From Candidatus Shapirobacteria bacterium (lineage in GTDB: Bacteria > Patescibacteriota > Microgenomatia > UBA12405): DNA of 64,000 nucleotides. A program made the translations under genes and the position numbers. The stretch lies in NCBI GenBank assembly GCA_041659325.1, contig JBAZYN010000002.1, positions 64,513-128,512 of the forward strand. The letters run 5' to 3'. The notes below the pieces were generated by a model. That model did no database searches and had not been told where the DNA came from. It saw only the letters and a list, made by a program, of their open reading frames with translations. Each line of letters begins with the position of its first letter. Within the stretch, counting starts at the first letter, position 1. Shown here in pieces: positions 1 through 64,000 of the stretch.

Positions 1-5
1 CTATT

Positions 6-344
6 TTGTTTCTTTATTATGTTCTTTCTACTGTCCCCCCGCAAAATGTAAATTACAAGATTACCAACCGGGGTTTGTATTTTGGAGAACTGAACTATAC
101 ATGGGATGTTTTGGAAAGGTTTTGGTTTAAAAACAGCCTGGATAGCGAGATGATGTTTATTGAAACAAAACTTCGGTTTCCAAGGCAAATATCGTTTGTG
201 ATTAACCCTGCCGACAAAGAAAAGCTCTTGGACATTATGAAAAGAAAAATTCCTTTAACGGAGAATCCCCCCTCGGCGATGGATAAAACTGTAAAGTGGT
301 TTGGCAACCATCTACCGCTTGAGAAAAGGCAAAAAACACAATAG
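6..344 (+). CDS. hypothetical protein (possibly 3' part of a gene starting before the window)
   Basis: 112-aa ORF directly upstream of the tRNA pair; no recognisable motif. Confidence 0.3.
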   Translation: MFLYYVLSTVPPQNVNYKITNRGLYFGELNYTWDVLERFWFKNSLDSEMMFIETKLRFPRQISFVINPADKEKLLDIMKRKIPLTENPPSAMDKTVKWFGNHLPLEKRQKTQ

Positions 345-382
345 GGCAGGTTTATCTTTTTTTGGTATAATTCAGGCAATTT

Positions 383-459
383 GCGCCCGTAGCTTAATTG
401 GATAGAGCATTGGTTTGCGGAACCAACGGTTGGAGGTTCGAGCCCTCTCGGGCGCACCA
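383..459 (+). tRNA. tRNA-Arg (anticodon read as GCG)
   Basis: Cloverleaf. Acceptor GCGCCCG/CGGGCGC, anticodon stem TTGGT/ACCAA with loop TTGCGGA, T-arm GGAGG-TTCGAGC-CCTCT, discriminator A, encoded CCA. Confidence 0.7.
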
Positions 460-461
460 GA

Positions 462-546
462 GGAGGGTGGGCAGGACGGTAATGCGCTGGTTTCGAAAAC
501 CAGTTCCGGCAACGGATAACAGGTTCGACCCCTGTACCCTCCGCCA
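462..546 (+). tRNA. tRNA-Ser (anticodon CGA), type II with long variable arm
   Basis: Acceptor GGAGGGT/ACCCTCC, anticodon stem CTGGT/ACCAG with loop TTCGAAA, 15-nt variable hairpin TTCCGGCAACGGATA, T-arm ACAGG-TTCGACC-CCTGT, encoded CCA. Confidence 0.8.
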
Positions 547-700
547 CGTAAAATTTGCTTTGCAAATTAACGTGGCTTGAAACGTCAATTTTGTGAAACA
601 AAATTATACGTTTTGCCTATAATTCAAACGTTGCTTGAAACGTGAACGTAATATTCTACGAAGTAGAATAAACGTTCTTACGTTTCGCCAATTTCGCGAA
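539..700 (+). repeat. Repeat R copy A. Conserved sequence downstream of tRNA-Ser, starting in the tRNA 3' end (CTCCGCCACGTAAAATTTGCTTTGCAAATTAA) and followed by two ACGT-rich hairpins
   Basis: Near-identical 40 nt plus a homologous about 50-nt palindrome also present at 11319-11480, with compensatory changes in the stems. Confidence 0.7.
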
Positions 701-763
701 GGCGAAAAGTCTTTGAGATGTTGTTGTTGATTAAATTCCACCGGAATAAGTTAGAATTAGACT

Positions 764-1126
764 ATGAAAAGAACAAAAAGGTTTTTTAAATGTTTTGAAT
801 ATGCCCGGGACGGAATTGTTGAGGGTTTTCGGGAAAGGAACATGAAAATTCACGGATTAACTGCATTAAGCGTGATATTTTTTGGGATATTGTTTGATTT
901 GGTGGTATGGGAGTGGATAGTAATATTTTTGCTTTTTGGGATGGTAATGGGGGCCGAGCTTATCAACACCAGTATTGAGGATCTAGCAAATGTGATTAGA
1001 GACAAAGAGGGATTGGATTATCGGGCGACAAAGACAACCCGGGATTTGGCGGCGGGGGCAGTACTGGTTACGGCGATAATGTCGGCGATAATCGGGACAT
1101 TGATTTTTGGGTCGAAGTTATTCTGA
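764..1126 (+). CDS. dgkA: diacylglycerol kinase / undecaprenol kinase family membrane protein
   Basis: 120 aa, three TM segments, conserved ELINTSIE motif typical of the DgkA family. Confidence 0.7.
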   Translation: MKRTKRFFKCFEYARDGIVEGFRERNMKIHGLTALSVIFFGILFDLVVWEWIVIFLLFGMVMGAELINTSIEDLANVIRDKEGLDYRATKTTRDLAAGAVLVTAIMSAIIGTLIFGSKLF

Positions 1127-1644
1127 TGATTATGAAAGTGCTGCTTCATACCTGCTGTGCGGATTGTGCCTTGAAAATCATTGCCACCGTCGGTAATAAC
1201 GTAACCCTGTTTTACTACAACCCAAACATCCATCCGAGAGCAGAATATCAATCAAGATTGGCGGCGGTCAAAAAAATTGCTCTGGAAAATAAAATTAAAC
1301 TAATTGTCCCCGACTGGAAACCAGATGAGTATTTTGAAAGAGTAAAAAATGATGGGGATAGGTGTAAAAATTGCTGGTATTTGAGAATTATAAAAACGGC
1401 GGAATACGCCAAAGAAAATGGCTTTGAACAATTTTCTACAACACTTTTATCTAGTAAATATCAAAACAGAATAACAATCGAGAAAATGGCCAAAGAAATC
1501 GGAGGAGAAGGGGGGGTGGAGTTTTTGAAGATAGAAAATATTAACAGGGAAATGAAAACGTCGGGTTTTTATAAACAATTTTTTTGCGGGTGCTGTTATT
1601 CGCTAACCGAAAGGTTTGAGGAAAAATATGGAAAGACTAAATGA
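1126..1644 (+). CDS. queH: epoxyqueuosine reductase QueH-like (DUF208) protein
   Basis: N-terminal LLHTCCADCA motif (compare QueH LLH-CCAPCS) and additional Cys pairs (CKNC, CGCC). Confidence 0.5.
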   Translation: MIMKVLLHTCCADCALKIIATVGNNVTLFYYNPNIHPRAEYQSRLAAVKKIALENKIKLIVPDWKPDEYFERVKNDGDRCKNCWYLRIIKTAEYAKENGFEQFSTTLLSSKYQNRITIEKMAKEIGGEGGVEFLKIENINREMKTSGFYKQFFCGCCYSLTERFEEKYGKTK

Positions 1645-2311
1645 GTTTATTAAAAAATACAGGATAGAAATTTCCCCGCTATCGATGAGACTGTGCCGGG
1701 AGGGTATAGAGAGGATGAAAAAGAGCATTGACCCGGCACACGACGAAAAACACGTTGAAAATATTTTGGAAAACATTGATGGGTTTTTGGAATCGAAAGA
1801 GGTAAAAGTGGAAAGAATTAATTTTGAAATACTATTGGTGGCGATTTGCTGGCATGATGTGTGGAAATCAACCAGGATGCCGGACAGCATTGTATCTGTT
1901 TTGGTAAACCAAATATGGGACGGGTGGGGGTCGGCAAAAGTTTACAAAAGAGAGGTAAAACTGGGGAAAGAGGAGAACAAAAGGTTGAGAAAAGTATTTT
2001 GGATAATCGGAAACCACCCCAGGGACATGACGGTACACATGCCCTTTAGAACTTATTTGGAGACAAAAATTTTAAAAGATGCGGATAGACTCGAGAGGTG
2101 GAATCTAAAAAGGCATGTGGATTTTTTTGAAAAATTGGCCTTGGTTCGCGATGTGGAAAGCCAAAAGTGGGTGAGGTGGCTTATTAAATTTTTTAAAAAG
2201 AAGTATACTCTGTGGTCGGACTCTGATAAAAAATATTATTTTCGGTGGGCCAAAGATGAGTTTCGGAAAAGACGAGAAATGTATATTGTTGAATTAGAAC
2301 GGCAGGGATAA
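1628..2311 (+). CDS. HD-domain phosphohydrolase
   Basis: H...HD motif (CWHDVWK) and DADRLE. The ORF track start is TTG at 1616; ATG at 1628 follows an AGGA ribosome-binding site. Confidence 0.55.
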   Translation: MERLNEFIKKYRIEISPLSMRLCREGIERMKKSIDPAHDEKHVENILENIDGFLESKEVKVERINFEILLVAICWHDVWKSTRMPDSIVSVLVNQIWDGWGSAKVYKREVKLGKEENKRLRKVFWIIGNHPRDMTVHMPFRTYLETKILKDADRLERWNLKRHVDFFEKLALVRDVESQKWVRWLIKFFKKKYTLWSDSDKKYYFRWAKDEFRKRREMYIVELERQG

Positions 2312-2374
2312 AGAGCGGAATGTAATAACCCATAAAGTGTGGTTGACTTAAACAAAGTGTGCTAGAATCGGCAT

Positions 2375-2845
2375 ATGAATTTAGGGGAGAGATTAAGAAA
2401 GTTAAAAGAAGCAATCGGGGGGATTACCGTTCAGCCTGGTAGCATTAGAATCGATTGTGGCGGCGGATCAACAAGATCTATTGGGGCAAGTGGGTATGCT
2501 GCGGTTTCGAGAACGGTCGAACCCGGAGTGATAGGAGTGTCCGGAGCAACATGGGATACCAAAGCCGGAACGGCAGATCAGGTAGAACCCCCAATTACTA
2601 GAATCGCTGGACTTGATGAGACTTTTAATTTAATTGGGGGTGATATGGTATTAAACCAACCGGATTTAGATGGCAAAGGTAGAGTAAGGGGGACAAGCCC
2701 AATTATGACCTTTAGCGTGTTTGTTCCTACTGAGGCGATTAAAGTACAGGGAGGAGTAGTAACGCTGAGACAGGCAGCCGGCGGTGGCAAACAAACAAAA
2801 GGAGAAGAGAGAAAGAAAGGCCCCGGGATAGTGACGATCGAGTAA
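2375..2845 (+). CDS. hypothetical Gly-rich protein (first gene of GC-rich island)
   Basis: 156-aa ORF in a region of clearly elevated GC; no known motif. Confidence 0.35.
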   Translation: MNLGERLRKLKEAIGGITVQPGSIRIDCGGGSTRSIGASGYAAVSRTVEPGVIGVSGATWDTKAGTADQVEPPITRIAGLDETFNLIGGDMVLNQPDLDGKGRVRGTSPIMTFSVFVPTEAIKVQGGVVTLRQAAGGGKQTKGEERKKGPGIVTIE

Positions 2846-2915
2846 TGTGAACGTAACGGAATACGATGTTTTTTGATCTGGAGAAGAGATATACCGAAGA
2901 TTGTTCAGCCACCGG

Positions 2916-3629
2916 CTAATCCATAACGATTCGGGCGATGGCAGTTTCATTCGTGAGTACGGCGAATTGTTCACCGACTTCCTCGGCAGAGGCGGATAAG
3001 AAGCCGGCACGAGCACCGACTTCGAGAGCGAATCTTGTATCCCTAAAAAAATCAGCGTGAGCCTGGAGAAGGCCTGAACCGTTGCTGGAAGTGAGAAGAT
3101 TGACGCGAGCACCGAGACCCTGTGTCGTGAGCTCTAGCTGTACTCCCACAGAAAGATTACCTACGATAACCCGGGGATTTACAATGCCGTATTGACCTCG
3201 CGGAGTATCGGGGCTGGTCATTAGAACGCCGTTGGCCATAAATCTTTTTTGTACATTTTCGGCACCTGTCGCAGCTAATAAAAGTCCCATCTCTCCACGA
3301 GCTTTGAAGCCGGTGCCTTTTAGGGCATCAGCCGAAACTTCCAACAAGGTAAATGTATTGGTCTTTGTCGGATCATTTGGATCTGTAATGACAAAAGTAA
3401 ATAATTTGCCTCCAATGTCAATACCACCGGTGGTGAACTCAGCACCAAGTTTTGCCTGAACGGCCAGTTCATGGTGGTAAGGACGGACAACGGCTGGGGG
3501 AGCTTTTATTGGCGGGGGTAGGACTAATGCGGGGGCCCCGGGTGATGGGCCTCCTGACGGGGCGGCCGGTGGTTGGGCAGATTGATTTCCATTTGCCCAA
3601 TCTTTTATTCTTTCAGCGATGCTTGGCAC
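2916..3629 (-). CDS. hypothetical protein with Pro/Ala-rich N-terminus
   Basis: 237-aa ORF; an AT-rich divergent promoter region at 3630-3770 separates it from the + strand operon. Confidence 0.4.
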   Translation of the reverse strand: MPSIAERIKDWANGNQSAQPPAAPSGGPSPGAPALVLPPPIKAPPAVVRPYHHELAVQAKLGAEFTTGGIDIGGKLFTFVITDPNDPTKTNTFTLLEVSADALKGTGFKARGEMGLLLAATGAENVQKRFMANGVLMTSPDTPRGQYGIVNPRVIVGNLSVGVQLELTTQGLGARVNLLTSSNGSGLLQAHADFFRDTRFALEVGARAGFLSASAEEVGEQFAVLTNETAIARIVMD

Positions 3630-3770
3630 GTATTGTATTGACTGTACTTTTTAAGTGTGATACTATTTCGTACCTATTTGATACGTAGTTATGTTGATTT
3701 TAATATAAAAATTATATTTGTCAACGGCATACGTATATACAAATAATAAACGTATATATAATAGTATAAA

Positions 3771-4256
3771 ATGATCAAGGACCGTTTAACAAATGTTTAT
3801 TATAGGGAAAGGTCGCTAGGGATAAGCTTGGGCCTGGAGGCAAGAACAACAGTTTTGGGTCAAGAAATTGGTGGTAGAATTGGTCCGATACAACTGGCAA
3901 GGGAGAGTGTAAGTGCAGGGGCCGAGAAACCAGGCGGGAGTTTAGTTTTTAAAAGAGTTACAAAATTTCCGGAAGTTTTCCCCATATTGGATTTAACTAC
4001 TAATGATAGTGGGGTGAATGTTACATACCGACAGCCGAACCGGGTTTCCGTTTTGTCACTGGTTCCGGGAATACAAGGCGGAGACCCACTTAAATTTCAT
4101 ATCGCTCAAGGTGTGGGGGCCGGAGCAGTTGAAGGGGCAGTCGCGGGAAACAGAGTGTCGTTGAGTACAGTGTTTGATCAAACTAGCGGTGGAACACTAA
4201 GAATTGATATACCCAAGGGGGTAGAACCTGATTTTAATATTTTAGTTAGAGTTTAG
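3771..4256 (+). CDS. hypothetical protein
   Basis: 161-aa ORF, first of six contiguous non-overlapping + strand ORFs in the GC-rich island. Confidence 0.4.
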   Translation: MIKDRLTNVYYRERSLGISLGLEARTTVLGQEIGGRIGPIQLARESVSAGAEKPGGSLVFKRVTKFPEVFPILDLTTNDSGVNVTYRQPNRVSVLSLVPGIQGGDPLKFHIAQGVGAGAVEGAVAGNRVSLSTVFDQTSGGTLRIDIPKGVEPDFNILVRV

Positions 4257-4264
4257 ATAACCAT

Positions 4265-4780
4265 ATGCCAGGCTCAGCTGAACAATATCTACTAAGAGCG
4301 GGGGTGATCGGTAATAGAAATAGTGGGGGCGGGCAACCGGCAGAAACAAACGGCGGGCAACAACAACCGGCTAACGGTGATGTAACCATTAGTGTGAGCC
4401 GAGGGGTTGGGAACATAGCTGATCTTACAGGGGCAGCCAATATATTGAAGATTTTAAGAGATCTAGAAGGAGATCCCGACCATCCGGAAATTACTTCTGG
4501 GGTGGTTGCAGATGCGGCCCAAAGAGTAGCATTGGAGCTTGCACATCCGGAGATAGCAGCACTCACAAAGAGTGTTCTTGGTCCTAAAAACGGTTCGATT
4601 CCTATCCCCCAGAACTTATTGTGTATGCCACAAGTTAAGGAAACGGTAGAAGCCATACAAAATGCCCCAAGACCTCAAACGGCGGCGGTTGCCCCGCAGA
4701 AAAGAGGATCGCTGATTGGATCGGTTCTAGATATATTTAATCCCCTGCCCAGACGGAAAAACGATCCGGGCTGGCATTAA
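4265..4780 (+). CDS. hypothetical Gly/Gln-rich protein
   Basis: 171-aa ORF with tight spacing to its neighbours. Confidence 0.4.
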   Translation: MPGSAEQYLLRAGVIGNRNSGGGQPAETNGGQQQPANGDVTISVSRGVGNIADLTGAANILKILRDLEGDPDHPEITSGVVADAAQRVALELAHPEIAALTKSVLGPKNGSIPIPQNLLCMPQVKETVEAIQNAPRPQTAAVAPQKRGSLIGSVLDIFNPLPRRKNDPGWH

Positions 4781-4795
4781 CAATTTATAAAATAA

Positions 4796-5902
4796 ATGTC
4801 GTCAATTGAACAATTATTTAACAGTCCGGTTGTAATTGCAGGCGGAGTGGCCGCCAGTGCAGCAGTAGCGGCACAAATTGCCAGAGCGACAACGGATCGA
4901 GTTAATGAAGGCGAGGTTTACCTTAGACGAAATAATATAACCGGAAAATTTAGTGTTGACTTGGATCCGAGAAAAGTAGAGTCGGTTGTAATAGGAATGC
5001 AGGCGGTAGAAGTGATGGACATAATGGGTGACAACGGACAAAGAGCAACGATAGCAGTTGACCGCACTATGAGAGAAGTATTGGATGATCCCATACAGTT
5101 TGCAGCGTTTAGAAAAAGATACGGAGTTCCCGATGCTGATAAAAGAGGTGGTCGGTCGATAAAAACACGAATAGAGGAACATGTTCCGGTTCGCGAAAAT
5201 GTGCCGGTGGCAGCTACCGGCATAAGATTCAGGCTTCCCTGGATAGAATCAGTGGCAGTGGTCACTTTGGGACAAAAGTTTATCAATCCCGCTGAAGATG
5301 GAATGAGGGCATTAGTTGGAGGTAAAAATGGAGATGTAGAGGTTCAACCTGATGTGTTGGTAACATACGATGTTCCGGCGGCGAGATTACCATTGGCAAT
5401 ACAAAAGTTACCAAAACCAGTGCCTAGACAAGGTGACCCACCCGATCCCAGAAATAGTGGTCAGTACGCTCTAGACGAAGTCGGGAAGGCAGTAAGTGGC
5501 TTAACTAAAAGTGCCATAACGGCCGCTTTCGGTAAAATACAGTTTGAACAATTGACATCAGCAAAAGGCGGCGGTGTCGAAACGGTGCAGAAAGAGATTG
5601 TTGCAGCATTTTATGACAATTTTAGGGATAGTGGTTTAGCCGGTATAGCCAATGTGCAGAAAGTACAACTACAGAGCATCAGAACAGGGGAATATGGTTT
5701 GACTTTGACAAGATTGGCAGGTCAAGCTGCTGAAAAGGACCAGCTTGGGCCAGAATTATTTGGTCAAAAAACATTAATGCAAGCGATGACCGGAGGCAAG
5801 GGGTCGTCAGTCATTATTACAGATCCAGGGTTAAGTGGATTTACTGCTGCCCAGATAGCCGCCCGAAATAGTGCCGGTGGTCGAGCAGGGGGGGAGGCAT
5901 AA
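4796..5902 (+). CDS. hypothetical protein
   Basis: 368-aa ORF, Ala/Gly-rich, no recognisable domain. Confidence 0.45.
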   Translation: MSSIEQLFNSPVVIAGGVAASAAVAAQIARATTDRVNEGEVYLRRNNITGKFSVDLDPRKVESVVIGMQAVEVMDIMGDNGQRATIAVDRTMREVLDDPIQFAAFRKRYGVPDADKRGGRSIKTRIEEHVPVRENVPVAATGIRFRLPWIESVAVVTLGQKFINPAEDGMRALVGGKNGDVEVQPDVLVTYDVPAARLPLAIQKLPKPVPRQGDPPDPRNSGQYALDEVGKAVSGLTKSAITAAFGKIQFEQLTSAKGGGVETVQKEIVAAFYDNFRDSGLAGIANVQKVQLQSIRTGEYGLTLTRLAGQAAEKDQLGPELFGQKTLMQAMTGGKGSSVIITDPGLSGFTAAQIAARNSAGGRAGGEA

Positions 5903-5903
5903 T

Positions 5904-6515
5904 ATGGGAAGAATAATGGATGCACTTGGAAGATTGGGTGAAGCGAAAAAGGCGCAAGTAAAGGTAGAATTTGGGGATATCGATGCTTTACCGGAAAACC
6001 AGCGACGATGGAACGGGTTGGTGCTCCGGACGAGACTAGCCGCTGTCGATGTCCAAACAAAATTTCAACAGGGAGCATATGTAGTGAATCAATTTACGGG
6101 GGTGGCAAGACATCTTGATACCGTAACGTCATCAGTCGGAGCAGGAGTAATGACTGGTGACATTTTAACCCGGCTTGGCGCTGGAGGTATTGGTAGTACT
6201 TTGGGAGGAGGAGCGGGAGCCCTTTGTGCGGGGGCGTTGGTGGTGACTCTGTCAAAAGGGTCTGTCAAAGACGGTGAAGGTGTAGATAGTAGACCCGCTT
6301 TGGCGGGACGGGCAGTGTTGGGGGTGACATTAAGCGGTATAGCGGCAACCCAGGTTCCGATAGTTAGAGAGGCCGTAGTGGTCCCCGGCGATACTTTTCA
6401 AACGCTTGGTAATGCTGCCATCGTTGGCGTGGCGGTATCGACAGCCGCCCTTGTCTCGGAACTTGGACACATGATGACTGATGACTATTTTGATAAGCAA
6501 AAAGCAGAAAAATAA
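5904..6515 (+). CDS. hypothetical membrane protein with glycine-zipper segments
   Basis: ATG at 5904 (MGRIMD), GxxxG-rich hydrophobic stretches (GAGGIGSTLGGGAGALCAGALVV). Confidence 0.4.
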   Translation: MGRIMDALGRLGEAKKAQVKVEFGDIDALPENQRRWNGLVLRTRLAAVDVQTKFQQGAYVVNQFTGVARHLDTVTSSVGAGVMTGDILTRLGAGGIGSTLGGGAGALCAGALVVTLSKGSVKDGEGVDSRPALAGRAVLGVTLSGIAATQVPIVREAVVVPGDTFQTLGNAAIVGVAVSTAALVSELGHMMTDDYFDKQKAEK

Positions 6516-6552
6516 TAAATTATTATTTATTAACATTTAACAAAATATAATT

Positions 6553-6822
6553 ATGACTAATGTACCATCACGAAGAGAGAGGGAGGGGCTTACAAGTTTA
6601 CCTATAGTAGGGGGAATTGTTGGTGCACTCGTACGTATCGCGGACATGGTCACCACAAGAGGGATGGAGGGAGATATCAGTTATTCAACCGGGACTAGCT
6701 CGGGAATAGTACGGGCAGAGGGTGGAAGTGTAGATGTAAGTGGAATTACCGTGCGAGACGGTAGCGTTACGGGGCATGTTGTGGAAGAGCATGCACATGT
6801 GGAGATACATATAAGAAAATAA
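6553..6822 (+). CDS. hypothetical small protein
   Basis: 89-aa ORF within the island operon. Confidence 0.3.
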   Translation: MTNVPSRREREGLTSLPIVGGIVGALVRIADMVTTRGMEGDISYSTGTSSGIVRAEGGSVDVSGITVRDGSVTGHVVEEHAHVEIHIRK

Positions 6823-6873
6823 TCTGTTTATTAGAAAATAAGAAAATGACTGCTGAATCGGGGGGAGGCAACG

Positions 6874-7911
6874 ATGGCTACTAAATCAGAGACTGCGGCT
6901 GAGAGATATAGACAAAGACAACAAGCGGAGGCGGCACAAAAAAGTATGCCAACCGAGACTGTCGGCAGGGCGATGCAGATTGCTGAAGAGAATCCCGGGG
7001 CAGACGTATATGTCCGAAGAGATGAAGATGAGATGAGGGCGCAATTAAGGGCAGGAAGAAGGGGTGGCCGCATTAATACGGGACTATTTTCGGCACAGAG
7101 AGTAGGTCACACGGTACATACAGTTGAGGAACAAATTTCGATGGAAAGAGGTGGTAGACAAACGGAGGTATATGGACGCGGGGAAAGGGTAGAAATATCC
7201 GAAGGTACGGTAGGAAGAGGGACGAGAATTGGTGGAGTCGATAATAATACAGGTCTGGAGACGGGGCAGTGGCATAGCCGAGGGAGAGAGCGGGTAGCGA
7301 CTACATCGATAGTACGCACAGAGAATTCCGGGGGTAGCGTGGATAGACAGGGAGGGTTGACAGTCCAGACAGAGAGGCAGAATTTAGTTACACTCGGCCT
7401 AAGATTATTTTTTCCAAAGGCGTGTTTGCAATCAAGAACTTCTGTATCTAGTAGCGGAATTTATGAACCGACGGAACCGATAACTATAGATGCAAGAAAA
7501 GCATTGGTCCCCGAAGCGATAGGGACCTTTATAGGAAATATGGATGTAATTGCCGGATCAATCGGGGCGGGGGTGATCGGAAATGCTATTGGTGGGGTTA
7601 TTCCAAATTGCAGCGACTCCGTACAACTTGCCGGGGCGGTGACCGCAGCAGTGATTGGAGGTGGGGCGTTGGCAGCAATGGGCCATAGCTCCAATCTGAT
7701 AGATAACGGAGGGATGCGGCTGGCTTTGGGCGTAGGCTTGTCGGCGATAGGCTCGACGGTAATTCCGGGAATTGACAATATGGTCCGCGGCGGGAATTTT
7801 CTTGAATCAGCCGGAAATGCGGCGCTGGCCGGGATAGTGATTGGAGTGACGACAATGACTGTAAGAACTATTGAGGGAAAGGTAAAGCAGTTCCTCCCTG
7901 CTGAAAAATAA
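6874..7911 (+). CDS. hypothetical protein with C-terminal glycine-zipper membrane domain
   Basis: 345 aa; charged Arg/Glu-rich N-terminal half; the C-terminal 150 aa contain repeated GxxxGxxxG motifs. Confidence 0.45.
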   Translation: MATKSETAAERYRQRQQAEAAQKSMPTETVGRAMQIAEENPGADVYVRRDEDEMRAQLRAGRRGGRINTGLFSAQRVGHTVHTVEEQISMERGGRQTEVYGRGERVEISEGTVGRGTRIGGVDNNTGLETGQWHSRGRERVATTSIVRTENSGGSVDRQGGLTVQTERQNLVTLGLRLFFPKACLQSRTSVSSSGIYEPTEPITIDARKALVPEAIGTFIGNMDVIAGSIGAGVIGNAIGGVIPNCSDSVQLAGAVTAAVIGGGALAAMGHSSNLIDNGGMRLALGVGLSAIGSTVIPGIDNMVRGGNFLESAGNAALAGIVIGVTTMTVRTIEGKVKQFLPAEK

Positions 7912-7959
7912 AAAAAAGGTGTTTTGTGTTTTCGGATATTAGGAAGCCTAAACAAAATA

Positions 7960-7999
7960 TTAGCAATCACTTGACAAGACTGCTAATTGTTTTTAAAAT
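7960..7999 (+). promoter_or_regulatory. clpB promoter. -35 TTGACA (7971-7976), 17-nt spacer, -10 TAAAAT (7994-7999). Overlapped by a CIRCE-like inverted repeat TTAGCAATC-N9-GACTGCTAA (7960-7986)
   Basis: Read directly. The inverted repeat matches the HrcA CIRCE consensus TTAGCACTC-N9-GAGTGCTAA at 16 of 18 positions, and the ATG is 6 nt after the -10. Confidence 0.5.
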
Positions 8000-8005
8000 A
8001 GGGTT

Positions 8006-10453
8006 ATGGAACAACCCAAATTTACTCAACTGGCGGCCGAGACACTGCAGCGGGCAGTGGATGAGGCCAGAGCCAGGAAGAATCCGGAAGTTGATATCCC
8101 CCACCTGAAGTGGGCACTACAAAATATTGACGGACCGGCTAAAGAAATCCTAAAAGAGAGTCAGCCGGAAGATTTGGATCGGTTACCAAAAGTTGAAGGA
8201 GGAAATGAGCCACAAATATCCCGACTGTTGCAACAAAAACTTGGTGAAGCGGTAAGAGAAAGCCAAAAACGGGGCGATAGTTTTGTCAGCCAGGAAATGC
8301 TTTTGTGGGCAGTATTTGAGGATAGTAAAATAAGACAGGAAATAGAAAATTTACGAGGAGGAAAAACAGTGGATTCAGAAAGCAAAGAACAAAGCTATAA
8401 GGCATTGGAAAAATATACGACCGACCTGACGGCGCTGGCTCGAAGTGGAAAATTGGATCCGGTAATTGGGCGAGAAGAAGAAATCAGGCGGGTGATGCAG
8501 GTGCTTTCCAGACGAACGAAAAATAACCCGGTTTTGGTGGGAGATCCGGGGGTGGGAAAGACAGCAATAGTGGAAGGACTGGCAAACCGAATCGTGAGCG
8601 GGGATGTGCCGGAGTCGCTGAAAAACAAAAAAATACTTACCTTGGAGATTTCATCCCTTTTGGCGGGAGCAAAATATCGGGGAGAATTTGAAGAGAGGCT
8701 GAAATCGGTAATTGATGAAGTGGTAAAAAGTGAGGGCAAGGTGGTCTTGTTTATCGACGAACTGCATACGATTGTGGGGGCCGGAGGGGCAGAGGGGTCG
8801 GTAGATGCAAGTAATATGCTAAAGCCGGGACTAGCGAGGGGAACCTTGAGAGTTATCGGGGCAACAACTTTGAATGAATATAGAAAATATATTGAGAAAG
8901 ACTCGGCCCTCGAGCGGAGATTTCAGCCGGTAATGGTGGGTGAGCCAAATGTGGAAAACACGATTTCGATTTTGAGAGGGTTAAAAGAAAAATATGAGAT
9001 ACACCATGGGATCAAAATTACCGATGCAGCGCTGATTGCGGCGGCAAAGCTGTCTGACCGGTATATCCGGGACAGGTTTTTGCCCGACAAGGCAATTGAT
9101 CTGGTAGATGAGTCAGCATCGGCCCTAAGAATTCAAATGGAATCTTCCCCAGTAGAAATAGACAGCCTGGAAAGAAGGGTGCGGCAACTGGAAATTGAAG
9201 CCAAAGCGCTAAAAAAAGAAAAAAGTGAAGAATGTAAACTAAGACTGGATGAAGTGGAGAAGGAAATGGCTGAAGAAAAGGAGAAATTAACAAAACTAAG
9301 ATCTCTTTGGAGCAATCAAAAAGACATTTTGAAAAAAGTACAGGATCAAAAGGAAGAGCAGGACAAACTTAAATCGGACCTGGAACAGGCGGAAAGAAAT
9401 TTGGAGCTTGATAAGGCGGCAGAAATAAAATACGGCCGGATTCCGGAGGTGCAAAAGAAGCTGGCAGAGGCAGAAAAGAAATGGCAGTCTGTCGACAAAG
9501 AGGACCGGCTGGTAAAACAGGAAGTGGATGAGGATGATATTGCCAGAGTGGTATCAAAGTGGACCGGGATACCGGCTTCGAGAATGCTTAAGTCGGAAAC
9601 CGATAAACTGAAAAATCTGGAAAAATTAATCAGGGAGCGGGTAGTTGGCCAGGATGAGGCGGTAGAAGCGGTAGCCAATGCGGTAAGAAGATCGAGGCTA
9701 CATTTGGGAGAAAGTGATAAGCCGACGGCCACCTTTTTGTTTTTGGGCCCGACAGGGGTGGGAAAAACAGAAACAGCCAAGGCGTTGGCTGAACAATTGT
9801 TCAATGACGAAAAAGCACTGGTGCGGATTGATATGTCGGAATACAGCGAAGCACACACGGTGGCAAGGCTGATTGGGTCCCCTCCCGGCTATGTGGGGTA
9901 TGAGGAAGGCGGACAATTAACGGAGGCGGTGAGAAGAAAACCGTACACAGTTGTGCTATTGGATGAGATTGAAAAGGCCAATCCCCAAATATTTAGTATC
10001 TTTTTGCAGGTTTTTGATGACGGAAGGCTGACGGACGGCAAGGGACGGACGGTTGATTTTTCCAATACAGTAATTATCATGACTTCGAATTTACCGGAAG
10101 AGATGGTGGACAAAGTTTTCAGACCTGAGTTTTTGAATAGAATTGACAGAATTATAATCTTTAACAAGCTGTCGGAAAAACAACTGGAATTGATCGTGGA
10201 AATTCAAATTGCCAACCTAATAAAAAGGTTAAAAGAGCAAAATATCGTTTTGACAGTAACAGAAAAGGGCAAAAAATATTTGGCGAAAAATGGGTATGAC
10301 CCGGTTTTTGGGGCCAGACCTTTAAAGAGGTTAATACAAAACGAGTTGGTGGACCCAATCGCCATGCTGTTACTTGACAGCGAAGAGGGAGAAAGCATGG
10401 GGGTGGTGGCCGATGAAAAGGACGGAAAGTTAAGCGTAAAATTGATGGACTAA
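8006..10453 (+). CDS. clpB: ATP-dependent chaperone ClpB
   Basis: 815 aa; two AAA+ modules (GDPGVGKT, GPTGVGKT), long coiled-coil middle domain, ClpB/Hsp104 architecture. Confidence 0.95.
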   Translation: MEQPKFTQLAAETLQRAVDEARARKNPEVDIPHLKWALQNIDGPAKEILKESQPEDLDRLPKVEGGNEPQISRLLQQKLGEAVRESQKRGDSFVSQEMLLWAVFEDSKIRQEIENLRGGKTVDSESKEQSYKALEKYTTDLTALARSGKLDPVIGREEEIRRVMQVLSRRTKNNPVLVGDPGVGKTAIVEGLANRIVSGDVPESLKNKKILTLEISSLLAGAKYRGEFEERLKSVIDEVVKSEGKVVLFIDELHTIVGAGGAEGSVDASNMLKPGLARGTLRVIGATTLNEYRKYIEKDSALERRFQPVMVGEPNVENTISILRGLKEKYEIHHGIKITDAALIAAAKLSDRYIRDRFLPDKAIDLVDESASALRIQMESSPVEIDSLERRVRQLEIEAKALKKEKSEECKLRLDEVEKEMAEEKEKLTKLRSLWSNQKDILKKVQDQKEEQDKLKSDLEQAERNLELDKAAEIKYGRIPEVQKKLAEAEKKWQSVDKEDRLVKQEVDEDDIARVVSKWTGIPASRMLKSETDKLKNLEKLIRERVVGQDEAVEAVANAVRRSRLHLGESDKPTATFLFLGPTGVGKTETAKALAEQLFNDEKALVRIDMSEYSEAHTVARLIGSPPGYVGYEEGGQLTEAVRRKPYTVVLLDEIEKANPQIFSIFLQVFDDGRLTDGKGRTVDFSNTVIIMTSNLPEEMVDKVFRPEFLNRIDRIIIFNKLSEKQLELIVEIQIANLIKRLKEQNIVLTVTEKGKKYLAKNGYDPVFGARPLKRLIQNELVDPIAMLLLDSEEGESMGVVADEKDGKLSVKLMD

Positions 10454-10462
10454 GAGGTGGGG

Positions 10463-10468
10463 TATAAT
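10463..10468 (+). promoter_or_regulatory. -10 box TATAAT immediately upstream of tRNA-Arg
   Basis: GGTATAAT lies 9 nt before the tRNA 5' end. Confidence 0.4.
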
Positions 10469-10476
10469 AGAGCACC

Positions 10477-10550
10477 GTACCCGTAGCTTAACTGGATAGA
10501 GCACTCCCCTCCGAAGGGAGTGATTGGAGGTTCAAATCCTCTCGGGTACA
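10477..10550 (+). tRNA. tRNA-Arg (anticodon CCG)
   Basis: Acceptor GTACCCG/CGGGTAC, anticodon stem CTCCC/GGGAG with loop CTCCGAA, T-arm GGAGG-TTCAAAT-CCTCT, no encoded CCA; paralogous to the tRNA at 383. Confidence 0.8.
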
Positions 10551-10586
10551 CTCAAACAGTATAAAGTCTAAAAGTCTAAAAATATT

Positions 10587-11087
10587 ATGGAAGATCAAAT
10601 AACAATTATTAAAGATAACCTTTATTACGACGAGAGATCGGCGGGGGGCTTGGTCTACAAAATTGAAAACGGAAAGACTCTGTGGCTTTTGATAAAAACC
10701 ATAAGCGGGGCCAAAAAAAACGGGCAAAAAGCAATTCATAAGTTCCCAAAAGGCCATTTGCAGAGAGATGAGTTTTTAAAACAAGCGGCATTAAGAGAGG
10801 TGGAGGAAGAGGGACAGGTTAAGGCGAAAATTGTCTCGAAAATTGGCTCAAATAATTACATAATCTGGGACAAGCTCCGAAAGAAAAAAATTATAAAAAA
10901 GGTAACGTTTTTTTTGATGGAGTACGCGGGGCAAAGCAATCTCAAGCATTACGATACAGAAATGGTGCTGGATCGGGAGTGGCTACAGTATGATGATGCT
11001 TGTGAAAAATTGGCATATGATTCGGAAAAAGTTTTGCTGAAAAGAGCCAGGATAAAACTTGAGGAGTTACAGAAAAAAAGCAGGTGA
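10587..11087 (+). CDS. NUDIX hydrolase
   Basis: Nudix box GHLQRDEFLKQAALREVEEEGQV. Confidence 0.75.
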   Translation: MEDQITIIKDNLYYDERSAGGLVYKIENGKTLWLLIKTISGAKKNGQKAIHKFPKGHLQRDEFLKQAALREVEEEGQVKAKIVSKIGSNNYIIWDKLRKKKIIKKVTFFLMEYAGQSNLKHYDTEMVLDREWLQYDDACEKLAYDSEKVLLKRARIKLEELQKKSR

Positions 11088-11147
11088 GTTTGGGGGCTTT
11101 TCAATGGTATACTATGAAGTATTTTGACCAGTAATCAGGTATAAATC

Positions 11148-11160
11148 AGGAGAGGTCGGA
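11148..11160 (+). repeat. 13-nt direct duplicate (AGGAGAGGTCGGA) of the 5' end of tRNA-Ser(GGA), 89 nt upstream of the gene
   Basis: Exact repeat seen at 11148-11160 and 11238-11250. Confidence 0.6.
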
Positions 11161-11238
11161 CCCTCCTTCGCTCGAACGGAGCTTCGGACGGGCGAAGTAG
11201 TGGTATCCACGCCGCTGGGTCGATAAAATACAAAGTGA

Positions 11239-11326
11239 GGAGAGGTCGGATAGTGGTTCATTCCACAGACCTGGAAAGTCTGCGCTCCAAAAGGGCTCGC
11301 GGGTTCGAATCCCGCCCTCTCCGCCA
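11239..11326 (+). tRNA. tRNA-Ser (anticodon GGA), type II
   Basis: Acceptor GGAGAGG/CCTCTCC, anticodon stem CAGAC/GTCTG with loop CTGGAAA, long variable arm, T-arm GCGGG-TTCGAAT-CCCGC, encoded CCA. Confidence 0.8.
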
Positions 11327-11480
11327 CGTAAAATTTGCTTTGCAAATTAATGTGGCTGAGACGTGAACGTAATATTTTACGAAGTAAAATTAACGTTCTT
11401 ACGTCTCGCCTAATTAACTCAACGCTGCTGGAACGTAAATTTCGAAGAAATTGTACGTTACCGCCAATTTAAAATCGCAT
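11319..11480 (+). repeat. Repeat R copy B, downstream of tRNA-Ser(GGA)
   Basis: CTCCGCCACGTAAAATTTGCTTTGCAAATTAATGTGGCT followed by the palindrome GAGACGTGAACGTAATATTTTACGAAGTAAAATTAACGTTCTTACGTCTC; homologous to 539-700. Confidence 0.7.
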
Positions 11481-11530
11481 TTTACCATCCTGCTTCGACG
11501 GACAAGGTCCGCTAAAAAGGTAAGTAAGCT

Positions 11531-11731
11531 ATGAAATATTCAAGCAAACAGGATTTAGAATCGATAATTGAACGGATATGTGGCGGTAAATGTACTAGAC
11601 AGGATATAAAGTTGATGCTATTTGATATCAGAGAATTTTTAGCCAAAGACAGTCCTCTGGGTGATATTGCCGATTGTATCCATTCAACAAGAAACAGGGA
11701 AATGCTTTATCCAGAATTGGAAGTCATGTAG
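11531..11731 (+). CDS. hypothetical small protein
   Basis: 66-aa ORF. Confidence 0.25.
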   Translation: MKYSSKQDLESIIERICGGKCTRQDIKLMLFDIREFLAKDSPLGDIADCIHSTRNREMLYPELEVM

Positions 11732-11928
11732 ATAATTTTCTCTCTGTAGCAATAAATTCGGGAGTTATTGTAGTTAGACCCATTTACGATCCAATTCAAC
11801 TAATAACAGAACTAACCTTGACTTTAACTAAATTGGGCTTTACATATGATGTGAACATTATTAAATCGTATACTACTACCATCATCGAATTTATTTCCGA
11901 GTTCTTGGATGATACAAAAATAGATTAA
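11674..11928 (+). CDS. hypothetical small protein
   Basis: 84-aa ORF overlapping the previous one; at most one of the two is likely real. Confidence 0.2.
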   Translation: MYPFNKKQGNALSRIGSHVDNFLSVAINSGVIVVRPIYDPIQLITELTLTLTKLGFTYDVNIIKSYTTTIIEFISEFLDDTKID

Positions 11929-12016
11929 AAAATAATAAAGTTTTGGATTTCCAAAGATGAATTGGCAAAATTGAGTGAATTAGATTTTTTTAAAGATTTC
12001 ATTGATATAATAAGTT

Positions 12017-12796
12017 ATGGGAGTAGATGAAGAAGGTTCGGAAGTTTCTGACCCTCTGTTGTTGGTAAGAACAATGGAGGACAGTTGGGTCGACTGCGGA
12101 CGTAAAATCGACGACACGGGGTGGCAGAGAATAACAGAAATGGCACGATTAATTTACGGTGACGCTATGGCCGTTTCTGGAGTTGACACAGAAACTGCAG
12201 AAAGGTATGTTCGCATGGCTTATAGCGATAGAGACGATGTACCCAGCGAATGGTTTGGAAGTGAAGGAACAGATGACGAAAGGGTTGTAGAAGCCCAAGG
12301 AAAAATTATTTTAGCCTGTTTAGAAGAAGGAGGTAGGTATCCCCCCGAAGATAGACGACGTTTAGTACTTCAAAAAATGGCCCAAGATTTGTTTGAAAAT
12401 GATTTATTTTCGATTGGTGTAACCCCAAGTGGTAGTGAATATGTTGTCTCTTCCCCTATAAACCGAAGCGGGTTGACGGGTACGGGCGGAGAAACATGGG
12501 TTATTAGAAATATTGCCGGAAAAAATCATATTACGCCCAGCGCCAGATCAGGCATGATAGGAAGAGCATGTTTCAGCCCGGTGATTGTTGGTATTCCTGG
12601 GGCAGAAAAGAGACGTAATAGAAGTCTCCGAGGTCATTCTCCAGAAGATGTATCTTCGGGGGGGACAGGGCCTGGGATAATAATAAAATACACAGTGTAT
12701 GAACCAGAAAGATTACCCAGTTGTTCGATAGCGGTGGGAACACAAACCGATGAACGGTTAAGTCCTCTTCGATATTCTTTAAGATTCGACCAGTAG
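12017..12796 (+). CDS. hypothetical protein (GC-rich segment)
   Basis: 259-aa ORF in the second GC-elevated segment. Confidence 0.4.
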   Translation: MGVDEEGSEVSDPLLLVRTMEDSWVDCGRKIDDTGWQRITEMARLIYGDAMAVSGVDTETAERYVRMAYSDRDDVPSEWFGSEGTDDERVVEAQGKIILACLEEGGRYPPEDRRRLVLQKMAQDLFENDLFSIGVTPSGSEYVVSSPINRSGLTGTGGETWVIRNIAGKNHITPSARSGMIGRACFSPVIVGIPGAEKRRNRSLRGHSPEDVSSGGTGPGIIIKYTVYEPERLPSCSIAVGTQTDERLSPLRYSLRFDQ

Positions 12797-12854
12797 AAAA
12801 ATTTTCAAACGCACACCGCTTAATTTTTCTAATGTTACAATACCGATATCTACT

Positions 12855-14150
12855 ATGAGTTCTAAAGATCGACTTTTAATTGGGCAAGGTCCCGGACATC
12901 AAGACCAGCTTATCTCTATTACTGACCGACTCAGAGCAAGCATGACTAATGAAGAAGTTGTCTTTAGCCCGGCTTCTCAGGAGGTGATCAATAGTTTTGC
13001 CCAAGCGAATCAACAGCGTTTTCCTTCTATCTTAGATACTTGTATTGAAGCCTATGAGGCGTCTCTGGGAAGCCAACCTCCCGGGCATGAAAAATCCCAT
13101 ATTGTTGAAAATTTGAACCTAGCCCTCCAGATTTTTGGTCAATACCGCACCTCCGGAAATCCACTCACTAAAGTTGAAGAGTTAGAAGTCGCTCTGGCTA
13201 TCATCGGACATGATTTAGGTAGATACGCCGAACCATCTTTACCTAAAATTAACGAGAAGGATTTGGAAATACTCGGACCAATTTTTCTTGGTAGAAAATT
13301 TCTTCGCGACTTAAATATCCCGGATGAACTCGGCAATCGCATTCTTTATGATATAGCCTCTGCCTCAAATCCAAGGACTGAGCACCGCACAGCAAATATT
13401 GTCCATAGGTGTGATCGCATCCAGCTAGGTGGAGCTGTGATGATTCCTCGTCTGGTCGGACTTGGTATTGGTGAACTCGGGCCGGAAGGCTGTGATTTTA
13501 TCGTGCATCCACCAGAAGTGGCCGGGCAATTTCGGGATAATCTGCCTCATATTTACAAAGAGAGAACCTTGGCGTTACTTACTCGGTTGGAATTTTGGAT
13601 GAGAAATGTTTATCCACCTACTCGCCCGGAGGAATCTGTTAACGATGATCGAAGGAAACTAGAGACCGCCGTTCTGTTAATGCTTGGAATGCATGGCATG
13701 GATGATGTGTACAAAGAAGTATTTGCCCCGGAACTTGGCCTTGTTTCCGATCCTAAGCCATTTAAAAGACCTATTGATCCTGAATTATTCAAAGCGGCCA
13801 GGGAAGAACATACCGCCTTTATATCCCAGGTTAATCTTTCTTCTTATAGTGACCAAGGTTCATTAGAACTGGCTACGAGATTAATGGAAACCGAAAATGT
13901 CACTATTTTACCGGATTTCGCTGATCACTTTCGGGAGCGGTTGGAAAAAAGTTCTCCTGAAACTAACCGTAATCGTTGGTTGGTTATGCTTTACTCCCTT
14001 GAGACTCGACACCAAAAAAGGTTGGCTGATATTTCTCGTCTTCAACATAAGGAACAAGGGGGGGCTTTGGACCCTCTCGAGTCTTGGATCAGAGCAGAAC
14101 TCGTCGACCGAGAAGAAAAGTATTCTGCTATTTTCGAACCTTCAACTTAG
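12855..14150 (+). CDS. hypothetical protein, possible HD-domain hydrolase
   Basis: 431 aa; an H...HD...H...D pattern (AIIGHDLGR, HRCDRIQ) is suggestive only. Confidence 0.4.
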   Translation: MSSKDRLLIGQGPGHQDQLISITDRLRASMTNEEVVFSPASQEVINSFAQANQQRFPSILDTCIEAYEASLGSQPPGHEKSHIVENLNLALQIFGQYRTSGNPLTKVEELEVALAIIGHDLGRYAEPSLPKINEKDLEILGPIFLGRKFLRDLNIPDELGNRILYDIASASNPRTEHRTANIVHRCDRIQLGGAVMIPRLVGLGIGELGPEGCDFIVHPPEVAGQFRDNLPHIYKERTLALLTRLEFWMRNVYPPTRPEESVNDDRRKLETAVLLMLGMHGMDDVYKEVFAPELGLVSDPKPFKRPIDPELFKAAREEHTAFISQVNLSSYSDQGSLELATRLMETENVTILPDFADHFRERLEKSSPETNRNRWLVMLYSLETRHQKRLADISRLQHKEQGGALDPLESWIRAELVDREEKYSAIFEPST

Positions 14151-14201
14151 TAGTTGCCAACTATCCAAGGTTGTGAATTTAGGTGCCAAACGGCTTTGAG
14201 T

Positions 14202-14264
14202 CATAAAACAGGTTCTAACTGCGTGGTTCGATAAACTCATCATTATAATCAACAGTTCGCCGCC
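14202..14264 (+). repeat. S-repeat copy 1 (box A CATAAAACAGGTTCTAACTGCGT; degenerate or duplicated box B ...CAGTTCGCCGCC)
   Basis: Member of an 8-copy intergenic repeat family. Confidence 0.7.
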
Positions 14265-14576
14265 AAATTTCTATTTCCCCTTGTTGTTCCGTGTACCATA
14301 GGTTTCATGGTGGCGTATCAATGAATGGCACTCGAAGCTGGTAACAAACTTTCATTGGCTACATCGAGAAAGGTGACCGAAACCCTTCGGCCTAAACAGC
14401 GGCCAAAGTAGCCAAGGTTTTGGTAGTGTCAGAAGAGGAAGTATTTAAGTCGATCATATAGAGGCTCCTAACTATGGGGTATCCTCTACTCAATCGTCGT
14501 GATGTACTTCATTATATTGTTAATTATTCTGTAGTTCCGTATAATCTGATTGCTACCATATAGGGTAGCTTTTTTT

Positions 14577-17558
14577 ATGCCAAAATCATTTGACGATTTA
14601 TTAGATAAAGACCAAATTAAAGAGAGACTGGTAACTGTGGTGGATGCGGAATTGGCTGACAAGATCTCCGAGAAGTTTTGGAGACTGGATTCTTTTGCTA
14701 ACTTGATTTCAATTCCCTTTTTTTTAAACTTTTTGGTTGATTTTCTAAAGGAAACGAGGCTAAAGGGCACATTTAGTAAATATGACTTTTACGGATATCT
14801 ACTTAGAAAAGTGTCTGGTGGCGGTGAATTTTTAGATAAATTAACACAGCTCGCTTTGGTCGTGGAACTGCACCAGGTTAATGAGTTTGACCCGACTGGA
14901 TTTAGTGGAATACTAAACGGCCTTGGAATCAATTCGGAAGATTTAGAGCGGACTGGTTTAATAGAAAAAGACAAAAGGGATGAAAAAGATGTGATCGGTT
15001 TTTGCCACCATACAATTTCCGAATTTTTAGTAGCTAACTTTTTGTTCGGACAGGACGATTTTATCGATAAGTTGGAAAAATTTGCTTTGGTTAAAGATGA
15101 TAAAAATGTATTGGCGATTGCCTTTTCTTGGTATGGGGTAATTAGGTTCTTATTAGACAGCGACAAAAGCATTGAGGTCCGAAATTGGCTGTTAAAACTG
15201 GTGGAGGGCAATAAAGAGTTGGTTGATGATGGTTTTTGTAATGCGATTACTTCTGTTGAATCTAAAGATTTATCCCAAAAAGAGAAAAAATATATTTTTG
15301 ACCTGGTTTATGATACTTATCAGGGTAAAAAGGTATGGTTGCCAATTTGGACCAGAGTCGGGTTGCCTAATTTTTGCGGAAAAGACAGCTATGAGAAGCT
15401 CAAGGTTGATGTTCAAAATGGTAGTGGAACAGAAAGTGATGTCTTGGTGAGAAAAGGAACGGCAGTAGATATAGTTGCCAGATTAATGGAAAGCAATTCC
15501 CCTCTCATCGCCGGTAGTGAAAAAGAATGGTGGAAAGAAAAGTTGGTTGACCTCGCCAACGATGGTAATGACAATGGGGTGGTCCAGAGACACGCTTTGA
15601 CAGCGTTGGCAACTTATCATGACGTGGGTCTCATACCAAGACTGGGGAGATGTCTTAGCCACAAGGATAACCTGGTGAGGGAGGCGTTTATTCAATTTTG
15701 CTCGGAGACTAATCCTAACGATGAGACAACAATCAATCTGTTAGTGAAGGGAATTGTAGAGAAAGGAACGGATATTTACTCGCGACACGGATTTTACCAA
15801 ATTACATCAAAAGAAGGGGTAAAAGTATTTTTAAAACACCTGGTTAATAGTTCTCATTTCCTGAAAAAGTTCCTAGATAAGGAAAGTATTTTTAATAGTA
15901 AAGACAAAAACTCAGATGAGGTTATTGTTAAAAGAATCGAAGAGTTTACAGATACCGAGATTATTGGGCAACTTAAGCAAATTATTAAAAACTCCTTTGA
16001 ACAGGGTGAAATATATGATCAGGGACGGTCATATTTTCTCAAGAGACTAGCTTTAGTTACAGGAATAAATTACCCAGAGTATATTTTTGAACTGATTGAA
16101 AGGATTAGGGAAAGTGACGGGGATAAATGGGGATTAGCATACGATTATAGTGATCTTTTTTCTTGGCTGATAACCACAGAAAATGTAACGGAATTTTATA
16201 AACGGCTTAGTGGTATCAATGAACGTTGTAAAAGGCTCGCAGAAAAGGTGATATATGGCACTAGGTACGGAGACGAGGCTGTCTATAAGACAGCTGTCAA
16301 AAATAGACTGGTAACTAAGATAGAGGACCTTGAGGATCATGTACAGAACCGTGACAGAGATGGAGAAATTCTTAAAGAATTTCGACAGTTTTTGGGGACC
16401 GATAGTGACAAAAAATATTTTCCGTCAGTATTTGAGTATTTTGTCCAAAACCAGAAACTGATCACATCGAAATGGACGAAGCAAGAAAAGGAACGATTAA
16501 AAAAATTGGTAATAAATGAAGGGCTTGAGAAGATTGATCCTAAAAATATTGTAGTAAAAATTCAAAAGAGTGAAGGCGGTAGGGCTAATCAGTACAATAT
16601 TTCAAGAGTGGCGTCATATTTTGGAGACGTGGTAAGGACAGCAATAGTATTAGGATTAAACCTTAATAAATACAGACAAAAGATTATCAACTTTATCCCA
16701 TTTGCCTATTCCGACGATAGGCAGGCAATAAGTGAAGTTGTTGATCAAATAGAAGATAAAGATTTGGCGTGGGTCAACCAAGCCTATGCTGATAAAACTG
16801 GCGATATTAGGTATTTTTTACCGGACTCATATATATATTTAGTTCGAGACTATCGGGAGAAAGGTTGCGAACTTGGTTCAGCAAAAGAGATACTATTGTC
16901 TTTTGCTATAGACGGTGGATTGAGCAACCAGGACAGAAGGTATGCGGTTGAAACACTAGGGGAAATGGTGGACCAAAGTGATTTAGAGATCAAGGATGAA
17001 CTCGAAAAGGATTTAGGGTCAGAAGAAGTTAATAAAGTAGCAATGGATGTATTAATTGCAGTATTTAAAGATGATAGAGCGATAAAAGAAAGAATCGGAC
17101 AGATTAAGGCATGGTCAACAGAAGCAGAAAAATACGCAGTACCAGAATCGGGGGTTTGTCATTCAGTGTCTTCTGTTGAAGAAGAAATGGATGGAATGTC
17201 TTTAGCACAACCACTAATGAAAATGGGTGACGATCGGTACAAAAATGAATTTATCGGTCTTTTAAATTATTCAGTTGAAATATTAAAAGATGATGAGAAA
17301 AAGGAAGTTTTGTGGACCTATGTGAATTACTTATGGAGAACCGTTATTGGATATTTTAACGGATTAGAGAACAAAAACTTTGAGATTATCGGGGAATTGG
17401 AGGACTGGTTAGTCAAAAACAGAGACGTTGATAAGGTTAACTGGTTCGAAGGGAGATTGGTCACACTAAAGCAGTCCTACATAGAAGAAAGTAGTAAAAA
17501 AACCACTAGTAAAGCATTACGAATTATCACAGAAATATATGGCCATATTCATGACTGA
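14577..17558 (+). CDS. large HEAT/ARM-repeat protein with an N-terminal NACHT-like remnant (5'-truncated STAND NTPase?)
   Basis: FCHHTISEFLVANFL resembles the NACHT motif F-x-H-x-S-x-QEFLAA; an upstream PFFLNFL motif resembles the NACHT PLLL motif; there is no Walker A. The frame is closed by TGA at 14547. The ORF-track start is TTG at 14550, with ATG at 14577. Confidence 0.5.
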   Translation: MPKSFDDLLDKDQIKERLVTVVDAELADKISEKFWRLDSFANLISIPFFLNFLVDFLKETRLKGTFSKYDFYGYLLRKVSGGGEFLDKLTQLALVVELHQVNEFDPTGFSGILNGLGINSEDLERTGLIEKDKRDEKDVIGFCHHTISEFLVANFLFGQDDFIDKLEKFALVKDDKNVLAIAFSWYGVIRFLLDSDKSIEVRNWLLKLVEGNKELVDDGFCNAITSVESKDLSQKEKKYIFDLVYDTYQGKKVWLPIWTRVGLPNFCGKDSYEKLKVDVQNGSGTESDVLVRKGTAVDIVARLMESNSPLIAGSEKEWWKEKLVDLANDGNDNGVVQRHALTALATYHDVGLIPRLGRCLSHKDNLVREAFIQFCSETNPNDETTINLLVKGIVEKGTDIYSRHGFYQITSKEGVKVFLKHLVNSSHFLKKFLDKESIFNSKDKNSDEVIVKRIEEFTDTEIIGQLKQIIKNSFEQGEIYDQGRSYFLKRLALVTGINYPEYIFELIERIRESDGDKWGLAYDYSDLFSWLITTENVTEFYKRLSGINERCKRLAEKVIYGTRYGDEAVYKTAVKNRLVTKIEDLEDHVQNRDRDGEILKEFRQFLGTDSDKKYFPSVFEYFVQNQKLITSKWTKQEKERLKKLVINEGLEKIDPKNIVVKIQKSEGGRANQYNISRVASYFGDVVRTAIVLGLNLNKYRQKIINFIPFAYSDDRQAISEVVDQIEDKDLAWVNQAYADKTGDIRYFLPDSYIYLVRDYREKGCELGSAKEILLSFAIDGGLSNQDRRYAVETLGEMVDQSDLEIKDELEKDLGSEEVNKVAMDVLIAVFKDDRAIKERIGQIKAWSTEAEKYAVPESGVCHSVSSVEEEMDGMSLAQPLMKMGDDRYKNEFIGLLNYSVEILKDDEKKEVLWTYVNYLWRTVIGYFNGLENKNFEIIGELEDWLVKNRDVDKVNWFEGRLVTLKQSYIEESSKKTTSKALRIITEIYGHIHD

Positions 17559-18270
17559 CAAAGATGGCCACAATGCTGAATTGAGGTCTGACCGAGAGTA
17601 TCAACCTTATCCTTCTACCGCCAATGAGAAGAGTATAACTGAAGAGCATGTTTTGCGAGATGACCGCCCGATTCCAACACGACCTGTATGTAGAGTGGAG
17701 AGTGTCGACGAAATTTACGGCAAGGTTGTCGCGTTCAGTACCGGACAAGGCCAGGAAAATCCATTGACTGAAAGCGATAATCAGAGTGCAGAAACTGAGA
17801 ACGATACCATCAAAGGGGAGGAAGATCGTTGTATGGAGTTTAAATCTTCCCTAAGGTGGGATTACCACCAAAGTAAAGTGAACACAGAACTTGAGCTTGA
17901 GGTTATTATAGAGATGGCCGCTTTTCTAAATACTAAAGGAGGACAGGTTATAATTGGGGTGAATGATGAAGGGTGTATTCTAGGACTTGATAACGACTTT
18001 AAAACTTTAGGAAAAAAGCAAAATAGAGATGGTTTTGGGCTTCAATTGGATAATCTTATCAGTAATTTTTTGGGTGGCGGAGTTTATCCGTACATAACGC
18101 TGGAATTCCAACAAAAGAATGAAAAAGATATTTGTATAATAAGAGCCAAAAGATGTAACCATGAAGTTTATGTAGGAAAAGATAGGGATTTTTATATTAG
18201 ACGGTTTAAATCCAAGGTGAAATTAAATAGCGAAGAAGCACATCGATATATTAATGAAAATTGGAGGTAA
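17539..18270 (+). CDS. AlbA_2 (Schlafen-like) domain protein
   Basis: EFK...W and GG.VIIGVNDEG.ILG motifs characteristic of Pfam AlbA_2; overlaps the upstream gene by 20 nt. Confidence 0.55.
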   Translation: MAIFMTDKDGHNAELRSDREYQPYPSTANEKSITEEHVLRDDRPIPTRPVCRVESVDEIYGKVVAFSTGQGQENPLTESDNQSAETENDTIKGEEDRCMEFKSSLRWDYHQSKVNTELELEVIIEMAAFLNTKGGQVIIGVNDEGCILGLDNDFKTLGKKQNRDGFGLQLDNLISNFLGGGVYPYITLEFQQKNEKDICIIRAKRCNHEVYVGKDRDFYIRRFKSKVKLNSEEAHRYINENWR

Positions 18271-18282
18271 GTACCTATCTCC

Positions 18283-18651
18283 TTACTTCCCCCACTTTCT
18301 TGCTACTTCAAGTAGTTCCTCGCCTAACTTCTGAGCACTATCCCTGTACTCTTTTGCAATCCTTTCATCATTAACTGTCATAAGTAGGGCTTTTTTTAGA
18401 AAATTTCTGTGTTGACACCATGCATCTATAAATCTCCTTAATTTGGTTCCAACCTCGATATCGATGGCCTCGATTTGTGTAGCTCTAAACTTAATATGTT
18501 GTTCACTTGTTGCTCTTATCCTGAAACCCTTGTGCATACCCTCAATACAAAAAGAATTTACATCTTTTGCGGCTTGTATTTTTACAGCTCTTTTATGTTT
18601 TCTATTCTCAAAAAACTCATTAATCCAACCTTCACCGAATTTAGCAATCAA
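18283..18651 (-). CDS. hypothetical protein (possible additional N-terminal TM helix upstream with a non-ATG start)
   Basis: 122-aa ORF. The in-frame upstream sequence encodes a hydrophobic helix back to a TAG stop at about 18760, without an ATG. Confidence 0.35.
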   Translation of the reverse strand: MIAKFGEGWINEFFENRKHKRAVKIQAAKDVNSFCIEGMHKGFRIRATSEQHIKFRATQIEAIDIEVGTKLRRFIDAWCQHRNFLKKALLMTVNDERIAKEYRDSAQKLGEELLEVARKWGK

Positions 18652-18778
18652 GGCAATAATAACTCCTCCTATTGCACCAAGAATGGCCGTAATTTTTGGA
18701 TTAGATAACAGCTCGTTTAATATATGAATATTATAGACCTTACTTATATTGGGTTGTTGCTAGATTGTATGGTATAGA

Positions 18779-18815
18779 CATAAAATAGGTTCTAACTGTT
18801 CAACGGTTTATCGTC
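18779..18815 (+). repeat. S-repeat copy 2 (box A intact, box B degenerate)
   Basis: CATAAAATAGGTTCTAACTG...GGTTTATCG. Confidence 0.6.
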
Positions 18816-19738
18816 TATTTTTCGGGGGGACAAAGTTCATCAAACATGTTTGAAAGTTGGTGAATTTTCACTCCCTCTCCGGTATCGTACCAATCAATTT
18901 TCGGAGCATTATAGTTTGGAATTTCAAAACTATTTAGCTTGTCGAGGTCTTCTTGCTCAATCTGAAAATCAAACGATGCCAGGTTTTCATCGACATGGTT
19001 TTTAGTGCTTGATTTGACCAGTGGGAAAAACCCTTTTGATACTACCCAATTAAGAATGATTTGATTTTGACTTTTGCCGTATTTTTGAGAGAGCTCGACT
19101 AATAAAGGCCAATTTCTTGATGCCGTCATATTCCTTCGCAAGGGCTGGTAGATAACATTGAGAATGTTATTTTGTTGAGCATAACCAGTCACGCCAAGTT
19201 TTTCATTTTCCCGAACTTCGAAATTAAAAGCACCTTCATGAGCAAATAGCTTGTCACCTAGTGCCTCATGGTATGTTTTTAGAAACTCTGGGCTGGAATT
19301 TGTCAGGCTAGTGAACCTAGTCTTACCTTCACCGATAAGTTTATCAATCATCGTTTTTATAGCTTCCAACCCTAAACCCCTGACAAGACCCATCGTAAAC
19401 TGAACACTGTCAATATGGTCTGTCCCAAGTGTACTCAAGAAATCATCTACACGATTCTCCGCCTCCTCAATAGTGCTGGCATCCTTCTGATACACAGATA
19501 GGGTTACAAAAATGTTATTTCTATCGACACCTGACTTTTTAACAGCTTGTGACAATAAATCAACAGCCTTGCCTTGAGCATACATATAGACTGTTTCGAC
19601 ATAATTTACGCCTTTGTTAAGGGTATAAGATAATGCGTCAATCTGACCTGAATCATCGTTATTAACGTCAGCCTCCATAAAGCCACCAATTCCCCAAGTA
19701 CCAATTCCCATTTTTGAAAAGTCACTTTTTGTTATCAT
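18815..19738 (-). CDS. aldo/keto reductase
   Basis: 307 aa with AKR-family (TIM-barrel oxidoreductase) sequence pattern, including an N-terminal GIGTWGIGG motif. Confidence 0.75.
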   Translation of the reverse strand: MITKSDFSKMGIGTWGIGGFMEADVNNDDSGQIDALSYTLNKGVNYVETVYMYAQGKAVDLLSQAVKKSGVDRNNIFVTLSVYQKDASTIEEAENRVDDFLSTLGTDHIDSVQFTMGLVRGLGLEAIKTMIDKLIGEGKTRFTSLTNSSPEFLKTYHEALGDKLFAHEGAFNFEVRENEKLGVTGYAQQNNILNVIYQPLRRNMTASRNWPLLVELSQKYGKSQNQIILNWVVSKGFFPLVKSSTKNHVDENLASFDFQIEQEDLDKLNSFEIPNYNAPKIDWYDTGEGVKIHQLSNMFDELCPPEK

Positions 19739-19805
19739 ATAGAACGATTATACTAAGTTGTTGACGATACTAGGGCAAATGAATCTAAATTGTGATCCGA
19801 AAGGT

Positions 19806-19842
19806 TCATAAAATAGGTTCTAACTGCGTAAATGGTTGCCCG
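19806..19842 (+). repeat. S-repeat copy 3
   Basis: CATAAAATAGGTTCTAACTGCGT AA ATGGTTGCCCGG. Confidence 0.7.
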
Positions 19843-19961
19843 GTTGAGTTGATATTTTGTCTATGCGGAACCTAATGAAGGAGAAAAAGTCAGATATAGT
19901 TTGGTTTTGTAATCAATTACATAAGTATCTTGCTGTTTTTGGTTTATAATATGCGGGCAAG

Positions 19962-20660
19962 ATGGATTACCAAGAGGAATATATACATAAGCACCCTAGC
20001 TTACACCTAGAGCAGGCGCAGCTGAAAGCTAAACAAATATTGGATTTTTTAGGACCAATTAAAATTAATTCTTTATTAGATATTGGTTGCGGGTCTGGTG
20101 GAATAACAGAAATTTTAAAAGATTATCTTAAGCCTACTAAAGTGGTAGGCGTAGACATATCACAAACAATGATTCTGGCTGCCAGAGAGCGCGATAAAAT
20201 GAAACGGATAGAGTGGATATGCGAGGATATTCTTACATATCATTCCAAAACCAGATTTGACCTTGTGGTTGGTGTCGATATTCTAGAACACATAAGCGAT
20301 GACGTGGAATTACTAAAAATAATTCACCGACTGGGAAAAAAGGTGCTGATTAAAGTACCGATGGAGGATTCCTTTTTAGATAACCAAGTGATTCGGAAAC
20401 TAGGAATAAGTGACTCATGGAAAGAAAGCGAAAGAAAATATGGACATATTCACCACTACAATGAAAGACAACTACTAGAAATCTACAAGGGTGCTGGTTT
20501 TAGAATTATTAAATCGGGCTACATTCCCTTACCAAGAAGATCAAAGATGTTATACGAAGTCTTGAGAGTGTTATTCTTGCCGCTTGGATGGTTTTCAAAA
20601 AAAGCAGTAGCAAATTTTGTTGGTGGGTTTAAAATAGTATTAATGGAGCCGAGTAAATGA
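19962..20660 (+). CDS. class I SAM-dependent methyltransferase
   Basis: Motif I LDIGCGSGGIT. Confidence 0.75.
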   Translation: MDYQEEYIHKHPSLHLEQAQLKAKQILDFLGPIKINSLLDIGCGSGGITEILKDYLKPTKVVGVDISQTMILAARERDKMKRIEWICEDILTYHSKTRFDLVVGVDILEHISDDVELLKIIHRLGKKVLIKVPMEDSFLDNQVIRKLGISDSWKESERKYGHIHHYNERQLLEIYKGAGFRIIKSGYIPLPRRSKMLYEVLRVLFLPLGWFSKKAVANFVGGFKIVLMEPSK

Positions 20661-21157
20661 AGAATATAGAGCCTAAAGTTACAGAATTCTTCGTCTTCGA
20701 TGGTAGAAAGATTCAATTAAGTTGGTTTTTGGGTTTGCCAGATCCATCTCTAAAAGTTAGTCAGGTAAGTGCTTATTGTATCTATATAAAAAAGTTAATA
20801 CTGGTGAAAAATAAGAGGGGTTGGGGTATACCGGGCGGACATCCGGAAGATCATGAAACATGTGAACAGGCACTGAAAAGAGAGTTGTATGAGGAGGTAG
20901 GTATTGAAAAGAATTTTCAATCCAAACTAATAGGTTGGATGAAAGTAGAAGACCCGGGAAATCCAGGCCTTGAGGGAAAAGTTAGTATTCAGCTGAGATA
21001 TGTAATAATATTAGATGAACTACCAGCATTTACTCCTAACCCAGAAATCTTCGAACGGAGGCTGGTAGATATTAATGATTTTGACAAGTATGTCAGTTGG
21101 GCTTCTAGCCCGACCGGAAGAGCGCAAATCAGCGCGTTAATTTTAAATTTGATATGA
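20657..21157 (+). CDS. NUDIX hydrolase
   Basis: Nudix box GGHPEDHETCEQALKRELYEEVGI; 4-nt overlap with the upstream gene. Confidence 0.7.
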   Translation: MKNIEPKVTEFFVFDGRKIQLSWFLGLPDPSLKVSQVSAYCIYIKKLILVKNKRGWGIPGGHPEDHETCEQALKRELYEEVGIEKNFQSKLIGWMKVEDPGNPGLEGKVSIQLRYVIILDELPAFTPNPEIFERRLVDINDFDKYVSWASSPTGRAQISALILNLI

Positions 21158-22266
21158 AAATAGCTATTTATCAACCAAGAATTAGTTATTATGTTGGCGG
21201 CGGCGAAGTCGTACCTTTAGAGATGGCAAAGTATTTTGCTAAACATAATCACGAAGTAACCATTGTCACGGCCCGCCACCCGGAGGGTGATTCTGAATAT
21301 TTCAGAGATTTTTTAAAGTTAAATTCTGCCATCAAAACAGTGTACCTTGATATTCCTCGTGCCTTAAAATGGATTTATAACGAAAAACCAGGGACCAACC
21401 AATTGAGATGGGACTACGAAGCAGTACACGCGGGGAGATTGGCTCAATCTTATTTTGAAAAAAATGATTTTGATATATTAAACGTACATTACCGCGTGGA
21501 TATTCTGGCTGCCAATATTCGTTATCCGACAGTTATGTTTTTACATGGTGTGCCGGCTGAAGCAGAATATTTTGATAAGGTTTGGTATTCATTTCCAAAC
21601 GTAAAATATATATCCGTTTCAAAGTACATTGGGGAAAAGTGGTCAAACTTGGTAGGAGGATTGGAATACGATGTCTTTACCAACGGTGTTGATACTTCTT
21701 ATTTCCATCCGATAGATATCATCAAAGATATAGATGTTCTATATTTCGGAAGATTAGTTCCGGTCAAAGGAGTAAGTTATCTGATTGAGGCGATAAAAAT
21801 CTTGGTTGGCAAAAACTATTCACCCAAGGTTGTCATTGCCGGAAAAGGTAACCAGAGAGAAGAGCTAGAAGAACAAATGAAGAAACTGCAATTATTAAAG
21901 TATATTGATTTTGTAGGATACGTACCACAGAATCAGGTTCTTGAGCTGTATAACCGCTCTAAATTACTGGCGGCTCCGTCTTTTGATAGAGAAGGCGTAT
22001 TAACAACAATGCTAGAGGCTGCTGCTTGCGGAGTACCGACAGTAACTACAAATAGCTGTAGTATGCCTGAGTTCATAACCCACACCGTGAACGGATTGTT
22101 AGCGGAACCACAAGACTCGATGTCTTTAGCATCAGAAATAGAGAAGATACTAAGTAATACAAGCTTTGCCAAAAGATTGGGTAAAGAAGCAAGAAAGAAA
22201 GCCGAGGCTTGGAATTGGGAAAACAAATCCAGAGAATTAGAGAAATATTTTGAAAATGCTAGGTGA
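21154..22266 (+). CDS. glycosyltransferase family 1 (GT4-like)
   Basis: C-terminal EGVLTTMLEAAACGVPTV motif and Rossmann GT-B pattern. Confidence 0.8.
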   Translation: MKIAIYQPRISYYVGGGEVVPLEMAKYFAKHNHEVTIVTARHPEGDSEYFRDFLKLNSAIKTVYLDIPRALKWIYNEKPGTNQLRWDYEAVHAGRLAQSYFEKNDFDILNVHYRVDILAANIRYPTVMFLHGVPAEAEYFDKVWYSFPNVKYISVSKYIGEKWSNLVGGLEYDVFTNGVDTSYFHPIDIIKDIDVLYFGRLVPVKGVSYLIEAIKILVGKNYSPKVVIAGKGNQREELEEQMKKLQLLKYIDFVGYVPQNQVLELYNRSKLLAAPSFDREGVLTTMLEAAACGVPTVTTNSCSMPEFITHTVNGLLAEPQDSMSLASEIEKILSNTSFAKRLGKEARKKAEAWNWENKSRELEKYFENAR

Positions 22267-23131
22267 CAAGTTTTCATCATTAGTTTATTCCGGAGGGGTA
22301 ACGTTAAAAATCGTTTTTGATAATGGAGATTTAAGGGAACGGGTGCTAGGCAATTCATTTATACAAAAATATATCCCTGGGTTAAAAATTCTTACAGGTG
22401 AGGCAGCTGATGCGGCTATACACTTTGTGGATAAGGATATTTTTTTTCAATTCGATAGTTATCCAAAAATAATTATTGGAGCAAGGGACTTGTCGGAAAA
22501 AGATATCATTTCTCTAGTTGAATTAGCACTTGAGCGAGCCAGACAAGAAAGATGTGTATATTGTATTCATTCGGCGGCGGCGGTATTCAAAAACCGAGTA
22601 GTAGTCTTTTGGGGCGGAGCGTCAGGTATGGGTAAAACAAGACTGGCTCAAGAGTTGACTAAACAGGGAGGAGATTTTTACTCTGATGAAAAAACGCTGA
22701 TAGATCTAAATACAATGGAAGCGATGGGGGGTATTGCTTTTCAATTTCTTGACAAAGCATACTGGAGAGAGAAAAGAACAAGCATTAACTCTGATTCCTA
22801 TTATAAGGTTGAGTGCAACTTTGCCACTCCCCTCCCTCTGGGATTATTTGTCTATGGTTTTGCAATTGACGGCGCAATAGAAAGTGCCGAGAAGTGGACC
22901 GCAGAAAAATTTGAATGGCACCTGTACGAAGAGTTGGGGAGGAAGATCAGAGCCATATCCAGGAGAGTAAAGAATGGCAGTGTGTCCGTGCCATCTTTGG
23001 ATACTCAAAAAAACGCTGATAGACGGATCCAATACGTGCGGAGACTGACAACAAACATTCCGTGCTACTCTATTCAGGGATCAGACGAAAGTATAATAAA
23101 ATACATTAAAAAGCTAGAATTATGGAAATAA
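22250..23131 (+). CDS. P-loop kinase related to the HPr kinase/phosphorylase C-terminal domain
   Basis: VVVFWGGASGMGKTRLAQELTKQGGDFYSDEKTLID parallels the HprK pattern G.SG.GKS..ALEL..RG..LVADD. Confidence 0.45.
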   Translation: MKMLGDKFSSLVYSGGVTLKIVFDNGDLRERVLGNSFIQKYIPGLKILTGEAADAAIHFVDKDIFFQFDSYPKIIIGARDLSEKDIISLVELALERARQERCVYCIHSAAAVFKNRVVVFWGGASGMGKTRLAQELTKQGGDFYSDEKTLIDLNTMEAMGGIAFQFLDKAYWREKRTSINSDSYYKVECNFATPLPLGLFVYGFAIDGAIESAEKWTAEKFEWHLYEELGRKIRAISRRVKNGSVSVPSLDTQKNADRRIQYVRRLTTNIPCYSIQGSDESIIKYIKKLELWK

Positions 23132-23766
23132 GACCCGATGATTTTTCTAACCGGTTTAGTGATATGAAAAGATTCTGTGAACCGTCTTTATCGCCAGAGG
23201 AGATAGGGAATTGTATTGGGATGGTCTTGTTTAAACCGGATGCCACCAAGTCACTTCTTGATTTGCCTATTATGGAATATATTGAAAGAGAACTGGAAGA
23301 ATCCACGGGGCAAACAGTAGGGCTGTTTGCTTTTTGCCTGAAAAAAGTAAAGCCAGGGGAGGTGCGGAAGCTATATCCAGAAGAAAGAAATGAACAATAT
23401 TTAAAATATATCCAAGATCATTTTAGTGGTGGCGATGTCTACGTGGTGCTGGTAGCGGCGAGAAATGCGCCCGAATCATTGAATAGAATTAAAGGTAGTA
23501 TTAGGACTGGCAGCGGGATAAGGGGAAATTTTTGCCAGAATGCTCCTATTGGTGAAGAAAGCATGGACGACTGGAAGGCCGGTAAGTTAGATCCCGATAC
23601 GACTAGAAGAATTGGCATAGAACTTTTTGCTGCTAATTTGGTGCATGTCCCAGACGACAGAGAAGGCACTATTAGGGCAATAGAATTATTGTATCCTCCT
23701 AAAGAAATTGATAAAATGAGGGCATCCATTCCGATATTTGCTAAATGGTTGGAATATGAACAGTAA
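23122..23766 (+). CDS. nucleoside diphosphate kinase-like protein (divergent)
   Basis: LFKPDA near the N-terminus and NLVHVPDDREGTIRAIELLY resemble the NDK motifs IKPDG and N.IHGSD...A.REI..F. Confidence 0.4.
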   Translation: MEIRPDDFSNRFSDMKRFCEPSLSPEEIGNCIGMVLFKPDATKSLLDLPIMEYIERELEESTGQTVGLFAFCLKKVKPGEVRKLYPEERNEQYLKYIQDHFSGGDVYVVLVAARNAPESLNRIKGSIRTGSGIRGNFCQNAPIGEESMDDWKAGKLDPDTTRRIGIELFAANLVHVPDDREGTIRAIELLYPPKEIDKMRASIPIFAKWLEYEQ

Positions 23767-24253
23767 TACAAAAATAGTAACCGTGGTTAGAGCGGTGTTT
23801 AGGCTCGAAAACCAATACTTGGTGGTAGAACAAATAAATGCATCGGGTAATACTTATTTATTGTTTCCCGGGGGACATGCCGATCCAGGAGAATCACTAG
23901 TTACAGCGATCAAACGGGAAGTGGCGGAGGAACTAAATGTCGAAAAGTGTATTCCCAAAAAGATTATTTTTGTCAAAGAGACGCTAACTCCATTTGATCG
24001 AACTTTTGAGTATTTCTTTGAGTGTGAACCAAGTATGTATATTACAGATATAAGAGTTAAACAGAAAGAATATACTGGATATGAAGGTATTAAACGATGT
24101 CTATGGAAAAGTGCAATAGATTTGGAAACAGACAATAAATTTTTCCCTAAACACTTCTTTTCCAAGGATAATTATCAATATTTGGAGCTAAACATAGATC
24201 AATACAAAGATTTGTATGGTAATGATAGAAATATTAAAGCTTTATACATATGA
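23738..24253 (+). CDS. NUDIX hydrolase
   Basis: Nudix box GGHADPGESLVTAIKREVAEELNV. Confidence 0.7.
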   Translation: MLNGWNMNSNTKIVTVVRAVFRLENQYLVVEQINASGNTYLLFPGGHADPGESLVTAIKREVAEELNVEKCIPKKIIFVKETLTPFDRTFEYFFECEPSMYITDIRVKQKEYTGYEGIKRCLWKSAIDLETDNKFFPKHFFSKDNYQYLELNIDQYKDLYGNDRNIKALYI

Positions 24254-25827
24254 GAACCCAAGACGGTACTGACCAAATAATCAGAGATATTTGTCCTTTC
24301 AGTGATAATGAACAGGTAAAAGGATTGCTAAAAGACTTAGCCAGTGAATTCGGCTTCCCCAGAACAAAAAGGGTTTTAACTCTGTATTTTGATAACGATG
24401 TGCGATTAAGATGTGATGAAAATGATGTATTTTTGGGTCAAAAGATAAAAGCGAAATCAATGGAAACATATAGAGAAGCCAAAATGAAGTCGAAGTATAT
24501 TGGCTTGGTCATTGGTATGTTGTCGACAATGGGGCTAAAAAAAGCGGCTATAAGCAACGTAATAGAGATGACTTTTGTAGATGAGGAGAATTTTAAATTG
24601 GTTTACCTGGGTGACACTTTAATTTCCAAACATCAATTTGAGATTTCGTTATTGGGGATAGCTAAATATAAATCTAAAGTTTTAGACAAAATACTAAAAA
24701 ACAAATTGGGGTATTCGGACTTGGTGGAGAAGACAGCAAATATTGCCACAGAACAGATTATCGATGAAATGGGGGTGTTAAATGACAAAATTATTAGTTT
24801 CTGCAAAGAAACAAACTTGAGTCTTGGTCAAACAACCAACACCTCCTATTATTATCAGATATGCTCTGTTTCAAATGATTACTCCGGACTAGCGGAATTT
24901 TTTAAATTAATTACTGGCCATGAAATATGTGATCCGAATCCGTCTCCAGTAAATTTTATCCAAAGGCTACCTTCTGTTTCTGTAATAATTCCCGCTTATA
25001 ATCTGAGTGAGTCAGTCTTGAAAACCCTAAAGTCCCTTGAAAGACAGGACCATGAAATTAACTACGAAGTAATAATTGTAGACGATTGTTCGAAAAAACC
25101 AATTACAGAACAATTAATTCAAGTCCAGGGTGAATTGTTGCATCGACCGATAATAATTAGAAAAGAAAAAAATACCGGTAGTGCTCAAGCGAGGAATGTG
25201 GGTGCTTCTGTGGCTTCAAATGACATCCTATTGTTCGTTGACGGGGATGTGGTGTTGACTCCAAACTATTTATATGAACACCTAATCAGACATAAATTGT
25301 TCAACAAGTCCGTCCTGGTAAGCTTTAAAGAAAACGTAAATTTCGATGACCCAAGAATATCTTATGAGGCCATCCAGCAAGGTGTGCTTTTGCCAAATTA
25401 TCAAAACGATCTACGAGTGACTAAATACATTGATAAGGACACTATGGGCTATTACCCCAGTAATTATATGGAGAGAGGAGACATTTTTTCAATATTATCT
25501 GAGACTAATTATTTTAAAACTTTAAGCTATGGCAGGAGAATAGGTAACTACGATTTACCATCGATGGTAATTGGCCACAACTTTTCTATACCCAACAGCT
25601 TCTTTCGGGCAATAGGTGGTTTTGATAATAAGCTAATTGGATATGGGCTAGAAGATACTTTTTTGGGTATGGTAGCCGTCGCTGCAGGCGCGTTTATAGT
25701 ACCGGTATTGGCTTGTGGCGTGTATCATATCGATCACCCAACCAGACGAGGTGATTTAAATAAGTTAAGACAGGAATTCAGAGAAAATTCTGAAATTATC
25801 GAAAACTTTTTATCTACAAGTGAATAA
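24250..25827 (+). CDS. two-domain protein: unknown N-terminal domain plus C-terminal family 2 glycosyltransferase
   Basis: VSVIIPAYN...YEVIIVDDCS...LFVDGD (GT-A DxD) in the C-terminal half. Confidence 0.7.
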   Translation: MRTQDGTDQIIRDICPFSDNEQVKGLLKDLASEFGFPRTKRVLTLYFDNDVRLRCDENDVFLGQKIKAKSMETYREAKMKSKYIGLVIGMLSTMGLKKAAISNVIEMTFVDEENFKLVYLGDTLISKHQFEISLLGIAKYKSKVLDKILKNKLGYSDLVEKTANIATEQIIDEMGVLNDKIISFCKETNLSLGQTTNTSYYYQICSVSNDYSGLAEFFKLITGHEICDPNPSPVNFIQRLPSVSVIIPAYNLSESVLKTLKSLERQDHEINYEVIIVDDCSKKPITEQLIQVQGELLHRPIIIRKEKNTGSAQARNVGASVASNDILLFVDGDVVLTPNYLYEHLIRHKLFNKSVLVSFKENVNFDDPRISYEAIQQGVLLPNYQNDLRVTKYIDKDTMGYYPSNYMERGDIFSILSETNYFKTLSYGRRIGNYDLPSMVIGHNFSIPNSFFRAIGGFDNKLIGYGLEDTFLGMVAVAAGAFIVPVLACGVYHIDHPTRRGDLNKLRQEFRENSEIIENFLSTSE

Positions 25828-26516
25828 TGAATACACTGTTTTTGGATTTTGCGGAAACTTTGGGCTATCGTAATATTTCAGAATTTGAGAGTGATTTAAA
25901 GATAATAAGCAAATATGCAGAACTTGATCCCGGATTAATTAGCAAAAAATATAAAGGCTATCTAAGGATCAGCCAATTTTACGATAGGTCTTTGAGCTTT
26001 AAGGACTTTAAAGCCGAACTGGAATTTACAACTAAACACTTTAGTCGCTTTTTGACTAAAGAGTTAGACATTCCTAATGGGGAATTTATAGGTGAAAAAA
26101 TTGCAACTGATAAGTACCAAACACTTACCCATAGTTTTTTCCCTGAAGTAGGTGATGCTCTGACGCATTATGCGAAAGATAGTCAAATTTACATCCTATC
26201 GGATGGTAGACCGAGTAGGCGGAATACTTTGGATTTGCTAGGTTTAAACCAATTTTGTAAAGGGTATTTTATCTCCGACGAGGTCGGTTTTGTCAAAAGT
26301 GATACTGGTTTTTATAACAAAGTATTACAAAAAATAGGCATAAAAGGTAAGGTCTATTTTATAGATGATGCAATAGATAACCTTAATGCATTTTGTAAGG
26401 TATTGAGAGTCGAATGTATATTAATGGACAGAAAACATCTTCTAGATAAAAAGGGGTTAAAATATTTGGTGTTGGATAGCTTGCCATCACTGCTATATCT
26501 AAATGAAAGAAACTAG
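25827..26516 (+). CDS. HAD-superfamily hydrolase-like protein
   Basis: C-terminal VYFIDDAIDNL resembles HAD motif IV; weak. Confidence 0.4.
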   Translation: MNTLFLDFAETLGYRNISEFESDLKIISKYAELDPGLISKKYKGYLRISQFYDRSLSFKDFKAELEFTTKHFSRFLTKELDIPNGEFIGEKIATDKYQTLTHSFFPEVGDALTHYAKDSQIYILSDGRPSRRNTLDLLGLNQFCKGYFISDEVGFVKSDTGFYNKVLQKIGIKGKVYFIDDAIDNLNAFCKVLRVECILMDRKHLLDKKGLKYLVLDSLPSLLYLNERN

Positions 26517-27039
26517 TTCCGGTCAACCGGAGATGGTTGAGTGGAGAGGGAAAAGATATTTATATCAATGGATAGAGGGTGGGAATGAACATTTGTTTGA
26601 ACCCCGAACTTTAGTCCATATTATATGTTTTGACAACTTTGGTAATGTTTTGATACAACACGAGAACGATGAATGGCGGTTTCCCGGAGGAGGAAGTGAG
26701 GAAAATGAATCACTCGAGGCTACAGTAACCAGAGAAGCCATAGAGGAAACTGGTATTGTGCCCGCAGAGATTCAGCTACTCGGTGCTTTTAAGGTCCAAA
26801 AATTGTCAGCAGTGGAAAGCCCATATTTTCAACTATGCGCATTTTGTAGAGCAGGTGAGAGACGGGAACGAATACCTTCCTCAGAAAATGCGGAGATCGA
26901 TGAGGTAAGGTTCGTGTCACCTGTGGAAATTCCAGAATATATCAAATGGGGGAAGCACGGAGCAGAGATGTTTGATACTGCATGGTCACATTTTAGGTCA
27001 CTGCCGGAAATGACTAAAGAAATAGTTGGGCCACATTAG
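26503..27039 (+). CDS. NUDIX hydrolase
   Basis: Nudix box GGGSEENESLEATVTREAIEETGI. Confidence 0.7.
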   Translation: MKETSSGQPEMVEWRGKRYLYQWIEGGNEHLFEPRTLVHIICFDNFGNVLIQHENDEWRFPGGGSEENESLEATVTREAIEETGIVPAEIQLLGAFKVQKLSAVESPYFQLCAFCRAGERRERIPSSENAEIDEVRFVSPVEIPEYIKWGKHGAEMFDTAWSHFRSLPEMTKEIVGPH

Positions 27040-27052
27040 CAGCTGACAGTTG

Positions 27053-27091
27053 TATAAAACAGGTTCTAACTTGCGTCAATGGTTGCTCGCC
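27053..27091 (+). repeat. S-repeat copy 4
   Basis: TATAAAACAGGTTCTAACTTGCGT CA ATGGTTGCTCGCC, 14 nt after the NUDIX stop. Confidence 0.7.
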
Positions 27092-27141
27092 TACGCTCGC
27101 TGAAGCACGCTTCGGCGGATAAATCTGCTTAATGCCGGACA

Positions 27142-27158
27142 TTGTATAATTGGCCATG
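27142..27158 (+). promoter_or_regulatory. TATAAT-TGGCC-ATG leaderless promoter/start motif (copy 1 of 3)
   Basis: TTGTATAATTGGCCATG; the same 15-mer occurs at 30779 and 34048, where the ATG is the gene start. Confidence 0.4.
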
Positions 27159-27231
27159 AATTATAGACGTTTTTTGAGACCCGGTAACAGAACATTAGTG
27201 AAGTTGTTTTATAAAAATAAAGTAGTCAAAA

Positions 27232-27513
27232 ATGATAAATAAGGAACAGATAGACTGGCTGAACAATAATCAAGGATTAGTTGCCGTAATTCTTTTTCTT
27301 ATGACATTGGTAATCGCCTGGATTTCAGGACTTTTCAAATGGCTTTTTGGGAGAAATGATAGAAAAAATCCATACATAAGTGTTGGTGGAGATATCAAGA
27401 CGGGAGGTAATATTTCAGTTGGCAACAAAACATTCAATCAAAAAGGGGGCAAAAATAGTAAGAATATTCAGGGCGAGAATATTACAGTAAACAAATATGG
27501 CAAAGATAAGTAA
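27232..27513 (+). CDS. hypothetical membrane-anchored protein with Gly/Asn-rich repeats
   Basis: One TM helix, then GGDIKTGGNISVGNK-type repeats; probably the N-terminal part of a gene frameshifted into the next ORF. Confidence 0.4.
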   Translation: MINKEQIDWLNNNQGLVAVILFLMTLVIAWISGLFKWLFGRNDRKNPYISVGGDIKTGGNISVGNKTFNQKGGKNSKNIQGENITVNKYGKDK

Positions 27514-28552
27514 CCAAAAATCAGGTGATGAGTCGACAAATCTACAAGCCGGTAGAGATATTACTGTTAATAACCACAAAGTTGCCCTCTTTTCGATTGA
27601 AGAGGTAGCCAAGCAACTTATGAGCTCTGTTTTTAACGAACTACCAGATCAAACAAAAAGACAAATAGAAAAAAATCAAAAATCATACTTTCGGACTCTT
27701 TCAGAAAACCTAGGAAAAATAATAAAACAAAATAATGATTTAAAAAAGATTATTGATTCTCCCGACTTTCAATATATTTCTAAAACTGCATCAATTTCTG
27801 CAAGCCGGTCGTCTTCTTTGGAATTACACAACAATTTGTCATCGTTAATTATTCAAAGAATAAACAACGACGATGATGACTTGAAAAGAATTGTTTTTAA
27901 TGAGGCAATTGCTACCATCGGCAAACTGACGACAAATCAACTAAAAATTATTACCCTGTGCTATTTATTGAACTATACATTAGACGGGAGAATAGTTTCT
28001 TGGGAAGCATATAATAATTATTTAGACTCACACATAAAGCCATTTTTGGATTTTAAGGATACAGAAATAGAATTTCAACACATTGAATATGCGGGGTGCG
28101 GAAGTATTGGAATTGGGAGTTCGGATATCCTGAATAGTTACCGAAAGCGGTACTCATTTTTGTTTTTAAATTTAATTGAGAAACGGCAAATTGACCGCCT
28201 TGGTCTTAAAGATGAAATCAAAAAGGAACTAGTTACTTTGGACCCGAAAGAAGACAAATATCTTATCAGATTTATAAATAAAATCGAGGTAGAAGCCTAT
28301 TTAAAAGAGATGAAAATTGACAAGGAGCTTGCAAAAAAATTAGTAACTATTTATGAGGGTCATATAAAAAATAGCATAGAAATAAAAAAGAAAATAGTCG
28401 ACGAAACAAACACCGGCAAAGAATTGTTAGAGTTGTGGGAGAAATCAAATCTCAAACACTTATTTTTGACATCTGTCGGAATTGCAATCGGGGCTAGTTA
28501 TTTTGAACAAATAATTGGCGAAAAAATAGATATTGGTATGTGGATAAATTAA
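27497..28552 (+). CDS. hypothetical protein (probable continuation of the 27232 gene after a frameshift)
   Basis: The N-terminus continues the same repeat type (QAGRDITVNNHK); overlaps the upstream ORF by 17 nt within an A-rich run. Confidence 0.45.
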   Translation: MAKISNQKSGDESTNLQAGRDITVNNHKVALFSIEEVAKQLMSSVFNELPDQTKRQIEKNQKSYFRTLSENLGKIIKQNNDLKKIIDSPDFQYISKTASISASRSSSLELHNNLSSLIIQRINNDDDDLKRIVFNEAIATIGKLTTNQLKIITLCYLLNYTLDGRIVSWEAYNNYLDSHIKPFLDFKDTEIEFQHIEYAGCGSIGIGSSDILNSYRKRYSFLFLNLIEKRQIDRLGLKDEIKKELVTLDPKEDKYLIRFINKIEVEAYLKEMKIDKELAKKLVTIYEGHIKNSIEIKKKIVDETNTGKELLELWEKSNLKHLFLTSVGIAIGASYFEQIIGEKIDIGMWIN

Positions 28553-28585
28553 AATTGAAGAATCTGCCGTAAAAATTATACCGTC

Positions 28586-28954
28586 TTAAGGCTTGACTTC
28601 CATAAAAACAATATGGCCCGCCCGGTCGTTTTCGTTGATGGAAATCTCATTGTCGGAAGCATTAAACATTTCCAGAGTAATAGTGCCCTCAAACCCCGGG
28701 TCGATAAACATGCTTCCCAGGTGGGTCATCATTCCCTGTTTTGATATTTTGGCGCAACCATCGTAAAACCCAGCGATATGGGCAGGTAATGAAACTTTCT
28801 CTTTTGAATTTGTTATCCGGAACTCTTTGGGTTTAAGAACAAATGTTTCTGAAAAATGAATTTTTATAGATGCTTCTTTGACTTGCGGGGTCGGCTGAAT
28901 CTTTAATTCTCCACTATCCAGTAATTTATTAATTTGGTTGCCGCTTAGTATCAT
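28586..28954 (-). CDS. dCTP deaminase / dUTPase-fold protein (short)
   Basis: N-terminus MILSGNQINKLLDSGELKIQP and FIDPGFEGTITLEMFN match Dcd/dUTPase family motifs; only 122 aa. Confidence 0.55.
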   Translation of the reverse strand: MILSGNQINKLLDSGELKIQPTPQVKEASIKIHFSETFVLKPKEFRITNSKEKVSLPAHIAGFYDGCAKISKQGMMTHLGSMFIDPGFEGTITLEMFNASDNEISINENDRAGHIVFMEVKP

Positions 28955-28992
28955 GTGGATTTATTATAAATCCAAACTTACGATATATTGTT

Positions 28993-29051
28993 AATATAAT
29001 AGGTTCTAACAGCGTAGTTTCGCTGACTAACAGCAAGTCATTGGTTTGCTG
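28993..29051 (+). repeat. S-repeat copy 5 (long-spacer form)
   Basis: AATATAATAGGTTCTAACAGCGT, 22-nt spacer, CATTGGTTTGCTGC; abuts the ATG at 29063. Confidence 0.65.
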
Positions 29052-29062
29052 CAGTAAGACAA

Positions 29063-29764
29063 ATGATAAAACTTAACCAAGAAAATAAAAAATATTGGCA
29101 AAAATATAAGACAGGAGAAATTCCTTCCGTGCCAAATTTACCGCCAACAACCTTACTAGATAATATCCATGGGCCAATTTTAGATATAGGCACGGGTGAC
29201 GGAGCCTTGGCGGAACAACTTGCAGTACAGGGCCATGAGGTTGAAGCGATAGATCTTGCCGAGAACATAGTCCGGGCGAATATGACAAGAAACTCAAAAG
29301 TTCGATATTCGCTTCAAGATATTACTCAGGGAACAAATTTTGATGGGGCATATTTTGATTTGGCAATATTTCGATTCACATTAACTAACATTCACAAAGA
29401 ATCGTGGAGAGAATTGGGAGTGGAGATTAATAGAATATTGAAACCGACAGGGAAAGTGTGGATTCTTGAACCTTTGGTTTCAGAAAGCTACCGACGAAGA
29501 TATCTTTTAGCATCCAAATTTATTGACGAGCCTCATTGTGTATATGTTTTTAAGGATAAGGAACTTGCTGAAAAAATTAACACTGAGGCTAAATTAAAAC
29601 AAGCACTGGCTAATGATTTGGTAAGCAGAATAGTGAAACACTATACGATTGATGAGTTAAAAAGTATTTTCAACACTTTAAAACTTAACGACCATAGGGT
29701 GATAGAAATTATATCCCCTTCCGGATTTATTATTAAAACATTTGAAGGGGTGTTTTCAAAATAA
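29063..29764 (+). CDS. class I SAM-dependent methyltransferase
   Basis: Motif I ILDIGTGDGALAEQL. Confidence 0.7.
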   Translation: MIKLNQENKKYWQKYKTGEIPSVPNLPPTTLLDNIHGPILDIGTGDGALAEQLAVQGHEVEAIDLAENIVRANMTRNSKVRYSLQDITQGTNFDGAYFDLAIFRFTLTNIHKESWRELGVEINRILKPTGKVWILEPLVSESYRRRYLLASKFIDEPHCVYVFKDKELAEKINTEAKLKQALANDLVSRIVKHYTIDELKSIFNTLKLNDHRVIEIISPSGFIIKTFEGVFSK

Positions 29765-29819
29765 AATAGGTTCTAATTATGTAGTTCGGCAGGCTCACTA
29801 CAAGTCAATGGTTCGCCGC
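29761..29819 (+). repeat. S-repeat copy 6 (long-spacer form)
   Basis: ATAAAATAGGTTCTAATTATGT, 23 nt, CAATGGTTCGCCGC; the stop codon of the upstream gene lies inside box A. Confidence 0.7.
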
Positions 29820-29854
29820 TCAATCAACCCCCCGGGGTCTTAGGGATTTTTTAG

Positions 29855-30697
29855 TTAACTTATTCTAATCAATATGGCGCCGACAGTTGCAGAGATAACC
29901 GCGATTATCTTTGTAACGAGATTCTCACGTTCGTTCAATAAAAAATGCTCACCTATTAATGTAATCACGAGGAAGCTCTCAATTATCACCAACACTTTAC
30001 TGGCTTCTCCCAAGGATAACCCCTGATTCATTGCCAGATTTGCTAGTCCGCCCAGGGCACAACCTACAAATACCATCTTAAAATTACCTTTGGCCAGTGT
30101 ACCAATCCTTTTGATTGAATTTGGCATAATCAGTAAATTTATTACCATTGGTATAAAAAAAATAAAAAACGTCAGACTCTGAGAGTTGAATGAAGAAAAT
30201 AAAAATTTGTATAAAATAATAACCGTTGCATAAAATATTGTGGCCCCAAAAGCGTATGCCACACCTCGCATATCTTTTGGTTTCAAAAACTTTTTCATAA
30301 TAATAACTCCCGATATTACCGTCAATAAAGTTCCCATAATCTTAAACAAATTGGAAGATTCATGAAGGATAATAATCCCCAGTAGCATTACCCATACCAG
30401 CCTAAACTTTGTAATTGATCCACCCACTGATGGGGAAATATATTTTGAGGAAACAAAATTTAGCAAATTTTGTATCACAATCAGAATCCCTACCACCAAT
30501 ATGATCAGCCATGATTGAAACTGAGTGCCAAATCTTGGCTGAAGTAGCATAAAAGGCAAGCTAACCAGGGTCCCCACCGCGCTAAAAAAGAAAGAAAAAG
30601 CCCAAGCATCGTTATTATCTTTTTTGAGGATATGCCTTGTGATTAAATTAGACCCCGTGTAAAGTAAACCGGAAAGTAAAGCAAAAAAAAGCCACAT
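29855..30697 (-). CDS. EamA/DMT-family-like polytopic membrane protein
   Basis: About 10 predicted TM helices. The internal ATG at 30697 (MWLFFALLSG) is preferred, because the longer ORF overlaps the convergent + strand gene. Confidence 0.45.
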   Translation of the reverse strand: MWLFFALLSGLLYTGSNLITRHILKKDNNDAWAFSFFFSAVGTLVSLPFMLLQPRFGTQFQSWLIILVVGILIVIQNLLNFVSSKYISPSVGGSITKFRLVWVMLLGIIILHESSNLFKIMGTLLTVISGVIIMKKFLKPKDMRGVAYAFGATIFYATVIILYKFLFSSFNSQSLTFFIFFIPMVINLLIMPNSIKRIGTLAKGNFKMVFVGCALGGLANLAMNQGLSLGEASKVLVIIESFLVITLIGEHFLLNERENLVTKIIAVISATVGAILIRIS

Positions 30698-30785
30698 AAT
30701 TAAGTTAATTGTACACCTCGCTTTTAACAAAAAAAGGTTCGAGCATCGTTTCACACTTTTCGCCCGTGTTGTCGGCAAGGTATAA

Positions 30786-31427
30786 TTGGCCATGGATGAC
30801 ACCATTGTTGTAAATGTCGTTTTCAATATTGAGAATCCGTTGCATGATGACATAGTGGAAATTTCACTTGAAATCAGAGATAAGTATGGTTCAGACTGGT
30901 TTGTAGATGACCAACGATATTTTCTTCACCATCCACTTTACCTATTTGCCGCTCCCAAAAAGAATGAGCGAAAAATTATTGAAATCTCAAAAAAATTTCT
31001 GAAAAGTTTGAGTAAAGTTGACGTGACCATTGAGAATTTGTTTTTCAATCAATCAGGATTAGTTATGATTAAGTTCAATGACAATAAACAGATATATGAT
31101 TATCATTGCCAGTCCCTGGATTTGTTCAATCCCCTACGGGAGGGGTTGGTAAGAGAAAAATACCGAAATCAAAGTTTTGTCCAAACATTGGAGAAGGATG
31201 AACAGAAAAAGTTAAAAGAATATGGCCATATCTATGTTCTTGATCGCTATGAACCACATGTGACAATAGCCCGGATTAGGGATTTAGACGTATGTCAACA
31301 AATCGTAAATGAATATCGAGAACGATTGGTCGGAAAGCAATCCAGTATTAACAAACTACAAGTTCACGAAGCGGTGTTTGGACCGGAAGGGAAAAGTGTT
31401 TTAATAGTCGATGAAGCCATAAAATAG
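30786..31427 (+). CDS. hypothetical protein, possible 2H-phosphoesterase-like
   Basis: Single HVTI (H-x-T-x) motif; leaderless start within GGTATAATTGGCCATGG. Confidence 0.35.
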   Translation: MAMDDTIVVNVVFNIENPLHDDIVEISLEIRDKYGSDWFVDDQRYFLHHPLYLFAAPKKNERKIIEISKKFLKSLSKVDVTIENLFFNQSGLVMIKFNDNKQIYDYHCQSLDLFNPLREGLVREKYRNQSFVQTLEKDEQKKLKEYGHIYVLDRYEPHVTIARIRDLDVCQQIVNEYRERLVGKQSSINKLQVHEAVFGPEGKSVLIVDEAIK

Positions 31428-32383
31428 GCTCTGACTACATCAGCCAAATCGGGTTCCTTAATGTTTAGATCTTCAACCGGAAGATGTGAGTAAATTTCGA
31501 TGGCTTTTTGTTTAGCGAGTTCCTTTGGAACTTGGATAATAGCTCGAGGGTAGTTTAGTTCTTTTACTTCCCCGATCAGCTCGAGCTCTTTTCTTGAAAC
31601 TTGTTTTTCTAAGGTAATTTCAAAAGTTTTATGATAAGTATATTTTTTAACCAGATCTTTTAGACAGCCATCAAAAACAATCTGGCCTTTATTGATCATA
31701 ATCACCCGTTTACACAGGGCTTTAACATCTTCCATATAGTGAGAAGTCAGGATAATAGTTGATTTAAATTCCTGATTAAAATCTTTTACAAAACTACGAA
31801 TACGTTCCTGCATAACGACATCCAACCCAATAGTGGGTTCATCTAAAAATAAAACTTCAGGAGAATGAATCAGAGCGGCGATCAATTCGGCTTTCATTCT
31901 TTCACCCAATGACAATTTTCGAACCGGGATGTCCATGAGGTGGCGAAACTCGAGCATATCTAATAAACGATTTAGTGTCTTGTTAAAAGAATCAGAAGGA
32001 ACCTGATAGATTTCTTTATTAAGCTGAAAAGTTTCTTGGGCAGGAAGATCCCACCAAAGTTGATTTTTCTGACCCATAACTAAACTCATCCTTTTTAAGT
32101 AATCCCGTTTTCTTTCCCAGGGGGTGTAGCCCAAGATTGAGATTTGTCCTGATGTTGGATAAAGTAAACCGCTTAAGACTTTAAGGGTGGTGGTTTTGCC
32201 GGCCCCATTGGGACCAATAAAACCAACCAACTCACCTTTTTCAATTTCGAATGAAACATCTTTAACGGCCTCGACCGAAACTGTTTTTTTCTTGATAAAG
32301 GACTTTAATGAGCCAATTAAACCGGGTTCCTTTTTGTCGGTTCGATAGGTTTTGACTAAATGATTTACTTTAATAGTTGGCAT
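31364..32383 (-). CDS. ABC transporter ATP-binding protein
   Basis: Walker A GPNGAGKTT, signature LSLGERMK, Walker B LFLDEPT. Confidence 0.85.
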   Translation of the reverse strand: MPTIKVNHLVKTYRTDKKEPGLIGSLKSFIKKKTVSVEAVKDVSFEIEKGELVGFIGPNGAGKTTTLKVLSGLLYPTSGQISILGYTPWERKRDYLKRMSLVMGQKNQLWWDLPAQETFQLNKEIYQVPSDSFNKTLNRLLDMLEFRHLMDIPVRKLSLGERMKAELIAALIHSPEVLFLDEPTIGLDVVMQERIRSFVKDFNQEFKSTIILTSHYMEDVKALCKRVIMINKGQIVFDGCLKDLVKKYTYHKTFEITLEKQVSRKELELIGEVKELNYPRAIIQVPKELAKQKAIEIYSHLPVEDLNIKEPDLADVVRAYFMASSTIKTLFPSGPNTAS

Positions 32384-32385
32384 AG

Positions 32386-33237
32386 TTATGAGCTGGCACT
32401 AGTATAACGTTTAAGCGACCAAAACCAGAACCACCGCGTGAAACAGAAAAAGATTATTCCAACAACGATGGCATAGAAAAATTTAAGAGTAGATTGTTGG
32501 CCCATGATAGCTTCGGCAGGAAAAGTGGTAAACAAAATTATGGGTATAAGTGAAGAAAAGACGTATTCCAAATTTTTTGGATAAGCACTACCAGGAAATT
32601 TGGAAACTTCAGCCAAATCGGGTACCGCATAAAATAAATTGTCAGCAAGAATAAAGTGAATACTTAGAGAGGCGGCAAAGAACCAAATGGAATAATAAAG
32701 GGATAAACTAACAGCGGTGAGGATAAAATATTTTATAACATCAAAAGGTGATGGAGCAACATTCATAGCGGTCAAGGCATAGATAACAACAATGAAACCT
32801 TCAATCACCCCGCACATAGCATTGAGAATAACCCGGCGGAAAGAAACGAAGAATTGACTGTCTAGTGGTTTAATAAGCACATAATCAAGGTCACCTTTGT
32901 GAACATCATTTACCACCTGTTTCATGTTGCGATAAAAGAAAAAGTAAGCCAGACCGTTATTAATCATCCAGGAACCAATAAGTAACAACATTTGGCTTTT
33001 GTCCCAGCCGCCAAAACCGCCAGTAACTGAGTTTAAGACTAAGATTAAAACCAGAGAATAATTGACCCATCCAACACTGGAAACTAAGTTACTAATAAAG
33101 TCCAAACGATAGGCCATGTCTCTTTGGATCGAGTGTTTGGCTAATGAAAGAAATATTTTTAGGTGGGTTTTACCGTCTTTTAAAAACTGCTTAATCATAG
33201 CCCGACTCCGGAAAACTTTTTTATACCTGCTTGCCAA
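32386..33237 (-). CDS. ABC-2 family transporter permease
   Basis: Six TM helices, adjacent to the ABC ATPase. Confidence 0.55.
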   Translation of the reverse strand: MASRYKKVFRSRAMIKQFLKDGKTHLKIFLSLAKHSIQRDMAYRLDFISNLVSSVGWVNYSLVLILVLNSVTGGFGGWDKSQMLLLIGSWMINNGLAYFFFYRNMKQVVNDVHKGDLDYVLIKPLDSQFFVSFRRVILNAMCGVIEGFIVVIYALTAMNVAPSPFDVIKYFILTAVSLSLYYSIWFFAASLSIHFILADNLFYAVPDLAEVSKFPGSAYPKNLEYVFSSLIPIILFTTFPAEAIMGQQSTLKFFYAIVVGIIFFCFTRWFWFWSLKRYTSASS

Positions 33238-33986
33238 TTTAGGTTATAAAGAAAAAACAGAATAATGGTCCAAAGTAGTTGAATGCCCAGTCCAATTAAG
33301 ATATCGGGGAGAGCATATTTTCCAATTAATACCTGGACTGGAAAATAGATAGTGTATTTAAGTGGAGTAAAGTCAATGATCTGACGAACAACTAATGGAA
33401 AAAATGTTAAAGGGAAAGCGGAACCGGTAAAGAGAATTCTAATCATATCCGATAAGTTGCTTATGCCAGTTGTCTCAGTAAGATGAAAAGCCAGTGTTCC
33501 AATTAATATCGACATGGTAAAACTGAGAAAATAAGAGCCGATGACAGCAACAAGACCTAATAAGATAGTTAAGATATCCGGGGCTAGTTTAATATCAACT
33601 TTGGCGATCAATAGAATTAATATGAGAGGAACAGCAAAAACCAATAACTTAACGGTGTGCCAGGCTATCTCCCAAGATAAACGATAAGCAAAATAATTAA
33701 AAGGTTTGATTACAAAATTAGATAATTCGCCATCTTTTATATCATCAGTAACATTGACTTGGACCCGGGAACTAATAAGGGTAACTATCACGGTAACAAT
33801 ATAGTAGCCGAGTAATTCCTGATAAGTGAATCCTCTAACTTTTCCACCGGAAGCATAATATTTACTCCAGATAGCAATCATGACCAGAGGAGTAGAAGTG
33901 TTGATGAAAGCGTATGTAAAAATTCTAGCCCGATAAATCAGTGCTCTTTGAAGTGTGCTAGTAAAAATTAACCAATAGCATTTCAT
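33195..33986 (-). CDS. ABC-2 family transporter permease
   Basis: Polytopic membrane protein in the same operon. Confidence 0.55.
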   Translation of the reverse strand: MKCYWLIFTSTLQRALIYRARIFTYAFINTSTPLVMIAIWSKYYASGGKVRGFTYQELLGYYIVTVIVTLISSRVQVNVTDDIKDGELSNFVIKPFNYFAYRLSWEIAWHTVKLLVFAVPLILILLIAKVDIKLAPDILTILLGLVAVIGSYFLSFTMSILIGTLAFHLTETTGISNLSDMIRILFTGSAFPLTFFPLVVRQIIDFTPLKYTIYFPVQVLIGKYALPDILIGLGIQLLWTIILFFLYNLNWQAGIKKFSGVGL

Positions 33987-34061
33987 GACGAGTGAAGTAT
34001 ATCACCGTAAAAATGTGTTTACGGGTTGGATGATAAGTAGACCGACAAGATATAATTAGCC

Positions 34062-34589
34062 ATGGTTGAAACTCATCCGTTTGGAAGCTTTGTGCCTAAG
34101 AATTGTCAGTTTTTGTTTTTGGGAACTTTTACAGCCAAAGTAGATGACCCATCATATGATTGGTTTTTTACATCGAAAAGAAACCAATTTTGGATAATAA
34201 TGACAGAAGTTTACGGGATCAAATTGACAAACAAAAAAGAAAAGGAAAATCTATTTACAGAGCTAAAAATGGCGATAACTGACATTATTCTTCAATGTGA
34301 GCGAAGCGAAAATACGAACGCTGATAATAATTTGATCAATATGGTTTTTAATGTAAAAGTTATAAATAAGATTATTACGGAAAACAATATAGAAACGATC
34401 TTTTTTTCCAGTCGGATGGCGGAAAAATTGTTTAAGAATAATTTCAAAGAAATAAAAATAAAGTTCCCTCAAATTAATTTTGTGACATTGCCTTCATCTT
34501 CTCCAAGATATGCAGCGATGACAAAATTAGAAAAAATCAGATATTACAAGGAGTTGCTACCAAAGTTGAACTCATTAAATAGGTTTTAA
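34062..34589 (+). CDS. hypothetical protein, possibly uracil-DNA glycosylase superfamily
   Basis: C-terminal LPSSSPRYA resembles UDG motif B (HPSP..); weak; leaderless start in GATATAATTAGCCATGG. Confidence 0.3.
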   Translation: MVETHPFGSFVPKNCQFLFLGTFTAKVDDPSYDWFFTSKRNQFWIIMTEVYGIKLTNKKEKENLFTELKMAITDIILQCERSENTNADNNLINMVFNVKVINKIITENNIETIFFSSRMAEKLFKNNFKEIKIKFPQINFVTLPSSSPRYAAMTKLEKIRYYKELLPKLNSLNRF

Positions 34590-34632
34590 TTACGTAATTC
34601 AACAGGTTCACTATAAATCGATGGTTCGCCAC
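34573..34632 (+). repeat. S-repeat copy 7 (long-spacer form)
   Basis: CATTAAATAGGTTTTAATTACGT, 25 nt, ATGGTTCGCCAC; the upstream gene's stop lies inside box A. Confidence 0.7.
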
Positions 34633-34649
34633 ACTGATATAATAATCTA

Positions 34650-35087
34650 ATGATAATTCATTTCGTATGTTTGGGAAATATTTACAGAAGTCGATTGGCT
34701 GAGGCATATCTTAACTCAAAAAAATTACCCAATGTCTCAGTTATCTCCTCAGGCATAAGCGCGTCCGAAAATAATAATCGACCAATTTCTTGGTTAACGC
34801 AGAGACTTTATGAAGTCTATAAACTAGTGCCCTTTCAAAAATCTAATTGGGCGCAAACCTCAAAGGTTTTACTTGACTCGGCTGACCTAACCATATTTTT
34901 TGATAATAAGTACTACCAATATTGTGTTGAAAATTTTGGATTTAATTCGGATAATTTTGAAATTTGGGAGATTGCTGACCTTGATGGAAACATAAAAGAA
35001 CATTTAGAAAAAATTAAAATAACAGAAGACTCGTTTAGGGTGATAAAGGAAAGAGTAGATAATTTGATTGAGCGGAGAAAGTTCTAG
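34650..35087 (+). CDS. low-molecular-weight protein tyrosine phosphatase / ArsC-family protein
   Basis: N-terminal CLGNIYRS P-loop (C-x5-R-S). Confidence 0.7.
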   Translation: MIIHFVCLGNIYRSRLAEAYLNSKKLPNVSVISSGISASENNNRPISWLTQRLYEVYKLVPFQKSNWAQTSKVLLDSADLTIFFDNKYYQYCVENFGFNSDNFEIWEIADLDGNIKEHLEKIKITEDSFRVIKERVDNLIERRKF

Positions 35088-35126
35088 CTGTAGAAAAGAA
35101 GAGGATCTGTTGGTTTTAGTATAATA

Positions 35127-35657
35127 ATGGCGATGATCGTATTTATTAATGGTTCTTTTGGGGTTGGTAAATCATCGGTTGCCGAACTTCTGGCAAAAAA
35201 GATCCCCAACAGTCTCTTGTATGATGCGGAAGAGGTGGGGTATATGCTCCGAAAGATAGGCAAACCAATGGGCTTTCCTGAAGATTTTCAAGATTTACCG
35301 GCCTGGCGAATACTTACGGTAAAAACAGCTGAACTCCTTAAGCAAGAGTACAACAAAAATTTAATAATGCCTCTGTGTGTTTGGAATGAAATGTACATTG
35401 ATGAAATTGTTTCTGGCTTAAAAGCTATAGACAAATATGTTTATCATTTCTGCCTGGTGGCCGACAGGGAAACCATCCTAAAAAGGCATAGCAATAGAAA
35501 TGATTCTTTGGAAGTGACTAAGTGGGTACACGAGAGAGTGGATAAATGTTTAAAATCTCATCGGTCACCAAAGTTTGAGGTTAAAGTTCAAACTGAAAAT
35601 AAATCGGCAGAGGAGGTGGCAGAGGAGATAGTTTCACTTTTGGGAAGCAAAAAATAG
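35127..35657 (+). CDS. P-loop kinase (TmrB / chloramphenicol phosphotransferase-like)
   Basis: Walker A GSFGVGKSSVA close to the N-terminus, about 175 aa. Confidence 0.55.
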   Translation: MAMIVFINGSFGVGKSSVAELLAKKIPNSLLYDAEEVGYMLRKIGKPMGFPEDFQDLPAWRILTVKTAELLKQEYNKNLIMPLCVWNEMYIDEIVSGLKAIDKYVYHFCLVADRETILKRHSNRNDSLEVTKWVHERVDKCLKSHRSPKFEVKVQTENKSAEEVAEEIVSLLGSKK

Positions 35658-35725
35658 ATTCATATATTATCAGGGCTGTGGTAACTTTCGGTGAGGCTTC
35701 AAAATTGATTGTTTAATTTGATACA

Positions 35726-37036
35726 ATGGCTTTTGAGGATATGAAGAAATTGGTGTTGATAATTTTGAGCGTGCTATCTGTACTGGTTGCTAACTCCGTA
35801 CATGCGGTTGATCACCCACAGGGTAATTTTGTTTTGGCGGGGGGCAAAATCCGGATGACGGACGAGGCTGACCCGTTTGAAAGAATCGATAAGACTTTTT
35901 TTGCATCAATCATTGTCCCGGTAAAAGACGGAGAAATTAATTTTTTTAATACCAGACCAATCGATTTGGAGAGCGGTAGTCAGCACTTTGTCGGCAAAAT
36001 GGAGCTTAGTTTGAAGGGGAACTATGACAAGGAAACCGGTGTCATCAGTGCAAATTTCACTCAAAGCAATGAAAACTCCTATGAAAGAAAAACAGGTAAC
36101 GGAATACGGGTGGGTAGTGGTACTTCTGTTTTTGTGGGCACGGCCAAGGGAACAGTTATCGATAATCAGGTAGTACTGTCTTTTGAGGGAAAACTATCGG
36201 GCGAGTCCGTCTCTGAGGCAAATGACAAGCATGTGGATAATAATTCTTCTAATAATGTTCCTTGGGTAAAGAAAGTAGAGTTTGGAACTAGTGAATGGGT
36301 GGTACAGGCGGAAGAGGAAAAACAGGAGGCTGGAGAACCGCCCAGAGATTCGGGAATAAGAATGTCTGATGTATCAGGCCAGGTAGAAATCGCCTGCCCT
36401 CCCGACCTTGAGGCATGGGATGTACTGAAAATGGGCAGGGTTCTATATGTTGATTGTCATATTAAAACAGGAGAAAACAGCAAGGCGGTAATATCTTTCC
36501 CTGATATGACCACTTTTGAAATGAAGCCGGAGTCAGAAATAGTTTTGGACACTCCTCCGGAAAAAGATTCTAAATTAAAACTTTTGGCCGGGAATATATG
36601 GGCGAATGTTAAAAAAATGGTGAAAGACGGGACGATGGAGGTCCATATGGGTCAGGCGGTGGCGGGAATTAAGGGGACGACTTTTGTGCTGGAAGAAAGA
36701 GAAAATATGTCAACTCTGAAGGTGATTGAGGGGGGGGTGGCTTTTAAGTCTAAAGTCACAAATGATGAAAAATCGGTCAATCCGGGGGAAATGCTGTCGG
36801 CTACCAGTGCCGGGCTTGGAGAAATAAAGACATTTGATGTGGCAAGTGAAAGTGCTTTGTGGGAAAGTAACAAGCCGACAGCGGAGACAAACAAGAACAC
36901 TGACATTGGATCGACTTTGACTGAAAATACAGTTGATAAATCCGACGGGAAAAACTACACTCTACCGATAGCCGGTCTGGTAGTTTTCGGAATAGGTGGG
37001 TTTGTATTTCTTAAAAGAAAGCAATCTCGGTTATAG
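35726..37036 (+). CDS. secreted FecR-like domain protein with C-terminal membrane anchor
   Basis: Signal peptide; C-terminus LPIAGLVVFGIGGFVFLKRKQSRL (LPxAG-like motif, hydrophobic stretch, basic tail). Confidence 0.45.
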   Translation: MAFEDMKKLVLIILSVLSVLVANSVHAVDHPQGNFVLAGGKIRMTDEADPFERIDKTFFASIIVPVKDGEINFFNTRPIDLESGSQHFVGKMELSLKGNYDKETGVISANFTQSNENSYERKTGNGIRVGSGTSVFVGTAKGTVIDNQVVLSFEGKLSGESVSEANDKHVDNNSSNNVPWVKKVEFGTSEWVVQAEEEKQEAGEPPRDSGIRMSDVSGQVEIACPPDLEAWDVLKMGRVLYVDCHIKTGENSKAVISFPDMTTFEMKPESEIVLDTPPEKDSKLKLLAGNIWANVKKMVKDGTMEVHMGQAVAGIKGTTFVLEERENMSTLKVIEGGVAFKSKVTNDEKSVNPGEMLSATSAGLGEIKTFDVASESALWESNKPTAETNKNTDIGSTLTENTVDKSDGKNYTLPIAGLVVFGIGGFVFLKRKQSRL

Positions 37037-37077
37037 GGCTAAAAGGGGGCAAACAGAGTAGTTTTGACTGGTATAAT

Positions 37078-37947
37078 TTGAATGTGTCGTCAATATTTTT
37101 TGCTTGGGTTGCCGCTATCGCTTATGGTTTTTATTCTATTGTCGCCAAGTTAATCGGTGAATATAAACTTAAAAACACTTATCAATTCTCATTTTTTGTC
37201 ACCTTTTTTAGTGGTGTTGTTATGGCGATTGTATCTTATATCTACGGCGGAAGAATCCCTTCTAACTGGACCTATATTCTACTTGCCGCTATGTTCCTGG
37301 CGCTCGGAAATGCTCTTTACTTGTCCGCACTAAAAGTTTTAGATATTTCGGTTATGTCTCCACTCTTCAATTTACGGGTTGACAGTACAGCTCTGCTTGG
37401 GTTTCTCGTTTTGGGAGAGACTTTTTCATTGAAATCATTGAGTATAATCATTGTTATTTTTATTGCAGGATTTTTTTCTTCAATGGATGAAAAGTTTTCC
37501 ATTAAGTCATTTTTTGCTAAAAATATTGGTTTGGGCCTCTTTTTTATGTTGGTTCTTTCCATCCAATCGATATTTATTAACCGCGCCATAGACCAAACCA
37601 CTTATTGGACGGCGATACTTTGGATAAGCATTATGGCTGTCATTTTTTCCTTTGTCTTTCTTTATCCAAAATTCAAACATGACTTACGACGGACTAAAAC
37701 TAAAGATTACTTGGGAGTAGGGGTGTTGGCCATTATTGGTGGAGTTGGCGATCTTGCCGCTTTCAAAGCTTATGAAAGCAATGTCGGGTTGTCTTCGGTG
37801 ATTATTTCCCTACCGATTTCTATGATTATTGTTTTTATTCTTTCGATTTGGAAACCAACACTTTTAGAAAAACACTCCTTAAAAGTTTATTTCGTTCGGT
37901 TTGTTGCGGCTGGAACCATGATTTGGGGAGCGTTGCAACTCGGATAA
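37078..37947 (+). CDS. EamA/DMT family transporter
   Basis: 10 TM helices, duplicated EamA-like halves; the start TTG/GTG follows TATAAT immediately. Confidence 0.55.
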   Translation: MNVSSIFFAWVAAIAYGFYSIVAKLIGEYKLKNTYQFSFFVTFFSGVVMAIVSYIYGGRIPSNWTYILLAAMFLALGNALYLSALKVLDISVMSPLFNLRVDSTALLGFLVLGETFSLKSLSIIIVIFIAGFFSSMDEKFSIKSFFAKNIGLGLFFMLVLSIQSIFINRAIDQTTYWTAILWISIMAVIFSFVFLYPKFKHDLRRTKTKDYLGVGVLAIIGGVGDLAAFKAYESNVGLSSVIISLPISMIIVFILSIWKPTLLEKHSLKVYFVRFVAAGTMIWGALQLG

Positions 37948-37951
37948 AGTT

Positions 37952-37988
37952 CGTTAAAATAGGTTTAACTGCGTGAATGGTTCGCCGC
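37952..37988 (+). repeat. S-repeat copy 8 (short-spacer form)
   Basis: CGTTAAAATAGGTTTAACTGCGT GA ATGGTTCGCCGC, 5 nt after the EamA stop. Confidence 0.7.
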
Positions 37989-38020
37989 ACGAATTAAATG
38001 GTTTGATAAAATCAAGTATT

Positions 38021-38689
38021 ATGGAATTAAAAAACAAAACAGCGATTGTAACCGGAGGAAATTCCGGGTTAGGGTTACAGATAGTAAAAGAATTAAAAAA
38101 AAAGAAATGTCGGGTAATTGTAGTAGGAAGGAAGAATTCTGACTTAATTTGTGATTTGCGGGACTATAAACAAATTAAAGCACTAGAAAAAAAGATAGAT
38201 AAGGTCGATATATTGATTAACTGCGCCGGAATAGGCGCTCACCAAAAGCTCGAGGAGCATGATCCGGAAAATGTTGAAGATATCATCAAAACTAACTTAC
38301 TTGGAACCATATATATGACTCAACTAATTTTGCCGAAAATGATTTCACAAAACTCAGGAACGATATTAAATGTGTCGTCGACATCAGGGCTAATGACCGG
38401 TGGATACGGGAGCGAATCGGTTTATATGGCGAGTAAATACGGAGTAAGCGGTTTTAGTGAAGGGTTAAAAAAAGAAATGGAAGCAGAGAAAAATAATATT
38501 AAAGTAATCGGGTTTTATCCGGGGGGAATGAAGACTGAATTTTTTTCAAAAAACGGACAAGAGAAAGATACTTCAAGCTTTATGGATCCAAATGAAATTG
38601 CAAAAATAATTGTTTTTATATTGGAAAGACCTGATTCAATAAATATTGACCATATTGTGATAAATAGAAATAAAAATATTGTTAAATAG
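38021..38689 (+). CDS. short-chain dehydrogenase/reductase (SDR)
   Basis: TAIVTGGNSGLG cofactor motif and YMASK catalytic motif. The start is moved to ATG 38021, because the annotated 37973 start lies inside S-repeat box B. Confidence 0.8.
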   Translation: MELKNKTAIVTGGNSGLGLQIVKELKKKKCRVIVVGRKNSDLICDLRDYKQIKALEKKIDKVDILINCAGIGAHQKLEEHDPENVEDIIKTNLLGTIYMTQLILPKMISQNSGTILNVSSTSGLMTGGYGSESVYMASKYGVSGFSEGLKKEMEAEKNNIKVIGFYPGGMKTEFFSKNGQEKDTSSFMDPNEIAKIIVFILERPDSINIDHIVINRNKNIVK

Positions 38690-38869
38690 TGTTATTAGGA
38701 CAGAAAAATCCCGGACTCACCTGCTTTGGTCAACGTCGTGACGATTAAATTTATCGTTTCTTTGCTGTAAAATGTGAATATGGAAATTAAAAGAATTACC
38801 AAAGTAGATGGCAGTTGGATTTAATTGCCCGGGAATTGGTAGAATTAATCTTCTCGGTCTTGGCCGGGT

Positions 38870-40045
38870 ATGTTAGAAATTATTTCCGCGATGGACTATA
38901 AAGAAGAAGCATTAAAACAACATTTGAAGTTTGGGGGCAAAATTGAAATTAGAAGCAAGTTTCCGGAGATAAAAACCAAGGATGATTTGGCAGTCGCATA
39001 TACCCCGGGGGTGGCGGCAGTGTCTTCTTTTTTGGCGGCAAACCCAAGTGAGGCAGGTAAATATTCGATAAAGGGTAATACTATCGCAGTGATATCGGAT
39101 GGTTCGGCGGTATTGGGATTGGGTAATATCGGGCCTTTGGGGGCTTTGCCGGTAATGGAGGGCAAGGCGCTGTTGTTTAAAGAGTTTGGTGAGGTAGACG
39201 CATATCCGATTGTTTTGGCAACTCAGGATGTAGAAGAAATTATTAAGACAATAAAAGCAATTGCTCCGACTTTTGGAGGCATAAATCTGGAGGATATTTC
39301 TTCGCCGCGGTGTTTTGAGATTGAGGAAAGGCTAATAGCGGAATTGGACATTCCGGTTTTCCATGATGATCAGCACGGAACGGCCATTGTAGTTTTGGCG
39401 GCACTAATTAACAGCTTAAAACTGGTTGGAAAACAACCGGAACATATTAAAGTAATTATTGCCGGGGCGGGAGCAGCAGGAATGGCAACCACAAAACTTT
39501 TGGTTAAATACGGTATTAAAAATATAATTTTGGTCGACTCTAAGGGGGCGATAGCCAAGAACCGAAGTGATTTAAACGAGGAAAAAATGAAAATGCTGGA
39601 AATGACTAATCCGGAAAATGTTGAAGGCAGCCTGGAGGAGGTATTAAAAAATGCGGATGTATTTATCGGGGTAAGTACCGGCGGAATAATGAAGCCGGAG
39701 TTTATTGGAACGATGGCGGATAAACCAATAATTTTTGCGATGGCAAATCCAATTCCGGAAATAATGCCGGATGAGGCAGTTAAAAACGGAGCGTTTATTG
39801 TCGGGACCGGTAGAAGTGACTTTCCCAATCAAATAAATAATGTACTGGTTTTCCCGGGACTGTTTCGGGGAGTGCTGGATAATAGAATTAAACTAATTAG
39901 CGATGAACTGAAAATTGCGACAGCAAAAGTACTGGCAGATTATTTGCGCAAAGACGAATTGGCAGTGGACAGAATACTCCCCAGTGTTTTGGACAAAAAA
40001 GTGAGCATGGCCATCGCCCAAAGAGTGGCTGATTTCAAGGGATAG
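38870..40045 (+). CDS. NAD(P)-dependent malic enzyme (short form)
   Basis: AYTPGVA, GAGAAG dinucleotide motif, about 390 aa as in small malic enzymes. Confidence 0.85.
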
Positions 40046-40092
40046 CGGTTTTTGAGTTTTTGACTTTTGGGATGAGGGGGATAAAATAAGGT

Positions 40093-40230
40093 GATGGAAG
40101 AAAATAAAAAAACCAGAATGATAGTGGTGGCGTTTTTACTGGTGATAGTGGTGGTGTCAAGCTTGGTGATGTTTAGCCTTTATAAGGCACAAGCGGCCAA
40201 GGCAGGACCAACAAAGACTATTACCCGCTA
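40093..40230 (+). CDS. possible small membrane protein (46 aa)
   Basis: ATG after an AAGGTG ribosome-binding site, single TM helix; not in the ORF track (<60 aa). Confidence 0.25.
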
Positions 40231-40267
40231 ACTTTTATAATTTAGTGTTAGTAATTAAACAAATTGA

Positions 40268-40802
40268 TATGAAAAAAGTAACTGTTTTGGGTTTGGTTAT
40301 ATTGTCGGTAGCAGCCCTTTCTGGCTGTACCCCGGGAAAAACGGTTAATGAAAAAATCGGTGAAGAAATGGCGGAAAGAGCATTCGAGGCACAAACAGGG
40401 GCAAAGGTGGATATTGATTCGCAGGGCGAGGATATTACCATAAAAACAGAAGAAGGGCAAACACAGTATTCAGCCGGAGGGCAGGCTAAGTTACCTGATA
40501 ATTTTCCCAAAGAATTGATTGTAAGTAATGATGCCAAAATTATTATGTCCTCTTCGTCGGGACAAAGTAGCACTGTTTCTTATATCACAGATGACGAGCA
40601 GGCGGTAATTGCGGAAAAATATATTGGAGGGCTAACGGGGCAGGGATGGGAAAAAGAAAGCGAGGTTAATATAAGCGGGGCAATTATGCTTGGCTTTAAC
40701 AAAGAGAAGATGAACGTGGCAGTTAATATCGGCGAAAATAGTACGAAGGAACAAGCAGGGAAAAGCTTTGTTAATGTCGTTTTTACGGTAGAGGAAGAAT
40801 AA
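40268..40802 (+). CDS. hypothetical lipoprotein
   Basis: Signal peptide with lipobox LSGC. Confidence 0.45.
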
Positions 40803-40832
40803 TTTTGATCGAAAAGAGAAGATAGGAGGTAA

Positions 40833-41480
40833 TTAGTCGAAGTGAGAGCCGTCGCAAAAGGGCTTATTTTTTGATTTACCGCAACGACAAAGGGTGACCC
40901 GATTGCGGATTTCATAAGTGGAACCATCAGAAGATTCGATGGGGACTCCCCCCTTGATGCAAAGCGGACCACCACTGGAAATTCCGATGGAAGGTTTTAA
41001 TTTTGGTTCGATCGATTTGTTGTTTTGTCGGTCACAGGCAACCAGGCGGCCGGAGGGGCAACAACAAGCTTCTTTGATGGCGGTTTTTTTGGATTCCGGG
41101 TCATCGGAATTTTCGGTTAGATTCCAGGTACCACTAGCCCGATCACAAAAACCCGCACCGGCGCATAGAGAAGCGGTATCTTTTAATATTAAATCCGGGC
41201 CGGTAATTTGATTGGCTTGATTGTCATACTTCTCTTTGGCCTCAGGGTTTTCGGTGCCGTCAAATTTGGTGCTATGATGAGAACCATCACAAAAAGGTTT
41301 ATTTTGGGACTGTCCACAGCGGCAAAGGGCATATGTTTCCCCGGTGGGAATAATTTTTCCTTTTTTGGTTTTTAGAGGAATTCCATCTTGGTCGTATTCA
41401 ACAATATCTTGATTTAATGGTAAATGGTCGGAGACTAAGTAAGGGCCATTTTTGGTGATTTTTATTTTTGCCATAAGCAA
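40833..41480 (-). CDS. CDGSH iron-sulfur domain protein
   Basis: Two CxC...CDGSH motifs (CRCGQSQNKPFCDGSH, CRCGKSKNKPFCDGSH). Confidence 0.7.
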   Translation of the reverse strand: MLMAKIKITKNGPYLVSDHLPLNQDIVEYDQDGIPLKTKKGKIIPTGETYALCRCGQSQNKPFCDGSHHSTKFDGTENPEAKEKYDNQANQITGPDLILKDTASLCAGAGFCDRASGTWNLTENSDDPESKKTAIKEACCCPSGRLVACDRQNNKSIEPKLKPSIGISSGGPLCIKGGVPIESSDGSTYEIRNRVTLCRCGKSKNKPFCDGSHFD

Positions 41481-41512
41481 TTATAGCTCTTGGTTGCAGT
41501 TTTAAAATCTAG

Positions 41513-41529
41513 TGCTACACTATGTAGTA
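41513..41529 (+). promoter_or_regulatory. operator palindrome GCTACACTATGTAGTAT (CopY/BlaI-type box) upstream of the repressor gene
   Basis: TACA...TGTA inverted repeat, identical to a second copy at 42885-42901. Confidence 0.55.
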
Positions 41530-41551
41530 TATGAAACAAAAGGGGGCAGAA

Positions 41552-41905
41552 ATGCTTGGTTCACTGCAAACCAAAGTAATGGATGTTTTGTGGGGAGCAG
41601 AAAAACCGTTAAAACCGGCAGAGGTTTTAGGTAAATTGGGAAATGGCTATGCCTACACTACAGTGATGACAATTTTAAAAAGATTGGCCGATAAGGGAAT
41701 TGTGGTGCGGAAAATGACGGGAAAAGTATATTTCTACTCGCCGTGTTCGTGCAAAGAAAAATTTATTAAAAAAAACCTATCGGGGATTATCGGAGGGCTG
41801 GTGAATTCTTACGGTGAAGCGGCAATTGCAAATTTTGTGGACGTGGTAAAAAACAACAAAGAAGATGTGGTTTTGTTAAAAAAATATCTTGAGTCTCAAG
41901 AATGA
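41552..41905 (+). CDS. BlaI/MecI/CopY-family transcriptional repressor
   Basis: Winged-helix N-terminus (VMDVLW...EV...TTVMTILKRLADKG); ATG at 41552 preceded by an AAGGGGG ribosome-binding site. Confidence 0.7.
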   Translation: MLGSLQTKVMDVLWGAEKPLKPAEVLGKLGNGYAYTTVMTILKRLADKGIVVRKMTGKVYFYSPCSCKEKFIKKNLSGIIGGLVNSYGEAAIANFVDVVKNNKEDVVLLKKYLESQE

Positions 41906-42855
41906 ATTACAAGAGATTAAACCTTATTTCCAATGTTTACTTTTTTTTGATTTTGTTTTCGGGGTTGCTGTATACGGCATTATTGATTACTGCCTCGCAA
42001 AAAATTGTTCCGGCACTAATAATGCAGATAATATTTTTCTTGGATGCCATTAAATTCGACAATAATGTTGTGGGGTTAATCACCTCCCGACTGTTTTTGC
42101 TGAATGTTGTCCCCGGGATTTTTTTAATAGGGCTGATGGTACGATTCGGCAAAACATTAATAAAGTCTTTAAAGAGTATTTCGTCTAATCACTTATTGTT
42201 TAAAGGTTTAGAAATAATTGAGTCAACCGAACAGTTTTTTAAATTCAAATCAGACGATGGTCTTGTTTTTACTTGCGGGTTTTTAAAACCAAAAATTTTT
42301 GTTTCTTCAGGCCTTTTTAAAACTCACAGCCAGGAAGAAATTACTGCCATAGTTCAACACGAAGTAAATCATAAAAATAACCTACACCCCTTTAAAATTT
42401 TTACGGCTAATTTTGTTAAATCTATTTTGCCGATAATTCCTTTAAAAAATTGGTTGATTGATAATTATTTGACTTTGGTTGAGGTGTCTTCCGACTTGTT
42501 TTCTGAAAATAAAATAAATAACAAGTTACCGTTGGTTTCGGCTTTATTGAAATTTCAAAACCGAAATTTTGAGCCAGCTGCGGCAGGAGTCAGCTATTTT
42601 AACAGCCAAAGTGAAAGAATTAAAATATTGGTTGGCCAAAAAAAACAGTTTATAAAGATTCCGATGGCCTATTATTCTCTTGTTTTGGTGGTTATGTTGT
42701 CGGGAGTATTAATGGTAAAAAACTCAAATATCTTTTTTGATTGCCAGCATTTGCTTAAATGTGTGGAGATACTGATGACTTCCAATAACCAGCCTCTTCT
42801 TAGCGTAGTAAGCCCCCAAAACAACACCTTTTCGCCTTCGGATCACTGTCAATAA
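41902..42855 (+). CDS. BlaR1-like M56-family membrane metalloprotease/sensor
   Basis: TM protein with HEVNHK (HExxH) zinc motif; overlaps the repressor gene by 4 nt. Confidence 0.6.
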   Translation: MNYKRLNLISNVYFFLILFSGLLYTALLITASQKIVPALIMQIIFFLDAIKFDNNVVGLITSRLFLLNVVPGIFLIGLMVRFGKTLIKSLKSISSNHLLFKGLEIIESTEQFFKFKSDDGLVFTCGFLKPKIFVSSGLFKTHSQEEITAIVQHEVNHKNNLHPFKIFTANFVKSILPIIPLKNWLIDNYLTLVEVSSDLFSENKINNKLPLVSALLKFQNRNFEPAAAGVSYFNSQSERIKILVGQKKQFIKIPMAYYSLVLVVMLSGVLMVKNSNIFFDCQHLLKCVEILMTSNNQPLLSVVSPQNNTFSPSDHCQ

Positions 42856-42864
42856 ACTTACCCC

Positions 42865-42901
42865 TTGACAGTATTTTTAGTACATACTACACTATGTAGT
42901 A
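42865..42901 (+). promoter_or_regulatory. promoter (-35 TTGACA at 42865-42870) with a second CopY/BlaI-type operator TACTACACTATGTAGTA over the -10 region
   Basis: Read directly; the ATG at 42901 follows immediately. Confidence 0.55.
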
Positions 42902-44433
42902 TGTTAAAATCAAAAACTTCGTTGCAAACCTCCACATACTACGTTCAGGGGATGCATTGCGCCTCCTGTGAGATATTGATTGAAAAGAAAATCATCAAAG
43001 AAGATTCGGTGGAGGCAGTTGACGCTTCCCTTTCTGAGGGAGCGGTGGTTATTAAGCATCGTGCCAATAGCAAAATTACACCGGAATACCTGAATAAAAT
43101 ATTTAAGGAGGATGGATATTGTTTTTCGTCGATACCTTTTAAAAAATCAAAGCGAGCGGCGGCTGACGGCGAATGTGTTGTTCCAAATGAAACCACCACC
43201 AATTCCTATACTCCAATAGTTATTGCGGCAGCTTTTATAATTGGTTATATACTCTTGTCTAAAACTGGTTTTTCTTCTCTGATTTCAGTTAATGGGCAAT
43301 CTTCTTTGCCCGTCTTTTTTTTGTTTGGACTATTGGCCGGAATCTCTAGCTGTGCGGCTTTGGTGGGTGGTATAATTTTGTCTTTAAGTAAGCAATGGCT
43401 CTCGATATATAGCCAAAATGATTCAACTTTAAAAAAGGCTGAGCCTCATTTTCTTTTTAATTTTGGCCGAGTTGTGGGTTATGGTGCTTTTGGGGGGATT
43501 TTGGGGGCAGCCGGTAATTTTTTTCGGTTATCACCAGTGTTTTCGGCCATGCTGGTTATCGCAGTTTCTTTGGTGATGGTTTTGTTGGGACTACAAATGA
43601 TCGGGGTTAAGGCCTTGCAGCGTTTTCAAATCCGCCTGCCAAAATCTTTAACAGGAAAGTTGTCGGATGAGTCGAACTTTCGTGGCCGCTTCGGGCCTTT
43701 TTTAATGGGGGCATTAACTTTCTTTTTACCGTGTGGATTTACAATTACTACCCAAGCTTTGGCATTGGCTTCCGGTAACCCACTTCAGGGAGCACTTATT
43801 ATGGGGATATTTGCTTTGGGTACAGTACCTGGTCTATTGGCAATAGGTCTAAGCAGTGTTAAGTTCTGTAGTAATCCTAAATCAGCCAGGCAGTTTTCTT
43901 TGATTGCCGGAATGCTGGTTCTCTTTTTTGCGGCTTTTAATATCAACACTCAGCTTTCGGTTTTGGGGGTATCTAATGTAGATGATCTTATTTCTAGCCC
44001 CTCAACTACCCAGGTGGGTAAATCTTTGGGTGAATTACCTCCTTTGGTTAACGGCACCCAGGTCGTCAAAATTGATGCTTCATCAAGCGGTTATACCCCC
44101 AACCGCATCCGCCTTCGAGCTAATACCCCCACCCGATGGGAGGTTTCAACAAACAATATCAGCGGCTGTACTAACGCTATTATTTCCCGCGGATTGTTTG
44201 ATGGGCAAATTGATTTGGTTGACGGCCAGGTTTCAACCAAAGAATTTACTTCTCCTAAGCCCGGGGTTTATAAATTCAGCTGCTGGATGGGGATGGTGAC
44301 CGGCACGGTGGAGGTGGTGGATGCATCCGGATCAACCGGAACCGATGTTAATACTCAACCGGTGGGCTCCGGGGCCAAGGGTTGCGGGTGTGGTGGTGGA
44401 TCTGCTGGTAACAGCACTTGTGGAGGAAGATAA
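42901..44433 (+). CDS. multidomain copper-handling membrane protein: HMA domain, CcdA/DsbD-like TM core, C-terminal cupredoxin-like domain and Cys/Gly tail
   Basis: MHCASCE metal-binding motif; about 8 TM helices with a CcdA-like pattern; the C-terminal approximately 100-aa domain (...C..G...F.P..PG.YKFSCWMG) is homologous to ORF 48110; tail GCGCGGGSAGNSTCGG. Confidence 0.55.
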   Translation: MLKSKTSLQTSTYYVQGMHCASCEILIEKKIIKEDSVEAVDASLSEGAVVIKHRANSKITPEYLNKIFKEDGYCFSSIPFKKSKRAAADGECVVPNETTTNSYTPIVIAAAFIIGYILLSKTGFSSLISVNGQSSLPVFFLFGLLAGISSCAALVGGIILSLSKQWLSIYSQNDSTLKKAEPHFLFNFGRVVGYGAFGGILGAAGNFFRLSPVFSAMLVIAVSLVMVLLGLQMIGVKALQRFQIRLPKSLTGKLSDESNFRGRFGPFLMGALTFFLPCGFTITTQALALASGNPLQGALIMGIFALGTVPGLLAIGLSSVKFCSNPKSARQFSLIAGMLVLFFAAFNINTQLSVLGVSNVDDLISSPSTTQVGKSLGELPPLVNGTQVVKIDASSSGYTPNRIRLRANTPTRWEVSTNNISGCTNAIISRGLFDGQIDLVDGQVSTKEFTSPKPGVYKFSCWMGMVTGTVEVVDASGSTGTDVNTQPVGSGAKGCGCGGGSAGNSTCGGR

Positions 44434-44461
44434 TTATTATTAAATTAATTACAAAAAACAT

Positions 44462-44680
44462 ATGATAAATGAAAACATTACCCTTAGCGTTCCCGATATG
44501 CATTGCGATTCCTGCCCCAAGTTGATAAAAATAACCCTGATGGAAATGGAAGGGGTTGAGGAAGTTTCTGCTTCACTTGATAGTAAAACTGTAGTGGTAA
44601 GTTTCGATCCACGAAAAACGTCTACTGAAGCACTTATTAGTTCCATTAAGGAAATAGGCTATACGGCCAGTCTTAAATAA
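44462..44680 (+). CDS. copZ: copper chaperone CopZ (HMA domain)
   Basis: 72 aa, MHCDSC metal-binding motif. Confidence 0.8.
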
Positions 44681-44681
44681 A

Positions 44682-47600
44682 ATGATGCCGAAAATAAAAT
44701 CAAAGCAGGTGATTTTATCGGTTCCCGGTATGCATTGCCCAACGTGCCCTAAATTGATTGCTTTGGGACTGAAAGATCAAAAGGGGGTTAATTCGGTAAC
44801 CGCTTCACTGGAAAAAAAACAAGTAATTGTCGATTTCGACCCTGCAAAAATTGAAATAACTGATTTGGTGGCTAATATAAAGGAATCGGGATATACGGCA
44901 ATTCCCCAGGGGAGCGAACCAGTTCCTGTTAAAAGTAGCGGACCATCAGAATTGCCCACGGAAGCTATGAACGGACCCCAAAAGGTGGATACACCGGCTA
45001 CCGTCTCTAATACTCAAGTGGCTCTGTTAAGTTTGAGTGGTATGCACTGTTCCAGCTGTGCCGGATTAATAGAAAGGTCGCTTAAAAAAGTCCCGGGGGT
45101 AAGTGAGACCAATGTTAATTTTGCCTCAGAAAAAGCCCGAATTGTTTATAACCCTTCCATTACTAAAGTCGAGGATTTAATCAAAGGGGTGGAATCGGCT
45201 GGTTATCATGCGTCACTTCCCGGGGAAAAAGAAACGAATCAAAAAGAAAAACGAGCTCATGAAATCCGGTATTGGCTTAAAAAATTAGTAATGGGTTTTA
45301 TTCTAAGTATTCCTATGATTTTATTTATGGCCTATGATTTTACTAATGCAATTCCTCTAAAGTCGGTAATCATGCCTTATGCCGGGATAATTTCGCTGGT
45401 ATTGACAACCCCCGTTCTTTTTTATGTTGGGGCTAATTTTTTTGCCGGGTTTTGGTCGGCGCTAAAGATGCGGACCTTCTCCATGGATTCCCTGATTGCG
45501 ATAGGTACCGGTACTGCTTTTGTTTATAGTATCTATGAATTCGTTAAATACCTGGTTGAAACCGGATCGGCTGTCGGACTTAATGGTACCAAGATTCCAA
45601 ACCTTTACTTTGAAGTGGCCGCATTCTTGGTCACGTTTGTGGCTCTGGGTAAATTCCTGGAAGCCAAAGCCAAAGGAAAAACCTCGGAAGCGATTGAAAA
45701 ACTAATGGGATTGGCGCCAAAAACAGCCCGGGTAATGCGCAACGGCCAACCAATCGACATTCCTGTCGAACAGGTAGTTGTGGGCGACACAATTGTGGTT
45801 CGTCCGGGGGAAAGGATTCCGGTTGACGGTGAGGTTATAAGCGGCTATTCTGCCGTGGATGAATCCATACTGACCGGGGAGTCCCTGCCGGTTGAAAAAC
45901 AAATTGGGTCTAAGGTTTACACAGCTTCGATTAATAAAACCGGTTCTTTCGAATTTAAAACTACCAAGGTCGGGGCCGATACAGCCTTAAGCCAGATAGT
46001 AAAACTAATCGAGGATGCTCAGGGCTCCAAGGCCCCAATCCAGGGTTTTGCTGATAAAATTTCCTCTATTTTTGTACCCACGGTGATCATCATTGCTTTT
46101 TTGACTTTTGTCACCTGGTACTTTTTACTCGGAGCTTCGCTGACTTTTTCACTTCTGGCTTTTGTGGCCGTCATCGTTATTGCCTGCCCTTGTGCCCTTG
46201 GATTGGCCACTCCAACATCTATTATGGTGGGGACAGGTAAAGGGGCCGAATACGGAGTTCTTATCAAGGGGGGTGAGCCTTTGGAAATGGCTGAAAAAAT
46301 AAAAGCGATTGTTTTTGACAAAACCGGGACTTTGACAAAAGGAAAACCCGAGGTGACCGACTTTATTAACTACCTGCCTACCGGTCAAGCAGGCCTCCCG
46401 GGTGATCAGTCGGTACTCTCAATTTTGTACTCGATTGAACAAAAATCAGAGCATCCTTTGGCAGAAGCTATTGTCCGTTATGGACAAAACAACGGAGCAA
46501 TAAATTTTGCCGTTGATGATTTTTTGGCAATTCCCGGGCATGGAGTCAGGGCGATAGTTAACGGTCAAGTTTATTTTGTGGGAAACCGGAAACTACTTGA
46601 AGTCAACAGGATTCCGCTGACCTCCGGCTATGATATGGAGCGACTGGAGAACGACGGTAAAACGGCAATGGTAATTGCCAACAAAGAAAGAGTGCTTGGA
46701 TTAATTGCGGTGGCTGATCAGGTTAAGGAGTCTTCTGCCTCAGTGGTCTCTAAATTGGCCAATATGGGCATAGAAGTTTATATGATTACGGGGGATAACC
46801 GCCGGACTGCTGAGGCTATCGCCCGACAGGTGGGAATTACTAAAGTTTTGGCAGAGGTTTTGCCTCAGAATAAGGCAGAAGAGGTCAAAAAACTTCAAGA
46901 CAAGGGCCTTAAGGTGGCCATGGTGGGAGATGGGATAAATGACGCTCCGGCTCTTATTCAGGCAGATTTGGGGATGGCAATGGCAAGTGGGGCTGATATC
47001 GCCATGGAGTCGGGTGGTATTGTGATTATGTCTAATGACTTAAACGGAGTTTTAACGGCTATAAGCTTATCCCGTGAAACCGTCGGGAAAATTCGCCAAA
47101 ATATGTTTTTCGCCCTCTTTTATAATGTTTTGGGTATACCGATTGCGGCGCGGGCATTGGCTTTTATGGGACTAATTCTTAAACCTGAACTAGCCGGATT
47201 GGCCATGGCTTTGTCCTCGGTGTCGGTAGTTACCAATTCTTTGACTCTGAAATTTTTCAAGCCCGGTAAATTCAATTGGATTTCCCGTTTGGCGCCCTTT
47301 GTTATGGTGATAGTTTTTGTGGGTGTTTTTATTGAATTTGCCAGATTTTCTTCCCAAATGGGAGGGACGCAAGTAGAGGCCAGATCCGGATTGGCGGCAT
47401 ATGTTCAGGAACAACCGGAAGTTAGAACAATAATAAACCGCGTGCTTATCGAAAATTCTTCAAAGATTGCGTTTGACGGAAATTTCCCAAAACTGTTTTT
47501 GGGGGTAGATGTGTTAGCCGAATCGATTAGACTCTCTGAAGGTTCATCGGATATTTCGGGAGAAGGGAGCGTGGTTTTGGGGGCTAAAGAGGCGGCAATG

Positions 47601-48104
47601 ATGAAGGAAGAAGGTCTTATTAAAGGCATCGGCTCTGAAATACCCGATTTCTTTGGACTACCAAAAATAAAAGTCGTTGGCATATTAGCACCGACCGGAA
47701 CCATTTTGGATGAATACCATATTTTTAACAAAGCCAACTTTGATGGTTTGACAAAAGCCAATAATGATCTATTGGTTGCCGAAACCCCCTTGGAAGACCT
47801 AAAACTTTTCTATTTTTATGATGGAAATAATATTCCCCAATCCTTGAATACACTAATTAACCCGGCCAAGACTACCTATATTATTGATGGGGTTGAGTAC
47901 CTTTCGACCTACGTTGGCTATGATGAGGCCAGAATGATGATGGCAGAGAAACTAATTCAAAAAAAGTTTGACATTATTAAGGGGTTCTTTGGCAACAATA
48001 TTATCATTGCCGGACTGCCAAAAAAGACACTGACCAGTCTGGACATGATGCACTTTGTACCAAAAATCTTTAAAAATAATTATCAAACTCTAATTAACAA
48101 ATAA
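44682..48104 (+). CDS. copA: copper-translocating P-type ATPase with two N-terminal HMA domains and an about 275-aa C-terminal extension
   Basis: MHCPTC and MHCSSC motifs, CPC in TM6, DKTGT, GDGIND; the core ends at about aa 860 ([13 protein letters not shown]), followed by an extra domain of unknown function. Confidence 0.9.
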
Positions 48105-48109
48105 AAAAT

Positions 48110-48478
48110 ATGAAAATTACTTATATATTCTTTTTGTTAGCGGCGATTGCTATCGGCGGATTTGTTTTGTCTCACTCTTTTGAGAAAGCAGAGTCGGTTG
48201 GTCCTGTCCAAGTAGTAAAAGCCACCTACGGCCCACCGTTTGGGTTTGTCCCTATCCAGATGACGGTTAAGGCGGGTCAGCCCGTCAGGTTGGAGGTAGA
48301 AGCGACCGAGGACGGTCGGGGCTGTATGGGCAGCATTACTATACCAAGACTAAACAACCAAATTCAGTCATTTAAAAAAGGCCAGGTTAATGTTTTTGAA
48401 TTCACTCCTCAAACCCCCGGAACATATCCCGTCACTTGTGCTATGGGTATCCCCCATGGGGACATAATAGTCAGATAA
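48110..48478 (+). CDS. secreted cupredoxin-like small protein
   Basis: Signal-anchor N-terminus; shares a C..G......F.P..PG.Y...C.MG pattern with the C-terminus of ORF 42901. Confidence 0.45.
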   Translation: MKITYIFFLLAAIAIGGFVLSHSFEKAESVGPVQVVKATYGPPFGFVPIQMTVKAGQPVRLEVEATEDGRGCMGSITIPRLNNQIQSFKKGQVNVFEFTPQTPGTYPVTCAMGIPHGDIIVR

Positions 48479-48488
48479 GATTGGCTGA

Positions 48489-48572
48489 AGAATTGCAGGG
48501 ATGGCGATGTCTTTGAGTAGTGTTTCGGTGGTAAGTAATTCGCTGAGACTGAAGTGGAAAAATTTGGATTAA
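48489..48572 (+). pseudogene. orphan fragment encoding a P-type ATPase C-terminus (RIAGMAMSLSSVSVVSNSLRLKWKNLD*)
   Basis: 27 codons strongly similar to CopA TM8 ([21 protein letters not shown]), preceded by an in-frame TGA. Confidence 0.55.
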
Positions 48573-48629
48573 AACCTATAGGGACTTTGAGGTAAAATGA
48601 GATTAATTAGCTTGTTTATTATGATTTCA

Positions 48630-49322
48630 CTAATCAAATCTGGCGTTTTGTTTTAACTCCCGAACTTGGCTGACAATGTCGGGAATGAGGGCTCTGGCTA
48701 TCGACTCAAGATGATCCCCCCTACCTATATTGTGGAAATTTTCATTTTTTATCCAAGACGGATGGGAGGCTTGTTGAGGGACAACAGTATCATCCGGAGA
48801 ATTGTAAGCACTAATTTTTTCAGGTAAGTGAAGGGCTTCTATGACCTCTTGAGTGAGATTTTTAGTTAAAAATCTGGCAACTTGTTCAAAACCGGGGCTT
48901 GTAGTGGTTAGATGGGATAAGTCCAGGCTATTTAAATCAGGGTTTAATAAACCAGAAACTGAATAACCGTGGCGGATTTTGTGGTGGTATTCCGGCGTGA
49001 GCAAGTAAGCCATCATCAAGGCCGCGCCGGCGCTTACTGCAACGACTAGGGGTTGTTTTCCTCCGTCGATGGCTTCTTGAACGACGATATCCAGACGTCT
49101 GGCTTTTTCATCCAAATCTTCATCAGTCCTCCACCGAGGATCAAAAACTTTGACATCAAAAACCTTGTCCATGGTATTGACAATAGTATTGACAATGCCC
49201 TCGGGAAGGTCTTCTAATCCATCTTATCCACGTATAAGAATTACTTCTACCTGGTTTCTGTCGGCTTCCCGATTTTCCTGACCAAATAATCTTGACGGAT
49301 CAAAGCCAATAAATTCAGGCAT
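48630..49322 (-). pseudogene. alpha/beta hydrolase (YdeN/RBBP9-like) interrupted by an in-frame TAA
   Basis: The ATG at 49322 opens MPEFIGF...VEVILIRG, then TAA (top-strand 49224-49226) falls at the HG[YW]GG-motif position, then the frame continues into VAVSAGAAL (GxSxG-like). Confidence 0.5.
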
Positions 49323-49370
49323 ATGAGATTGTAACAGGAAAAGTGGGATTAGATGAAAAAATAGAGATGT

Positions 49371-50006
49371 TTATTTATTGATTTTTCGTGCAATAATAGC
49401 CTCGACAAAATGTACCGTTTCCTCCAGTTTTCCGTCGTAGTTTATAACCATTTGATCTATATATTCACCCCTGACAGACATCCAGGTTTCCCAGTCTACC
49501 CTAAGCCTGTCTATAAGCTGACGGCGACCGCCTTGGTCTCTGGCGGCTCTACGGCGCATTAGAGTCCATAGGTCAGGAGTCCCGATAAAAACTTTGGTCA
49601 TACGGGGAATGATTACTTTAGCCAGATCGGGAGCATGCTTCTCGAGCATAGCTCCATAATTAGCGGCGGCGACAGGATCAACTCTTAAAATCATATTGCC
49701 ACCGTTCGCAACCTGTTCAATTTGACTGCGCCTAAGACCTTTTCGGTCACCATAGTATTGGGCATATTCGACAAAGTCCCCTTCTTCTATCCCCTGGAGA
49801 AATTGGTCACGAGTCTCAAAAAAATAATCAATACCATCAACCTCGGTTAGATTGCCAGAAGAATCCCGACGAGGTGGTCTGGTGGTACTGGTGACTAAAA
49901 ATTTATATTCAGGATTTCTACGACGAAATCCGTCAACAACAGCATCTTTGCCTACCCCGGAGGGCCCGGTGATTATTAGCAAGTGGCCTTCGGGTGTACG
50001 ATTCAT
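49371..50006 (-). CDS. gmk: guanylate kinase
   Basis: P-loop GPSGVGK and TTRPPR...DG.DYFF motif; GC clearly higher than its neighbours. Confidence 0.85.
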   Translation of the reverse strand: MNRTPEGHLLIITGPSGVGKDAVVDGFRRRNPEYKFLVTSTTRPPRRDSSGNLTEVDGIDYFFETRDQFLQGIEEGDFVEYAQYYGDRKGLRRSQIEQVANGGNMILRVDPVAAANYGAMLEKHAPDLAKVIIPRMTKVFIGTPDLWTLMRRRAARDQGGRRQLIDRLRVDWETWMSVRGEYIDQMVINYDGKLEETVHFVEAIIARKINK

Positions 50007-50053
50007 TGGTCGATTATATTACAAAAAAAAGATTGTGGGGGTAAAATGAGGTA

Positions 50054-50695
50054 ATGAAGAAAATTATGGGAATAGGTTTAATCTTGGTCATTGGAATAAT
50101 GGCCGGGGGATGTTTGCAAAAAGAGACAGGTACGGCAGAGGGGGCAAAAAACGTACCCAAACCTCAGGAGAGAAGCGGAAATTGCACGGAAGAAGCGGTG
50201 GAAATTGAAGGATATGGAGACAAGGGCAAGAGGCTTAATAATTGTTTTGTAGAATACCCCGGCGAGCCATCTCGAGAAGATAAAAGTTATTATATAGTGG
50301 AGGATATTTGCGGACAGTTTACCAGGGAATTTGTGGAGAATAAGTTGGGAAAAACGATAACCAGAATCGAGCCGTCAGATATTGGCGGACTTTATAATTG
50401 TCGGTATTTTCTAAACGAAAGCGATGAGTATGTGGTGATATCCCTGGAATATTTAACAATTGAAAACCAAAAGAAGGGCCATGAATCAATGGGGAGAAAG
50501 ACAGAGACGAGCGAAAAAATTCCGATGAGAAACTTGTTGGTATGGCAGGAGGATGGAGCGCTCAACAGTCTTTATTTGGTACTGGGTGATGAGAAGTTTA
50601 TCTCTATCGGCAGATCTCCCGACTCGGGGTTGACGGCAGATGAGCTGATTGGTTTAGCAGCAGAGATAGCATTAGAGATAAAAAATTATAAATAA
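50054..50695 (+). CDS. hypothetical lipoprotein
   Basis: Signal peptide with lipobox AGGC. Confidence 0.4.
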   Translation: MKKIMGIGLILVIGIMAGGCLQKETGTAEGAKNVPKPQERSGNCTEEAVEIEGYGDKGKRLNNCFVEYPGEPSREDKSYYIVEDICGQFTREFVENKLGKTITRIEPSDIGGLYNCRYFLNESDEYVVISLEYLTIENQKKGHESMGRKTETSEKIPMRNLLVWQEDGALNSLYLVLGDEKFISIGRSPDSGLTADELIGLAAEIALEIKNYK

Positions 50696-50897
50696 AGAGA
50701 CGGATAGCTTTTAGACAAAAGCTAGTCGAGTTTCAAGGATTGTTTGGGTTGATGCCAAAAGCTGGCTGATTTTCCATATATATTTCAGGCACGGATTTGA
50801 TACATTGCAATTGGACGGAATAATTATATGCTTGCTTTTACATAGATTTTTTTGAGAGAAATTAGATTAACAATTTAAAAAATAAAACAAGAAAAAA

Positions 50898-52175
50898 ATG
50901 AAATTTTTGTTCATTTCGAAGGAGGCATTAATCTCGGATATTGCCTGGCAAATTATCAAGGAAGGGCACGAAGCGAAGTATTTTATTGAAGAAAAGAGCG
51001 AGCAGGAAATCGGGGACGGGTTTGTACCAAAGACCAACAACTGGGAAAAAGAGGTTAAGTGGGCGGATGTAATTGTCTTTGATGACGTTTTGGGACAGGG
51101 GAAGATTGCTCATGAACTGAGAGAGCGGGGTAAAAAAGTAATCGGGGGAACGCATTATACAGACAGACTGGAGGATGACCGCTCGTTTGGACAGGAAGAA
51201 TTAAAAAGGCACAAGGTAAACATTCTTCCCTACCAGGATTTTTTTAGCTTTGATGAGGCGATTGATTATGTACAGAAAAATCCTGACGAGTATGTGATTA
51301 AGCCATGCGGAGAGGCAGCAAACATTAAGCGGTTACTGTTTGTGGGGATGGAGAAGGATGGCGGCGATGTAGTGAGAGTACTGCAATCATATAAAAAAGT
51401 ATGGTCAGAAGAAATAAAACAATTTCAGCTACAAAAGAGGGTGACAGGGGTAGAGGTGGCGGTTGGGGCTTTTTTTAACGGCCACAAGTTTATTAAACCA
51501 ATAAATATAAATTTTGAACACAAGAAATTGTTTCCGGGGAATATCGGACCGGCAACAGGAGAGATGGGAACCAGTATGTTTTGGAGTGATGGGAACAAAC
51601 TTTTTGATAACACCTTGCTAAAAATGGAACCAACATTGGCAAAAGAAGGTTATGTAGGATATATCGATTTAAACTGTATAGTAAACGGAAACGGGATCTA
51701 CCCGCTGGAATTTACATCAAGATTCGGATATCCGACTATCAGCATTCAATATGATTCGATGATTACGCCAATCGGCCAATTTTTCTATGATTTGGCAAAC
51801 GGCAAAGACATTGATTTGAAGGTGAGAAAAGGATTTCAGGTGGGGGTAAGAGTAGTGGTCCCCCCTTATCCATTTAGAGACAAAAAAACCTTTAATTCTT
51901 ATTCCAAAAAAGCAACTATTGTCTTTAAAAAAATGGATCACTATGAGGGGATTCACATCGAGGACGTAAAAATAGTTAAAGGGGAATGGGTGGTGACGGG
52001 AGGCTCGGGAGTGGCGCTGATCGTGGTGGGGACGGGGTTGACGATGAGAGATGCCCAGAGGCAGGCATATGGAAGAATCGATAACATCCTAATACCAAAT
52101 ATGTATTATCGAAAAGATATCGGAGACCGATGGTACGAAGAAGGCGATAAGCTTTTGATGTGGGGAGTGATATAA
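50898..52175 (+). CDS. phosphoribosylamine-glycine ligase-like ATP-grasp protein
   Basis: GPATGEMG (compare PurD GPNTGGMG), ATP-grasp layout, N-terminal ALISDIAWQI resembles PurD ALAWKL. Confidence 0.5.
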   Translation: MKFLFISKEALISDIAWQIIKEGHEAKYFIEEKSEQEIGDGFVPKTNNWEKEVKWADVIVFDDVLGQGKIAHELRERGKKVIGGTHYTDRLEDDRSFGQEELKRHKVNILPYQDFFSFDEAIDYVQKNPDEYVIKPCGEAANIKRLLFVGMEKDGGDVVRVLQSYKKVWSEEIKQFQLQKRVTGVEVAVGAFFNGHKFIKPININFEHKKLFPGNIGPATGEMGTSMFWSDGNKLFDNTLLKMEPTLAKEGYVGYIDLNCIVNGNGIYPLEFTSRFGYPTISIQYDSMITPIGQFFYDLANGKDIDLKVRKGFQVGVRVVVPPYPFRDKKTFNSYSKKATIVFKKMDHYEGIHIEDVKIVKGEWVVTGGSGVALIVVGTGLTMRDAQRQAYGRIDNILIPNMYYRKDIGDRWYEEGDKLLMWGVI

Positions 52176-52194
52176 AAAACCGACTGTTAAACCA

Positions 52195-52225
52195 AAAAGC
52201 CCCGTCTTGGACGGGGCTTTTTTAG
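52195..52225. terminator. bidirectional rho-independent terminator
   Basis: AAAAAGCCCCGTC-TTGG-ACGGGGCTTTTTT between convergent genes. Confidence 0.75.
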
Positions 52226-52266
52226 TTCAATTCTAATCCTTATGTTAGAGCCGGGGTCGAAACTGG

Positions 52267-54312
52267 CTATCTGACGACCACAGTTTTTCTGATTACAGCA
52301 GCGGCGTAGTCAAAGATAGTGGTAGCAGGGACCCGATAGTTTTTGATGGAGGCCTGATCACCGACTTCAACCATGACGACATAGGTGCTACCAATTTCGG
52401 CGGTGGTCGGGATTGTCCAGGTACGACTGTTTATAGAGCCTGCTTTGCCCAAATCACCGGCGTTTTCTGCAGTGACGTTGCTTTTGTAGACTTCGATTTC
52501 TACCGGCTTGTAGCGATCGTAACAACTCATAGCATAGACTCCGTCACCATCGGTGGCGCCCCAGACTTTGTAGGTAACACCCTTTAGCAGTCTTGGCCTG
52601 ACATCAAAGTCAAAGTCAATCTTTCTGGTGTTGTTGGTAACCAGCATTGACCTTTGGCCCCCCTTGGAACAAGCGACCGGGTTGGTCGGGAGGTTGTACA
52701 TGTGATGAGCCTCATTGGGCCTGGAATCAAGATCGTAGTTATTGTCGGAGACTAAGCCGGCGCTATCGGTAATGATGACGTGGGCGCTCCAGGCAGCTGA
52801 GCTAGCATTTTTGAAAGGAATGCTTAAGCTCGAAACGACCATGTCTTGGGTAGGAACAATAGTACCGATCTGGGTCCAGTATTGATTGGACATCTTTTTG
52901 ACCGGATATAGTTTACTGCCATCATGATTGGCACAGCCGTAACCGATGGCTACAGCCAAAGAGTCGATGGCATCCTGCCTGTAGTAATTAAAACGGTAGG
53001 TTAATGGCGCATGAGTAGAAACACCATTAGCCTTGAGGGTAATGGTTTCACCGGGGGCCGGATTCTCGTTGCTAACGGTAAAATCGGTAACCCTAACGAG
53101 ACGGTCACAGGAGCTACAGCAGCCTGCCCCTATCGGTAAGTAACTACACTTGACATCGCCACCGTTTGACATGTCCGGCTCTCTATATGACATAGTGCAT
53201 TTACAGTCTTCACAAACCGGATACTTTGGCGGCGGGGGCGTGGGAGTCTTTGTCGGAGTTATGGTGGTCCTGGGAATGGTGGGAGTAACGGTGGTGGGAG
53301 AACACACACAGGCCGGATAATCAGGACAGCTTCGATTTCGACATCGCATGGTACCAGTAACGGTATCGGTGTAACAATGACCAGTGGAACATTGGGCATC
53401 GTAACTACAAGATGCGTTACAACTTAATTTGGTAGTCGGAGGTGTGGGAGTCTTTGTCGGGGTGATGGTTGTAGGACAGCTACAAGCGGTGTAATCCGGA
53501 CAACTTCGATTACGACATCGCTTGGTGCCGGTGATGGTGTCGGTATAACAGTAGCCAGTGGAGCATTGGGCATCGGAACTACAAGACTGATTACAGCCAA
53601 CCTGACACTGACAGTCTGCGTAATCCGGACAATTTCGATTTCGACAAACCATAGCACCAACGATTGGATCGATAGCACAATAGCCGGTGGAACATTGGGC
53701 GTCGGCACTACAAGATGCGCTGCAACTTAATTTGGTGGTGGGAGGAGTAGGAGTGGAGGTAACGGTGGTGGTACCACTACAAGTGGCGCTGTCCCACTTA
53801 CAACCTTTTTTGGCACAACTCCAGCCATTACCACTGGCATCAACCTGATAAACTCCACATTTGACACTTGAAGTAAGACTGTATTTTCCGGGACCATAAC
53901 TTTTGGTGGTAGTGGCACAGCCGACACCCTGCTGGGCGTCTGCCTGACACTGCTCTTTGGTTTTGCCCGGATAATATTCCTGCTTACAGTTGGCGATAGC
54001 AAGATTGACGGTACCACCAGTAACAGTAAAGCTGTCACAATTACCGGTGATGGTAACTCCACTTGTAGAAGTATTACATTGACACTTACCGCTTATCCAG
54101 GCGCAACCGCTACCGGCATGGGACCAACAGTTGGACTCAGAGGTGGCACCATCACAAGTCGTCGAAACACAACCCGCGGCGAGATTACGGGTGTCTTGAT
54201 TTGATTGAGACAGTTTTGTGGCGATGGGGATGGCCAGAGCCATGATAACCAGACCAATTATTAGCGGGATTTGTGTTAAACCAAATTGATTGAATAGATT
54301 TTTTATCTTCAT
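52267..54312 (-). CDS. large Cys- and Thr-rich surface/secreted protein with three approximately 45-aa cysteine-knot-like repeats and TPTPPTTK linkers
   Basis: N-terminal signal-anchor; repeats CSxDAQCSTGYCxxDxxxGxxRCRNRSCPDYxxCxC three times; C-terminal beta-rich approximately 330-aa domain. Confidence 0.55.
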   Translation of the reverse strand: MKIKNLFNQFGLTQIPLIIGLVIMALAIPIATKLSQSNQDTRNLAAGCVSTTCDGATSESNCWSHAGSGCAWISGKCQCNTSTSGVTITGNCDSFTVTGGTVNLAIANCKQEYYPGKTKEQCQADAQQGVGCATTTKSYGPGKYSLTSSVKCGVYQVDASGNGWSCAKKGCKWDSATCSGTTTVTSTPTPPTTKLSCSASCSADAQCSTGYCAIDPIVGAMVCRNRNCPDYADCQCQVGCNQSCSSDAQCSTGYCYTDTITGTKRCRNRSCPDYTACSCPTTITPTKTPTPPTTKLSCNASCSYDAQCSTGHCYTDTVTGTMRCRNRSCPDYPACVCSPTTVTPTIPRTTITPTKTPTPPPPKYPVCEDCKCTMSYREPDMSNGGDVKCSYLPIGAGCCSSCDRLVRVTDFTVSNENPAPGETITLKANGVSTHAPLTYRFNYYRQDAIDSLAVAIGYGCANHDGSKLYPVKKMSNQYWTQIGTIVPTQDMVVSSLSIPFKNASSAAWSAHVIITDSAGLVSDNNYDLDSRPNEAHHMYNLPTNPVACSKGGQRSMLVTNNTRKIDFDFDVRPRLLKGVTYKVWGATDGDGVYAMSCYDRYKPVEIEVYKSNVTAENAGDLGKAGSINSRTWTIPTTAEIGSTYVVMVEVGDQASIKNYRVPATTIFDYAAAVIRKTVVVR

Positions 54313-54472
54313 AGTTTAATACTATGACGATTTGATATTTAGTGTCAAGGACTTGGATTGGCGAATAATGCTGAGATATCAAAAAAATTGAAAGCGACCG
54401 TTTTTTGATTTTGTTAGTGGACAATTTAGTGATTATATATGATGCCTTATGAGATATAATTATTATTAATAT

Positions 54473-54664
54473 ATGAGATCGATAGTAAACATATCAATGC
54501 CAAAACAGTTGGTTGAGGCGGTCGAGGAAGGAGTAGCCCAGGGGGGATATGCTAGCAAAAGTGAATTTTTCAGGATGCTTGTAAAGCAGTGGCTAAAAAG
54601 AAGGTCAAGACAGGGGAGCAGTAAATACTCGGCCGGGATAAAGGTAAGAAGTTTAAGGGGGTAG
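54473..54664 (+). CDS. ribbon-helix-helix (CopG-family) small DNA-binding protein
   Basis: 63 aa, beta-strand then two helices, typical of ribbon-helix-helix antitoxin/regulator proteins. Confidence 0.4.
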   Translation: MRSIVNISMPKQLVEAVEEGVAQGGYASKSEFFRMLVKQWLKRRSRQGSSKYSAGIKVRSLRG

Positions 54665-55348
54665 GTGAAAATCTATTGGAGAAAATAGTGATTTTATGGG
54701 TTTATAGCTTTTGCGGTGGATGGGGCAGATGCCTAATTTCTGCAAAGAAGAAAAATGAGCGGCGGTGCCATAACCTTTGTTTTGACCAAAACCATAACCG
54801 GGGTAACTTTGATCGTATTGGTCCATTTTTTGGTCGCGGACAACTTTGGCACAGATTGAGGCGGCGGCGACAGAAAAGCAGGAAGAGTCGGCTTTGACAA
54901 TTGATTTAATCCCTCTCCGCTCGTTAAACTCGGGGTTTCTCCCTTTGACAAGGGAGAGGTTGTTGAATTGATAATTTCCGTCGACCAGACAGAAATCGAA
55001 TTGGCCGCGAAAATGGTCAAGGATGTACAAAATTAAACCTTTGATGGTAGGAGCGATTCCCCTTTCGTCGATTTTTGAAGATGAAGCGGAAACAACCTGA
55101 AAGGTGAAATTGTTTTGTTGAAAATATGAAAATATTTTTTGTCTATTTTTATTGGTAACTTTTTTGGAATCACGGACACCGAGCTTGATAAATTCATCTG
55201 GGTTGAACTTTTCAAGATCCAGGAGAAAGGCGCCAATAGTGACAGGACCAGCCCAAGGACCACGGCCAACTTCGTCAATACCTAAAAGATAGCGGACCCC
55301 GGAAGGGAGGAGTGAGCGCTCGTAACTAAAATCCGGATTAACGACCAT
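54653..55348 (-). CDS. rnhB: ribonuclease HII
   Basis: GIDEVGRGPWAGPV active-site motif. Confidence 0.85.
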   Translation of the reverse strand: MVVNPDFSYERSLLPSGVRYLLGIDEVGRGPWAGPVTIGAFLLDLEKFNPDEFIKLGVRDSKKVTNKNRQKIFSYFQQNNFTFQVVSASSSKIDERGIAPTIKGLILYILDHFRGQFDFCLVDGNYQFNNLSLVKGRNPEFNERRGIKSIVKADSSCFSVAAASICAKVVRDQKMDQYDQSYPGYGFGQNKGYGTAAHFSSLQKLGICPIHRKSYKPIKSLFSPIDFHLPP

Positions 55349-55357
55349 TAGGATAGT

Positions 55358-56410
55358 TTAGCGGGTAATGACTCCCCGATTGTTATTTTCGAAGGTAACG
55401 GAATTGGTGACCTGAACAAAACGGGCTTTTTGATGGAGTTCGTCGATATTGAAGGCGCCACTATAACTAAGACCGGAACGAACCCCCTTGTCAATTTGGC
55501 CAAGAATGGCAGCCACGGGGCCACGGTATTCAACACAGCCCTCGATACCCTCGACAAAGTCGACATAGTCGGCTGATTTTTCGGCAGGATTTTTTCCCAT
55601 TTGGCGGATTTTTTCGGCACGGGAGGTGGAACCGTTGTATTCCTTGTATTTTTTGCCGTCGGAGTCGATAACAGAACCAGGGCATTCGTCGGTACCGGCT
55701 AAAAGCTTACCGGCAGTAACGGCATTGGCACCAGCCGCCAGGGCCTTAACGATATCTCCGGAGTTTTTTATACCACCATCGGCAATTATGGGCCTACCAA
55801 ATTCACGACCGGCCCGAGCGGCCTCCAAAACGGCGGTAATTTGGGGCATACCAGAACCGGTAGCAATACGGGTGGTGCAGATCGACCCGGTACCTATACC
55901 GACTCTGACCGAGTCGGCGCCGGCGATAAAAAGATCTTTGGCCCCTTCGTAAGTAGCGATAGCGCCGGCGATAATTTCCAGATCCGGATACTTTGATTTG
56001 ACAGTTTGGATAAATTCAAGGCATGATTCCTGGTGGGCATGAGCAACATCAATGGTGATAACTTTGGCACCAACAGAAACAAGAGCGGATACCCTATCTA
56101 GCTCTCCGGGCTTGATACCAACCGCAGGGATAACGATAAAACCAGCATCAATAATTTGTTTTATTTCCTTTGATTGAATTTCCGGCGGAGCGAAGCGGGG
56201 ATAAAAACTAGTACCACCAAACTCGGCCATGGCGAGAGCCATATTGACTCCGGTAATACAATCCATATTAATAGAGATAACCGGAAAGTTAATTTCTATT
56301 TTGGGGGTGAGGTGAGTTTTTAGGGACACCTGACTGCGGGATTTGACGGCAGATCTTTGGGGGGTCAACAAGACATCGGCAAAGGTTAAAGCTTGAGGTA
56401 TTTTTTGCAC
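55358..56410 (-). CDS. IMP dehydrogenase / GMP reductase family protein (no CBS pair)
   Basis: [11 protein letters not shown] catalytic-Cys loop, 350 aa TIM barrel. Confidence 0.8.
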
Positions 56411-56456
56411 GCCAGGTAAGAGTGTAACATATAGGTCTACCTGTTAGAATAAGACT

Positions 56457-58382
56457 GTGAAAACGCATAGCGGAGTGAGATGGAATCTTGATGATATATT
56501 GCCAAGAGACAAGTTTGATGAGCTTGAGAGGGAAATCGAAGAAGCACTAAAGAAAATCGACGAGTATGTGGCGGAATTGTCAAACGGGATGAGCTTGGAA
56601 AAATTTCGGGAAATAACGGAATATTGCGAGACCCTCAGCCAAAAATTATCCAGATTGATAACTTTGCCGGAGCTGATTGAGTCAACCGATCAAAAGGACC
56701 GAAAGGCTAAAATATTAAAAAGCAGAGCTAATAATATCTCCCTAAAATACACGGATAGGGTAAGGAAAATTTATCATTGGGTAAAAGGGTTTAACGGCGG
56801 ACTGGATGAAGTAAACGCCCAAAGGCTGTTTGCCGGGGTACCTGATTTGAAATATGTTTTGGATTATTCAAGAAAAGCGGCAAAACATAGTTTGTCTGAG
56901 AAGGAAGAAAGCATTGTTGACAACAAGGATGTGAGCGGTGTTGAAGCGCTGGCGGATCTGCGAACGATAATAGAGACGGAGTTTAAATACAGTCTAAAAG
57001 TCTTAAAGTCGAAAAGTCTTAAAGTCGAAAAGCCATGCCTGCCCACCCCGGCGGGTAAACCGGCAGGCAGGTCTGATAGTCTTTTGCCTGAGGCGGATCA
57101 GCCGATGGTTGAGAAAGTTATAGAAACACAGGCGGAGCTGACGGCTTTGTTCCACTCGCCAAAAGCAGAGTTAAGAGAGGCGGCATACCGGGCACTTTTA
57201 GAGAAACATGAAGAAAATCTGGATAAATTTTTTTTGATTTATCAGGCAGTGGCGAAAGACTGGGATTACGAGGCAAAAATCAGGGGATATGCCTCCCCGC
57301 TTTCGATGAGAAATTTTGGCAACCAAGTTAGTGACAAATCGGTTGAGGTGCTGCTGAGAGTGGTGGCAAAAAACAAAGGGGTTTTTAAAAACTATTTTGA
57401 GTATAAGGCCAAAAAACTTGGGGTTAAAAAATTAAGCAGGTTTGATTTGTATGCACCCATCAGTAAAAAGTCTGAAAGCCATGCCTGCCGGCAGGCAGGT
57501 CTGAAAGTCTTAAAGTCTAAAAGTCTTAAAGTAATAAGTTTTGAGGAAGCGGAGAAAATGGTCTTGGGGGCGTTTGAGGAGTTTAGCCCAAGATTTGCTG
57601 ATTTTGGAAGAAAAATTATTGAAGAAAATCATATTGATTCGCACCCGAGAGTGGGAAAAAGAAGCGGAGCTTTTTGTGCTAACGTCGGACCGGCGGTTAC
57701 TCCGTATGTAATGCTGAACCATACCGGAAGATTTAGAGATGTGACGACTTTGGCACACGAATTGGGCCATGGAATTCACAGCCTTTATGCCAACTCCCAC
57801 TATCCGTCTAGCCAACACGCCGGATTGACATTGGCAGAGACAGCGTCGACTTTTGGAGAGATGATTTTGTTTGAAAAAATGTTTAAAGAAACTAAGGGTA
57901 AGCAAGAGAAAGAGGAGATGTTGGTTGAAAAAATAGCGGATTCTTATGCAACTATAATGAGGCAGTCATATTTTATTGATTTTGAAATAAAGGCACACGA
58001 GACAGTTCAGGAAGGGATAAGTGCCGACGAATTGTCGAAGCTCTGGCTGAGTACCTTAGAGGATCAATTTGGCGAAAGTGTTTTTGTGGACAAAGTTTTT
58101 GGAAGTGAGTGGTCCTATATCCCCCATATCGTCGAAACTCCCTTTTATTGCTACGCATATAGCTTCGGAGAGCTTTTGTCGTACTCACTTTTTTCAAGAT
58201 ATAAAAAAGAGGGAAAAAGTTTTGTGCCAAAAATAGAAAAAATATTGACAGCCGGCGGGTCGGAGGATCCGGGATTGATTTTGAAAAATGTCGGGATTGA
58301 TATCGAGTCGGAGCAGTTTTGGCAGGAAGGGTTTGAACTTATAAAAGAGTGGAGTAGCCGATTAAGTGATAATGACTTCTGA
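56457..58382 (+). CDS. pepF: oligoendopeptidase F (M3 family) carrying two in-frame repeat-element insertions
   Basis: HELGHGIH zinc motif; approximately 50 extra aa encoded by repeat elements at 56991-57076 and 57466-57538. Confidence 0.85.
   Translation: MKTHSGVRWNLDDILPRDKFDELEREIEEALKKIDEYVAELSNGMSLEKFREITEYCETLSQKLSRLITLPELIESTDQKDRKAKILKSRANNISLKYTDRVRKIYHWVKGFNGGLDEVNAQRLFAGVPDLKYVLDYSRKAAKHSLSEKEESIVDNKDVSGVEALADLRTIIETEFKYSLKVLKSKSLKVEKPCLPTPAGKPAGRSDSLLPEADQPMVEKVIETQAELTALFHSPKAELREAAYRALLEKHEENLDKFFLIYQAVAKDWDYEAKIRGYASPLSMRNFGNQVSDKSVEVLLRVVAKNKGVFKNYFEYKAKKLGVKKLSRFDLYAPISKKSESHACRQAGLKVLKSKSLKVISFEEAEKMVLGAFEEFSPRFADFGRKIIEENHIDSHPRVGKRSGAFCANVGPAVTPYVMLNHTGRFRDVTTLAHELGHGIHSLYANSHYPSSQHAGLTLAETASTFGEMILFEKMFKETKGKQEKEEMLVEKIADSYATIMRQSYFIDFEIKAHETVQEGISADELSKLWLSTLEDQFGESVFVDKVFGSEWSYIPHIVETPFYCYAYSFGELLSYSLFSRYKKEGKSFVPKIEKILTAGGSEDPGLILKNVGIDIESEQFWQEGFELIKEWSSRLSDNDF
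56991..57076 (+). repeat. composite repeat element: (AAAGTCTT/AAAGTCG)n 8-nt tandem plus GC-rich palindrome CCATGCCTGCC...GGCAGGCAGGTCTG
   Basis: Related copies at 57466-57538, 62491-62515 (palindrome) and 10563-10581 (tandem only). Confidence 0.75.
57466..57538 (+). repeat. composite repeat element, second copy in pepF (palindrome then tandem)
   Basis: ATGCCTGCCGGCAGGCAGGTCTG followed by AAAGTCTTAAAGTCTAAAAGTCTTAAAGT. Confidence 0.75.
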
Positions 58383-59556
58383 TAATTTTTCGCCGACAAG
58401 AGATCAGGTGCGGGCGATTGAAGTAATATTGGAGTGGTGGAGAAAAAAGGGGGCGGATTTTGTAACTCTGGGCGGATATGCGGGAACAGGGAAAACTACA
58501 CTGGTGGCTGAAATCAGAAACAGGATAAGGAAAGAAAGACCCAACGAAAAAGTGGCATTTTGTGCTTTTACCGGAAAGGCGGCGATGGTATTGAGACAAA
58601 AACTAGCCGAGCACATCACACAGCTTAAAGGTGACAGCGTGGGCACTATCCACTCGCTGATATACTGCCCTATAATTGACGAAAAAAGAGGGATTATTGG
58701 GTGGACGAAAAGAGAAAAACTGGAAACTGATTTGATAGTGGTGGATGAGGCAAGCATGGTAAATGAAAAAATCTGGGAGGATTTAAAATCATATCGATTA
58801 CCGATTTTGGCTGTGGGAGATCATGGACAATTGCCGCCAATTGAGGGACATTTTAACCTGATGGACAGACCTATTTTGAAACTCCAACAAATACATAGAC
58901 AAGCGGAAAATAATCCGATTATTAAGTTATCGATGATGGCGAGATTGGAGGGGAAAATTCCGACCAAAATCTATAGCCCCAAAGTAAAGAAAATGGACAG
59001 GTATCGAAGCGATACCGGCTACCTAATTGAAGAAGAGCTTGATAACTATAATGATGAGCTGATGGTCCTGGTGGGATACAACCAAAGCCGGATTAAGCTA
59101 AACAAAGCCATTAGGGAGAAAAAGATGTTTGAAAGCCAGGATCCGCAAGCAGGAGACAAAGTAATATGTTTGAGAAATAACTGGCAGAAAAATATTTTTA
59201 ACGGGATGACAGGAAAGATAAAATCCATAAAGCCAAAGTATGATAATAAGGGTCAAAAAAAATGGTACCAGGCGGAAATTGTAATGGAGGATGAGAGCGT
59301 ATTTGAAGGATTGATTGCGGCAGACCAATTCGATAATCCGGTTTCCAGAAACTATGAGGGGAAACCGATCGAGGAGGAAGTTGATTTGTTTGACTTTGGC
59401 TACGCGCTGACGGTGCACAAAGCCCAAGGCGGATCGGCAAAAAAAGTGCTTTTATTCGAGGAAAGATTTGCCAAAATGGATGACGAAGAATGGAGGAGAT
59501 GGTTGTATACGGGGGTGACCAGGGCAGAAGAGGAGTTAACGATTGTTGGGGTCTGA
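58366..59556 (+). CDS. RecD-like ATP-dependent DNA helicase
   Basis: Walker A GYAGTGKTT, VVDEASM Walker B, C-terminal GYALTVHKAQG. Confidence 0.75.
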   Translation: MIMTSDNFSPTRDQVRAIEVILEWWRKKGADFVTLGGYAGTGKTTLVAEIRNRIRKERPNEKVAFCAFTGKAAMVLRQKLAEHITQLKGDSVGTIHSLIYCPIIDEKRGIIGWTKREKLETDLIVVDEASMVNEKIWEDLKSYRLPILAVGDHGQLPPIEGHFNLMDRPILKLQQIHRQAENNPIIKLSMMARLEGKIPTKIYSPKVKKMDRYRSDTGYLIEEELDNYNDELMVLVGYNQSRIKLNKAIREKKMFESQDPQAGDKVICLRNNWQKNIFNGMTGKIKSIKPKYDNKGQKKWYQAEIVMEDESVFEGLIAADQFDNPVSRNYEGKPIEEEVDLFDFGYALTVHKAQGGSAKKVLLFEERFAKMDDEEWRRWLYTGVTRAEEELTIVGV

Positions 59557-59823
59557 TATAACAAATTACGAATATCGCCTATTTTTCGTGAGGATAAGGA
59601 AGGATGGGAGTTAGGGTAATAGGACGAGGAACAGAAGGGTTGGTGCCAAACGAGTGAGCGGAAAATGGGAGGAGGTTGGAGCGGCCAAAATGACACCGTC
59701 GGTTTCAGATTGGGCTGATAATAATTGATTAAATTGATCGAGAAATTCGACTGTGTCTACCCACGATTTTGATATTGGCCAACAAATGGATTTGTTCGAT
59801 ACACAGATTCTCTTTGGCCGGAT

Positions 59824-60813
59824 CTAGGGAACAAGCCGGGAGACAATAAAATAGATTAAACCAGAGAGAAGAGCGGATGCCGGCATGGTTAGAAACCAAG
59901 CAATAACAATTTTTCGAGCCATAGTCCAGTGAACGGCAGTTTTCCGACGGGCAGCACCAACACCCATAATAGCGCCGGAAACTGCCTGAGTGGTAGAGAC
60001 CGGAAAGCCAATCAGGGCGGTCGAGAACAAAACCAGGGTGCTAGCTGCCTCGGAACAAAAACCCTGATAGGGTTTGAGCTTGGTAATGCCTTTGGACATA
60101 GTTTTGACAATTTTCCAACCACCGAAGAGGGTTCCCAGTGACAATAGACCATAGCAGGCAAGCATAACCCAAAGCGGAACAGAAAAACTACTGATTAGTC
60201 CGGCGTTAAATAATAAAATTGTGACAATCCCCATCGCTTTTTGGCCATCATTGGCGCCATGGCTAACCGAAGTAGTAAAGGAGGATATGAGCTGAAGTGA
60301 ACGAAATATACGATTGGCCTTTTTGGGGTGAGTAGAAACAAAAATCCGAGAGACCAGACGGATTAAAAGAAAAGCCACTATGAACGTTATCACCGGCGAA
60401 CCTATCATAGGAACCAAAACCTTATCGAGAATCGAGTTGAACTTAACGCCGGCGGAGCCGGCAGATACTAAACCAGCTCCGATCAGGGATCCAACCAAAA
60501 CATGGGACTCCGAAATCGGGAGAGCAAAAAACCAGGTAGAAATGTCCCAAAGGAGACCTCCCAAAAGAACAGAAAAAAGAAATTTGTCGTTTATCAGATT
60601 CGGATCAACAATACCGCGGCCAATCGTTTGAGCAACAGCAGTTCCGAACAATAGCCCGGTAAAATTACCGACGGCTGAAAAAAGCACCGCCAGACGAGGG
60701 GATAGAACCCGGGTAGCAATTATCGTAGAAATTGAATAGGCGGCGTCAGAAAGACCATTCCAAAAAGCAAAAAAGAAAGCCAAAATAATAGCCAGGACAA
60801 AGAATACAGACAT
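59824..60813 (-). CDS. pitA: inorganic phosphate transporter, PiT family
   Basis: GANDGQKAMG signature, polytopic. Confidence 0.85.
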   Translation of the reverse strand: MSVFFVLAIILAFFFAFWNGLSDAAYSISTIIATRVLSPRLAVLFSAVGNFTGLLFGTAVAQTIGRGIVDPNLINDKFLFSVLLGGLLWDISTWFFALPISESHVLVGSLIGAGLVSAGSAGVKFNSILDKVLVPMIGSPVITFIVAFLLIRLVSRIFVSTHPKKANRIFRSLQLISSFTTSVSHGANDGQKAMGIVTILLFNAGLISSFSVPLWVMLACYGLLSLGTLFGGWKIVKTMSKGITKLKPYQGFCSEAASTLVLFSTALIGFPVSTTQAVSGAIMGVGAARRKTAVHWTMARKIVIAWFLTMPASALLSGLIYFIVSRLVP

Positions 60814-60816
60814 AAT

Positions 60817-61446
60817 TTAAATATTTTTGGTGATGACTTGATGAATAGCCAGGGCGGCATCTTCTGATTTGTCAATAGCTTCTTCTAAAAGGCTATATAT
60901 TTCCCGAAGCTTTATAATGGTTTTCAGATCGTTTTCCCGAAGAAAAAGATCGGCCGAAACCCGGTCGTAAAGTTGGTCACCGGTATTTTCGAGACGGTGA
61001 ATTTCAATACAACATTGATCGATTTCCGATCCGGCCATCTTACGAATTCGAAAAGCAGCTTTTTTAATTTGGCTTAGCTGACAAACAAGTATATGGACAA
61101 ATTTTCCTATTTCGGGTGGGATTTCGGTGATGCGGTAAAGGTAGAGGCGATTGACGACCGAATACATTCTATCCAGAATATCATCAAACACTGAAAACAG
61201 AGTAGTCAAATCCTCCTGATCAATGGGAGTAATAAAGGTTTGATTAAGCTTCTGGTAAAAGCGATGGACAATCTGATCCCCGTGATGCTCTATCTTTTTC
61301 ATCTGTTTTAGAGATAAGCCTACGTCGCAGTAATCGGTGGTTAATTTTTGCAAGCAATCAGCCCCAACGACGACATTGTCCACCTGTTCTTCAAGATAGG
61401 TGAAAAATATTTTTTCTTTTGGGAGGAGCCAGTCCTTTAGATTCAT
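60817..61446 (-). CDS. PhoU-like phosphate transport regulator (DUF47/TIGR00153)
   Basis: Helical approximately 209-aa protein immediately upstream of pitA in the same orientation. Confidence 0.7.
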   Translation of the reverse strand: MNLKDWLLPKEKIFFTYLEEQVDNVVVGADCLQKLTTDYCDVGLSLKQMKKIEHHGDQIVHRFYQKLNQTFITPIDQEDLTTLFSVFDDILDRMYSVVNRLYLYRITEIPPEIGKFVHILVCQLSQIKKAAFRIRKMAGSEIDQCCIEIHRLENTGDQLYDRVSADLFLRENDLKTIIKLREIYSLLEEAIDKSEDAALAIHQVITKNI

Positions 61447-61601
61447 AAAAATTTAACCTTTAGAAAGTTTTAGCAATTGTAGCATGAAGGTATCTGGCTA
61501 TTTTGGACGAGTAAATTAAGAAAAAACTTTTCGGCCTGATTGATAAATTATATTTGTAGAATAATTTGATAGTCAAAAATATTCCGGGAAAAGTACTTAG
61601 A

Positions 61602-62387
61602 CTAAAAGATGGGTAGATAGATTTCGAAAAACTGTTTTTTGTGGTCGGAATTAACATGACGATAGATTTCGAAATCGGGAATATTTTTATTGACTTTTAT
61701 TTTATTAAGACGGCAATATTTTTCGAGCTCTTTCCAAAAAAGCGACAGTAACTCACCGGCTCCATTGTGAGTGAAGGTAATAACTTTACCGGGGTTAAAC
61801 TTCGTAGATCTGACGACATTTTTGAAGCTTGGATTGACAGACATTCCCGGAGCAGCTAAAACGGCAATTTTAATTAAGGACTTTTTGGGCTGATAGGTGG
61901 GATCGTCAAAAATGGCGAGGGTAGTGAAAATTTTACCTTTTTTACTAAACATTCCAGATAATTCCTGACAATATTTGCCGATGTTTACATAGGGACCAGT
62001 TTTCTCTATGTAATAAACATTAAAAGGTTGGAGATTTTTTATCTCCGGTTTGATCAGGGTATTGTTTAGAGCAAGATTGGCCATAAATTTTTCCAGATTC
62101 TTTAGATTGAATTGAAGATTGTTGATTTGATTTTTGATTGAGTCTTTTTTTTCTTCAAAAAGATTTTTTAGATTATTTTTGTGACTAATTTCCCGCAGAC
62201 TAACGCCTAGGGTAGTTAACAACAACACCATTTGGTACTCCAACACCTGAGATTCGGAATAGTAACGATAACCTTCGGTGGAAACTCTAACGGGTTTAAT
62301 TATACCTAAGTGGTCATACCAGAGGATGGTTCTTTTGGTGGTGCCGGCCAGTTTGGCAAGCTGGCCGGCGGTAATGAGAGTATTCAT
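61602..62387 (-). CDS. MerR-family transcriptional regulator with GyrI-like effector domain
   Basis: N-terminal HTH (QLAKLAGTTKRTILWYDHLGII) and coiled-coil; C-terminal approximately 150-aa domain. Confidence 0.7.
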   Translation of the reverse strand: MNTLITAGQLAKLAGTTKRTILWYDHLGIIKPVRVSTEGYRYYSESQVLEYQMVLLLTTLGVSLREISHKNNLKNLFEEKKDSIKNQINNLQFNLKNLEKFMANLALNNTLIKPEIKNLQPFNVYYIEKTGPYVNIGKYCQELSGMFSKKGKIFTTLAIFDDPTYQPKKSLIKIAVLAAPGMSVNPSFKNVVRSTKFNPGKVITFTHNGAGELLSLFWKELEKYCRLNKIKVNKNIPDFEIYRHVNSDHKKQFFEIYLPIF

Positions 62388-62457
62388 AGATTACCTATTG
62401 ACTATGACGTTACGTAATAGGCTATTATAACCTATATTAAATTTAATTGTCAAATAA

Positions 62458-64000
62458 ATGAATACAAAATCCCTCTCGGCTACGCCGTTTCTCCCTGCCT
62501 GCCGGCAGGCATGGCCTTTGAGGAAAGGGAGACTTGAACAAAGATATATAACAATAAAAGGAGCGAGAGAGAATAACTTAAAAAATATAGATTTGGCCAT
62601 ACCGAGAAATAAAATTGTGTGTTTTGTGGGGGTATCGGGGTCGGGCAAATCGACGATTGCTTTTGATATCATTGCCCGAGAAGGGCAAAGGCAATATTTT
62701 GAGAGTTTGAGCAGTTTGGCGAGAAGATATCTTTCAAAAAGCAACCGGCCACAGGTAGACGAAATAAAAGGGATATCGCCGACGATTATTATTAGCCAGG
62801 ACAGAGTGTATCCCAGTCCGCGATCGACGGTGGGGACGGTGACAGAGGCCTATACCTACTTAAGATTGTTGTATTCGAGAGTCGGTCAACCTAGTTTTGA
62901 TTCGTCGTATTTCTCGTTTAATCATCCGTTGGGCGCCTGTCCAAGATGCAAGGGTTTAGGAAGGGCGATGGAGATTGATATCAATAGGCTAGTAGATGAG
63001 AATAAAAGCTTGAATGAGGGGGCGATATTGTATAGCAATTGGCGGGTGGGAAGTATGTGGTGGAAAATTATTAGGGCGACAAATTATTTTGAGATGGATA
63101 AAAAAGTAAAGGATTATACGACCCAAGAAAGGGAAAAGCTTCTCTATGCCAAAAAGCAGGTGGTGATTGATAAAAGCGGGATGGATAATGTGATTAATTG
63201 GACGTTTAAGGGAGTGGTGACTCACCTCTTGGGGAGGGGAACAAGTGTTTATCGAAAAGCAAATAGTGAAGAAGTTAAATATTTTAGATATGTTGACTGC
63301 CCGGAATGCCAGGGGTGGAGATTAAGAAAAGAATCCTTGGCAGTAAAGATAAACGGCTTAAATATTGGCGAAGTGGCGAATATGCCGATAAGCGAAGCAG
63401 TCAATTTTATTGAAAAAATTGATCATAGAAACGCAACGGTGATAAAACCGAGGTTGATAGAGCAACTTAGGTATTTGACAGACGCGGGAATTGGTTATCT
63501 GTCGCTTAACCGACAGACAAATACGTTGTCGGGAGGCGAAGCGCAGAGAGTTAAGCTAGCACGACAACTTGGAAGTGATTTGATCGAAACAATATATGTG
63601 TTAGACGAACCAACGGCGGGACTACACCCGAGAGATTTGGAAATGGTGGTGAAAAATTTGAGAAGATTAAGAGATGGTGGTAACACAGTAGTGGTGGTAG
63701 AACACGATAAAACAATTATCGAGGCGGCTGATTATATGGTGGAAGTAGGGCCAGGGGGAGGCAAGATGGGAGGAAAAATTGTGTTTGCAGGAACAAAAGA
63801 TGAGTTTTTGAGAAGTGAAACATTAACGGCACAATACTTAAACCCACCCCCAACCCCTCCCTTGATAAAGGAGGGGCGTAAACCAATAAATTATTTAAAA
63901 ATTGTTAATGCCAAAAGAAATAATTTAAAAAATATTAATGTTGACATACCACTGCGGATGATGGTGGGGTTGACGGGAGTATCGGGGGCAGGGAAAAGCT
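62458..64000 (+). CDS. uvrA: excinuclease ABC subunit A (5' partial, runs off the window) with a repeat-encoded N-terminal extension
   Basis: ITIKGARENNLKNIDLAIPRNKIVCFVGVSGSGKST matches the UvrA N-terminus; the first approximately 22 codons span the palindrome at 62491-62515. Confidence 0.85.
   Translation, partial: MNTKSLSATPFLPACRQAWPLRKGRLEQRYITIKGARENNLKNIDLAIPRNKIVCFVGVSGSGKSTIAFDIIAREGQRQYFESLSSLARRYLSKSNRPQVDEIKGISPTIIISQDRVYPSPRSTVGTVTEAYTYLRLLYSRVGQPSFDSSYFSFNHPLGACPRCKGLGRAMEIDINRLVDENKSLNEGAILYSNWRVGSMWWKIIRATNYFEMDKKVKDYTTQEREKLLYAKKQVVIDKSGMDNVINWTFKGVVTHLLGRGTSVYRKANSEEVKYFRYVDCPECQGWRLRKESLAVKINGLNIGEVANMPISEAVNFIEKIDHRNATVIKPRLIEQLRYLTDAGIGYLSLNRQTNTLSGGEAQRVKLARQLGSDLIETIYVLDEPTAGLHPRDLEMVVKNLRRLRDGGNTVVVVEHDKTIIEAADYMVEVGPGGGKMGGKIVFAGTKDEFLRSETLTAQYLNPPPTPPLIKEGRKPINYLKIVNAKRNNLKNINVDIPLRMMVGLTGVSGAGKS
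62491..62515 (+). repeat. GC-rich palindrome CTCCCTGCCTGCCGGCAGGCATGG inside the uvrA 5' coding region
   Basis: Same core (GCCTGCCGGCAGGC) as the pepF inserts. Confidence 0.7.

Follow-up and report, generated by a model that had tools for sequence, protein, structure and literature searches.

A glycine-rich eight-gene cluster of Candidatus Shapirobacteria encoding a probable divergent SPFH/Band-7 protein

Positions 2,375–7,911 of the window, the whole 64,000-nucleotide stretch of Candidatus Shapirobacteria DNA analyzed here, are richer in GC than their surroundings and encode eight hypothetical proteins. Is this region an acquired island, and what might its proteins do? A first-pass annotation had read it as a compositional, possibly acquired island whose products resemble pore-forming or contact-dependent toxins.

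Genes and operon structure

The eight ORFs of that annotation are present and match NCBI gene calls WC841_03520–03555, all annotated as hypothetical proteins; the ATG at 5,904 agrees for p6. The organism has been assembled a second time, and that assembly shares 99.96% identity with this one over 5 kb. The called frames score 0.20–0.30 bits/codon under a model trained on the other window genes (mean 0.245, minimum 0.148). All eight ORFs are genes.

p1 (2,375–2,845, + strand; WC841_03520; coding score 0.251) encodes a soluble, Gly-rich (17%) protein of 156 aa, and a promoter-like TTGACT...TG-C-TAGAAT was seen by eye directly upstream. p2 (2,916–3,629, − strand; WC841_03525; 0.256) is a GTG-start ORF of 237 aa. 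The pair was originally described as divergent and is actually convergent, with stops at 2,845 and 2,916. p1 forms its own transcription unit and is a candidate member of the system only, as nothing ties it to the operon. The true divergent pair is 2,916–3,629 (−) and the gene beginning at 3,771 (+), separated by an AT-rich divergent promoter region (3,630–3,770). Promoter-like sites there are consensus matches only: TTGACA-16-TAAAAT on the minus strand (3,724–3,697, 11/12), and TTGTCA-18-AATAAT (3,718–3,747) and TTGACT-17-TACTAT (3,638–3,666) on the plus strand.

The six-gene + strand operon proposed earlier (p3–p8, 3,771–7,911) is supported by intergenic spacing of 1–51 nt, promoter-like sites at its 5′ end, and a separate clpB promoter. 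Its first gene, p3 (3,771–4,256; coding score 0.213), encodes a soluble, strand-rich protein of 161 aa, followed by soluble p4 (4,265–4,780; 171 aa; 0.228). p5 (4,796–5,902; 368 aa) has an N-terminal membrane anchor and a probable divergent SPFH/Band-7 domain. p6 (5,904–6,515; 203 aa) has a charged N-terminal region and then a Gly/Ala/Val-rich helical domain, and p7 (6,553–6,822; 89 aa; 0.201) a single hydrophobic segment. p8 (6,874–7,911; 345 aa), with GGAGG 8 nt upstream of its ATG, joins an Arg/Glu/Gly-rich N-terminal extension to a p6-like module. The downstream limit, outside the system, is a clpB promoter-like site on the + strand (TTGACA-17-TAAAAT, 7,971–7,999, 11/12), the best consensus match in the scanned region. 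The identity of clpB (8,006–10,453) was confirmed by Pfam.

The neighborhood is tRNA-rich, as noted earlier (383–459, 462–546, and 10,477–10,551), and a fourth tRNA, tRNA-Ser, was found at 11,239–11,326. Housekeeping genes (dagK, queH, clpB, and NUDIX) separate the tRNAs from the cluster. No mobility genes were found among the scanned flanking ORFs (6–2,311 and 8,006–18,270), and no att-like repeats bound 2,375–7,911. An HD-like gene (1,616–2,311) lies on the upstream side, and at a distance of 10 kb there is a Schlafen/AlbA_2 gene.

Composition and origin

GC content is 47.5% in 2,375–7,911, a value that no other 5.5-kb stretch reaches (mean 0.410, sd 0.034), and 40.4% in the rest of the window. 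The excess is real, but its onset at 2,375, previously called sharp, is gradual, with a dip to ~0.41 in the intergenic 3,630–3,770. Nor does it end at 7,911, since clpB has a GC of 0.454 and 1-kb bins still reach 0.466 out to 10 kb. It is confined to first and second codon positions of the eight genes (GC1 0.54–0.64, GC2 0.44–0.51). GC3 is 0.35–0.44, compared with 0.30–0.49 in other window genes, and synonymous-codon fractions correlate with those of the rest of the window at r = 0.92. GC is non-uniform, and both GC3 and synonymous codon usage are host-like. Re-encoding the eight proteins with host synonymous usage predicts a GC of 0.501; 0.488 is observed.

The Gly-rich character reported for the proteins is borne out in all eight (11–17% Gly in each, versus 6.9% in 36 other window proteins). 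Their Gly+Ala+Arg+Pro fraction (GARP) is 0.30–0.37, versus 0.207 ± 0.042 in 37 other window proteins, and in each it is at least the maximum among those 37. Lys, Asn, Ile, Phe, and Tyr are scarce in them. The GC bump is due to the abundance in all eight of Gly, Ala, Arg, Pro, and Val, whose codons are GC-rich; it is produced by amino acid composition. The region is not foreign DNA and is neither a compositional nor a mobile island, contrary to the original reading.

p3–p6 (3,771–6,515) recur in the same order at ~30% identity on one unrelated metagenome contig, Logan contig L002, with genes of 154, 172, 351, 205, and 43+ aa. Smith-Waterman z scores against their counterparts are 22 for p3 (L002 35–499; 30–32% identity, BLASTP E 6e-14), 28 for p5, and 5.5 for p6. 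The p4 counterpart (506–1,024; 172 aa) is alike in position and length, and the two sequences do not resemble each other significantly (z 1.4; 24% identity when aligned globally); p4 homology is positional only. This synteny, missed by the first-pass annotation together with the p6/p8 paralogy and the SPFH-like p5, argues that p3–p6 at least are a conserved module. Among 1.84 billion representative proteins, searched exhaustively, p5 had a single relative. The family has two members in about 15 billion proteins, which leaves no covariation or phylogenetic profile.

Ancient acquisition from a GC-richer donor, with synonymous sites since ameliorated and the amino acid bias retained, is unlikely. 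The donor signature would be high Gly+Ala+Arg+Pro and low Phe+Tyr+Met+Ile+Asn+Lys, slower to change than synonymous sites. All eight proteins, soluble ones included, do show the bias typical of proteomes of GC-rich genomes, the cluster sits between two tRNA Arg-Ser pairs, and the family is extremely sparsely distributed. Against this, GC3 and codon usage carry no residual signal, the scanned flanks yielded neither an integrase nor a transposase nor att repeats, and dagK, queH, and clpB stand between the tRNAs and the cluster. The sole orthologous cluster lies in a contig AT-richer than the host (GC3 0.23–0.25), and its proteins are also fairly GARP-rich (0.28–0.31), which suggests that family membership or structure accounts for at least part of the bias.

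The SPFH-like protein and its partners

Searches of Pfam, NCBIfam, PHROGs, and PADLOC gave no above-threshold family for any of the eight proteins, in agreement with the earlier statement that none has a catalytic motif. Remote homology and structure prediction, suggested at that stage, gave a sub-threshold SPFH-like result for p5, and family searches gave no recognizable family for the other seven. The only recognizable gene of the eight is p5, a probable, very divergent SPFH-like scaffold protein.

The p5 protein consists of an anchor (aa 7–29), an extra domain of ~85 aa, an SPFH/Band-7-like domain (~aa 113–300), and a short C-terminal tail. It matches Pfam Band_7 (PF01145) at E 5.7e-4 and 20.4 bits, below the cut-off of 23.6. 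In Foldseek searches with a low-confidence AF2 model (pLDDT 45.7), the top 4 and 9 of the top 34 PDB matches are prohibitin, stomatin, or flotillin, and the top 3 and 6 of the top 11 BFVD matches are SPFH/Band-7 proteins, with no match at E ≤ 1e-3 in either library. The model aligns to isolated SPFH domains at TM 0.52–0.56 and 3–5 Å rmsd. With hhalign, the canonical PGLxFxxPFI block aligns to E. coli QmcA/HflK/HflC/YqiK at E 0.11, and Smith-Waterman against HflC 23–65 gives z 3.6. The orthologue P0002 (29% identity, E 3e-12) has no Pfam match. The N-terminal anchor is kept in both p5 orthologues (hydropathy 1.76 in p5, 2.07 in the orthologue). Three weak lines of evidence, each individually sub-significant, agree that p5 is probably a very divergent membrane-anchored SPFH/Band-7 protein. 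The positive-inside rule would put the SPFH domain of p5 on the cytoplasmic side.

p6 and p8 match each other by BLASTP (E 1e-4, 29% over 121 columns) and Smith-Waterman (z 7.0). Global alignment places p6 on p8 137–345, and AEK terminates both proteins. By these alignments, the last 210 residues of p8 are paralogous to p6, and both are Gly/Ala-rich helical domains. The p6 orthologue (L002 2,115–2,732) retains an HLD....VGAGV block. p8 adds an N-terminal extension of ~136 aa and ends in four predicted Gly/Ala-rich helices (225–340), placed at 225–242, 248–269, 279–303, and 309–340 in an AF2 model that is itself unusable (pLDDT 33.6). No family, PDB, phage, or plasmid match was found for p8. 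Hydrophobic GxxxGxxxG zippers had been claimed for both proteins: the strict motif occurs once in p6 (aa 97–105), never in p8, and three times in non-hydrophobic p3. Hydropathy peaks at 1.58–1.61 in p6, 1.70–1.78 in p8, and just 1.35–1.51 in the p6 orthologue. The Gly-rich segments of p6 and p8 are thus of marginal predicted transmembrane hydrophobicity, and membrane insertion of p6 and its orthologue is putative.

The hydrophobic segment of p7 (aa 12–34, hydropathy 1.68) precedes a short Gly/Ser/Val-rich, strand-like tail with weak similarity to p8 111–160 (E 0.02). Neither NfeD nor any other family matched p7, and no family matched p1. p2 has a Pro/Ala-rich N-terminal third and then a beta-rich domain. 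Its N-terminus, MPSIAE, resembles MPGSAE of p4 and MPSITE of the p4 orthologue (hhalign E 0.046, weak), and this 6-residue motif and divergent transcription are its sole links to the operon. Neither p2 nor p3 has a family or PDB match.

Proposed role

The reading we favor, at about an even chance of being right, is a native, lineage-restricted cluster of Candidatus Shapirobacteria (Candidate Phyla Radiation, CPR) encoding a membrane scaffold complex around SPFH-like p5. Anchored through its N-terminal helix, p5 would be the central component of the p3–p8 module and would organize or confine the partners encoded alongside. These would be the paralogous helical p6 and p8, membrane-embedded or membrane-associated, the small single-pass p7, and soluble p3 and p4, and the outcome may be a membrane-microdomain or envelope-integrity complex. 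The scaffold mechanism is an inference, as would be a physiological role in, for example, membrane stress. Adjacency to clpB might hint at a stress role, yet clpB has its own promoter. SPFH genes commonly lie in operons with membrane partners (PMC2636767). An ancient acquisition would be compatible with this functional reading.

It is improbable that the cluster is a phage remnant or a module for anti-phage defense or abortive infection, with membrane-disrupting effectors under the control of an SPFH-like sensor or scaffold. Such a reading would suit an orphan, fast-evolving, patchy operon with membrane-active-looking components and a Schlafen/AlbA_2 gene at 10 kb, and SPFH proteins do occur in viral genomes. 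PADLOC and PHROGs gave nothing, tblastn against 50,697 phage and 72,556 plasmid records found no match, and neither did IMG/VR. The cluster encodes no nuclease, NTPase, or protease, and its immediate neighbors are housekeeping genes.

Less probable still is that p6 and p8 are glycine-zipper pore-forming, bacteriocin-like, or contact-dependent toxins, with their neighbors as partners or immunity proteins. Membrane-active effectors would be plausible in CPR bacteria, which are episymbionts, the Gly/Ala-rich helical segments of p6 and p8 show small-xxx-small spacing, and the two proteins are paralogous, as sometimes seen in toxin/immunity or two-peptide systems. The near absence of the strict motif and the lower hydrophobicity of the p6 orthologue speak against toxins, as do the lack of a signal peptide and of any secretion or delivery domain. 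Pfam Gly-zipper, CDI, Rhs, LXG, WXG, bacteriocin, and immunity families gave no match even at E ≤ 10, and by predicted topology the large soluble parts would be cytoplasmic. The supposed toxin likeness comes down to small-residue spacing. Nothing in the family, phage, plasmid, and flank searches pointed to toxins, contact-dependent inhibition, phage, defense systems, or mobility.

The chance that some or all ORFs are artefacts of locally high GC is negligible: high GC1/GC2 does create antisense reading frames as long as 169 aa, but all 14 overlapping alternatives (−0.26 to 0.19 bits/codon; the best, 7,461–7,970 on the − strand, 0.194) score below the eight called frames, which lie within the host-gene range despite the uncertainty first attached to them, p3, p5, and p6 are conserved as proteins on an unrelated contig without detectable DNA similarity, the p6/p8 paralogy appears in called frames, and L002 mirrors the tight operon spacing.

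Comparison with known systems

Like glycine-zipper membrane proteins (Gly-zipper_Omp, Gly-zipper_OmpA, Gly-zipper_YMGG; the transglycosylase-associated GlsB/YeaQ/YmgE), p6 and p8 show Gly/Ala-rich helices, arranged in two hairpin-like pairs, in which small residues recur at intervals of three to four. Unlike them, they are much larger, with substantial soluble N-terminal regions, and combine a lack of matches to any of these families, even at E ≤ 10, and a nearly absent strict motif with marginal hydrophobicity that is not conserved in the orthologue.

NfeD proteins pair N-terminal hydrophobic helices with a C-terminal OB-fold, and NfeD homologues are very weakly conserved (YuaF versus PH0471, 21%; PMC2636767). 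p7 is alike in its hydrophobic N-terminal segment and short, all-beta-looking tail but has one such segment instead of about three and 89 aa instead of 140–150. p1 residues 85–105 weakly resemble the start of the E. coli NfeD YbbJ OB domain (20 residues at z 3.2), but p1 has no hydrophobic segment and no Pfam NfeD match.

In the Bacillus subtilis PspA-SamG-SamH-SamI (YdjGHI) system, a multi-gene operon linked to envelope stress encodes membrane proteins that cooperate with an SPFH protein on the cytoplasmic side of the membrane, and SamG-SamH recruits the SPFH protein SamI (bioRxiv 10.64898/2026.02.06.704340). The present cluster is followed immediately by clpB, which encodes a stress chaperone, but this stress link is positional only given the separate clpB promoter. 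SamI is cytosolic and p5 self-anchored, and family searches detected neither PspA/IM30 nor other known families in the eight proteins.

From SPFH/Band-7 proteins (QmcA/PH1511, HflK/HflC, FloA/FloT/YqiK), p5 differs in falling below the Pfam threshold, its orthologue being wholly undetected, and in the ~85 residues between anchor and domain. The long C-terminal coiled coil of SPFH cage builders is not apparent in its AF2 model, nor is a C-terminal cap obvious. A Pfam search of the eight proteins detected no NfeD partner, the five co-transcribed partners lie outside described families, and the p3–p8 operon matches no operon type of the 12 SPFH subfamilies (PMC2636767). In common with these proteins, p5 has an N-terminal anchor and an alpha/beta domain whose best PF01145 and Foldseek matches belong here, and a recognizable EGE.G...R.G ... 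PG(L/I).F..P(F/W)I(E/D).V start block. As is the case for most prokaryotic SPFH genes, the p5 gene shares its operon with genes for small membrane proteins (PMC2636767).

Gene content and setting

The window comes from a metagenome-assembled genome (MAG) of Candidatus Shapirobacteria. Positions 2375–7911 encode eight Gly-rich hypothetical proteins, p1–p8. The genes for p1 (2375–2845, forward) and p2 (2916–3629, reverse) are transcribed as separate units. The genes for p3 (3771–4256), p4 (4265–4780), p5 (4796–5902), p6 (5904–6515), p7 (6553–6822), and p8 (6874–7911) form a forward-transcribed operon with intergenic gaps of 1–51 nt. All eight are consecutive NCBI gene calls (WC841_03520–03555) named "hypothetical protein," p5 being identical to WC841_03540, which lies on a contig of 335 kb. 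A separate, independent read set (SRR18595301) gave a 5-kb contig of 99.96% identity. An ORF scan recovered the ORF positions of the first-pass annotation. The genes at 2375 (+) and 2916 (−), described there as divergent, are convergent, and the real divergent pair is 2916–3629 (−) and 3771 (+), separated by a spacer (3630–3770) with promoter-like sites on either strand.

The flanking genes are ordinary. Upstream are tRNA-Arg and tRNA-Ser (383–546), a diacylglycerol kinase gene (dagK, 764–1126), queH (1126–1644), and an HD-like ORF without assignment (1616–2311). Downstream are clpB (8006–10453, +), tRNA-Arg, a NUDIX hydrolase gene, and a second tRNA-Ser. clpB has its own near-consensus promoter-like site (TTGACA-17-TAAAAT, 7971–7999), so its link to the operon is positional, not transcriptional. 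An Rfam search returned nothing beyond the four tRNAs.

Several nearby features were recorded separately. The 100–150 nt directly 3′ of the two tRNA-Ser genes (547–695 and 11325–11420; anticodons CGA and GGA) are 82–88% identical, and both give strong hairpins (z −4.8 and −6.2). Two compensatory changes of base pairs distinguish the long hairpin of one copy from that of the other (GAAAC/GUUUC versus GAGAC/GUCUC, and UUCUAC/GUAGAA versus UUUUAC/GUAAAA). This element is present in two copies only within the window, matches no Rfam family, and may act as a common tRNA-Ser terminator or in processing; alternatively, it may be left over from duplication of a tRNA Arg-Ser pair. At 14550–18270 (+), a 1002-aa HEAT-repeat ORF overlaps a 243-aa Schlafen/AlbA_2-domain ORF by 20 nt, and the two may form a defence-type pair. 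A 681-aa ORF at 52267–54312 (−) has a GC2 of 0.55, no Pfam match, a hydrophobic pilin-like leader (FGLTQIPLIIGLVIMALAIPIA), and three Cys-rich repeats (SC.ASCS.DAQCSTG.C..D...G...CRNR.CPDY..C.C) with Thr/Pro-rich linkers between them. Its product is probably secreted or displayed on the cell surface.

Base composition

As the first-pass annotation reported, GC content is raised in 2375–7911 (0.475 vs 0.404 in the rest of the window), a value that no other 5.5-kb stretch exceeds (mean 0.410, sd 0.034). The sharp rise placed at 2375 and the fall placed at about 7911 were not found. GC climbs gradually at 2375, dips to about 0.41 in the intergenic region at 3630–3770, stays at 0.45–0.49 through the clpB stretch, and is back to about 0.41 only past 10 kb.

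The GC excess of the eight genes is confined to GC1 (0.54–0.64) and GC2 (0.44–0.51). Their GC3 is 0.35–0.44, compared with 0.30–0.49 in the other 40-odd long window ORFs, and is not above that of the immediate neighbours (0.39–0.47). Between these eight genes and 32 others in the window, synonymous-codon fractions agree (r = 0.92). When the eight proteins were re-encoded with the synonymous usage of the rest of the window, the expected GC was 0.501 against an observed coding GC of 0.488. Gly makes up 13.0% of these proteins and 6.9% of other window proteins. Gly+Ala+Arg+Pro reach 0.30–0.37 in eight of eight (0.207 ± 0.042 in 37 other window proteins), and Phe+Tyr+Met+Ile+Asn+Lys fall to 0.16–0.21 (0.322 in other window proteins). 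Because GC3 and codon usage are host-like and re-encoding reproduces the GC content, amino-acid composition fully accounts for the GC bump. Host-like synonymous sites take away the evidence on which foreign islands are usually called, and the earlier reading of the region as an island is not upheld. In an AT-rich genome, amino-acid composition by itself can produce a local GC bump, so synonymous sites should be tested before an island is named.

An odd remainder is that eight adjacent proteins, soluble ones included, share a more extreme composition than nearly all other proteins of the window. That the cluster was acquired long ago from a donor richer in GC, its synonymous sites having since ameliorated, is compatible with the SPFH-complex reading discussed below and is considered unlikely. 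On the upstream side the nearest tRNA is 1.8 kb away and on the downstream side 2.6 kb; dagK, queH, the HD-like ORF, and clpB intervene. A scan of flanking ORFs (6–2311 and 8006–18270) revealed no integrase or transposase. Long direct repeats were confined to the 3′ flanks of the two tRNA-Ser genes, which enclose housekeeping genes.

Outside p1–p8, only one window protein has the same composition bias. It is encoded 4 kb downstream, past clpB, by a 259-aa ORF at 12017–12796 (+) without a Pfam match (Gly+Ala+Arg+Pro 0.305; Phe+Tyr+Met+Ile+Asn+Lys 0.185; Gly 10.8%). The next ORF (12855–14150, 431 aa) likewise has no Pfam match.

Relatives and a second locus

Clustering at 90% identity grouped none of p1–p8 with a protein from another contig. 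In a word-indexed search of a 5.8-billion-protein database, p5 alone retrieved only itself. An exhaustive HMMER pass with p5, covering 1.84 billion sequences that represent about 15 billion proteins, found exactly one relative, P0002 (351 aa, 29% identity, E 3e-12); the p5+P0002 alignment as a word-indexed query retrieved only these two proteins. P0002 is carried on an unrelated 2.9-kb Logan metagenome contig, L002, from SRR22387775 (GC 0.376). The L002 genes, of 154, 172, 351, 205, and 43+ aa, parallel p3 (161), p4 (171), p5 (368), p6 (203), and p7 (89), with comparably tight spacing. Smith-Waterman scores against 300 shuffles gave z 22 for p3, 28 for p5, and 5.5 for p6 with their L002 counterparts; for p4 the score was z 1.4, and equivalence is by position only. 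p3–p6 form a conserved module. No DNA-level similarity between the two loci was detected, and GC3 of the L002 genes is low (0.23–0.25). Protein conservation without DNA similarity, together with the differing GC3, indicates that the module has persisted for a long time in two genomes of different composition.

GTDB genomes, JGI metagenomes, and IMG/VR gave no match to a p5-family pattern. A p6/p8 pattern likewise had no match in the genome and metagenome collections, nor did p2, p8, and p3-family patterns in IMG/VR. In a clpB-anchored search of GTDB species genomes, the best 80 loci were from Actinomycetota, Chloroflexota, Pseudomonadota, and similar groups (50–59% identity), and tblastn of the eight proteins against these loci gave no match. 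None of the 80 was from a Candidate Phyla Radiation (CPR) genome, probably an effect of the scan's candidate selection, not biology.

Defence, toxin, and spurious-ORF readings

No Pfam, NCBIfam, PHROGs, or PADLOC family was above threshold for any of the eight proteins; PADLOC gave no match and PHROGs no meaningful match. tblastn found nothing in phages (p2, p5, and p8) or plasmids (p5 and p8), and IMG/VR scans were negative. That the cluster is a defence or phage module is considered very unlikely.

The first-pass annotation drew an analogy to contact-dependent or pore-forming toxins. The eight proteins contain no recognisable toxin, delivery, or immunity family, no CdiA/CdiB, Rhs, LXG, WXG, or MafB-like domain with an adjacent immunity gene, and no signal peptide or large filamentous protein. 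A toxin set is highly improbable.

That high GC had opened spurious ORFs, leaving the gene calls uncertain as first suggested, is scarcely credible: in a frame-specific codon model trained on 32 genes from elsewhere in the window, the called frames of p1–p8 score 0.20–0.30 bits/codon (training genes: mean 0.245, minimum 0.148) and outscore 14 overlapping alternative ORFs (−0.26 to 0.19), and p3, p5, and p6 are conserved as proteins in L002. The top alternative (0.194, inside the real-gene range) is a 169-aa ORF at 7461–7970 (−), antisense to the Gly-rich end of p8. It is the one alternative call that may still be a gene, although most probably it arises from GGN/GCN codons on the opposite strand.

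p6, p8, and the smaller proteins

p6 and p8 are paralogous. BLASTP aligns them at 29% identity over 121 columns (E 1e-4; z 7), p6 covers p8 residues 137–345 in a global alignment, and an AEK terminus is common to both. An AF2 model of p8 with p6 as alignment, unusable as a structure (pLDDT 33.6), predicts with low confidence four Gly/Ala/Val-rich helices in the shared domain. Glycine-zipper membrane proteins carry GxxxGxxxG or a longer motif inside a clearly transmembrane helix, whereas p6 has one strict motif (aa 97–105), p8 has none, and hydropathy peaks are borderline (1.58–1.61 in p6, 1.70–1.78 in p8, and only 1.35–1.51 in the p6 orthologue). Neither the full proteins nor their excised C-terminal domains matched Gly-zipper or related families in Pfam or NCBIfam at E ≤ 10. 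The glycine-zipper label first given to p6 and p8 is therefore weak.

p3 and p4 are soluble. p7 is small; it has a single hydrophobic segment, and its tail, rich in Gly, Ser, and Val, is weakly like p8 residues 111–160. p2 is linked to the operon only by divergent transcription and by an N-terminal MP(S/G)(I/S)(A/T)E motif common to p4 and its orthologue. Profile comparison against the p3 family found nothing for either p1 or p2. PDB sequence searches with p1, p2, and p8 and with p3, p5, and p6 profiles gave no credible match.

NfeD (PF01957), the partner in subfamilies SPFH1, 2, and 5, had no match among the eight proteins and their sub-domains at E ≤ 10. p1 residues 85–105 resemble the start of the OB domain of the NfeD protein YbbJ (20 residues, z 3.2, no Pfam support), a sequence likeness kept as a lead only; p7 or p1 as NfeD is unsupported. 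p1 residues 9–30 (window 2375–2500; EAIGGITVQPGSIRIDCGGGS) mimic antibody VH/nanobody framework 1, and the corresponding PDB matches (best E 0.018) were attributed to chance.

p5 as a candidate SPFH protein

p5 is probably a membrane-anchored protein of the SPFH/Band-7 type, the stomatin/prohibitin-like scaffold superfamily. Full-length p5 matches Pfam Band_7 (PF01145) at 20.4 bits (E 5.7e-4), below the 23.6-bit gathering cut-off, and the excised domain scores 19.9 bits; P0002 has no Pfam match at E ≤ 1. The AF2 model of p5, from a two-sequence alignment, is poor (mean pLDDT 45.7). With this low-confidence model, Foldseek placed prohibitin, stomatin, and flotillin at ranks 1–4 in the PDB and in 9 of the 34 top matches; isolated SPFH-domain chains aligned with TM 0.52–0.56 and rmsd 3.1–4.9 Å. 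In the independent BFVD library, SPFH/Band-7 proteins were the top three matches and 6 of the best 11. No Foldseek match in either library reached E ≤ 1e-3. hhalign of the p5 pair with an E. coli QmcA/HflK/HflC/YqiK alignment placed p5 residues 139–184 on the canonical start block PGLxFxxPFIdxV... (E 0.11), and Smith-Waterman aligned p5 residues 115–156 (KRGGRSIKTRIEE...ATGIRFRLPWIESV) with HflC residues 23–65 (KEGERGITLRFGK...EPGLHFKIPFIETV; z 3.6). On this evidence, the SPFH assignment is fairly likely.

An N-terminal hydrophobic helix, suited to membrane attachment, has a hydropathy peak of 1.76 in p5 (aa 11–29) and 2.07 in P0002 (aa 5–23). Positive charges follow it in p5, so the positive-inside rule would place most of the protein in the cytoplasm. 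SPFH proteins assemble into rings or cages through a long C-terminal coiled coil; in p5 the low-confidence model has only short helices after the domain (300–313, 322–331, and 351–360). A literature search on SPFH with CPR, or on SPFH with glycine zippers, found nothing relevant.

Discussion

The locus is an orphan operon, probably SPFH-centred, that is native to its CPR genome. Orphan operons of this sort are common in CPR genomes, and to our knowledge membrane organisation in CPR bacteria is essentially unstudied. The cluster adds a candidate extremely divergent SPFH-type scaffold and five uncharacterised partners in a CPR bacterium. Generality is low, with two occurrences in about 15 billion proteins. 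Should the SPFH assignment fail, this is an uncharacterised orphan operon.

In the manner of other SPFH proteins, p5 would form oligomers at the membrane, where it would organise the partners encoded with it into a complex for membrane microdomains or envelope integrity. A more specific proposal, considered doubtful, is that p3–p8 specify an undescribed, CPR-restricted membrane complex, in which a minimal SPFH-like scaffold lacking coiled coil and NfeD would organise the new p6/p8 family of Gly/Ala-rich helical proteins and the soluble adaptors p3, p4, and perhaps p2 (N-terminal MP(S/G)xxE). If true, p3–p8 would add to the SPFH proteins both a new subfamily and a new set of partners, and the complex might serve envelope maintenance or host-contact biology in ultra-small episymbionts.

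Compared with typical SPFH proteins, p5 has about 85 extra residues between anchor and domain, no evident long C-terminal coiled coil, and no detected NfeD partner, and P0002 is invisible to Pfam. Known SPFH proteins are placed in operons with membrane partners (PMC2636767), and SPFH systems can recruit or confine other factors, as for SamG-SamH/SamI/PspA in B. subtilis (bioRxiv 10.64898/2026.02.06.704340). If both the SPFH assignment and the complex hold, the known SPFH operon repertoire would be extended.

What the first reader, a model, noticed from the sequence alone, without database searches (positions are those of the whole stretch)
14202..37988. Eight-copy bipartite intergenic repeat divides 24 kb into gene modules (integron-like cassette array lacking an integrase?)
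A conserved box A (c)ATAAAATAGGTTCTAACTGCGT and box B (A)ATGGTTCGCCGC occur at 14202, 18779, 19806, 27053, 28993, 29761, 34573 and 37952. They are always intergenic, always in the same orientation, and separated by a 2-nt or an approximately 23-28-nt spacer. In six of eight cases the repeat begins 0-50 nt after the stop codon of a + strand gene; in two cases (29761, 34573) the stop codon lies inside box A. The units between repeats carry functionally unrelated cargo: NLR-like plus AlbA_2, aldo-keto reductase, a 9-gene nucleotide/sugar operon, dCTP deaminase, methyltransferase, ABC exporter, phosphatase/kinase, EamA, SDR. This placement resembles attC sites after integron cassettes, but the two boxes are direct rather than inverted repeats. 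They may therefore be a new class of recombination site, a family-specific regulatory module, or small-RNA genes. No tyrosine or serine recombinase is encoded in the window. The array ends after 37988.
Basis: seen in the sequence. Interest (0 to 1): 0.8.

Follow-up and report, generated by a model that had tools for sequence, protein, structure and literature searches.

The report
Attachment-site repeats of tRNA-Ser island array
The eight repeats are attachment-site junctions left by small mobile gene modules that pile up one after another behind a serine tRNA gene in candidate-phyla-radiation bacteria, so the region resembles a staphylococcal-cassette-type composite island rather than an integron or a set of regulatory RNAs.

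Summary
Eight co-oriented copies, plus a ninth degenerate half-copy at 31418, of a 36-nt or about 60-nt repeat (F1) cut 14.2-38.0 kb into modules.

F1 is not an attC site, an RNA or a promoter. The array starts 2.9 kb downstream of tRNA-Ser(GGA) at 11239-11326, on the tRNA strand. It sits in a conserved anchor: ClpC, tRNA-Arg(CCG), NUDIX, tRNA-Ser(GGA).

The same repeat occurs in about 40 related loci, probably all from candidate-phyla-radiation bacteria.
- In all 15 of those loci that hold a tRNA-Ser, it lies downstream of the tRNA on the same strand.
- In 10 of 10 contexts a large serine recombinase gene abuts the 3' end of a tRNA gene. In 8 of them the repeat closes the far end of the inserted element.
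- Box A is the conserved arm of the element. Box B is an abridged copy of the target tRNA's 3' end.
- Empty and occupied sites exist, modules are present or absent between relatives, and synteny breaks at the repeat in 12 of 12 comparisons.

The window itself encodes no recombinase, so its array is a relic or is moved in trans. The closest analogue is the SCCmec composite island. I rate it a new variant of a known kind, of moderate interest.

The parts
8006..10453 (+). ClpC-type AAA+ chaperone gene. It is the first member of the conserved anchor that precedes the array.
   Evidence: Pfam AAA_2, AAA_lid_9 and ClpB_D2-small. The same ClpC, tRNA-Arg(CCG), NUDIX, tRNA-Ser(GGA) order is seen in L208, and partly in L063.
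10477..10551 (+). tRNA-Arg(CCG), part of the anchor.
   Evidence: ARAGORN and Rfam. The same pair of tRNAs flanking a NUDIX gene occurs in L018, L027, L032, L041, L055, L063, L090, L206, L208 and L210.
10587..11087 (+). NUDIX hydrolase gene between the two tRNAs, part of the anchor.
   Evidence: NCBIfam NUDIX-type matches. A NUDIX gene occupies the same position in L206, L208 and L210.
11239..11326 (+). tRNA-Ser(GGA). Its 3' end (..GGGTTCGAATCCCGCCCTCTCCGCCA) is the inferred primary attachment site (attB left half) from which the array extends.
   Evidence: ARAGORN. In 15 of 15 related loci that contain a tRNA-Ser, the repeats lie downstream on the same strand. In 8 further contexts a serine recombinase gene abuts this tRNA end.
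11327..14201 (+). Module 0, between the tRNA and the first repeat. It holds three ORFs without family assignment (11674-11928, 12017-12796, 12855-14150); the last carries an HD-like motif seen by eye.
14202..14263 (+). F1 copy 1, long form: box A, a T-arm-like hairpin, box B, then CA.
   Evidence: 86% identity over 74 nt to L028.
14264..18778 (.). Module 1: 1002-aa HEAT-repeat protein (+), Schlafen/AlbA_2 protein (+) and a conserved 122-aa ORF (-).
18779..18815 (+). F1 copy 2, short form with a degenerate box B. It lies between two - strand genes.
   Evidence: The upstream flank is conserved with L035 and L110 but the downstream flank is not.
18816..19806 (-). Module 2: a single aldo-keto reductase gene (18815-19738, - strand).
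19807..19842 (+). F1 copy 3, short form with a perfect box A.
19843..27052 (+). Module 3: a nine-gene operon (methyltransferase, NUDIX, GT4, HprK-like kinase, NDK-like, NUDIX, GT2, HAD, NUDIX).
   Evidence: Homologous GT4, GT2 and NUDIX genes lie downstream of an F1 in L119.
27053..27091 (+). F1 copy 4, short form. It is followed by a conserved hairpin extension to about 27152.
   Evidence: 77% identity over 99 nt to L108.
27092..28992 (.). Module 4: 93-aa ORF, LPO_1073/Vpar_1526-family protein (+) and a dCTP-deaminase-like gene (-).
28993..29052 (+). F1 copy 5, long form.
29053..29759 (+). Module 5: a single methyltransferase gene (29063-29764) whose stop codon is the TAA of box A.
29760..29819 (+). 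F1 copy 6, long form. It is followed by a hairpin and T-run terminator-like sequence.
29820..31417 (.). Module 6a: EamA transporter gene (-) and a 213-aa 2H-phosphoesterase-like gene (+, 30786-31427).
31418..31441 (+).
   Evidence: The orthologous gene in L055 is followed by a full long-form F1.
31442..34572 (.). Module 6b: ABC ATPase and two ABC-2 permease genes (-), and a deoxyinosine-glycosylase-like gene (+, 34062-34589) that stops inside box A.
34573..34632 (+). F1 copy 7, long form.
34633..37952 (+). Module 7: LMW phosphatase, AAA_18 kinase, FecR-domain protein and EamA transporter.
   Evidence: The EamA gene plus repeat is 77% identical to L109, and homology ends at the end of the repeat.
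37953..37988 (+). F1 copy 8, short form and the last of the array. An SDR gene and a malic enzyme gene follow.

Best explanation
The repeat (F1) is the attachment-site junction of a family of small integrative elements. These elements insert at the very 3' end of tRNA-Ser genes in Microgenomates-type candidate-phyla-radiation (CPR) bacteria.

How I think it works:
- Each element brings cargo genes and carries F1 at its tRNA-distal end.
- Box A ((c)ATAAAATAGGTTCTAAC) is the element's own conserved arm.
- Box B (..CAATGGTTCGCCGC, often followed by CA) is an abridged imitation of the tRNA's T-loop-to-acceptor end. It stops at the same ..CCGC(CA) boundary where the crossover takes place.
- Insertion happens right after ..CCGC(CA). 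The tRNA therefore stays intact, and every inserted element leaves a new ..CCGC(CA)-terminated site behind it.
- Successive insertions stack up as a one-directional array: tRNA | module | F1 | module | F1 and so on, with all repeats co-oriented with the tRNA.

The enzyme is most probably a large serine recombinase. Its gene lies convergently against the tRNA end in related genomes.

The window holds such an array (8-9 junctions, 24 kb) but no recombinase. Its modules are therefore either relics or are moved in trans, like the ccr-less elements in staphylococcal SCC composite islands.

Shown: the anatomy, the tRNA anchoring, the linkage to the recombinase in relatives, empty and occupied sites, and module polymorphism.
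Inferred: that the serine recombinase catalyses the events, the crossover position, and whether the window's modules are still mobile.
For: 1. Anchoring. The window array starts 2.9 kb downstream of tRNA-Ser(GGA), on its strand. In 15 of 15 related loci that contain a tRNA-Ser, every F copy is on the tRNA strand and downstream of it. All 14 sources with more than one copy (the window and 13 loci) have only co-oriented copies.

2. Recombinase linkage.
- Pfam finds Resolvase, Recombinase and Zn-ribbon proteins in L003, L038 and L123.
- In L038, L123, L206, L207, L208, L209, L210 and L211 (tRNA-Ser), L212 (tRNA-Met) and L213 (tRNA-Gln), the recombinase gene's 3' end abuts the tRNA 3' end. That is 10 of 10 contexts.
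- A repeat with box A closes the element 5.5-10.5 kb away in 8 of the 9 contexts with enough sequence.
- L208 and L210 have the window's own anchor followed by the recombinase.

3. The right half tracks the target tRNA.
- The sister repeat F2 matches the tRNA-Ser(GGA) 3' end at 19 of 23 positions without gaps and ends at the same base.
- The L211 repeat ends ..CTCCGCCA, like its own tRNA.
- In L212 (tRNA-Met target) box A is joined to a diverged tRNA-Met 3' end.
- In L209, F1 sits exactly where the 3' end of tRNA-Ser(GCT) sits in the other copy of a duplicated junction.
- F1 is followed by CA in 14 of 55 copies.

4. Empty versus occupied site. L016 and L090 have tRNA-Ser(GGA) directly followed by a flank and a 243-aa gene. 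L018 has the tRNA, then 2.83 kb of cargo ending in F1, then the same flank and gene at 77% identity.

5. Module polymorphism. L123 has geneX, one F1, then Y. L028 has geneX, F1, about 6.2 kb with two more F1 copies, then Y.

6. Twelve of 12 informative cross-genome pairs share only one flank of the repeat.
Against: - No recombinase is encoded in the 64-kb window, and none of its eight modules shows a recombinase remnant. The link to the serine recombinase therefore rests on other genomes.
- F1 itself resembles the tRNA 3' end only loosely (GGTTC and the terminal CCGC(CA)). Clear homology is shown only for F2 and for the tRNA-Met variant.
- F1 lacks the overall dyad symmetry usual for serine-integrase sites. 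Only a GTCAAT/ATTGAC inverted pair appears in reconstructed attP, and only in some loci.
- Canonical serine integrases do not recombine attP with attL or attR. Stacking therefore needs a promiscuous enzyme or repeated use of the tRNA end.
- Several window copies carry indels in box B, as expected for inert scars.
- Most loci are metagenome contigs, so some mosaic junctions could be assembly joins. However, complete or near-complete genomes (L209 CP066685.1, L041/L002) show the same structures.
Confidence: 0.78

Rival explanations
1. Inert fossil scars. The array records ancient serial integrations, the modules are now fixed chromosomal genes, and the repeats have no present function. This is a sub-variant of the best explanation and differs only on present activity.
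For: The window has no recombinase. Five of eight window copies have indels or a degraded box B, and one further copy is reduced to half a box A.
Against: Across species whose GC content ranges from 26 to 48%, F1 keeps the same consensus. Genomes about 90% identical in the flanks differ by whole modules. A recombinase-free 2.83-kb module sits precisely at the tRNA end in L018. These observations imply recent events and selection on the site.
Confidence: 0.4
2. An integron-like attC array without an integrase (a CALIN). The repeats would be folded single-strand recombination sites for an IntI-type tyrosine recombinase encoded elsewhere.
For: The repeats are placed after genes, sometimes contain the stop codon, are in direct orientation, and separate unrelated cargo. 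RNAalifold can pair an AAC..GTT pair in the repeat.
Against: - No stable hairpin forms on either strand: -1.7 to -4.1 kcal/mol, z from +1.1 to -1.1.
- TTCTAAC and GTTCGCC are not complementary.
- The commonest form is 36 nt, below the attC size range.
- Modules hold up to nine genes in both orientations, and promoter-like -10 boxes follow the repeat.
- The linked recombinase in relatives is a serine recombinase next to a tRNA, not intI with attI.
Confidence: 0.03
3. A cis-regulatory or RNA element (terminator, 3'-UTR element, small RNA, operator or promoter) that is conserved for expression and only incidentally serves as a patch of homology for recombination.
For: The repeat is co-oriented with tandem genes in 23 contexts against 0 in the opposite orientation. 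In 23 of 64 copies the upstream stop codon lies in box A. Promoter-like TATAAT boxes often follow. The 5-bp stem in the long form covaries, with 96.7% of cells paired and four Watson-Crick pair types at one position.
Against: - No Rfam family matches.
- Folding is no better than shuffled sequence.
- The repeat occurs between divergent genes and antisense to both neighbours (18779; L032, 24 nt from a - strand start codon).
- The distance to -10 boxes varies from 5 to 30 nt.
- Separate hairpin and T-run terminators follow it.
- The stem matches a tRNA T-stem (GTGGT/ACCAC against GTGGG/CCCAC), so its covariation may be inherited.
- This reading does not explain the tRNA anchoring or the recombinase linkage.
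Confidence: 0.07
4. A REP/MITE-like non-autonomous repeat spread by a trans-acting transposase (for example a RAYT/IS200-type HUH enzyme), which later serves as a substrate for homologous recombination.
For: It is short, intergenic and orientation-biased, and no transposase lies nearby.
Against: - It has no terminal inverted repeats, no target-site duplication and no strong palindrome.
- It is not dispersed. Copies cluster downstream of tRNA-Ser, and a 19-mer scan of 185,579 species genomes found only 9 stretches.
- No orthologous site has both flanks conserved with the repeat simply present or absent.
- The right half changes with the target tRNA.
Confidence: 0.04

Closest known systems
Staphylococcal cassette chromosome (SCC/SCCmec) composite islands
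   Same: - Large serine recombinases (Ccr) insert elements at the 3' end of a conserved gene without destroying it.
- Each element is bounded by direct repeats that carry the integration-site sequence.
- Elements stack in tandem in one direction.
- Recombinase-less elements (psi-SCC) sit in the same arrays.
The definition of SCC is taken from PMC12648241. Stacking and trans-mobilisation are from my own knowledge.
   Different: - The target here is the 3' end of a tRNA (Ser; Met or Gln in relatives), not rlmH.
- The hosts are CPR bacteria.
- The recombinase is a single gene convergent with the tRNA. Its orthology to CcrA/B/C was not tested.
- The repeat has a 17-nt conserved arm plus an abridged tRNA end, rather than the SCC integration-site sequence with terminal inverted repeats.
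- Modules can be as small as one 0.7-1 kb gene.
tRNA-anchored genomic islands and ICE/CIME accretion arrays (tyrosine-integrase type)
   Same: Integration occurs at the 3' end of a tRNA gene. The direct repeats derive from the tRNA 3' end. The integrase gene lies at the tRNA-proximal end. Tandem accretion leaves integrase-less, cis-mobilisable modules flanked by att sites. These family features are stated from my own knowledge.
   Different: The recombinase found here is a large serine recombinase, not a tyrosine integrase. The commonest repeat (F1) is not a faithful copy of the tRNA end but a conserved 36-nt element shared across many species. The modules are cassette-sized.
Integron cassette arrays and CALINs
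   Same: An ordered, co-oriented array of recombination sites separates unrelated cargo. Stop codons often lie inside the site. Arrays without a recombinase exist.
   Different: There is no folded attC structure, no R''/R' boxes, no IntI and no attI or Pc. Modules are multi-gene, lie in either orientation, and are followed by promoter-like -10 boxes.

Membership tests
Integron attC / CALIN | Complementary R'' (RYYYAAC) and R' (GTTRRRY) boxes at the two ends of the site | tested here: not met
   Box A has TTCTAAC and box B has GTTCGCC. Only AAC/GTT can pair (sequence).
Integron attC / CALIN | A stable imperfect hairpin of the single strand, with sites of about 57-141 nt | tested here: not met
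   DNA folding of the consensus short, long and F2 forms on both strands gives -0.4 to -4.1 kcal/mol and z from +1.1 to -1.1. The short form is 36 nt.
Integron attC / CALIN | An IntI tyrosine recombinase with attI at one end of the array, at least somewhere in the lineage | tested here: not met
   No Phage_integrase hit in the window, and none among the 25 most frequent families in a batch scan of 139 ORFs from related loci. The recombinases at the array ends are serine recombinases.
tRNA-anchored integrative island array | The array lies immediately 3' of a tRNA gene and is co-oriented with it | tested here: met
   In the window, tRNA-Ser(GGA) is at 11239-11326 and the repeats begin at 14202, all on the + strand. 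The same holds in 15 of 15 related loci with a tRNA-Ser and in 8 recombinase-bearing contexts.
tRNA-anchored integrative island array | Direct repeats derived from the 3' end of the target tRNA | tested here: inconclusive
   Met for F2 (19 of 23 positions, gap-free, same end), for the tRNA-Met variant in L212 and for the L211 variant. F1 in the window shares only GGTTC and the terminal CCGC(CA).
tRNA-anchored integrative island array | A site-specific recombinase gene at the tRNA-proximal end | tested here: not met
   Not met in the window: no recombinase, and no tblastn hit. Met in relatives, where a large serine recombinase abuts the tRNA 3' end in 10 of 10 contexts.
tRNA-anchored integrative island array | Empty and occupied versions of the same site in related genomes | tested here: met
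   L016 and L090 are empty, and L018 is occupied by 2.83 kb plus F1. L123 has one repeat where L028 has about 6.2 kb with three repeats. This was not tested for the window's own lineage.
SCC-type cassette chromosome | Ccr-family large serine recombinase | not tested
   The recombinases have the Resolvase, Recombinase and (in some) Zn_ribbon_recom domains. Orthology to CcrA/B/C was not examined. I therefore file this as 'works like', not as a member.
SCC-type cassette chromosome | Integration at attB in the 3' end of rlmH (orfX) | tested here: not met
   The anchor is a tRNA gene.
SCC-type cassette chromosome | Tandem elements demarcated by direct repeats, including recombinase-less elements | tested here: met
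   The window has 8-9 repeats, and none of its modules has a recombinase. L207 reads tRNA | LSR element | F1 | second LSR element. L018 carries a recombinase-less module.
REP / MITE-type dispersed repeats | Palindromic core or terminal inverted repeats, target-site duplication, and genome-wide dispersal | tested here: not met
Described structured RNA families (Rfam 15) | A match to a covariance model | tested here: not met
   Only four tRNAs match at gathering threshold. Nothing matches at the repeats at E<5.

The most novel reading that the evidence does not exclude
F1 may be an active, self-propagating landing pad of a serine-recombinase-driven gene-capture platform in CPR bacteria. Under this reading, recombinase-less cassettes as small as one gene are excised as circles and re-inserted in trans at any ..CCGC(CA)-terminated site, whether the tRNA end or another F1. 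That would be a third, independently evolved cassette system alongside integrons and SCC, and a main route of accessory-gene exchange in these minimal genomes.
Probability: 0.3. Interest if true: 0.75.

Novelty: new variant of a known kind. Interest (0 to 1): 0.55.

Why it matters
- CPR bacteria have genomes of about 1 Mb and are generally thought to carry few mobile elements. This repeat marks a conserved hot spot behind tRNA-Ser where accessory genes are loaded and shuffled. The cargo includes nucleotide house-cleaning enzymes, transporters and glycosylation operons, and, in relatives, restriction-modification, OLD and CBASS systems.
- The 36-nt tag gives a simple handle for finding such cargo and its boundaries in metagenomes.
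- The associated large serine recombinases have short, definable tRNA-end target sites. They would be candidates for genome-engineering tools.
- For annotation, the finding explains a conspicuous repeat that could otherwise be misfiled as an integron, a regulatory motif or an RNA gene.

Tried and rejected
- **Rfam.** Searches at gathering threshold and at E<5 found nothing at the repeats.
- **Literature.** A search for the sequence and for CPR integrons or repeats found nothing relevant.
- **attC-type folding.** Rejected.
- **Promoter readings** (sigma-70, extended -10, sigma-54, ECF, FliA). Rejected by eye, because the spacings do not fit and real -10 boxes lie at variable distance downstream.
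- **Resemblances to the T7 promoter (ACTCACTATA in the long form) and to the E. coli Ter site.** Noted and dropped as post-hoc matches without support.
- **DNA-uptake sequence.** Rejected because copies are clustered and in a single orientation.
- **DGR, retron and tRNA-fragment-of-neighbour ideas.** Rejected on sequence.
- **GC skew as a test of replication-linked orientation.** Uninformative, with 33 agreeing and 8 disagreeing.
- **My regular-expression screen for recombinase motifs.** It gave a false negative. The serine recombinases were found only by a Pfam batch scan.
- **Viral-contig scans.** Scans for F1 and for the recombinase family found only chance matches or distant relatives without F1.
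- **PADLOC on window cargo.** No hits.
- **The look-up of encoding contigs for a window protein.** It found only the same strain.
- **Limits.** Exact crossover mapping from polymorphisms inside the repeat was inconclusive.

Full report
**1. The observation**

The consensus short form is (c)ATAAAATAGGTTCTAACTGCGTCAATGGTTCGCCGC, 36-37 nt. I call this repeat F1.

- Four window copies are short: 18779, 19807, 27053 and 37953.
- Four are long: 14202, 28993, 29760 and 34573. They carry about 23-25 extra nucleotides between GCGT and CAATGG.
- Box A within 3 mismatches occurs 5 times against 0.00 expected from shuffles.
- No copy lies outside 14.2-38.0 kb.

I add a ninth, box-A-only remnant at 31418-31441. 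It lies at the stop codon of a real + strand gene (30786-31427) whose orthologue in L055 is followed by a full repeat.

Three copies (18779, 19807, 28993) follow - strand genes.

Pfam and tblastn find no recombinase in the window.

**2. The repeat elsewhere**

A 19-mer from box A occurs in only 9 stretches among 185,579 species genomes. Two of these are labelled Shapirobacteria and Roizmanbacteria. The others carry Gammaproteobacteria, Pseudomonadales and Eubacteriales labels, which I suspect are wrong.

A gapped pattern found many metagenome contigs. After filtering, about 40 loci hold about 64 non-redundant copies of both forms, in genomes of 26-48% GC. The source organism is therefore probably a Microgenomates-type CPR bacterium (inference).

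- All 14 sources with more than one copy (the window and 13 loci) have only co-oriented copies.
- Box A carries stop codons in all three frames. In 23 of 64 copies the upstream co-oriented ORF ends inside it.
- In tandem gene contexts the repeat is co-oriented with the genes 23 times and opposed 0 times. It also lies between convergent genes (13 cases) and divergent genes (9 cases).

**3. What it is not**

- Rfam has no match, even at E<5.
- Neither strand of any form folds better than shuffled sequence: -0.4 to -4.1 kcal/mol, z from +1.1 to -1.1. It is therefore not an attC-type hairpin.
- Downstream TATAAT boxes lie 5-30 nt from box B. It is therefore not a core promoter.
- Separate hairpin and T-run terminators follow some copies. 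It is therefore not the terminator.
- It occurs 24 nt from the start codon of a divergent gene (L032) and antisense to both neighbours (window 18779). This argues against a transcript-level role.

**4. It is a recombination junction**

Among 12 informative pairs of copies from different genomes that share one flank at 71-100% identity, none shares the other flank.

- Homology between L016 and L090 (91% over 1.3 kb) stops exactly at ..GCCGC.
- L123 has geneX, one repeat, then Y. L028 has geneX, a repeat, about 6.2 kb holding two more repeats, then Y.

**5. The anchor**

ARAGORN on the related loci showed that 15 of them contain a tRNA-Ser (GGA, TGA or CGA). In all 15 the repeats are on the tRNA strand and downstream of it. 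Most show the same tRNA-Arg(CCG), NUDIX, tRNA-Ser(GGA) trio as the window (10477-11326).

A sister repeat, F2 (GATAGAAAGGTTCCAGACTCACCCTCTCCGC), is present in several loci but not in the window. It matches the last 23 nt of tRNA-Ser(GGA) at 19 of 23 positions without gaps and ends at the same base.

F1 shares the GGTTC of the T-loop and the terminal CCGC, and is followed by CA in 14 of 55 copies.

The 5-bp stem in the long form covaries: 96.7% of cells are paired, with GC, AU, CG and UA all seen at one position. The stem has the sequence of a tRNA-Ser T-stem (GTGGT/ACCAC against GTGGG/CCCAC). I therefore read it as a second relic of a tRNA T-arm rather than evidence for an RNA gene.

**6. The recombinase**

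A Pfam batch scan of 139 ORFs from the related loci found large serine recombinases (LSRs) in L003, L038 and L123. My earlier motif screen had missed them.

In L038 and L123 the gene runs convergently into the 3' end of tRNA-Ser(GGA). A database search found 271 relatives at E<=1e-30. The few named ones are from Levy-, Pace-, WWE3, Saccharimonadales and other CPR bacteria.

I fetched eight contexts (L206-L213).

- In all eight the recombinase gene's 3' end abuts a tRNA 3' end: Ser-GGA or Ser-TGA in six, Met in L212 and Gln in L213.
- L208 and L210 have the window's own anchor, followed by the recombinase (ClpC, tRNA-Arg(CCG), NUDIX, tRNA-Ser(GGA) in L208; the tRNA-NUDIX-tRNA trio in L210).
- A repeat with box A, on the tRNA strand, closes the element 5.5-10.5 kb away in L038, L123, L207, L208, L209, L210, L211 and L212.
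- Cargo in these elements includes a primase, HTH proteins, type I restriction-modification, an OLD nuclease and CBASS.

**7. Anatomy of the site**

Box A stays the same whatever the target tRNA. The right half follows the target.

- In L212 it is a diverged tRNA-Met 3' end.
- In L211 it ends ..CTCCGCCA, like its own tRNA.
- In the complete genome L209 the element is flanked by two identical tRNA-Ser(TGA) genes. The left one is preceded by the 3' end of tRNA-Ser(GCT) (..CTCCGC|CAA). The right one is preceded by F1 (..CGCCGC|CAA).
- In L207 a second recombinase gene runs into F1 exactly as the first runs into the tRNA. F1 can therefore take the tRNA's place as an attachment point.

Two further details fit serine-integrase sites, but they are inference only.

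- GGTTC lies 23 nt from the CCGC end in the tRNA and in F2, but 28 nt from it in F1. This is like the 5-bp offset between attB and attP half-sites (own knowledge).
- In several loci the sequence after the tRNA (CAAGATTGAC) is inverted relative to the GTCAAT of F1, with the centre of symmetry in GCCGCC.

**8. Empty and occupied site**

L016 and L090 have tRNA-Ser(GGA) directly followed by a flank and a 243-aa gene. L018 has the tRNA, then 2.83 kb ending in F1, then the same flank and gene at 77% identity. Homology resumes at the last base of F1. The insert carries a DsbD-like gene and an ArsP-type permease gene but no recombinase.

**9. Conclusion and comparison**

The window holds a tRNA-Ser-anchored, one-directional stack of 8-9 cargo modules separated by att-type junction repeats, without its recombinase.

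It works like an SCCmec composite island, in which large serine recombinases insert elements at the 3' end of a conserved gene, direct repeats bound the elements, and recombinase-less elements occur (PMC12648241). It also works like tRNA-island accretion. It is not a member of the integron family, whose defining features were tested and not met.

I found no description of this system.

- Confidence that the repeats are att junctions of tRNA-targeted integrative modules: about 0.8.
- Confidence that the serine recombinase is the enzyme: about 0.7.
- Confidence that the window's modules are still mobile: about 0.3-0.4.

Noticed in passing
L016 849-889 and 1873-1928; L032 7015-7037; L090 4187-4209; L110 4327-4349; L123 682-704; L106: A second repeat family (F2, TTATAGrGATAGAAArGTTCCAGACTCACCyTCTCCGC) lies in the same arrays, co-oriented with F1. 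It can replace F1 at an orthologous position: L009 has F1 upstream of the 120-aa gene where L016 and L090 have F2. F2 is absent from the window.
   Followed up: partly
L126, L002/L041, L009, L005, L016, L106 and L123, just after F1 or F2: A conserved near-palindromic block, TGTCGTGACAAT, lies immediately upstream of a TATAAT box at the start of several modules. It looks like an operator-promoter unit carried by the modules. It is not enriched in the window (5 matches against 3.8 expected).
   Followed up: partly
window 30786-31427 (+), against 29855-30853 (-) and 31364-32383 (-): A real 213-aa 2H-phosphoesterase-like gene overlaps the starts or ends of both - strand neighbours as the ORFs are drawn. 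It converges on the ABC ATPase gene with a 64-nt overlap that covers the degenerate box A.
   Followed up: partly
window 18283-18651 (-): A 122-aa ORF without any family match is conserved, together with its upstream spacer and the adjacent F1, in L035 and L110 (71-78% nt identity). An overlapping + strand ORF (18443-18727) is probably spurious.
   Followed up: partly
L038, L123 and L206-L210, about 57 nt beyond the tRNA end, inside the recombinase gene's 3' end: The 10-mer AGGTTCTAAC, the core of box A, is conserved at nucleotide level in the antisense of the recombinases' C-terminal 'SLEP' codons. It is in direct orientation with box A at the far end of the element. In L038 a second block (GAAGTCACTATA) matches the long-form insert at 11 of 12 positions. 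The meaning is unclear: an accessory binding site, or an old att relic absorbed into the gene.
   Followed up: partly
window 27092-27152; L108, L117: A conserved extension of about 60 nt after the repeat contains CTTCGGCGGATAAATCTGC-type hairpins (77% identity over 99 nt to L108). It may be a terminator carried with the junction.
   Followed up: no
window 41531-48478; L206 4550-11261: A BlaI/Penicillinase_R, DsbD_2-HMA-cupredoxin, copper P-type ATPase, cupredoxin operon is conserved in gene order with L206. In L206 the tRNA-Ser anchor and a recombinase lie right next to it.
   Followed up: no
window 14-38 kb and related loci: Cargo is rich in nucleotide house-cleaning and nucleotide-modifying enzymes: at least four NUDIX genes, plus dCTP-deaminase-like, NDK-like, AAA_18 kinase, HAD and LMW phosphatase, deoxyinosine-glycosylase-like and 2H-phosphoesterase-like genes. 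NUDIX is also the commonest neighbour in other loci. No PADLOC defence model matches.
   Followed up: partly
window 383-546: A second tRNA pair, Arg(GCG) and Ser(CGA), lies near the start of the window. In L003 and L027 the equivalent tRNA-Ser genes also have F1 copies downstream, but no copy follows this pair in the window.
   Followed up: no
window 1-64000: GC skew is positive in 30 of the 32 2-kb windows. The whole window therefore probably lies on one replichore, with the + strand leading.
   Followed up: no
L001, L003-L007, L009: Several MAG records that hold the repeat are labelled Gammaproteobacteria, Pseudomonadales or Eubacteriales. Their gene content and tRNA anchors look like those of CPR bacteria, so the labels are probably wrong.
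   Followed up: no

What the first reader, a model, noticed from the sequence alone, without database searches (positions are those of the whole stretch)
14550..18270. 5'-truncated NACHT-like/HEAT-repeat giant protein translationally coupled to an AlbA_2 (Schlafen-like) protein
The 1002-aa ORF begins with sequence resembling the distal part of a NACHT NTPase domain (PFFLNFL, then FCHHTISEFLVANFL). It has no Walker A/B, because the frame is closed by TGA at 14547 right after a GC-rich foreign segment and S-repeat copy 1. The remainder is HEAT/ARM-like helical repeats. The downstream 243-aa gene, overlapping by 20 nt, has the AlbA_2 motifs (EFK...W, GG.VIIGVNDEG.ILG). AlbA_2/Schlafen domains and NLR-like STAND ATPases are both recurrent in antiphage systems. 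This may be a decayed or remodelled defence gene at the edge of the cassette region.
Basis: partly seen in the sequence, partly recalled or inferred. Interest (0 to 1): 0.55.

Follow-up and report, generated by a model that had tools for sequence, protein, structure and literature searches.

The report
NLR-like sensor without its ATPase
This is an intact two-gene module of a Candidatus Shapirobacteria (CPR) genome: a large NLR-type protein that, like its whole clade, has lost the nucleotide-binding motor, coupled to a Schlafen-type nuclease. It is probably an antiviral system that works without the switch that defines such receptors.

Summary
The main gene runs 14577-17558 (993 aa, ATG start) and has no Walker A or B motif. 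Its first ~260 residues fold like the HD1-WHD-HD2 part of NLR NACHT modules, and the rest is a HEAT solenoid. The overlapping gene 17539-18270 is a clear SLFN_AlbA_2 protein with the nuclease motif intact.

The "5'-truncated / decayed" reading does not hold. About 41 clusters at 50% identity start at the same residue, across at least seven named CPR lineages. None has room for an upstream extension. dN/dS is 0.10-0.19, including the NACHT-remnant part. A sister clade of ~1340 aa keeps the P-loop, and one member scores above the Pfam NACHT cut-off. So the ATPase loss is old, fixed and selected.

What did decay locally is a small XRE-type HTH gene upstream (remnant at 14345-14449).

The 3' partner varies across the family, either fused or translationally coupled: AlbA_2, TIR, probable PD-(D/E)xK, Rx4H (HEPN-like), membrane proteins and others. 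The closest orthologue (77% identity) carries a different effector behind a shared ~31-codon leader. Roughly half the loci lie near RM systems or large serine recombinases.

Best reading: an NTPase-less, NLR-derived sensor with exchangeable effectors. It is a new variant of bacterial NLR/Avs-type immunity. Function is inferred, not shown.

The parts
14199..14267 (+). 'S-repeat' copy 1. An intergenic repeat that brackets gene blocks. It marks the left edge of the block that holds the gene pair.
   Evidence: Family D3/D5 has six copies in the window. The window copies at 14205-14267 and 19805-19837 match L031 10398-10460 and 11101-11133, where the repeats flank a 210-aa gene. The copies are aligned. 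No conserved secondary structure was found.
14345..14449 (+). Pseudogene remnant of an XRE-type HTH regulator gene. Only the 3' half remains, and it carries in-frame stops.
   Evidence: tblastn with the intact 73-aa HTH protein of L031 gives 68.6% identity over 35 aa, E 8.8e-12, with an in-frame stop. DNA alignment shows that only the 3' part of the L031 HTH gene still aligns and that a ~31-nt stretch is missing. The L031 gene carries Pfam HTH_3, HTH_19 and HTH_31.
14517..14545 (+). Promoter-like site (TTGTTA-17-TATAAT) for the gene pair.
   Evidence: Consensus scan, 10 of 12 matches. The stretch is largely conserved in L031. This is a pattern match only.
14552..14569 (+). Perfect palindrome GCTACC-N6-GGTAGC followed by T7, lying directly between the -10 element and the ATG. 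Candidate operator or attenuator.
   Evidence: Both arms are identical in L031 while the loop differs. The operator role is inferred.
14577..17558 (+). Gene A: 993-aa NLR-derived protein without a nucleotide-binding domain.
   Evidence: 100% identical to public protein P0001, named 'HEAT repeat domain-containing protein, Ca. Shapirobacteria' by NCBI. AlphaFold model pLDDT 85.2. dN/dS 0.10-0.12.
14577..15356 (+). Gene A residues 1-260: remnant of the NACHT module (end of the NBD, HD1, winged helix with invariant HH at 144-145, HD2-like helices).
   Evidence: The Foldseek PDB search with the 260-aa model (pLDDT 86.5, pTM 0.86) returns only NLR or Apaf-1 structures as its top 45 hits. The best is NLRC4 8fw2, E 1.7e-5, TMq 0.49. 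Alignment with NBD-bearing relatives places residue 1 just after the sensor-1 strand. BLASTP to L025 covers aa 43-969 against 249-1178, E 3e-101.
15357..17555 (+). Gene A residues 261-993: HEAT-like alpha-solenoid, the presumed sensor or scaffold.
   Evidence: Pfam HEAT_2 at aa 331-402. The model is almost all-helical. Foldseek hits are CRM1, importin-beta, SF3B1 and CAND1.
17539..18270 (+). Gene B: 243-aa AlbA_2/Schlafen-like protein, overlapping gene A by 20 nt.
17539..17632 (+). Gene B leader of about 31 codons (MAI...EYQPYP.TA.EK). It is shared with the otherwise unrelated downstream gene of the closest orthologue, and the effector exchange junction lies just after it.
   Evidence: DNA and protein homology with L031 stops here. 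The L031 partner is a different module of the FECKN, probable PD-(D/E)xK type.
17821..18225 (+). Gene B residues 95-229: SLFN_AlbA_2 domain with E95-x4-E100-x-K102 and D143.
   Evidence: Pfam PF04326, E 3.9e-16. Invariant columns E100, F101, K102, S103, S104, R106, D143 and others in 13 homologues. The motif corresponds to the catalytic E17-x4-D22-x-K24 of CbCash (PMC13462974).
18776..18802 (+). 'S-repeat' copy 2, marking the right edge of the block. A convergent 122-aa ORF at 18283-18651 (-) of unknown function lies in between.

Best explanation
The locus is an intact two-gene conflict (most likely antiviral) module of a Candidatus Shapirobacteria genome.

Gene A descends from a NACHT-type STAND/NLR protein. 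In a whole clade found largely in CPR genomes it has lost the P-loop nucleotide-binding core. It keeps the helical and winged-helix domains that follow that core, plus a ~730-residue HEAT solenoid.

Gene B, translated from an overlapping start, is a Schlafen/AlbA_2 nuclease-type effector joined through a ~95-residue N-terminal linker.

Proposed mechanism:
- The HEAT solenoid acts as the sensing or holding surface, for a phage protein or a perturbed host factor.
- The NACHT-remnant domains mediate self-association or conformational coupling without an NTP switch.
- The AlbA_2 partner is held through its conserved leader peptide and is inactive until it is triggered.
- Once triggered, it cleaves tRNA or other RNA and stops translation, aborting the infection.

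Shown here: the domain make-up, the family-wide start position, purifying selection, the NBD-bearing sister clade, the exchangeable 3' effector modules, and the mobile-element and RM-rich neighbourhoods.

Inferred: the defence role, the division into sensor and effector, physical A-B contact via the leader, RNA as the substrate, and NTP-independence.
For: 1. NACHT ancestry.
- The fold search with aa 1-260 returns only NLRs and Apaf-1 among the top 45 hits.
- The relative L025 (30% identity over 930 residues, E 3e-101) carries GEPGSGKT, a DGLDE Walker B and sensor-1 motifs. It hits Pfam NACHT at 38.1 bits against a cut-off of 26.7.
- A profile of the N-terminus finds 424 proteins. About 60 clusters match from residue 1-20. 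A second tier of ~1300-1450 aa proteins matches from residue 160-280. Those carry (A/S)EPGxGK[ST] and hhhhD[GA]xDE motifs.

2. The gene is not decaying.
- The start position is the same in every NBD-less member, and the upstream stop lies 0-54 nt away.
- dN/dS is 0.158 for codons 1-170 and 0.10 overall against L031.

3. Sensor-plus-variable-effector architecture. Downstream or fused modules differ between members:
- AlbA_2 in the window.
- TIR in L026 (Pfam TIR_2, 44 bits, above cut-off), with weaker fused TIR in L021 and L029.
- An FECKN-type, probable PD-(D/E)xK module in L016, L018 and L031.
- An Rx4H helical module fused in six loci.
- Proteins with hydrophobic C-termini in L013 and L024.
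- A module that is a separate gene in L011 but fused in P0008 and P0009 (E 2e-6).
- Gaps between the genes range from -41 to +4 nt.

4. Recent effector exchange. The 77%-identical orthologue shares DNA up to about codon 31 of the partner gene and then carries a different effector.

5. The effector looks competent. The E-x4-E-x-K motif and D143 are conserved, matching the catalytic centres reported for CbCash, Avs9, SAMD9 and SLFN (PMC13462974, PMC12680541). The nearest AlbA_2 homologues sit beside type I RM, GmrSD and AAA_15/21 ATPase genes.

6. Context.
- An RM island surrounds P0004.
- A type IIG RM enzyme lies directly upstream in L010.
- Large serine recombinases lie within about 6 kb in 9 of about 19 loci.
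- RM methylases are among the commonest neighbour families.
Against: - There is no experimental evidence of any kind.
- PADLOC, NCBIfam and PHROGs models do not recognise gene A, and PADLOC does not recognise gene B.
- Some loci (L003, L008) sit among housekeeping genes.
- Apart from AlbA_2 (window) and TIR_2 in L026, the effector modules rest on a sub-threshold Pfam hit, short motifs or visual inspection (TIR in L021/L029, PD-(D/E)xK, Rx4H/HEPN-like, membrane segments). Neither of the two modules tried against PDB sequences (Rx4H, FECKN) gave a significant match.
- STAND receptors are thought to need the NTPase for oligomerisation, so an NBD-less receptor has no precedent to lean on.
- The effector lies C-terminal or downstream, whereas in Avs proteins (PMC12680541) it is N-terminal.
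- No A-B interaction was tested.
- AlbA_2 proteins are also annotated as DNA-binding regulators.
Confidence: 0.6

Rival explanations
1. One reading: a recently 5'-truncated, decaying NLR-like pseudogene. Its P-loop exon was cut off by the adjacent foreign segment or S-repeat.
For: - The frame is closed by TGA at 14547.
- An unrelated, somewhat GC-richer segment and a repeat copy lie upstream.
- Something next to it really is truncated, namely the HTH gene.
Against: - Every NBD-less member, at 28-77% identity and across many CPR lineages, starts at the same residue.
- In L031 an intact HTH gene occupies the space where an NBD would have to be.
- dN/dS is 0.16 in the N-terminal part.
- No NBD relic is found in the window.
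- The promoter-like site and the palindrome upstream of the ATG are conserved.
Confidence: 0.03
2. An addiction (toxin-antitoxin-like) module of integrative islands. The big HEAT protein is a dedicated inhibitor or chaperone of whichever toxic partner is encoded downstream. The module stabilises the mobile element and does not sense phage.
For: - The partners are variable and predicted to be toxic, and they are always translationally coupled or fused.
- Large serine recombinases lie nearby in about half of the loci.
- A zeta toxin and other mobile-element cargo occur in the neighbourhoods.
Against: - A ~1000-aa antitoxin with an NLR-derived signalling module and a long solenoid is far larger than needed for neutralisation.
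- In 15 of the 28 members with a complete gene A (13 of the 19 complete genome loci, plus P0006-P0009) the extra C-terminal segment is fused to A, which does not fit differential-stability TA logic.
- Several loci are not next to recombinases.
- The line between TA modules and abortive-infection defence is blurred in any case.
Confidence: 0.15
3. A trans-acting or decoy NLR. The NBD-less protein works together with an NBD-bearing paralogue encoded elsewhere in the genome, as a co-receptor, regulator or effector adaptor, and borrows its NTPase switch.
For: - An NBD-bearing sister clade with the same solenoid exists, and some members are named Patescibacteria.
- The retained HD1-WHD-HD2 domains are those that pack against the NBD in NLRs.
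- Genomes can carry several paralogues (L010 and L011 come from one MAG).
Against: - No NBD-bearing gene lies in the window or next to any NBD-less gene in the 20-odd loci examined.
- The invariant HH in the winged helix is specific to the NBD-less clade. The sister clade has NT or NP there, which points to divergence, not to a shared nucleotide pocket.
Confidence: 0.1
4. Not a conflict system. Gene A is a CPR-specific housekeeping scaffold, and gene B is an AlbA_2-type nucleic-acid-binding regulator.
For: - Some loci are embedded among housekeeping genes.
- Sources name AlbA_2 proteins 'HTH transcriptional regulator' or 'ATP-binding protein'.
- No defence-model hit was found.
Against: - The partner is not conserved. 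It is replaced by TIR, nuclease-like or membrane modules even between 77%-identical orthologues.
- Distribution is patchy, with several paralogues per genome and island contexts.
- The AlbA_2 catalytic motif is retained.
Confidence: 0.1

Closest known systems
Bacterial NLR-related proteins (bNACHT; bioRxiv 10.1101/2022.07.19.500537) and antiviral STANDs (Avs; PMC13581612, PMC11564622)
   Same: - Gene A descends from a NACHT module, shown by fold and by homology to NACHT-bearing relatives.
- It has a long C-terminal repeat region of the kind used as a sensor.
- The family carries exchangeable death-type effector modules (TIR, nuclease-like, membrane, Schlafen).
- It is associated with islands.
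   Different: - The defining NTPase core (Walker A, Walker B, sensor 1) is absent in the whole clade.
- Effectors are C-terminal or encoded by a coupled downstream gene, not N-terminal.
- The repeats are HEAT-like.
- PADLOC models do not recognise it.
- The clade is found mainly in Patescibacteria.
The NBD-bearing sister clade (~1340 aa; for example L025/P0091, P0093 'Patescibacteria group bacterium'), which is uncharacterised
   Same: The two are collinear from the end of the NBD through the whole solenoid (30% identity over 930 residues). The HD1 'PRYL/PFFL' and WHD '..QEYL' motifs are the same.
   Different: - The sister clade has the P-loop, Walker B and sensor 1.
- Many members have precomputed Pfam NACHT hits (Pfam NACHT plus PF28130); in my own scans L025 was above the cut-off and P0075/P0085 just below.
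- Some carry N-terminal HTH, MerR or caspase domains.
- Its winged helix has NT or NP where the NBD-less clade has an invariant HH.
Avs9 and SAMD9/SAMD9L (PMC12680541)
   Same: They pair an AlbA_2/Schlafen-type nuclease effector with a STAND-type sensor that has helical repeats. The acidic catalytic motif is conserved.
   Different: In those proteins AlbA_2 is fused N-terminally and a functional P-loop NTPase is present. Here AlbA_2 is a separate protein encoded downstream and there is no NTPase.
Prokaryotic Schlafen nucleases: Cash, Schlafen-Argonaute, Schlafen-NACHT 'cluster 5' (PMC13462974; bioRxiv 10.64898/2026.05.29.728809)
   Same: The AlbA_2 domain carries an E-x4-(D/E)-x-K centre. It is used as a regulated effector attached to varied sensors. 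RM-associated relatives exist.
   Different: The sensor differs: cA4-binding Csx15, Argonaute or an intact NACHT there, against an NBD-less HEAT protein here. Substrate and activation are untested here.
Karyopherin / CRM1-type HEAT solenoids
   Same: The overall fold of residues ~260-993 (Foldseek E ~1e-5).
   Different: Only the fold is shared, at 10-13% identity and TM about 0.23. No Ran-binding features were examined, and nothing suggests a shared function.

Membership tests
NACHT / STAND NTPase (Pfam PF05729) | Walker A P-loop (GxxxxGK[ST]) | tested here: not met
   Absent from the window protein and from all 41 NBD-less representative clusters. No relic is found in the window by tblastn. 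There is no Pfam NACHT or AAA hit.
NACHT / STAND NTPase (Pfam PF05729) | Walker B (hhhhD[GA]xDE) and sensor-1 arginine | tested here: not met
   Absent. The alignment with NBD-bearing relatives shows that the protein begins after the 'ISCR' sensor-1 strand.
NACHT / STAND NTPase (Pfam PF05729) | HD1, winged-helix and HD2 domains that follow the NBD in NLRs | tested here: met
   The model of aa 1-260 (pLDDT 86.5) has NLRC4, NLRP3, NOD2, NAIP5, NLRP1 or Apaf-1 as every one of its top 45 PDB hits. The best has E 1.7e-5 and probability 1.0.
NACHT / STAND NTPase (Pfam PF05729) | Sequence homology to bona fide NACHT proteins | tested here: met
   L025 has NACHT at 38.1 bits against a cut-off of 26.7. 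It aligns with the window protein over 930 residues, E 3e-101. The second tier of profile hits starts at residue 160-280 of ~1340-aa proteins.
HEAT repeat proteins (Pfam PF13646 HEAT_2) | Profile hit above the gathering score, and an alpha-solenoid fold | tested here: met
   33.6 bits against 27.7. The Foldseek hits are CRM1, importin-beta and SF3B1.
Schlafen / AlbA_2 (Pfam PF04326) | Profile hit above the gathering score over the whole domain | tested here: met
   60.1 bits against 25.3, profile positions 1-117 of 118.
Schlafen / AlbA_2 (Pfam PF04326) | Catalytic acidic and lysine residues (E-x4-D/E-x-K, plus a downstream Asp) | tested here: met
   E100, K102 and D143 are invariant across 13 homologues, and E95 is conserved in at least 70% of them. 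The pattern is as in CbCash E17/D22/K24 and Avs9 E14/D19/D45. The equivalence rests on motif alignment, not on a structure.
Schlafen / AlbA_2 (Pfam PF04326) | tRNA or RNA endonuclease activity | not testable with these tools
   This needs biochemistry.
Known antiphage systems (bNACHT / Avs as catalogued in PADLOC-DB 2.0) | Recognition by the curated models | tested here: not met
   No PADLOC family at E up to 1 for either protein.
Known antiphage systems (bNACHT / Avs as catalogued in PADLOC-DB 2.0) | Defence-island or mobile-element neighbourhood | tested here: inconclusive
   RM islands occur. A serine recombinase lies nearby in 9 of about 19 loci. RM families top the neighbour list. Several loci are housekeeping, and no background frequency was computed.
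Known antiphage systems (bNACHT / Avs as catalogued in PADLOC-DB 2.0) | Protection against phage | not testable with these tools
   This needs experiments, and the host is uncultured.

The most novel reading that the evidence does not exclude
A large clade of NLR-derived immune receptors, found mostly in CPR genomes, has dispensed with the nucleotide-binding switch altogether. It still couples a HEAT-solenoid sensor to plug-in effectors (Schlafen, TIR, nucleases, membrane proteins). These effectors are recruited through a short conserved leader peptide or by fusion. This would be an NTP-independent way of running an NLR-type receptor.
Probability: 0.35. Interest if true: 0.8.

Novelty: new variant of a known kind. 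Interest (0 to 1): 0.62.

Why it matters
STAND/NLR receptors from bacteria to humans are defined by an NTPase that gates oligomerisation. This is a diverse clade under purifying selection that keeps the post-NBD domains, the sensor solenoid and a repertoire of swappable death-type effectors, but lacks the NTPase. If it defends cells, then activation of NLR-type receptors does not strictly require nucleotide exchange.

It would also add a defence family to the Candidate Phyla Radiation. No PADLOC, NCBIfam or PHROGs model recognises gene A.

The pair of orthologues that share a leader peptide but carry different effectors gives a ready-made experiment on how effectors are recruited.

Tried and rejected
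- Direct profile searches of gene A for NACHT, NB-ARC or AAA: no hit in Pfam, NCBIfam, PADLOC or PHROGs. An N-terminal profile against PDB sequences gave only noise. Homology had to be established through fold search and NBD-bearing relatives.
- Search for the 'missing P-loop exon': tblastn of nine NBD sequences against the window hit only the Walker A of ClpB at ~8.5 kb. No ORF of at least 20 aa of interest lies in 14151-14549.
- The 400-nt upstream spacer as an RNA gene: Rfam finds only the four tRNAs in the window.
- The S-repeat as a structured or attC-like element: the RNAalifold consensus is -1.2 kcal/mol with no covariation. I saw no convincing attC-like core-site pair by eye. Its nature is left open.
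- Identification of the Rx4H fused module and the FECKN module by PDB sequence profile: nothing significant. Pfam gave only Mrr_cat at E 0.097. They are reported as motif-level calls.
- The module shared by L011, P0008 and P0009 (with an 'EGPTD' motif) looked Toprim/OLD-like to me, but it has no Pfam hit. It is not claimed.
- Phage origin of the upstream ORFs (259 aa and 431 aa): no PHROGs, Pfam, NCBIfam or PADLOC hit.
- Taxon labels: seven TPA MAG records are labelled 'uncultured Gammaproteobacteria', one 'uncultured Pseudomonadales' and one 'uncultured Actinomycetota'. I did not verify them. Their GC content (31-40%) resembles the CPR loci.

Full report
**What is in the sequence**

The ORF 14550-17558 (+) exists, and the frame is closed upstream by TGA at 14547-14549. 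The biological start is ATG 14577, giving 993 aa. That product is 100% identical to a public protein from a 335-kb contig that NCBI names 'HEAT repeat domain-containing protein [Candidatus Shapirobacteria bacterium]'. All homologues begin there.

A 243-aa ORF, 17539-18270, overlaps the end of the big gene by 20 nt. The overlap is 8 nt if the second ATG at 17551 is used, as in the NCBI call.

Pfam results:
- HEAT_2 in the big protein: aa 331-402, 33.6 bits against a cut-off of 27.7.
- SLFN_AlbA_2 in the small one: aa 95-229, 60.1 bits against 25.3, E 3.9e-16.
- No NACHT or AAA model hits the big protein.

PADLOC gives nothing for either protein at E up to 1, and NCBIfam gives only one noise-level hit for the big protein (HilA/EilA, E 0.088, 11.2 bits against a cut-off of 589). 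The descriptive part of the finding is therefore confirmed, with a small correction to the start.

**Is the N-terminus NACHT-like?**

Yes, by three independent lines.

1. Structure. An AlphaFold model of residues 1-260, built on 12 family sequences, has pLDDT 86.5 and pTM 0.86. It shows a helical bundle, then a winged helix (three helices and a beta hairpin) followed by the HH motif, then more helices. A Foldseek search of the PDB returns only NLRs and Apaf-1 among its first 45 hits. These include NLRC4 (8fw2, E 1.7e-5, TMq 0.49), NLRP3, NOD2, NLRP7/9/14, NAIP5 and NLRP1.

2. A relative with the ATPase. A GTDB-genome scan found a 1363-aa relative, L025. It aligns with the window protein over residues 43-969 against 249-1178 (30% identity, E 3e-101). 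Upstream of that stretch it has GEPGSGKT, IVICLDGLDEI and LLLSCR. It scores 38.1 bits on Pfam NACHT, against a cut-off of 26.7, at residues 81-226.

3. A two-tier profile search. A profile of the N-terminal 260 residues was searched against 1.84 billion representative proteins and found 424 hits.
   - About 60 clusters (E below 1e-30, 950-1230 aa) match from their residue 1-20.
   - A second tier (E 1e-22 to 1e-11, mostly 1300-1450 aa) matches from residue 160-280.
   - The second tier has (A/S)EPGxGK[ST] P-loops and hhhhD[GA]xDE Walker B motifs.
   - Some members have N-terminal HTH, MerR or caspase domains.

A joint alignment shows that the NBD-less proteins begin exactly where the relatives have '..pFS..Qv..YL', just after the sensor-1 strand. 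The rest of the window protein is an all-helical solenoid (full model pLDDT 85.2) that matches CRM1, importin-beta, SF3B1 and CAND1.

**Is it a local truncation or decay?**

No.

- All 13 close homologues start at the same place. So do 20 of the 21 genome loci.
- All 41 representative NBD-less clusters of at least 900 aa lack Walker motifs. They carry [FW]xHH[TS]..E[FY]L at position 122-162.
- In the other genomes the nearest in-frame stop lies only 0-54 nt upstream of the start.
- In the contig of the closest orthologue (L031, 77% protein identity) the upstream space is taken by a separate, intact 73-aa XRE-type HTH gene.
- tblastn with nine NBD sequences finds no relic in the window.
- Nei-Gojobori dN/dS against L031 is 0.158 for codons 1-170 (dS 0.53) and 0.10 for the whole gene. 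Against L010 the values are 0.19 and 0.11.

The loss of the NTPase core is therefore old, shared by a diverse clade, and followed by purifying selection. The HH pair in the winged helix is invariant in the NBD-less clade but is NT or NP in the NBD-bearing sister clade. I cannot explain this.

**What did decay**

DNA homology between the window and L031 runs from 14347 to 17547 at 78% identity. It includes the 3' half of the L031 HTH gene. In the window this stretch (14345-14449) reads QTFIGYIEKGDRNPSA*TAAKVAKVL... with an in-frame stop. Upstream of that stretch the window no longer aligns convincingly with the L031 gene (tblastn E 8.8e-12).

Immediately to the left lie a repeat copy (14199-14267) and a window-specific segment with two ORFs that match nothing in four libraries. 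So the neighbouring segment truncated the small regulator gene, not the NLR-like gene.

A promoter-like site (14517-14545) and a perfect palindrome, GCTACC-N6-GGTAGC, followed by T7 (14552-14569) lie directly before the ATG. Both are conserved in L031. An operator role for the lost HTH protein is an inference. XRE-type HTH genes also flank the 5' side of the family gene in L026, L028, L029 and L014.

**The family has a constant core and a variable 3' module**

Contexts come from the look-up of encoding contigs and from 21 GTDB-genome loci. After the ~970-1000-aa core there is either a fused C-terminal extension or a gene whose start lies within -41 to +4 nt of the stop. The modules are unrelated to each other.

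| Module | Where | Evidence |
|---|---|---|
| AlbA_2 | window | Pfam, |
| TIR, separate gene | L026 | Pfam TIR_2, 44 bits against 28 |
| TIR, fused, weaker | L021, L029 | |
| 'FECKN' module with invariant D...E-C-K, probable PD-(D/E)xK | L016, L018, L031 | Pfam Mrr_cat only E 0.097 |
| ~150-aa helical module with invariant R-x4-H, HEPN-like by motif only | fused in L014, L015, L017, L022, L023, L027 | |
| Proteins with hydrophobic C-terminal segments, seen by eye | L013, L024 | |
| Unknown module, separate in one genome and fused in others | separate in L011, fused in P0008 and P0009 (E 2e-6) | |
| Further unknowns | L010, L005 | |

The most telling case is the closest orthologue. Window and L031 share DNA through the overlap and the first ~31 codons of the downstream gene, which encode MAI...EYQPYP.TA.EK (BLASTP E 4e-4 over 16 residues). 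They then diverge completely, to AlbA_2 in the window and the FECKN module in L031. This is effector exchange behind a conserved leader.

**The AlbA_2 partner looks functional**

Thirteen homologues share invariant E100, F101, K102, S103, S104, R106, F129, N131, G134, G135, I139, G140, D143, G149, D153, D164 and R221. E95 is conserved.

E95-x4-E100-x-K102 has the spacing of the catalytic E17-x4-D22-x-K24 of the tRNA-cleaving prokaryotic Schlafen CbCash (PMC13462974). It also matches the E14/D19/D45 site of Avs9, whose toxicity depends on it (PMC12680541). Equivalence with mammalian SLFN residues is from memory and from a weak PDB alignment.

The nearest homologues are 41-43% identical.
- P0161 sits between an AAA_15/AAA_21/DUF3696 ATPase gene and a type I RM operon.
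- P0162 sits near GmrSD and an AAA_14/DUF4143 ATPase.
- Other homologues are fused to receiver or cNMP-binding domains. This fits use as a regulated output module.

**Neighbourhoods**

- P0004 lies in an RM island with HpaII, Dcm, Vsr, ResIII, DUF3800 and N6_N4 MTase genes.
- L010 is directly downstream of a type IIG RM enzyme.
- Among 124 neighbouring ORFs of 14 loci, the commonest Pfam families are Recombinase, Resolvase and Zn_ribbon_recom (7, 6 and 5 members). RM methylase and specificity domains follow. PADLOC agrees on the RM hits.
- A large serine recombinase lies within about 6 kb in 9 of about 19 loci.
- Two loci are among housekeeping genes.
- In the window the pair lies about 3 kb downstream of tRNA-Ser(GGA), in a region syntenic with L031 (tRNA-Arg, NUDIX, tRNA-Ser) whose cargo differs between the two genomes.
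- I computed no background frequency, so the defence association is suggestive, not tested.

**Interpretation**

The architecture is a conserved large repeat protein derived from an NLR-type module, combined with exchangeable toxic-type domains that are fused or translationally coupled. It shows patchy, multi-copy, island-associated distribution. This is the pattern of bacterial NLR-related and Avs systems, and of Schlafen-based defence (10.1101/2022.07.19.500537; PMC13581612; PMC12680541; PMC13462974).

The system differs in two defining respects. There is no NTPase, and the effector lies on the C-terminal side.

I therefore read it as an NTPase-less, NLR-derived sensor or scaffold with a Schlafen-type effector. 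I give this 0.6 confidence overall. Confidence is about 0.9 for the anatomy and evolutionary statements, and lower for the defence function and mechanism.

The rivals are a recent pseudogene (0.03), an island addiction module (0.15), cooperation with an NBD-bearing paralogue in trans (0.10), and a non-conflict scaffold with a regulator (0.10). They are weighed in the structured fields.

**Limits**

- There are no experiments.
- Several effector assignments rest on motifs only.
- No A-B interaction was modelled.
- Two fold libraries were unavailable.
- The taxon labels of nine TPA MAGs were not verified.
- Monophyly of the NBD-less clade was inferred from profile scores and shared motifs, not from a tree.

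Noticed in passing
window 14345-14449 (+): Pseudogene remnant of an XRE-type HTH regulator gene. The gene is intact in the closest related contig (L031 6272-6493). The window copy has an in-frame stop and has lost its 5' half at the junction with the window-specific segment.
   Followed up: yes
window 14199, 18776, 19804, 28990, 29757, 34570 (all + strand); L031 10398 and 11101: A 27-65-nt intergenic repeat with core ATAAAATAGGTTCTAAC...CAATGGTTCGCCGC brackets gene blocks of 0.8-9 kb. It is conserved in a related genome, where it flanks a single 210-aa gene. No conserved secondary structure was found, and its nature (recombination site, terminator or promoter) is open.
   Followed up: partly
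window 383-694 and 10477-11415: A tRNA-Arg plus tRNA-Ser pair, with different anticodons in the two copies, occurs twice about 10.1-10.8 kb apart. Some 130 nt of hairpin-rich downstream sequence is duplicated with it (74-88% identity). The second copy marks the start of the variable region that holds the gene pair.
   Followed up: no
window 14552-14569: Perfect palindrome GCTACC-N6-GGTAGC followed by T7, sitting between a promoter-like -10 element and the ATG of the big gene. Its arms are conserved in L031. It may be the operator of the lost HTH repressor, or an attenuator.
   Followed up: partly
window 12017-12796 and 12855-14150 (+): Two ORFs (259 aa and 431 aa) lie in a slightly GC-richer stretch (0.43-0.44). 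The 431-aa ORF has HD-like 'GHD...HRCD' motifs. Neither has a match in Pfam, NCBIfam, PADLOC or PHROGs. The segment is absent from the syntenic L031 contig.
   Followed up: partly
window 18283-18651 (-): A convergent 122-aa ORF of unknown function ends 13 nt after the AlbA_2 gene, inside the same repeat-bracketed block. It has no family hit.
   Followed up: no
window 10562-10587, 56984-57041, 57491-57548: Short arrays of an 8-nt unit (GTCTWAAA) occur at three intergenic places.
   Followed up: no
window 53302-53772: Three diverged copies of a 168-nt unit lie in the GC-richest part of the window (0.49-0.50). This is probably a repeat within a coding region.
   Followed up: no
L031 10445-11074; L025 5257-9348; proteins: L031 has a third gene, a 210-aa protein with an R..RNYVH motif, bracketed by two S-repeats. 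The NBD-bearing sister clade carries a precomputed Pfam family, PF28130, that is absent from the local Pfam copy. Some of its members have N-terminal HTH, MerR or caspase domains.
   Followed up: no
L010 and L011 (same MAG, KR13_S3.mb.84): One genome carries two NBD-less paralogues, 67% and 46% identical to the window protein, with different partner modules. One lies directly downstream of a type IIG RM enzyme and the other inside an RM island.
   Followed up: partly
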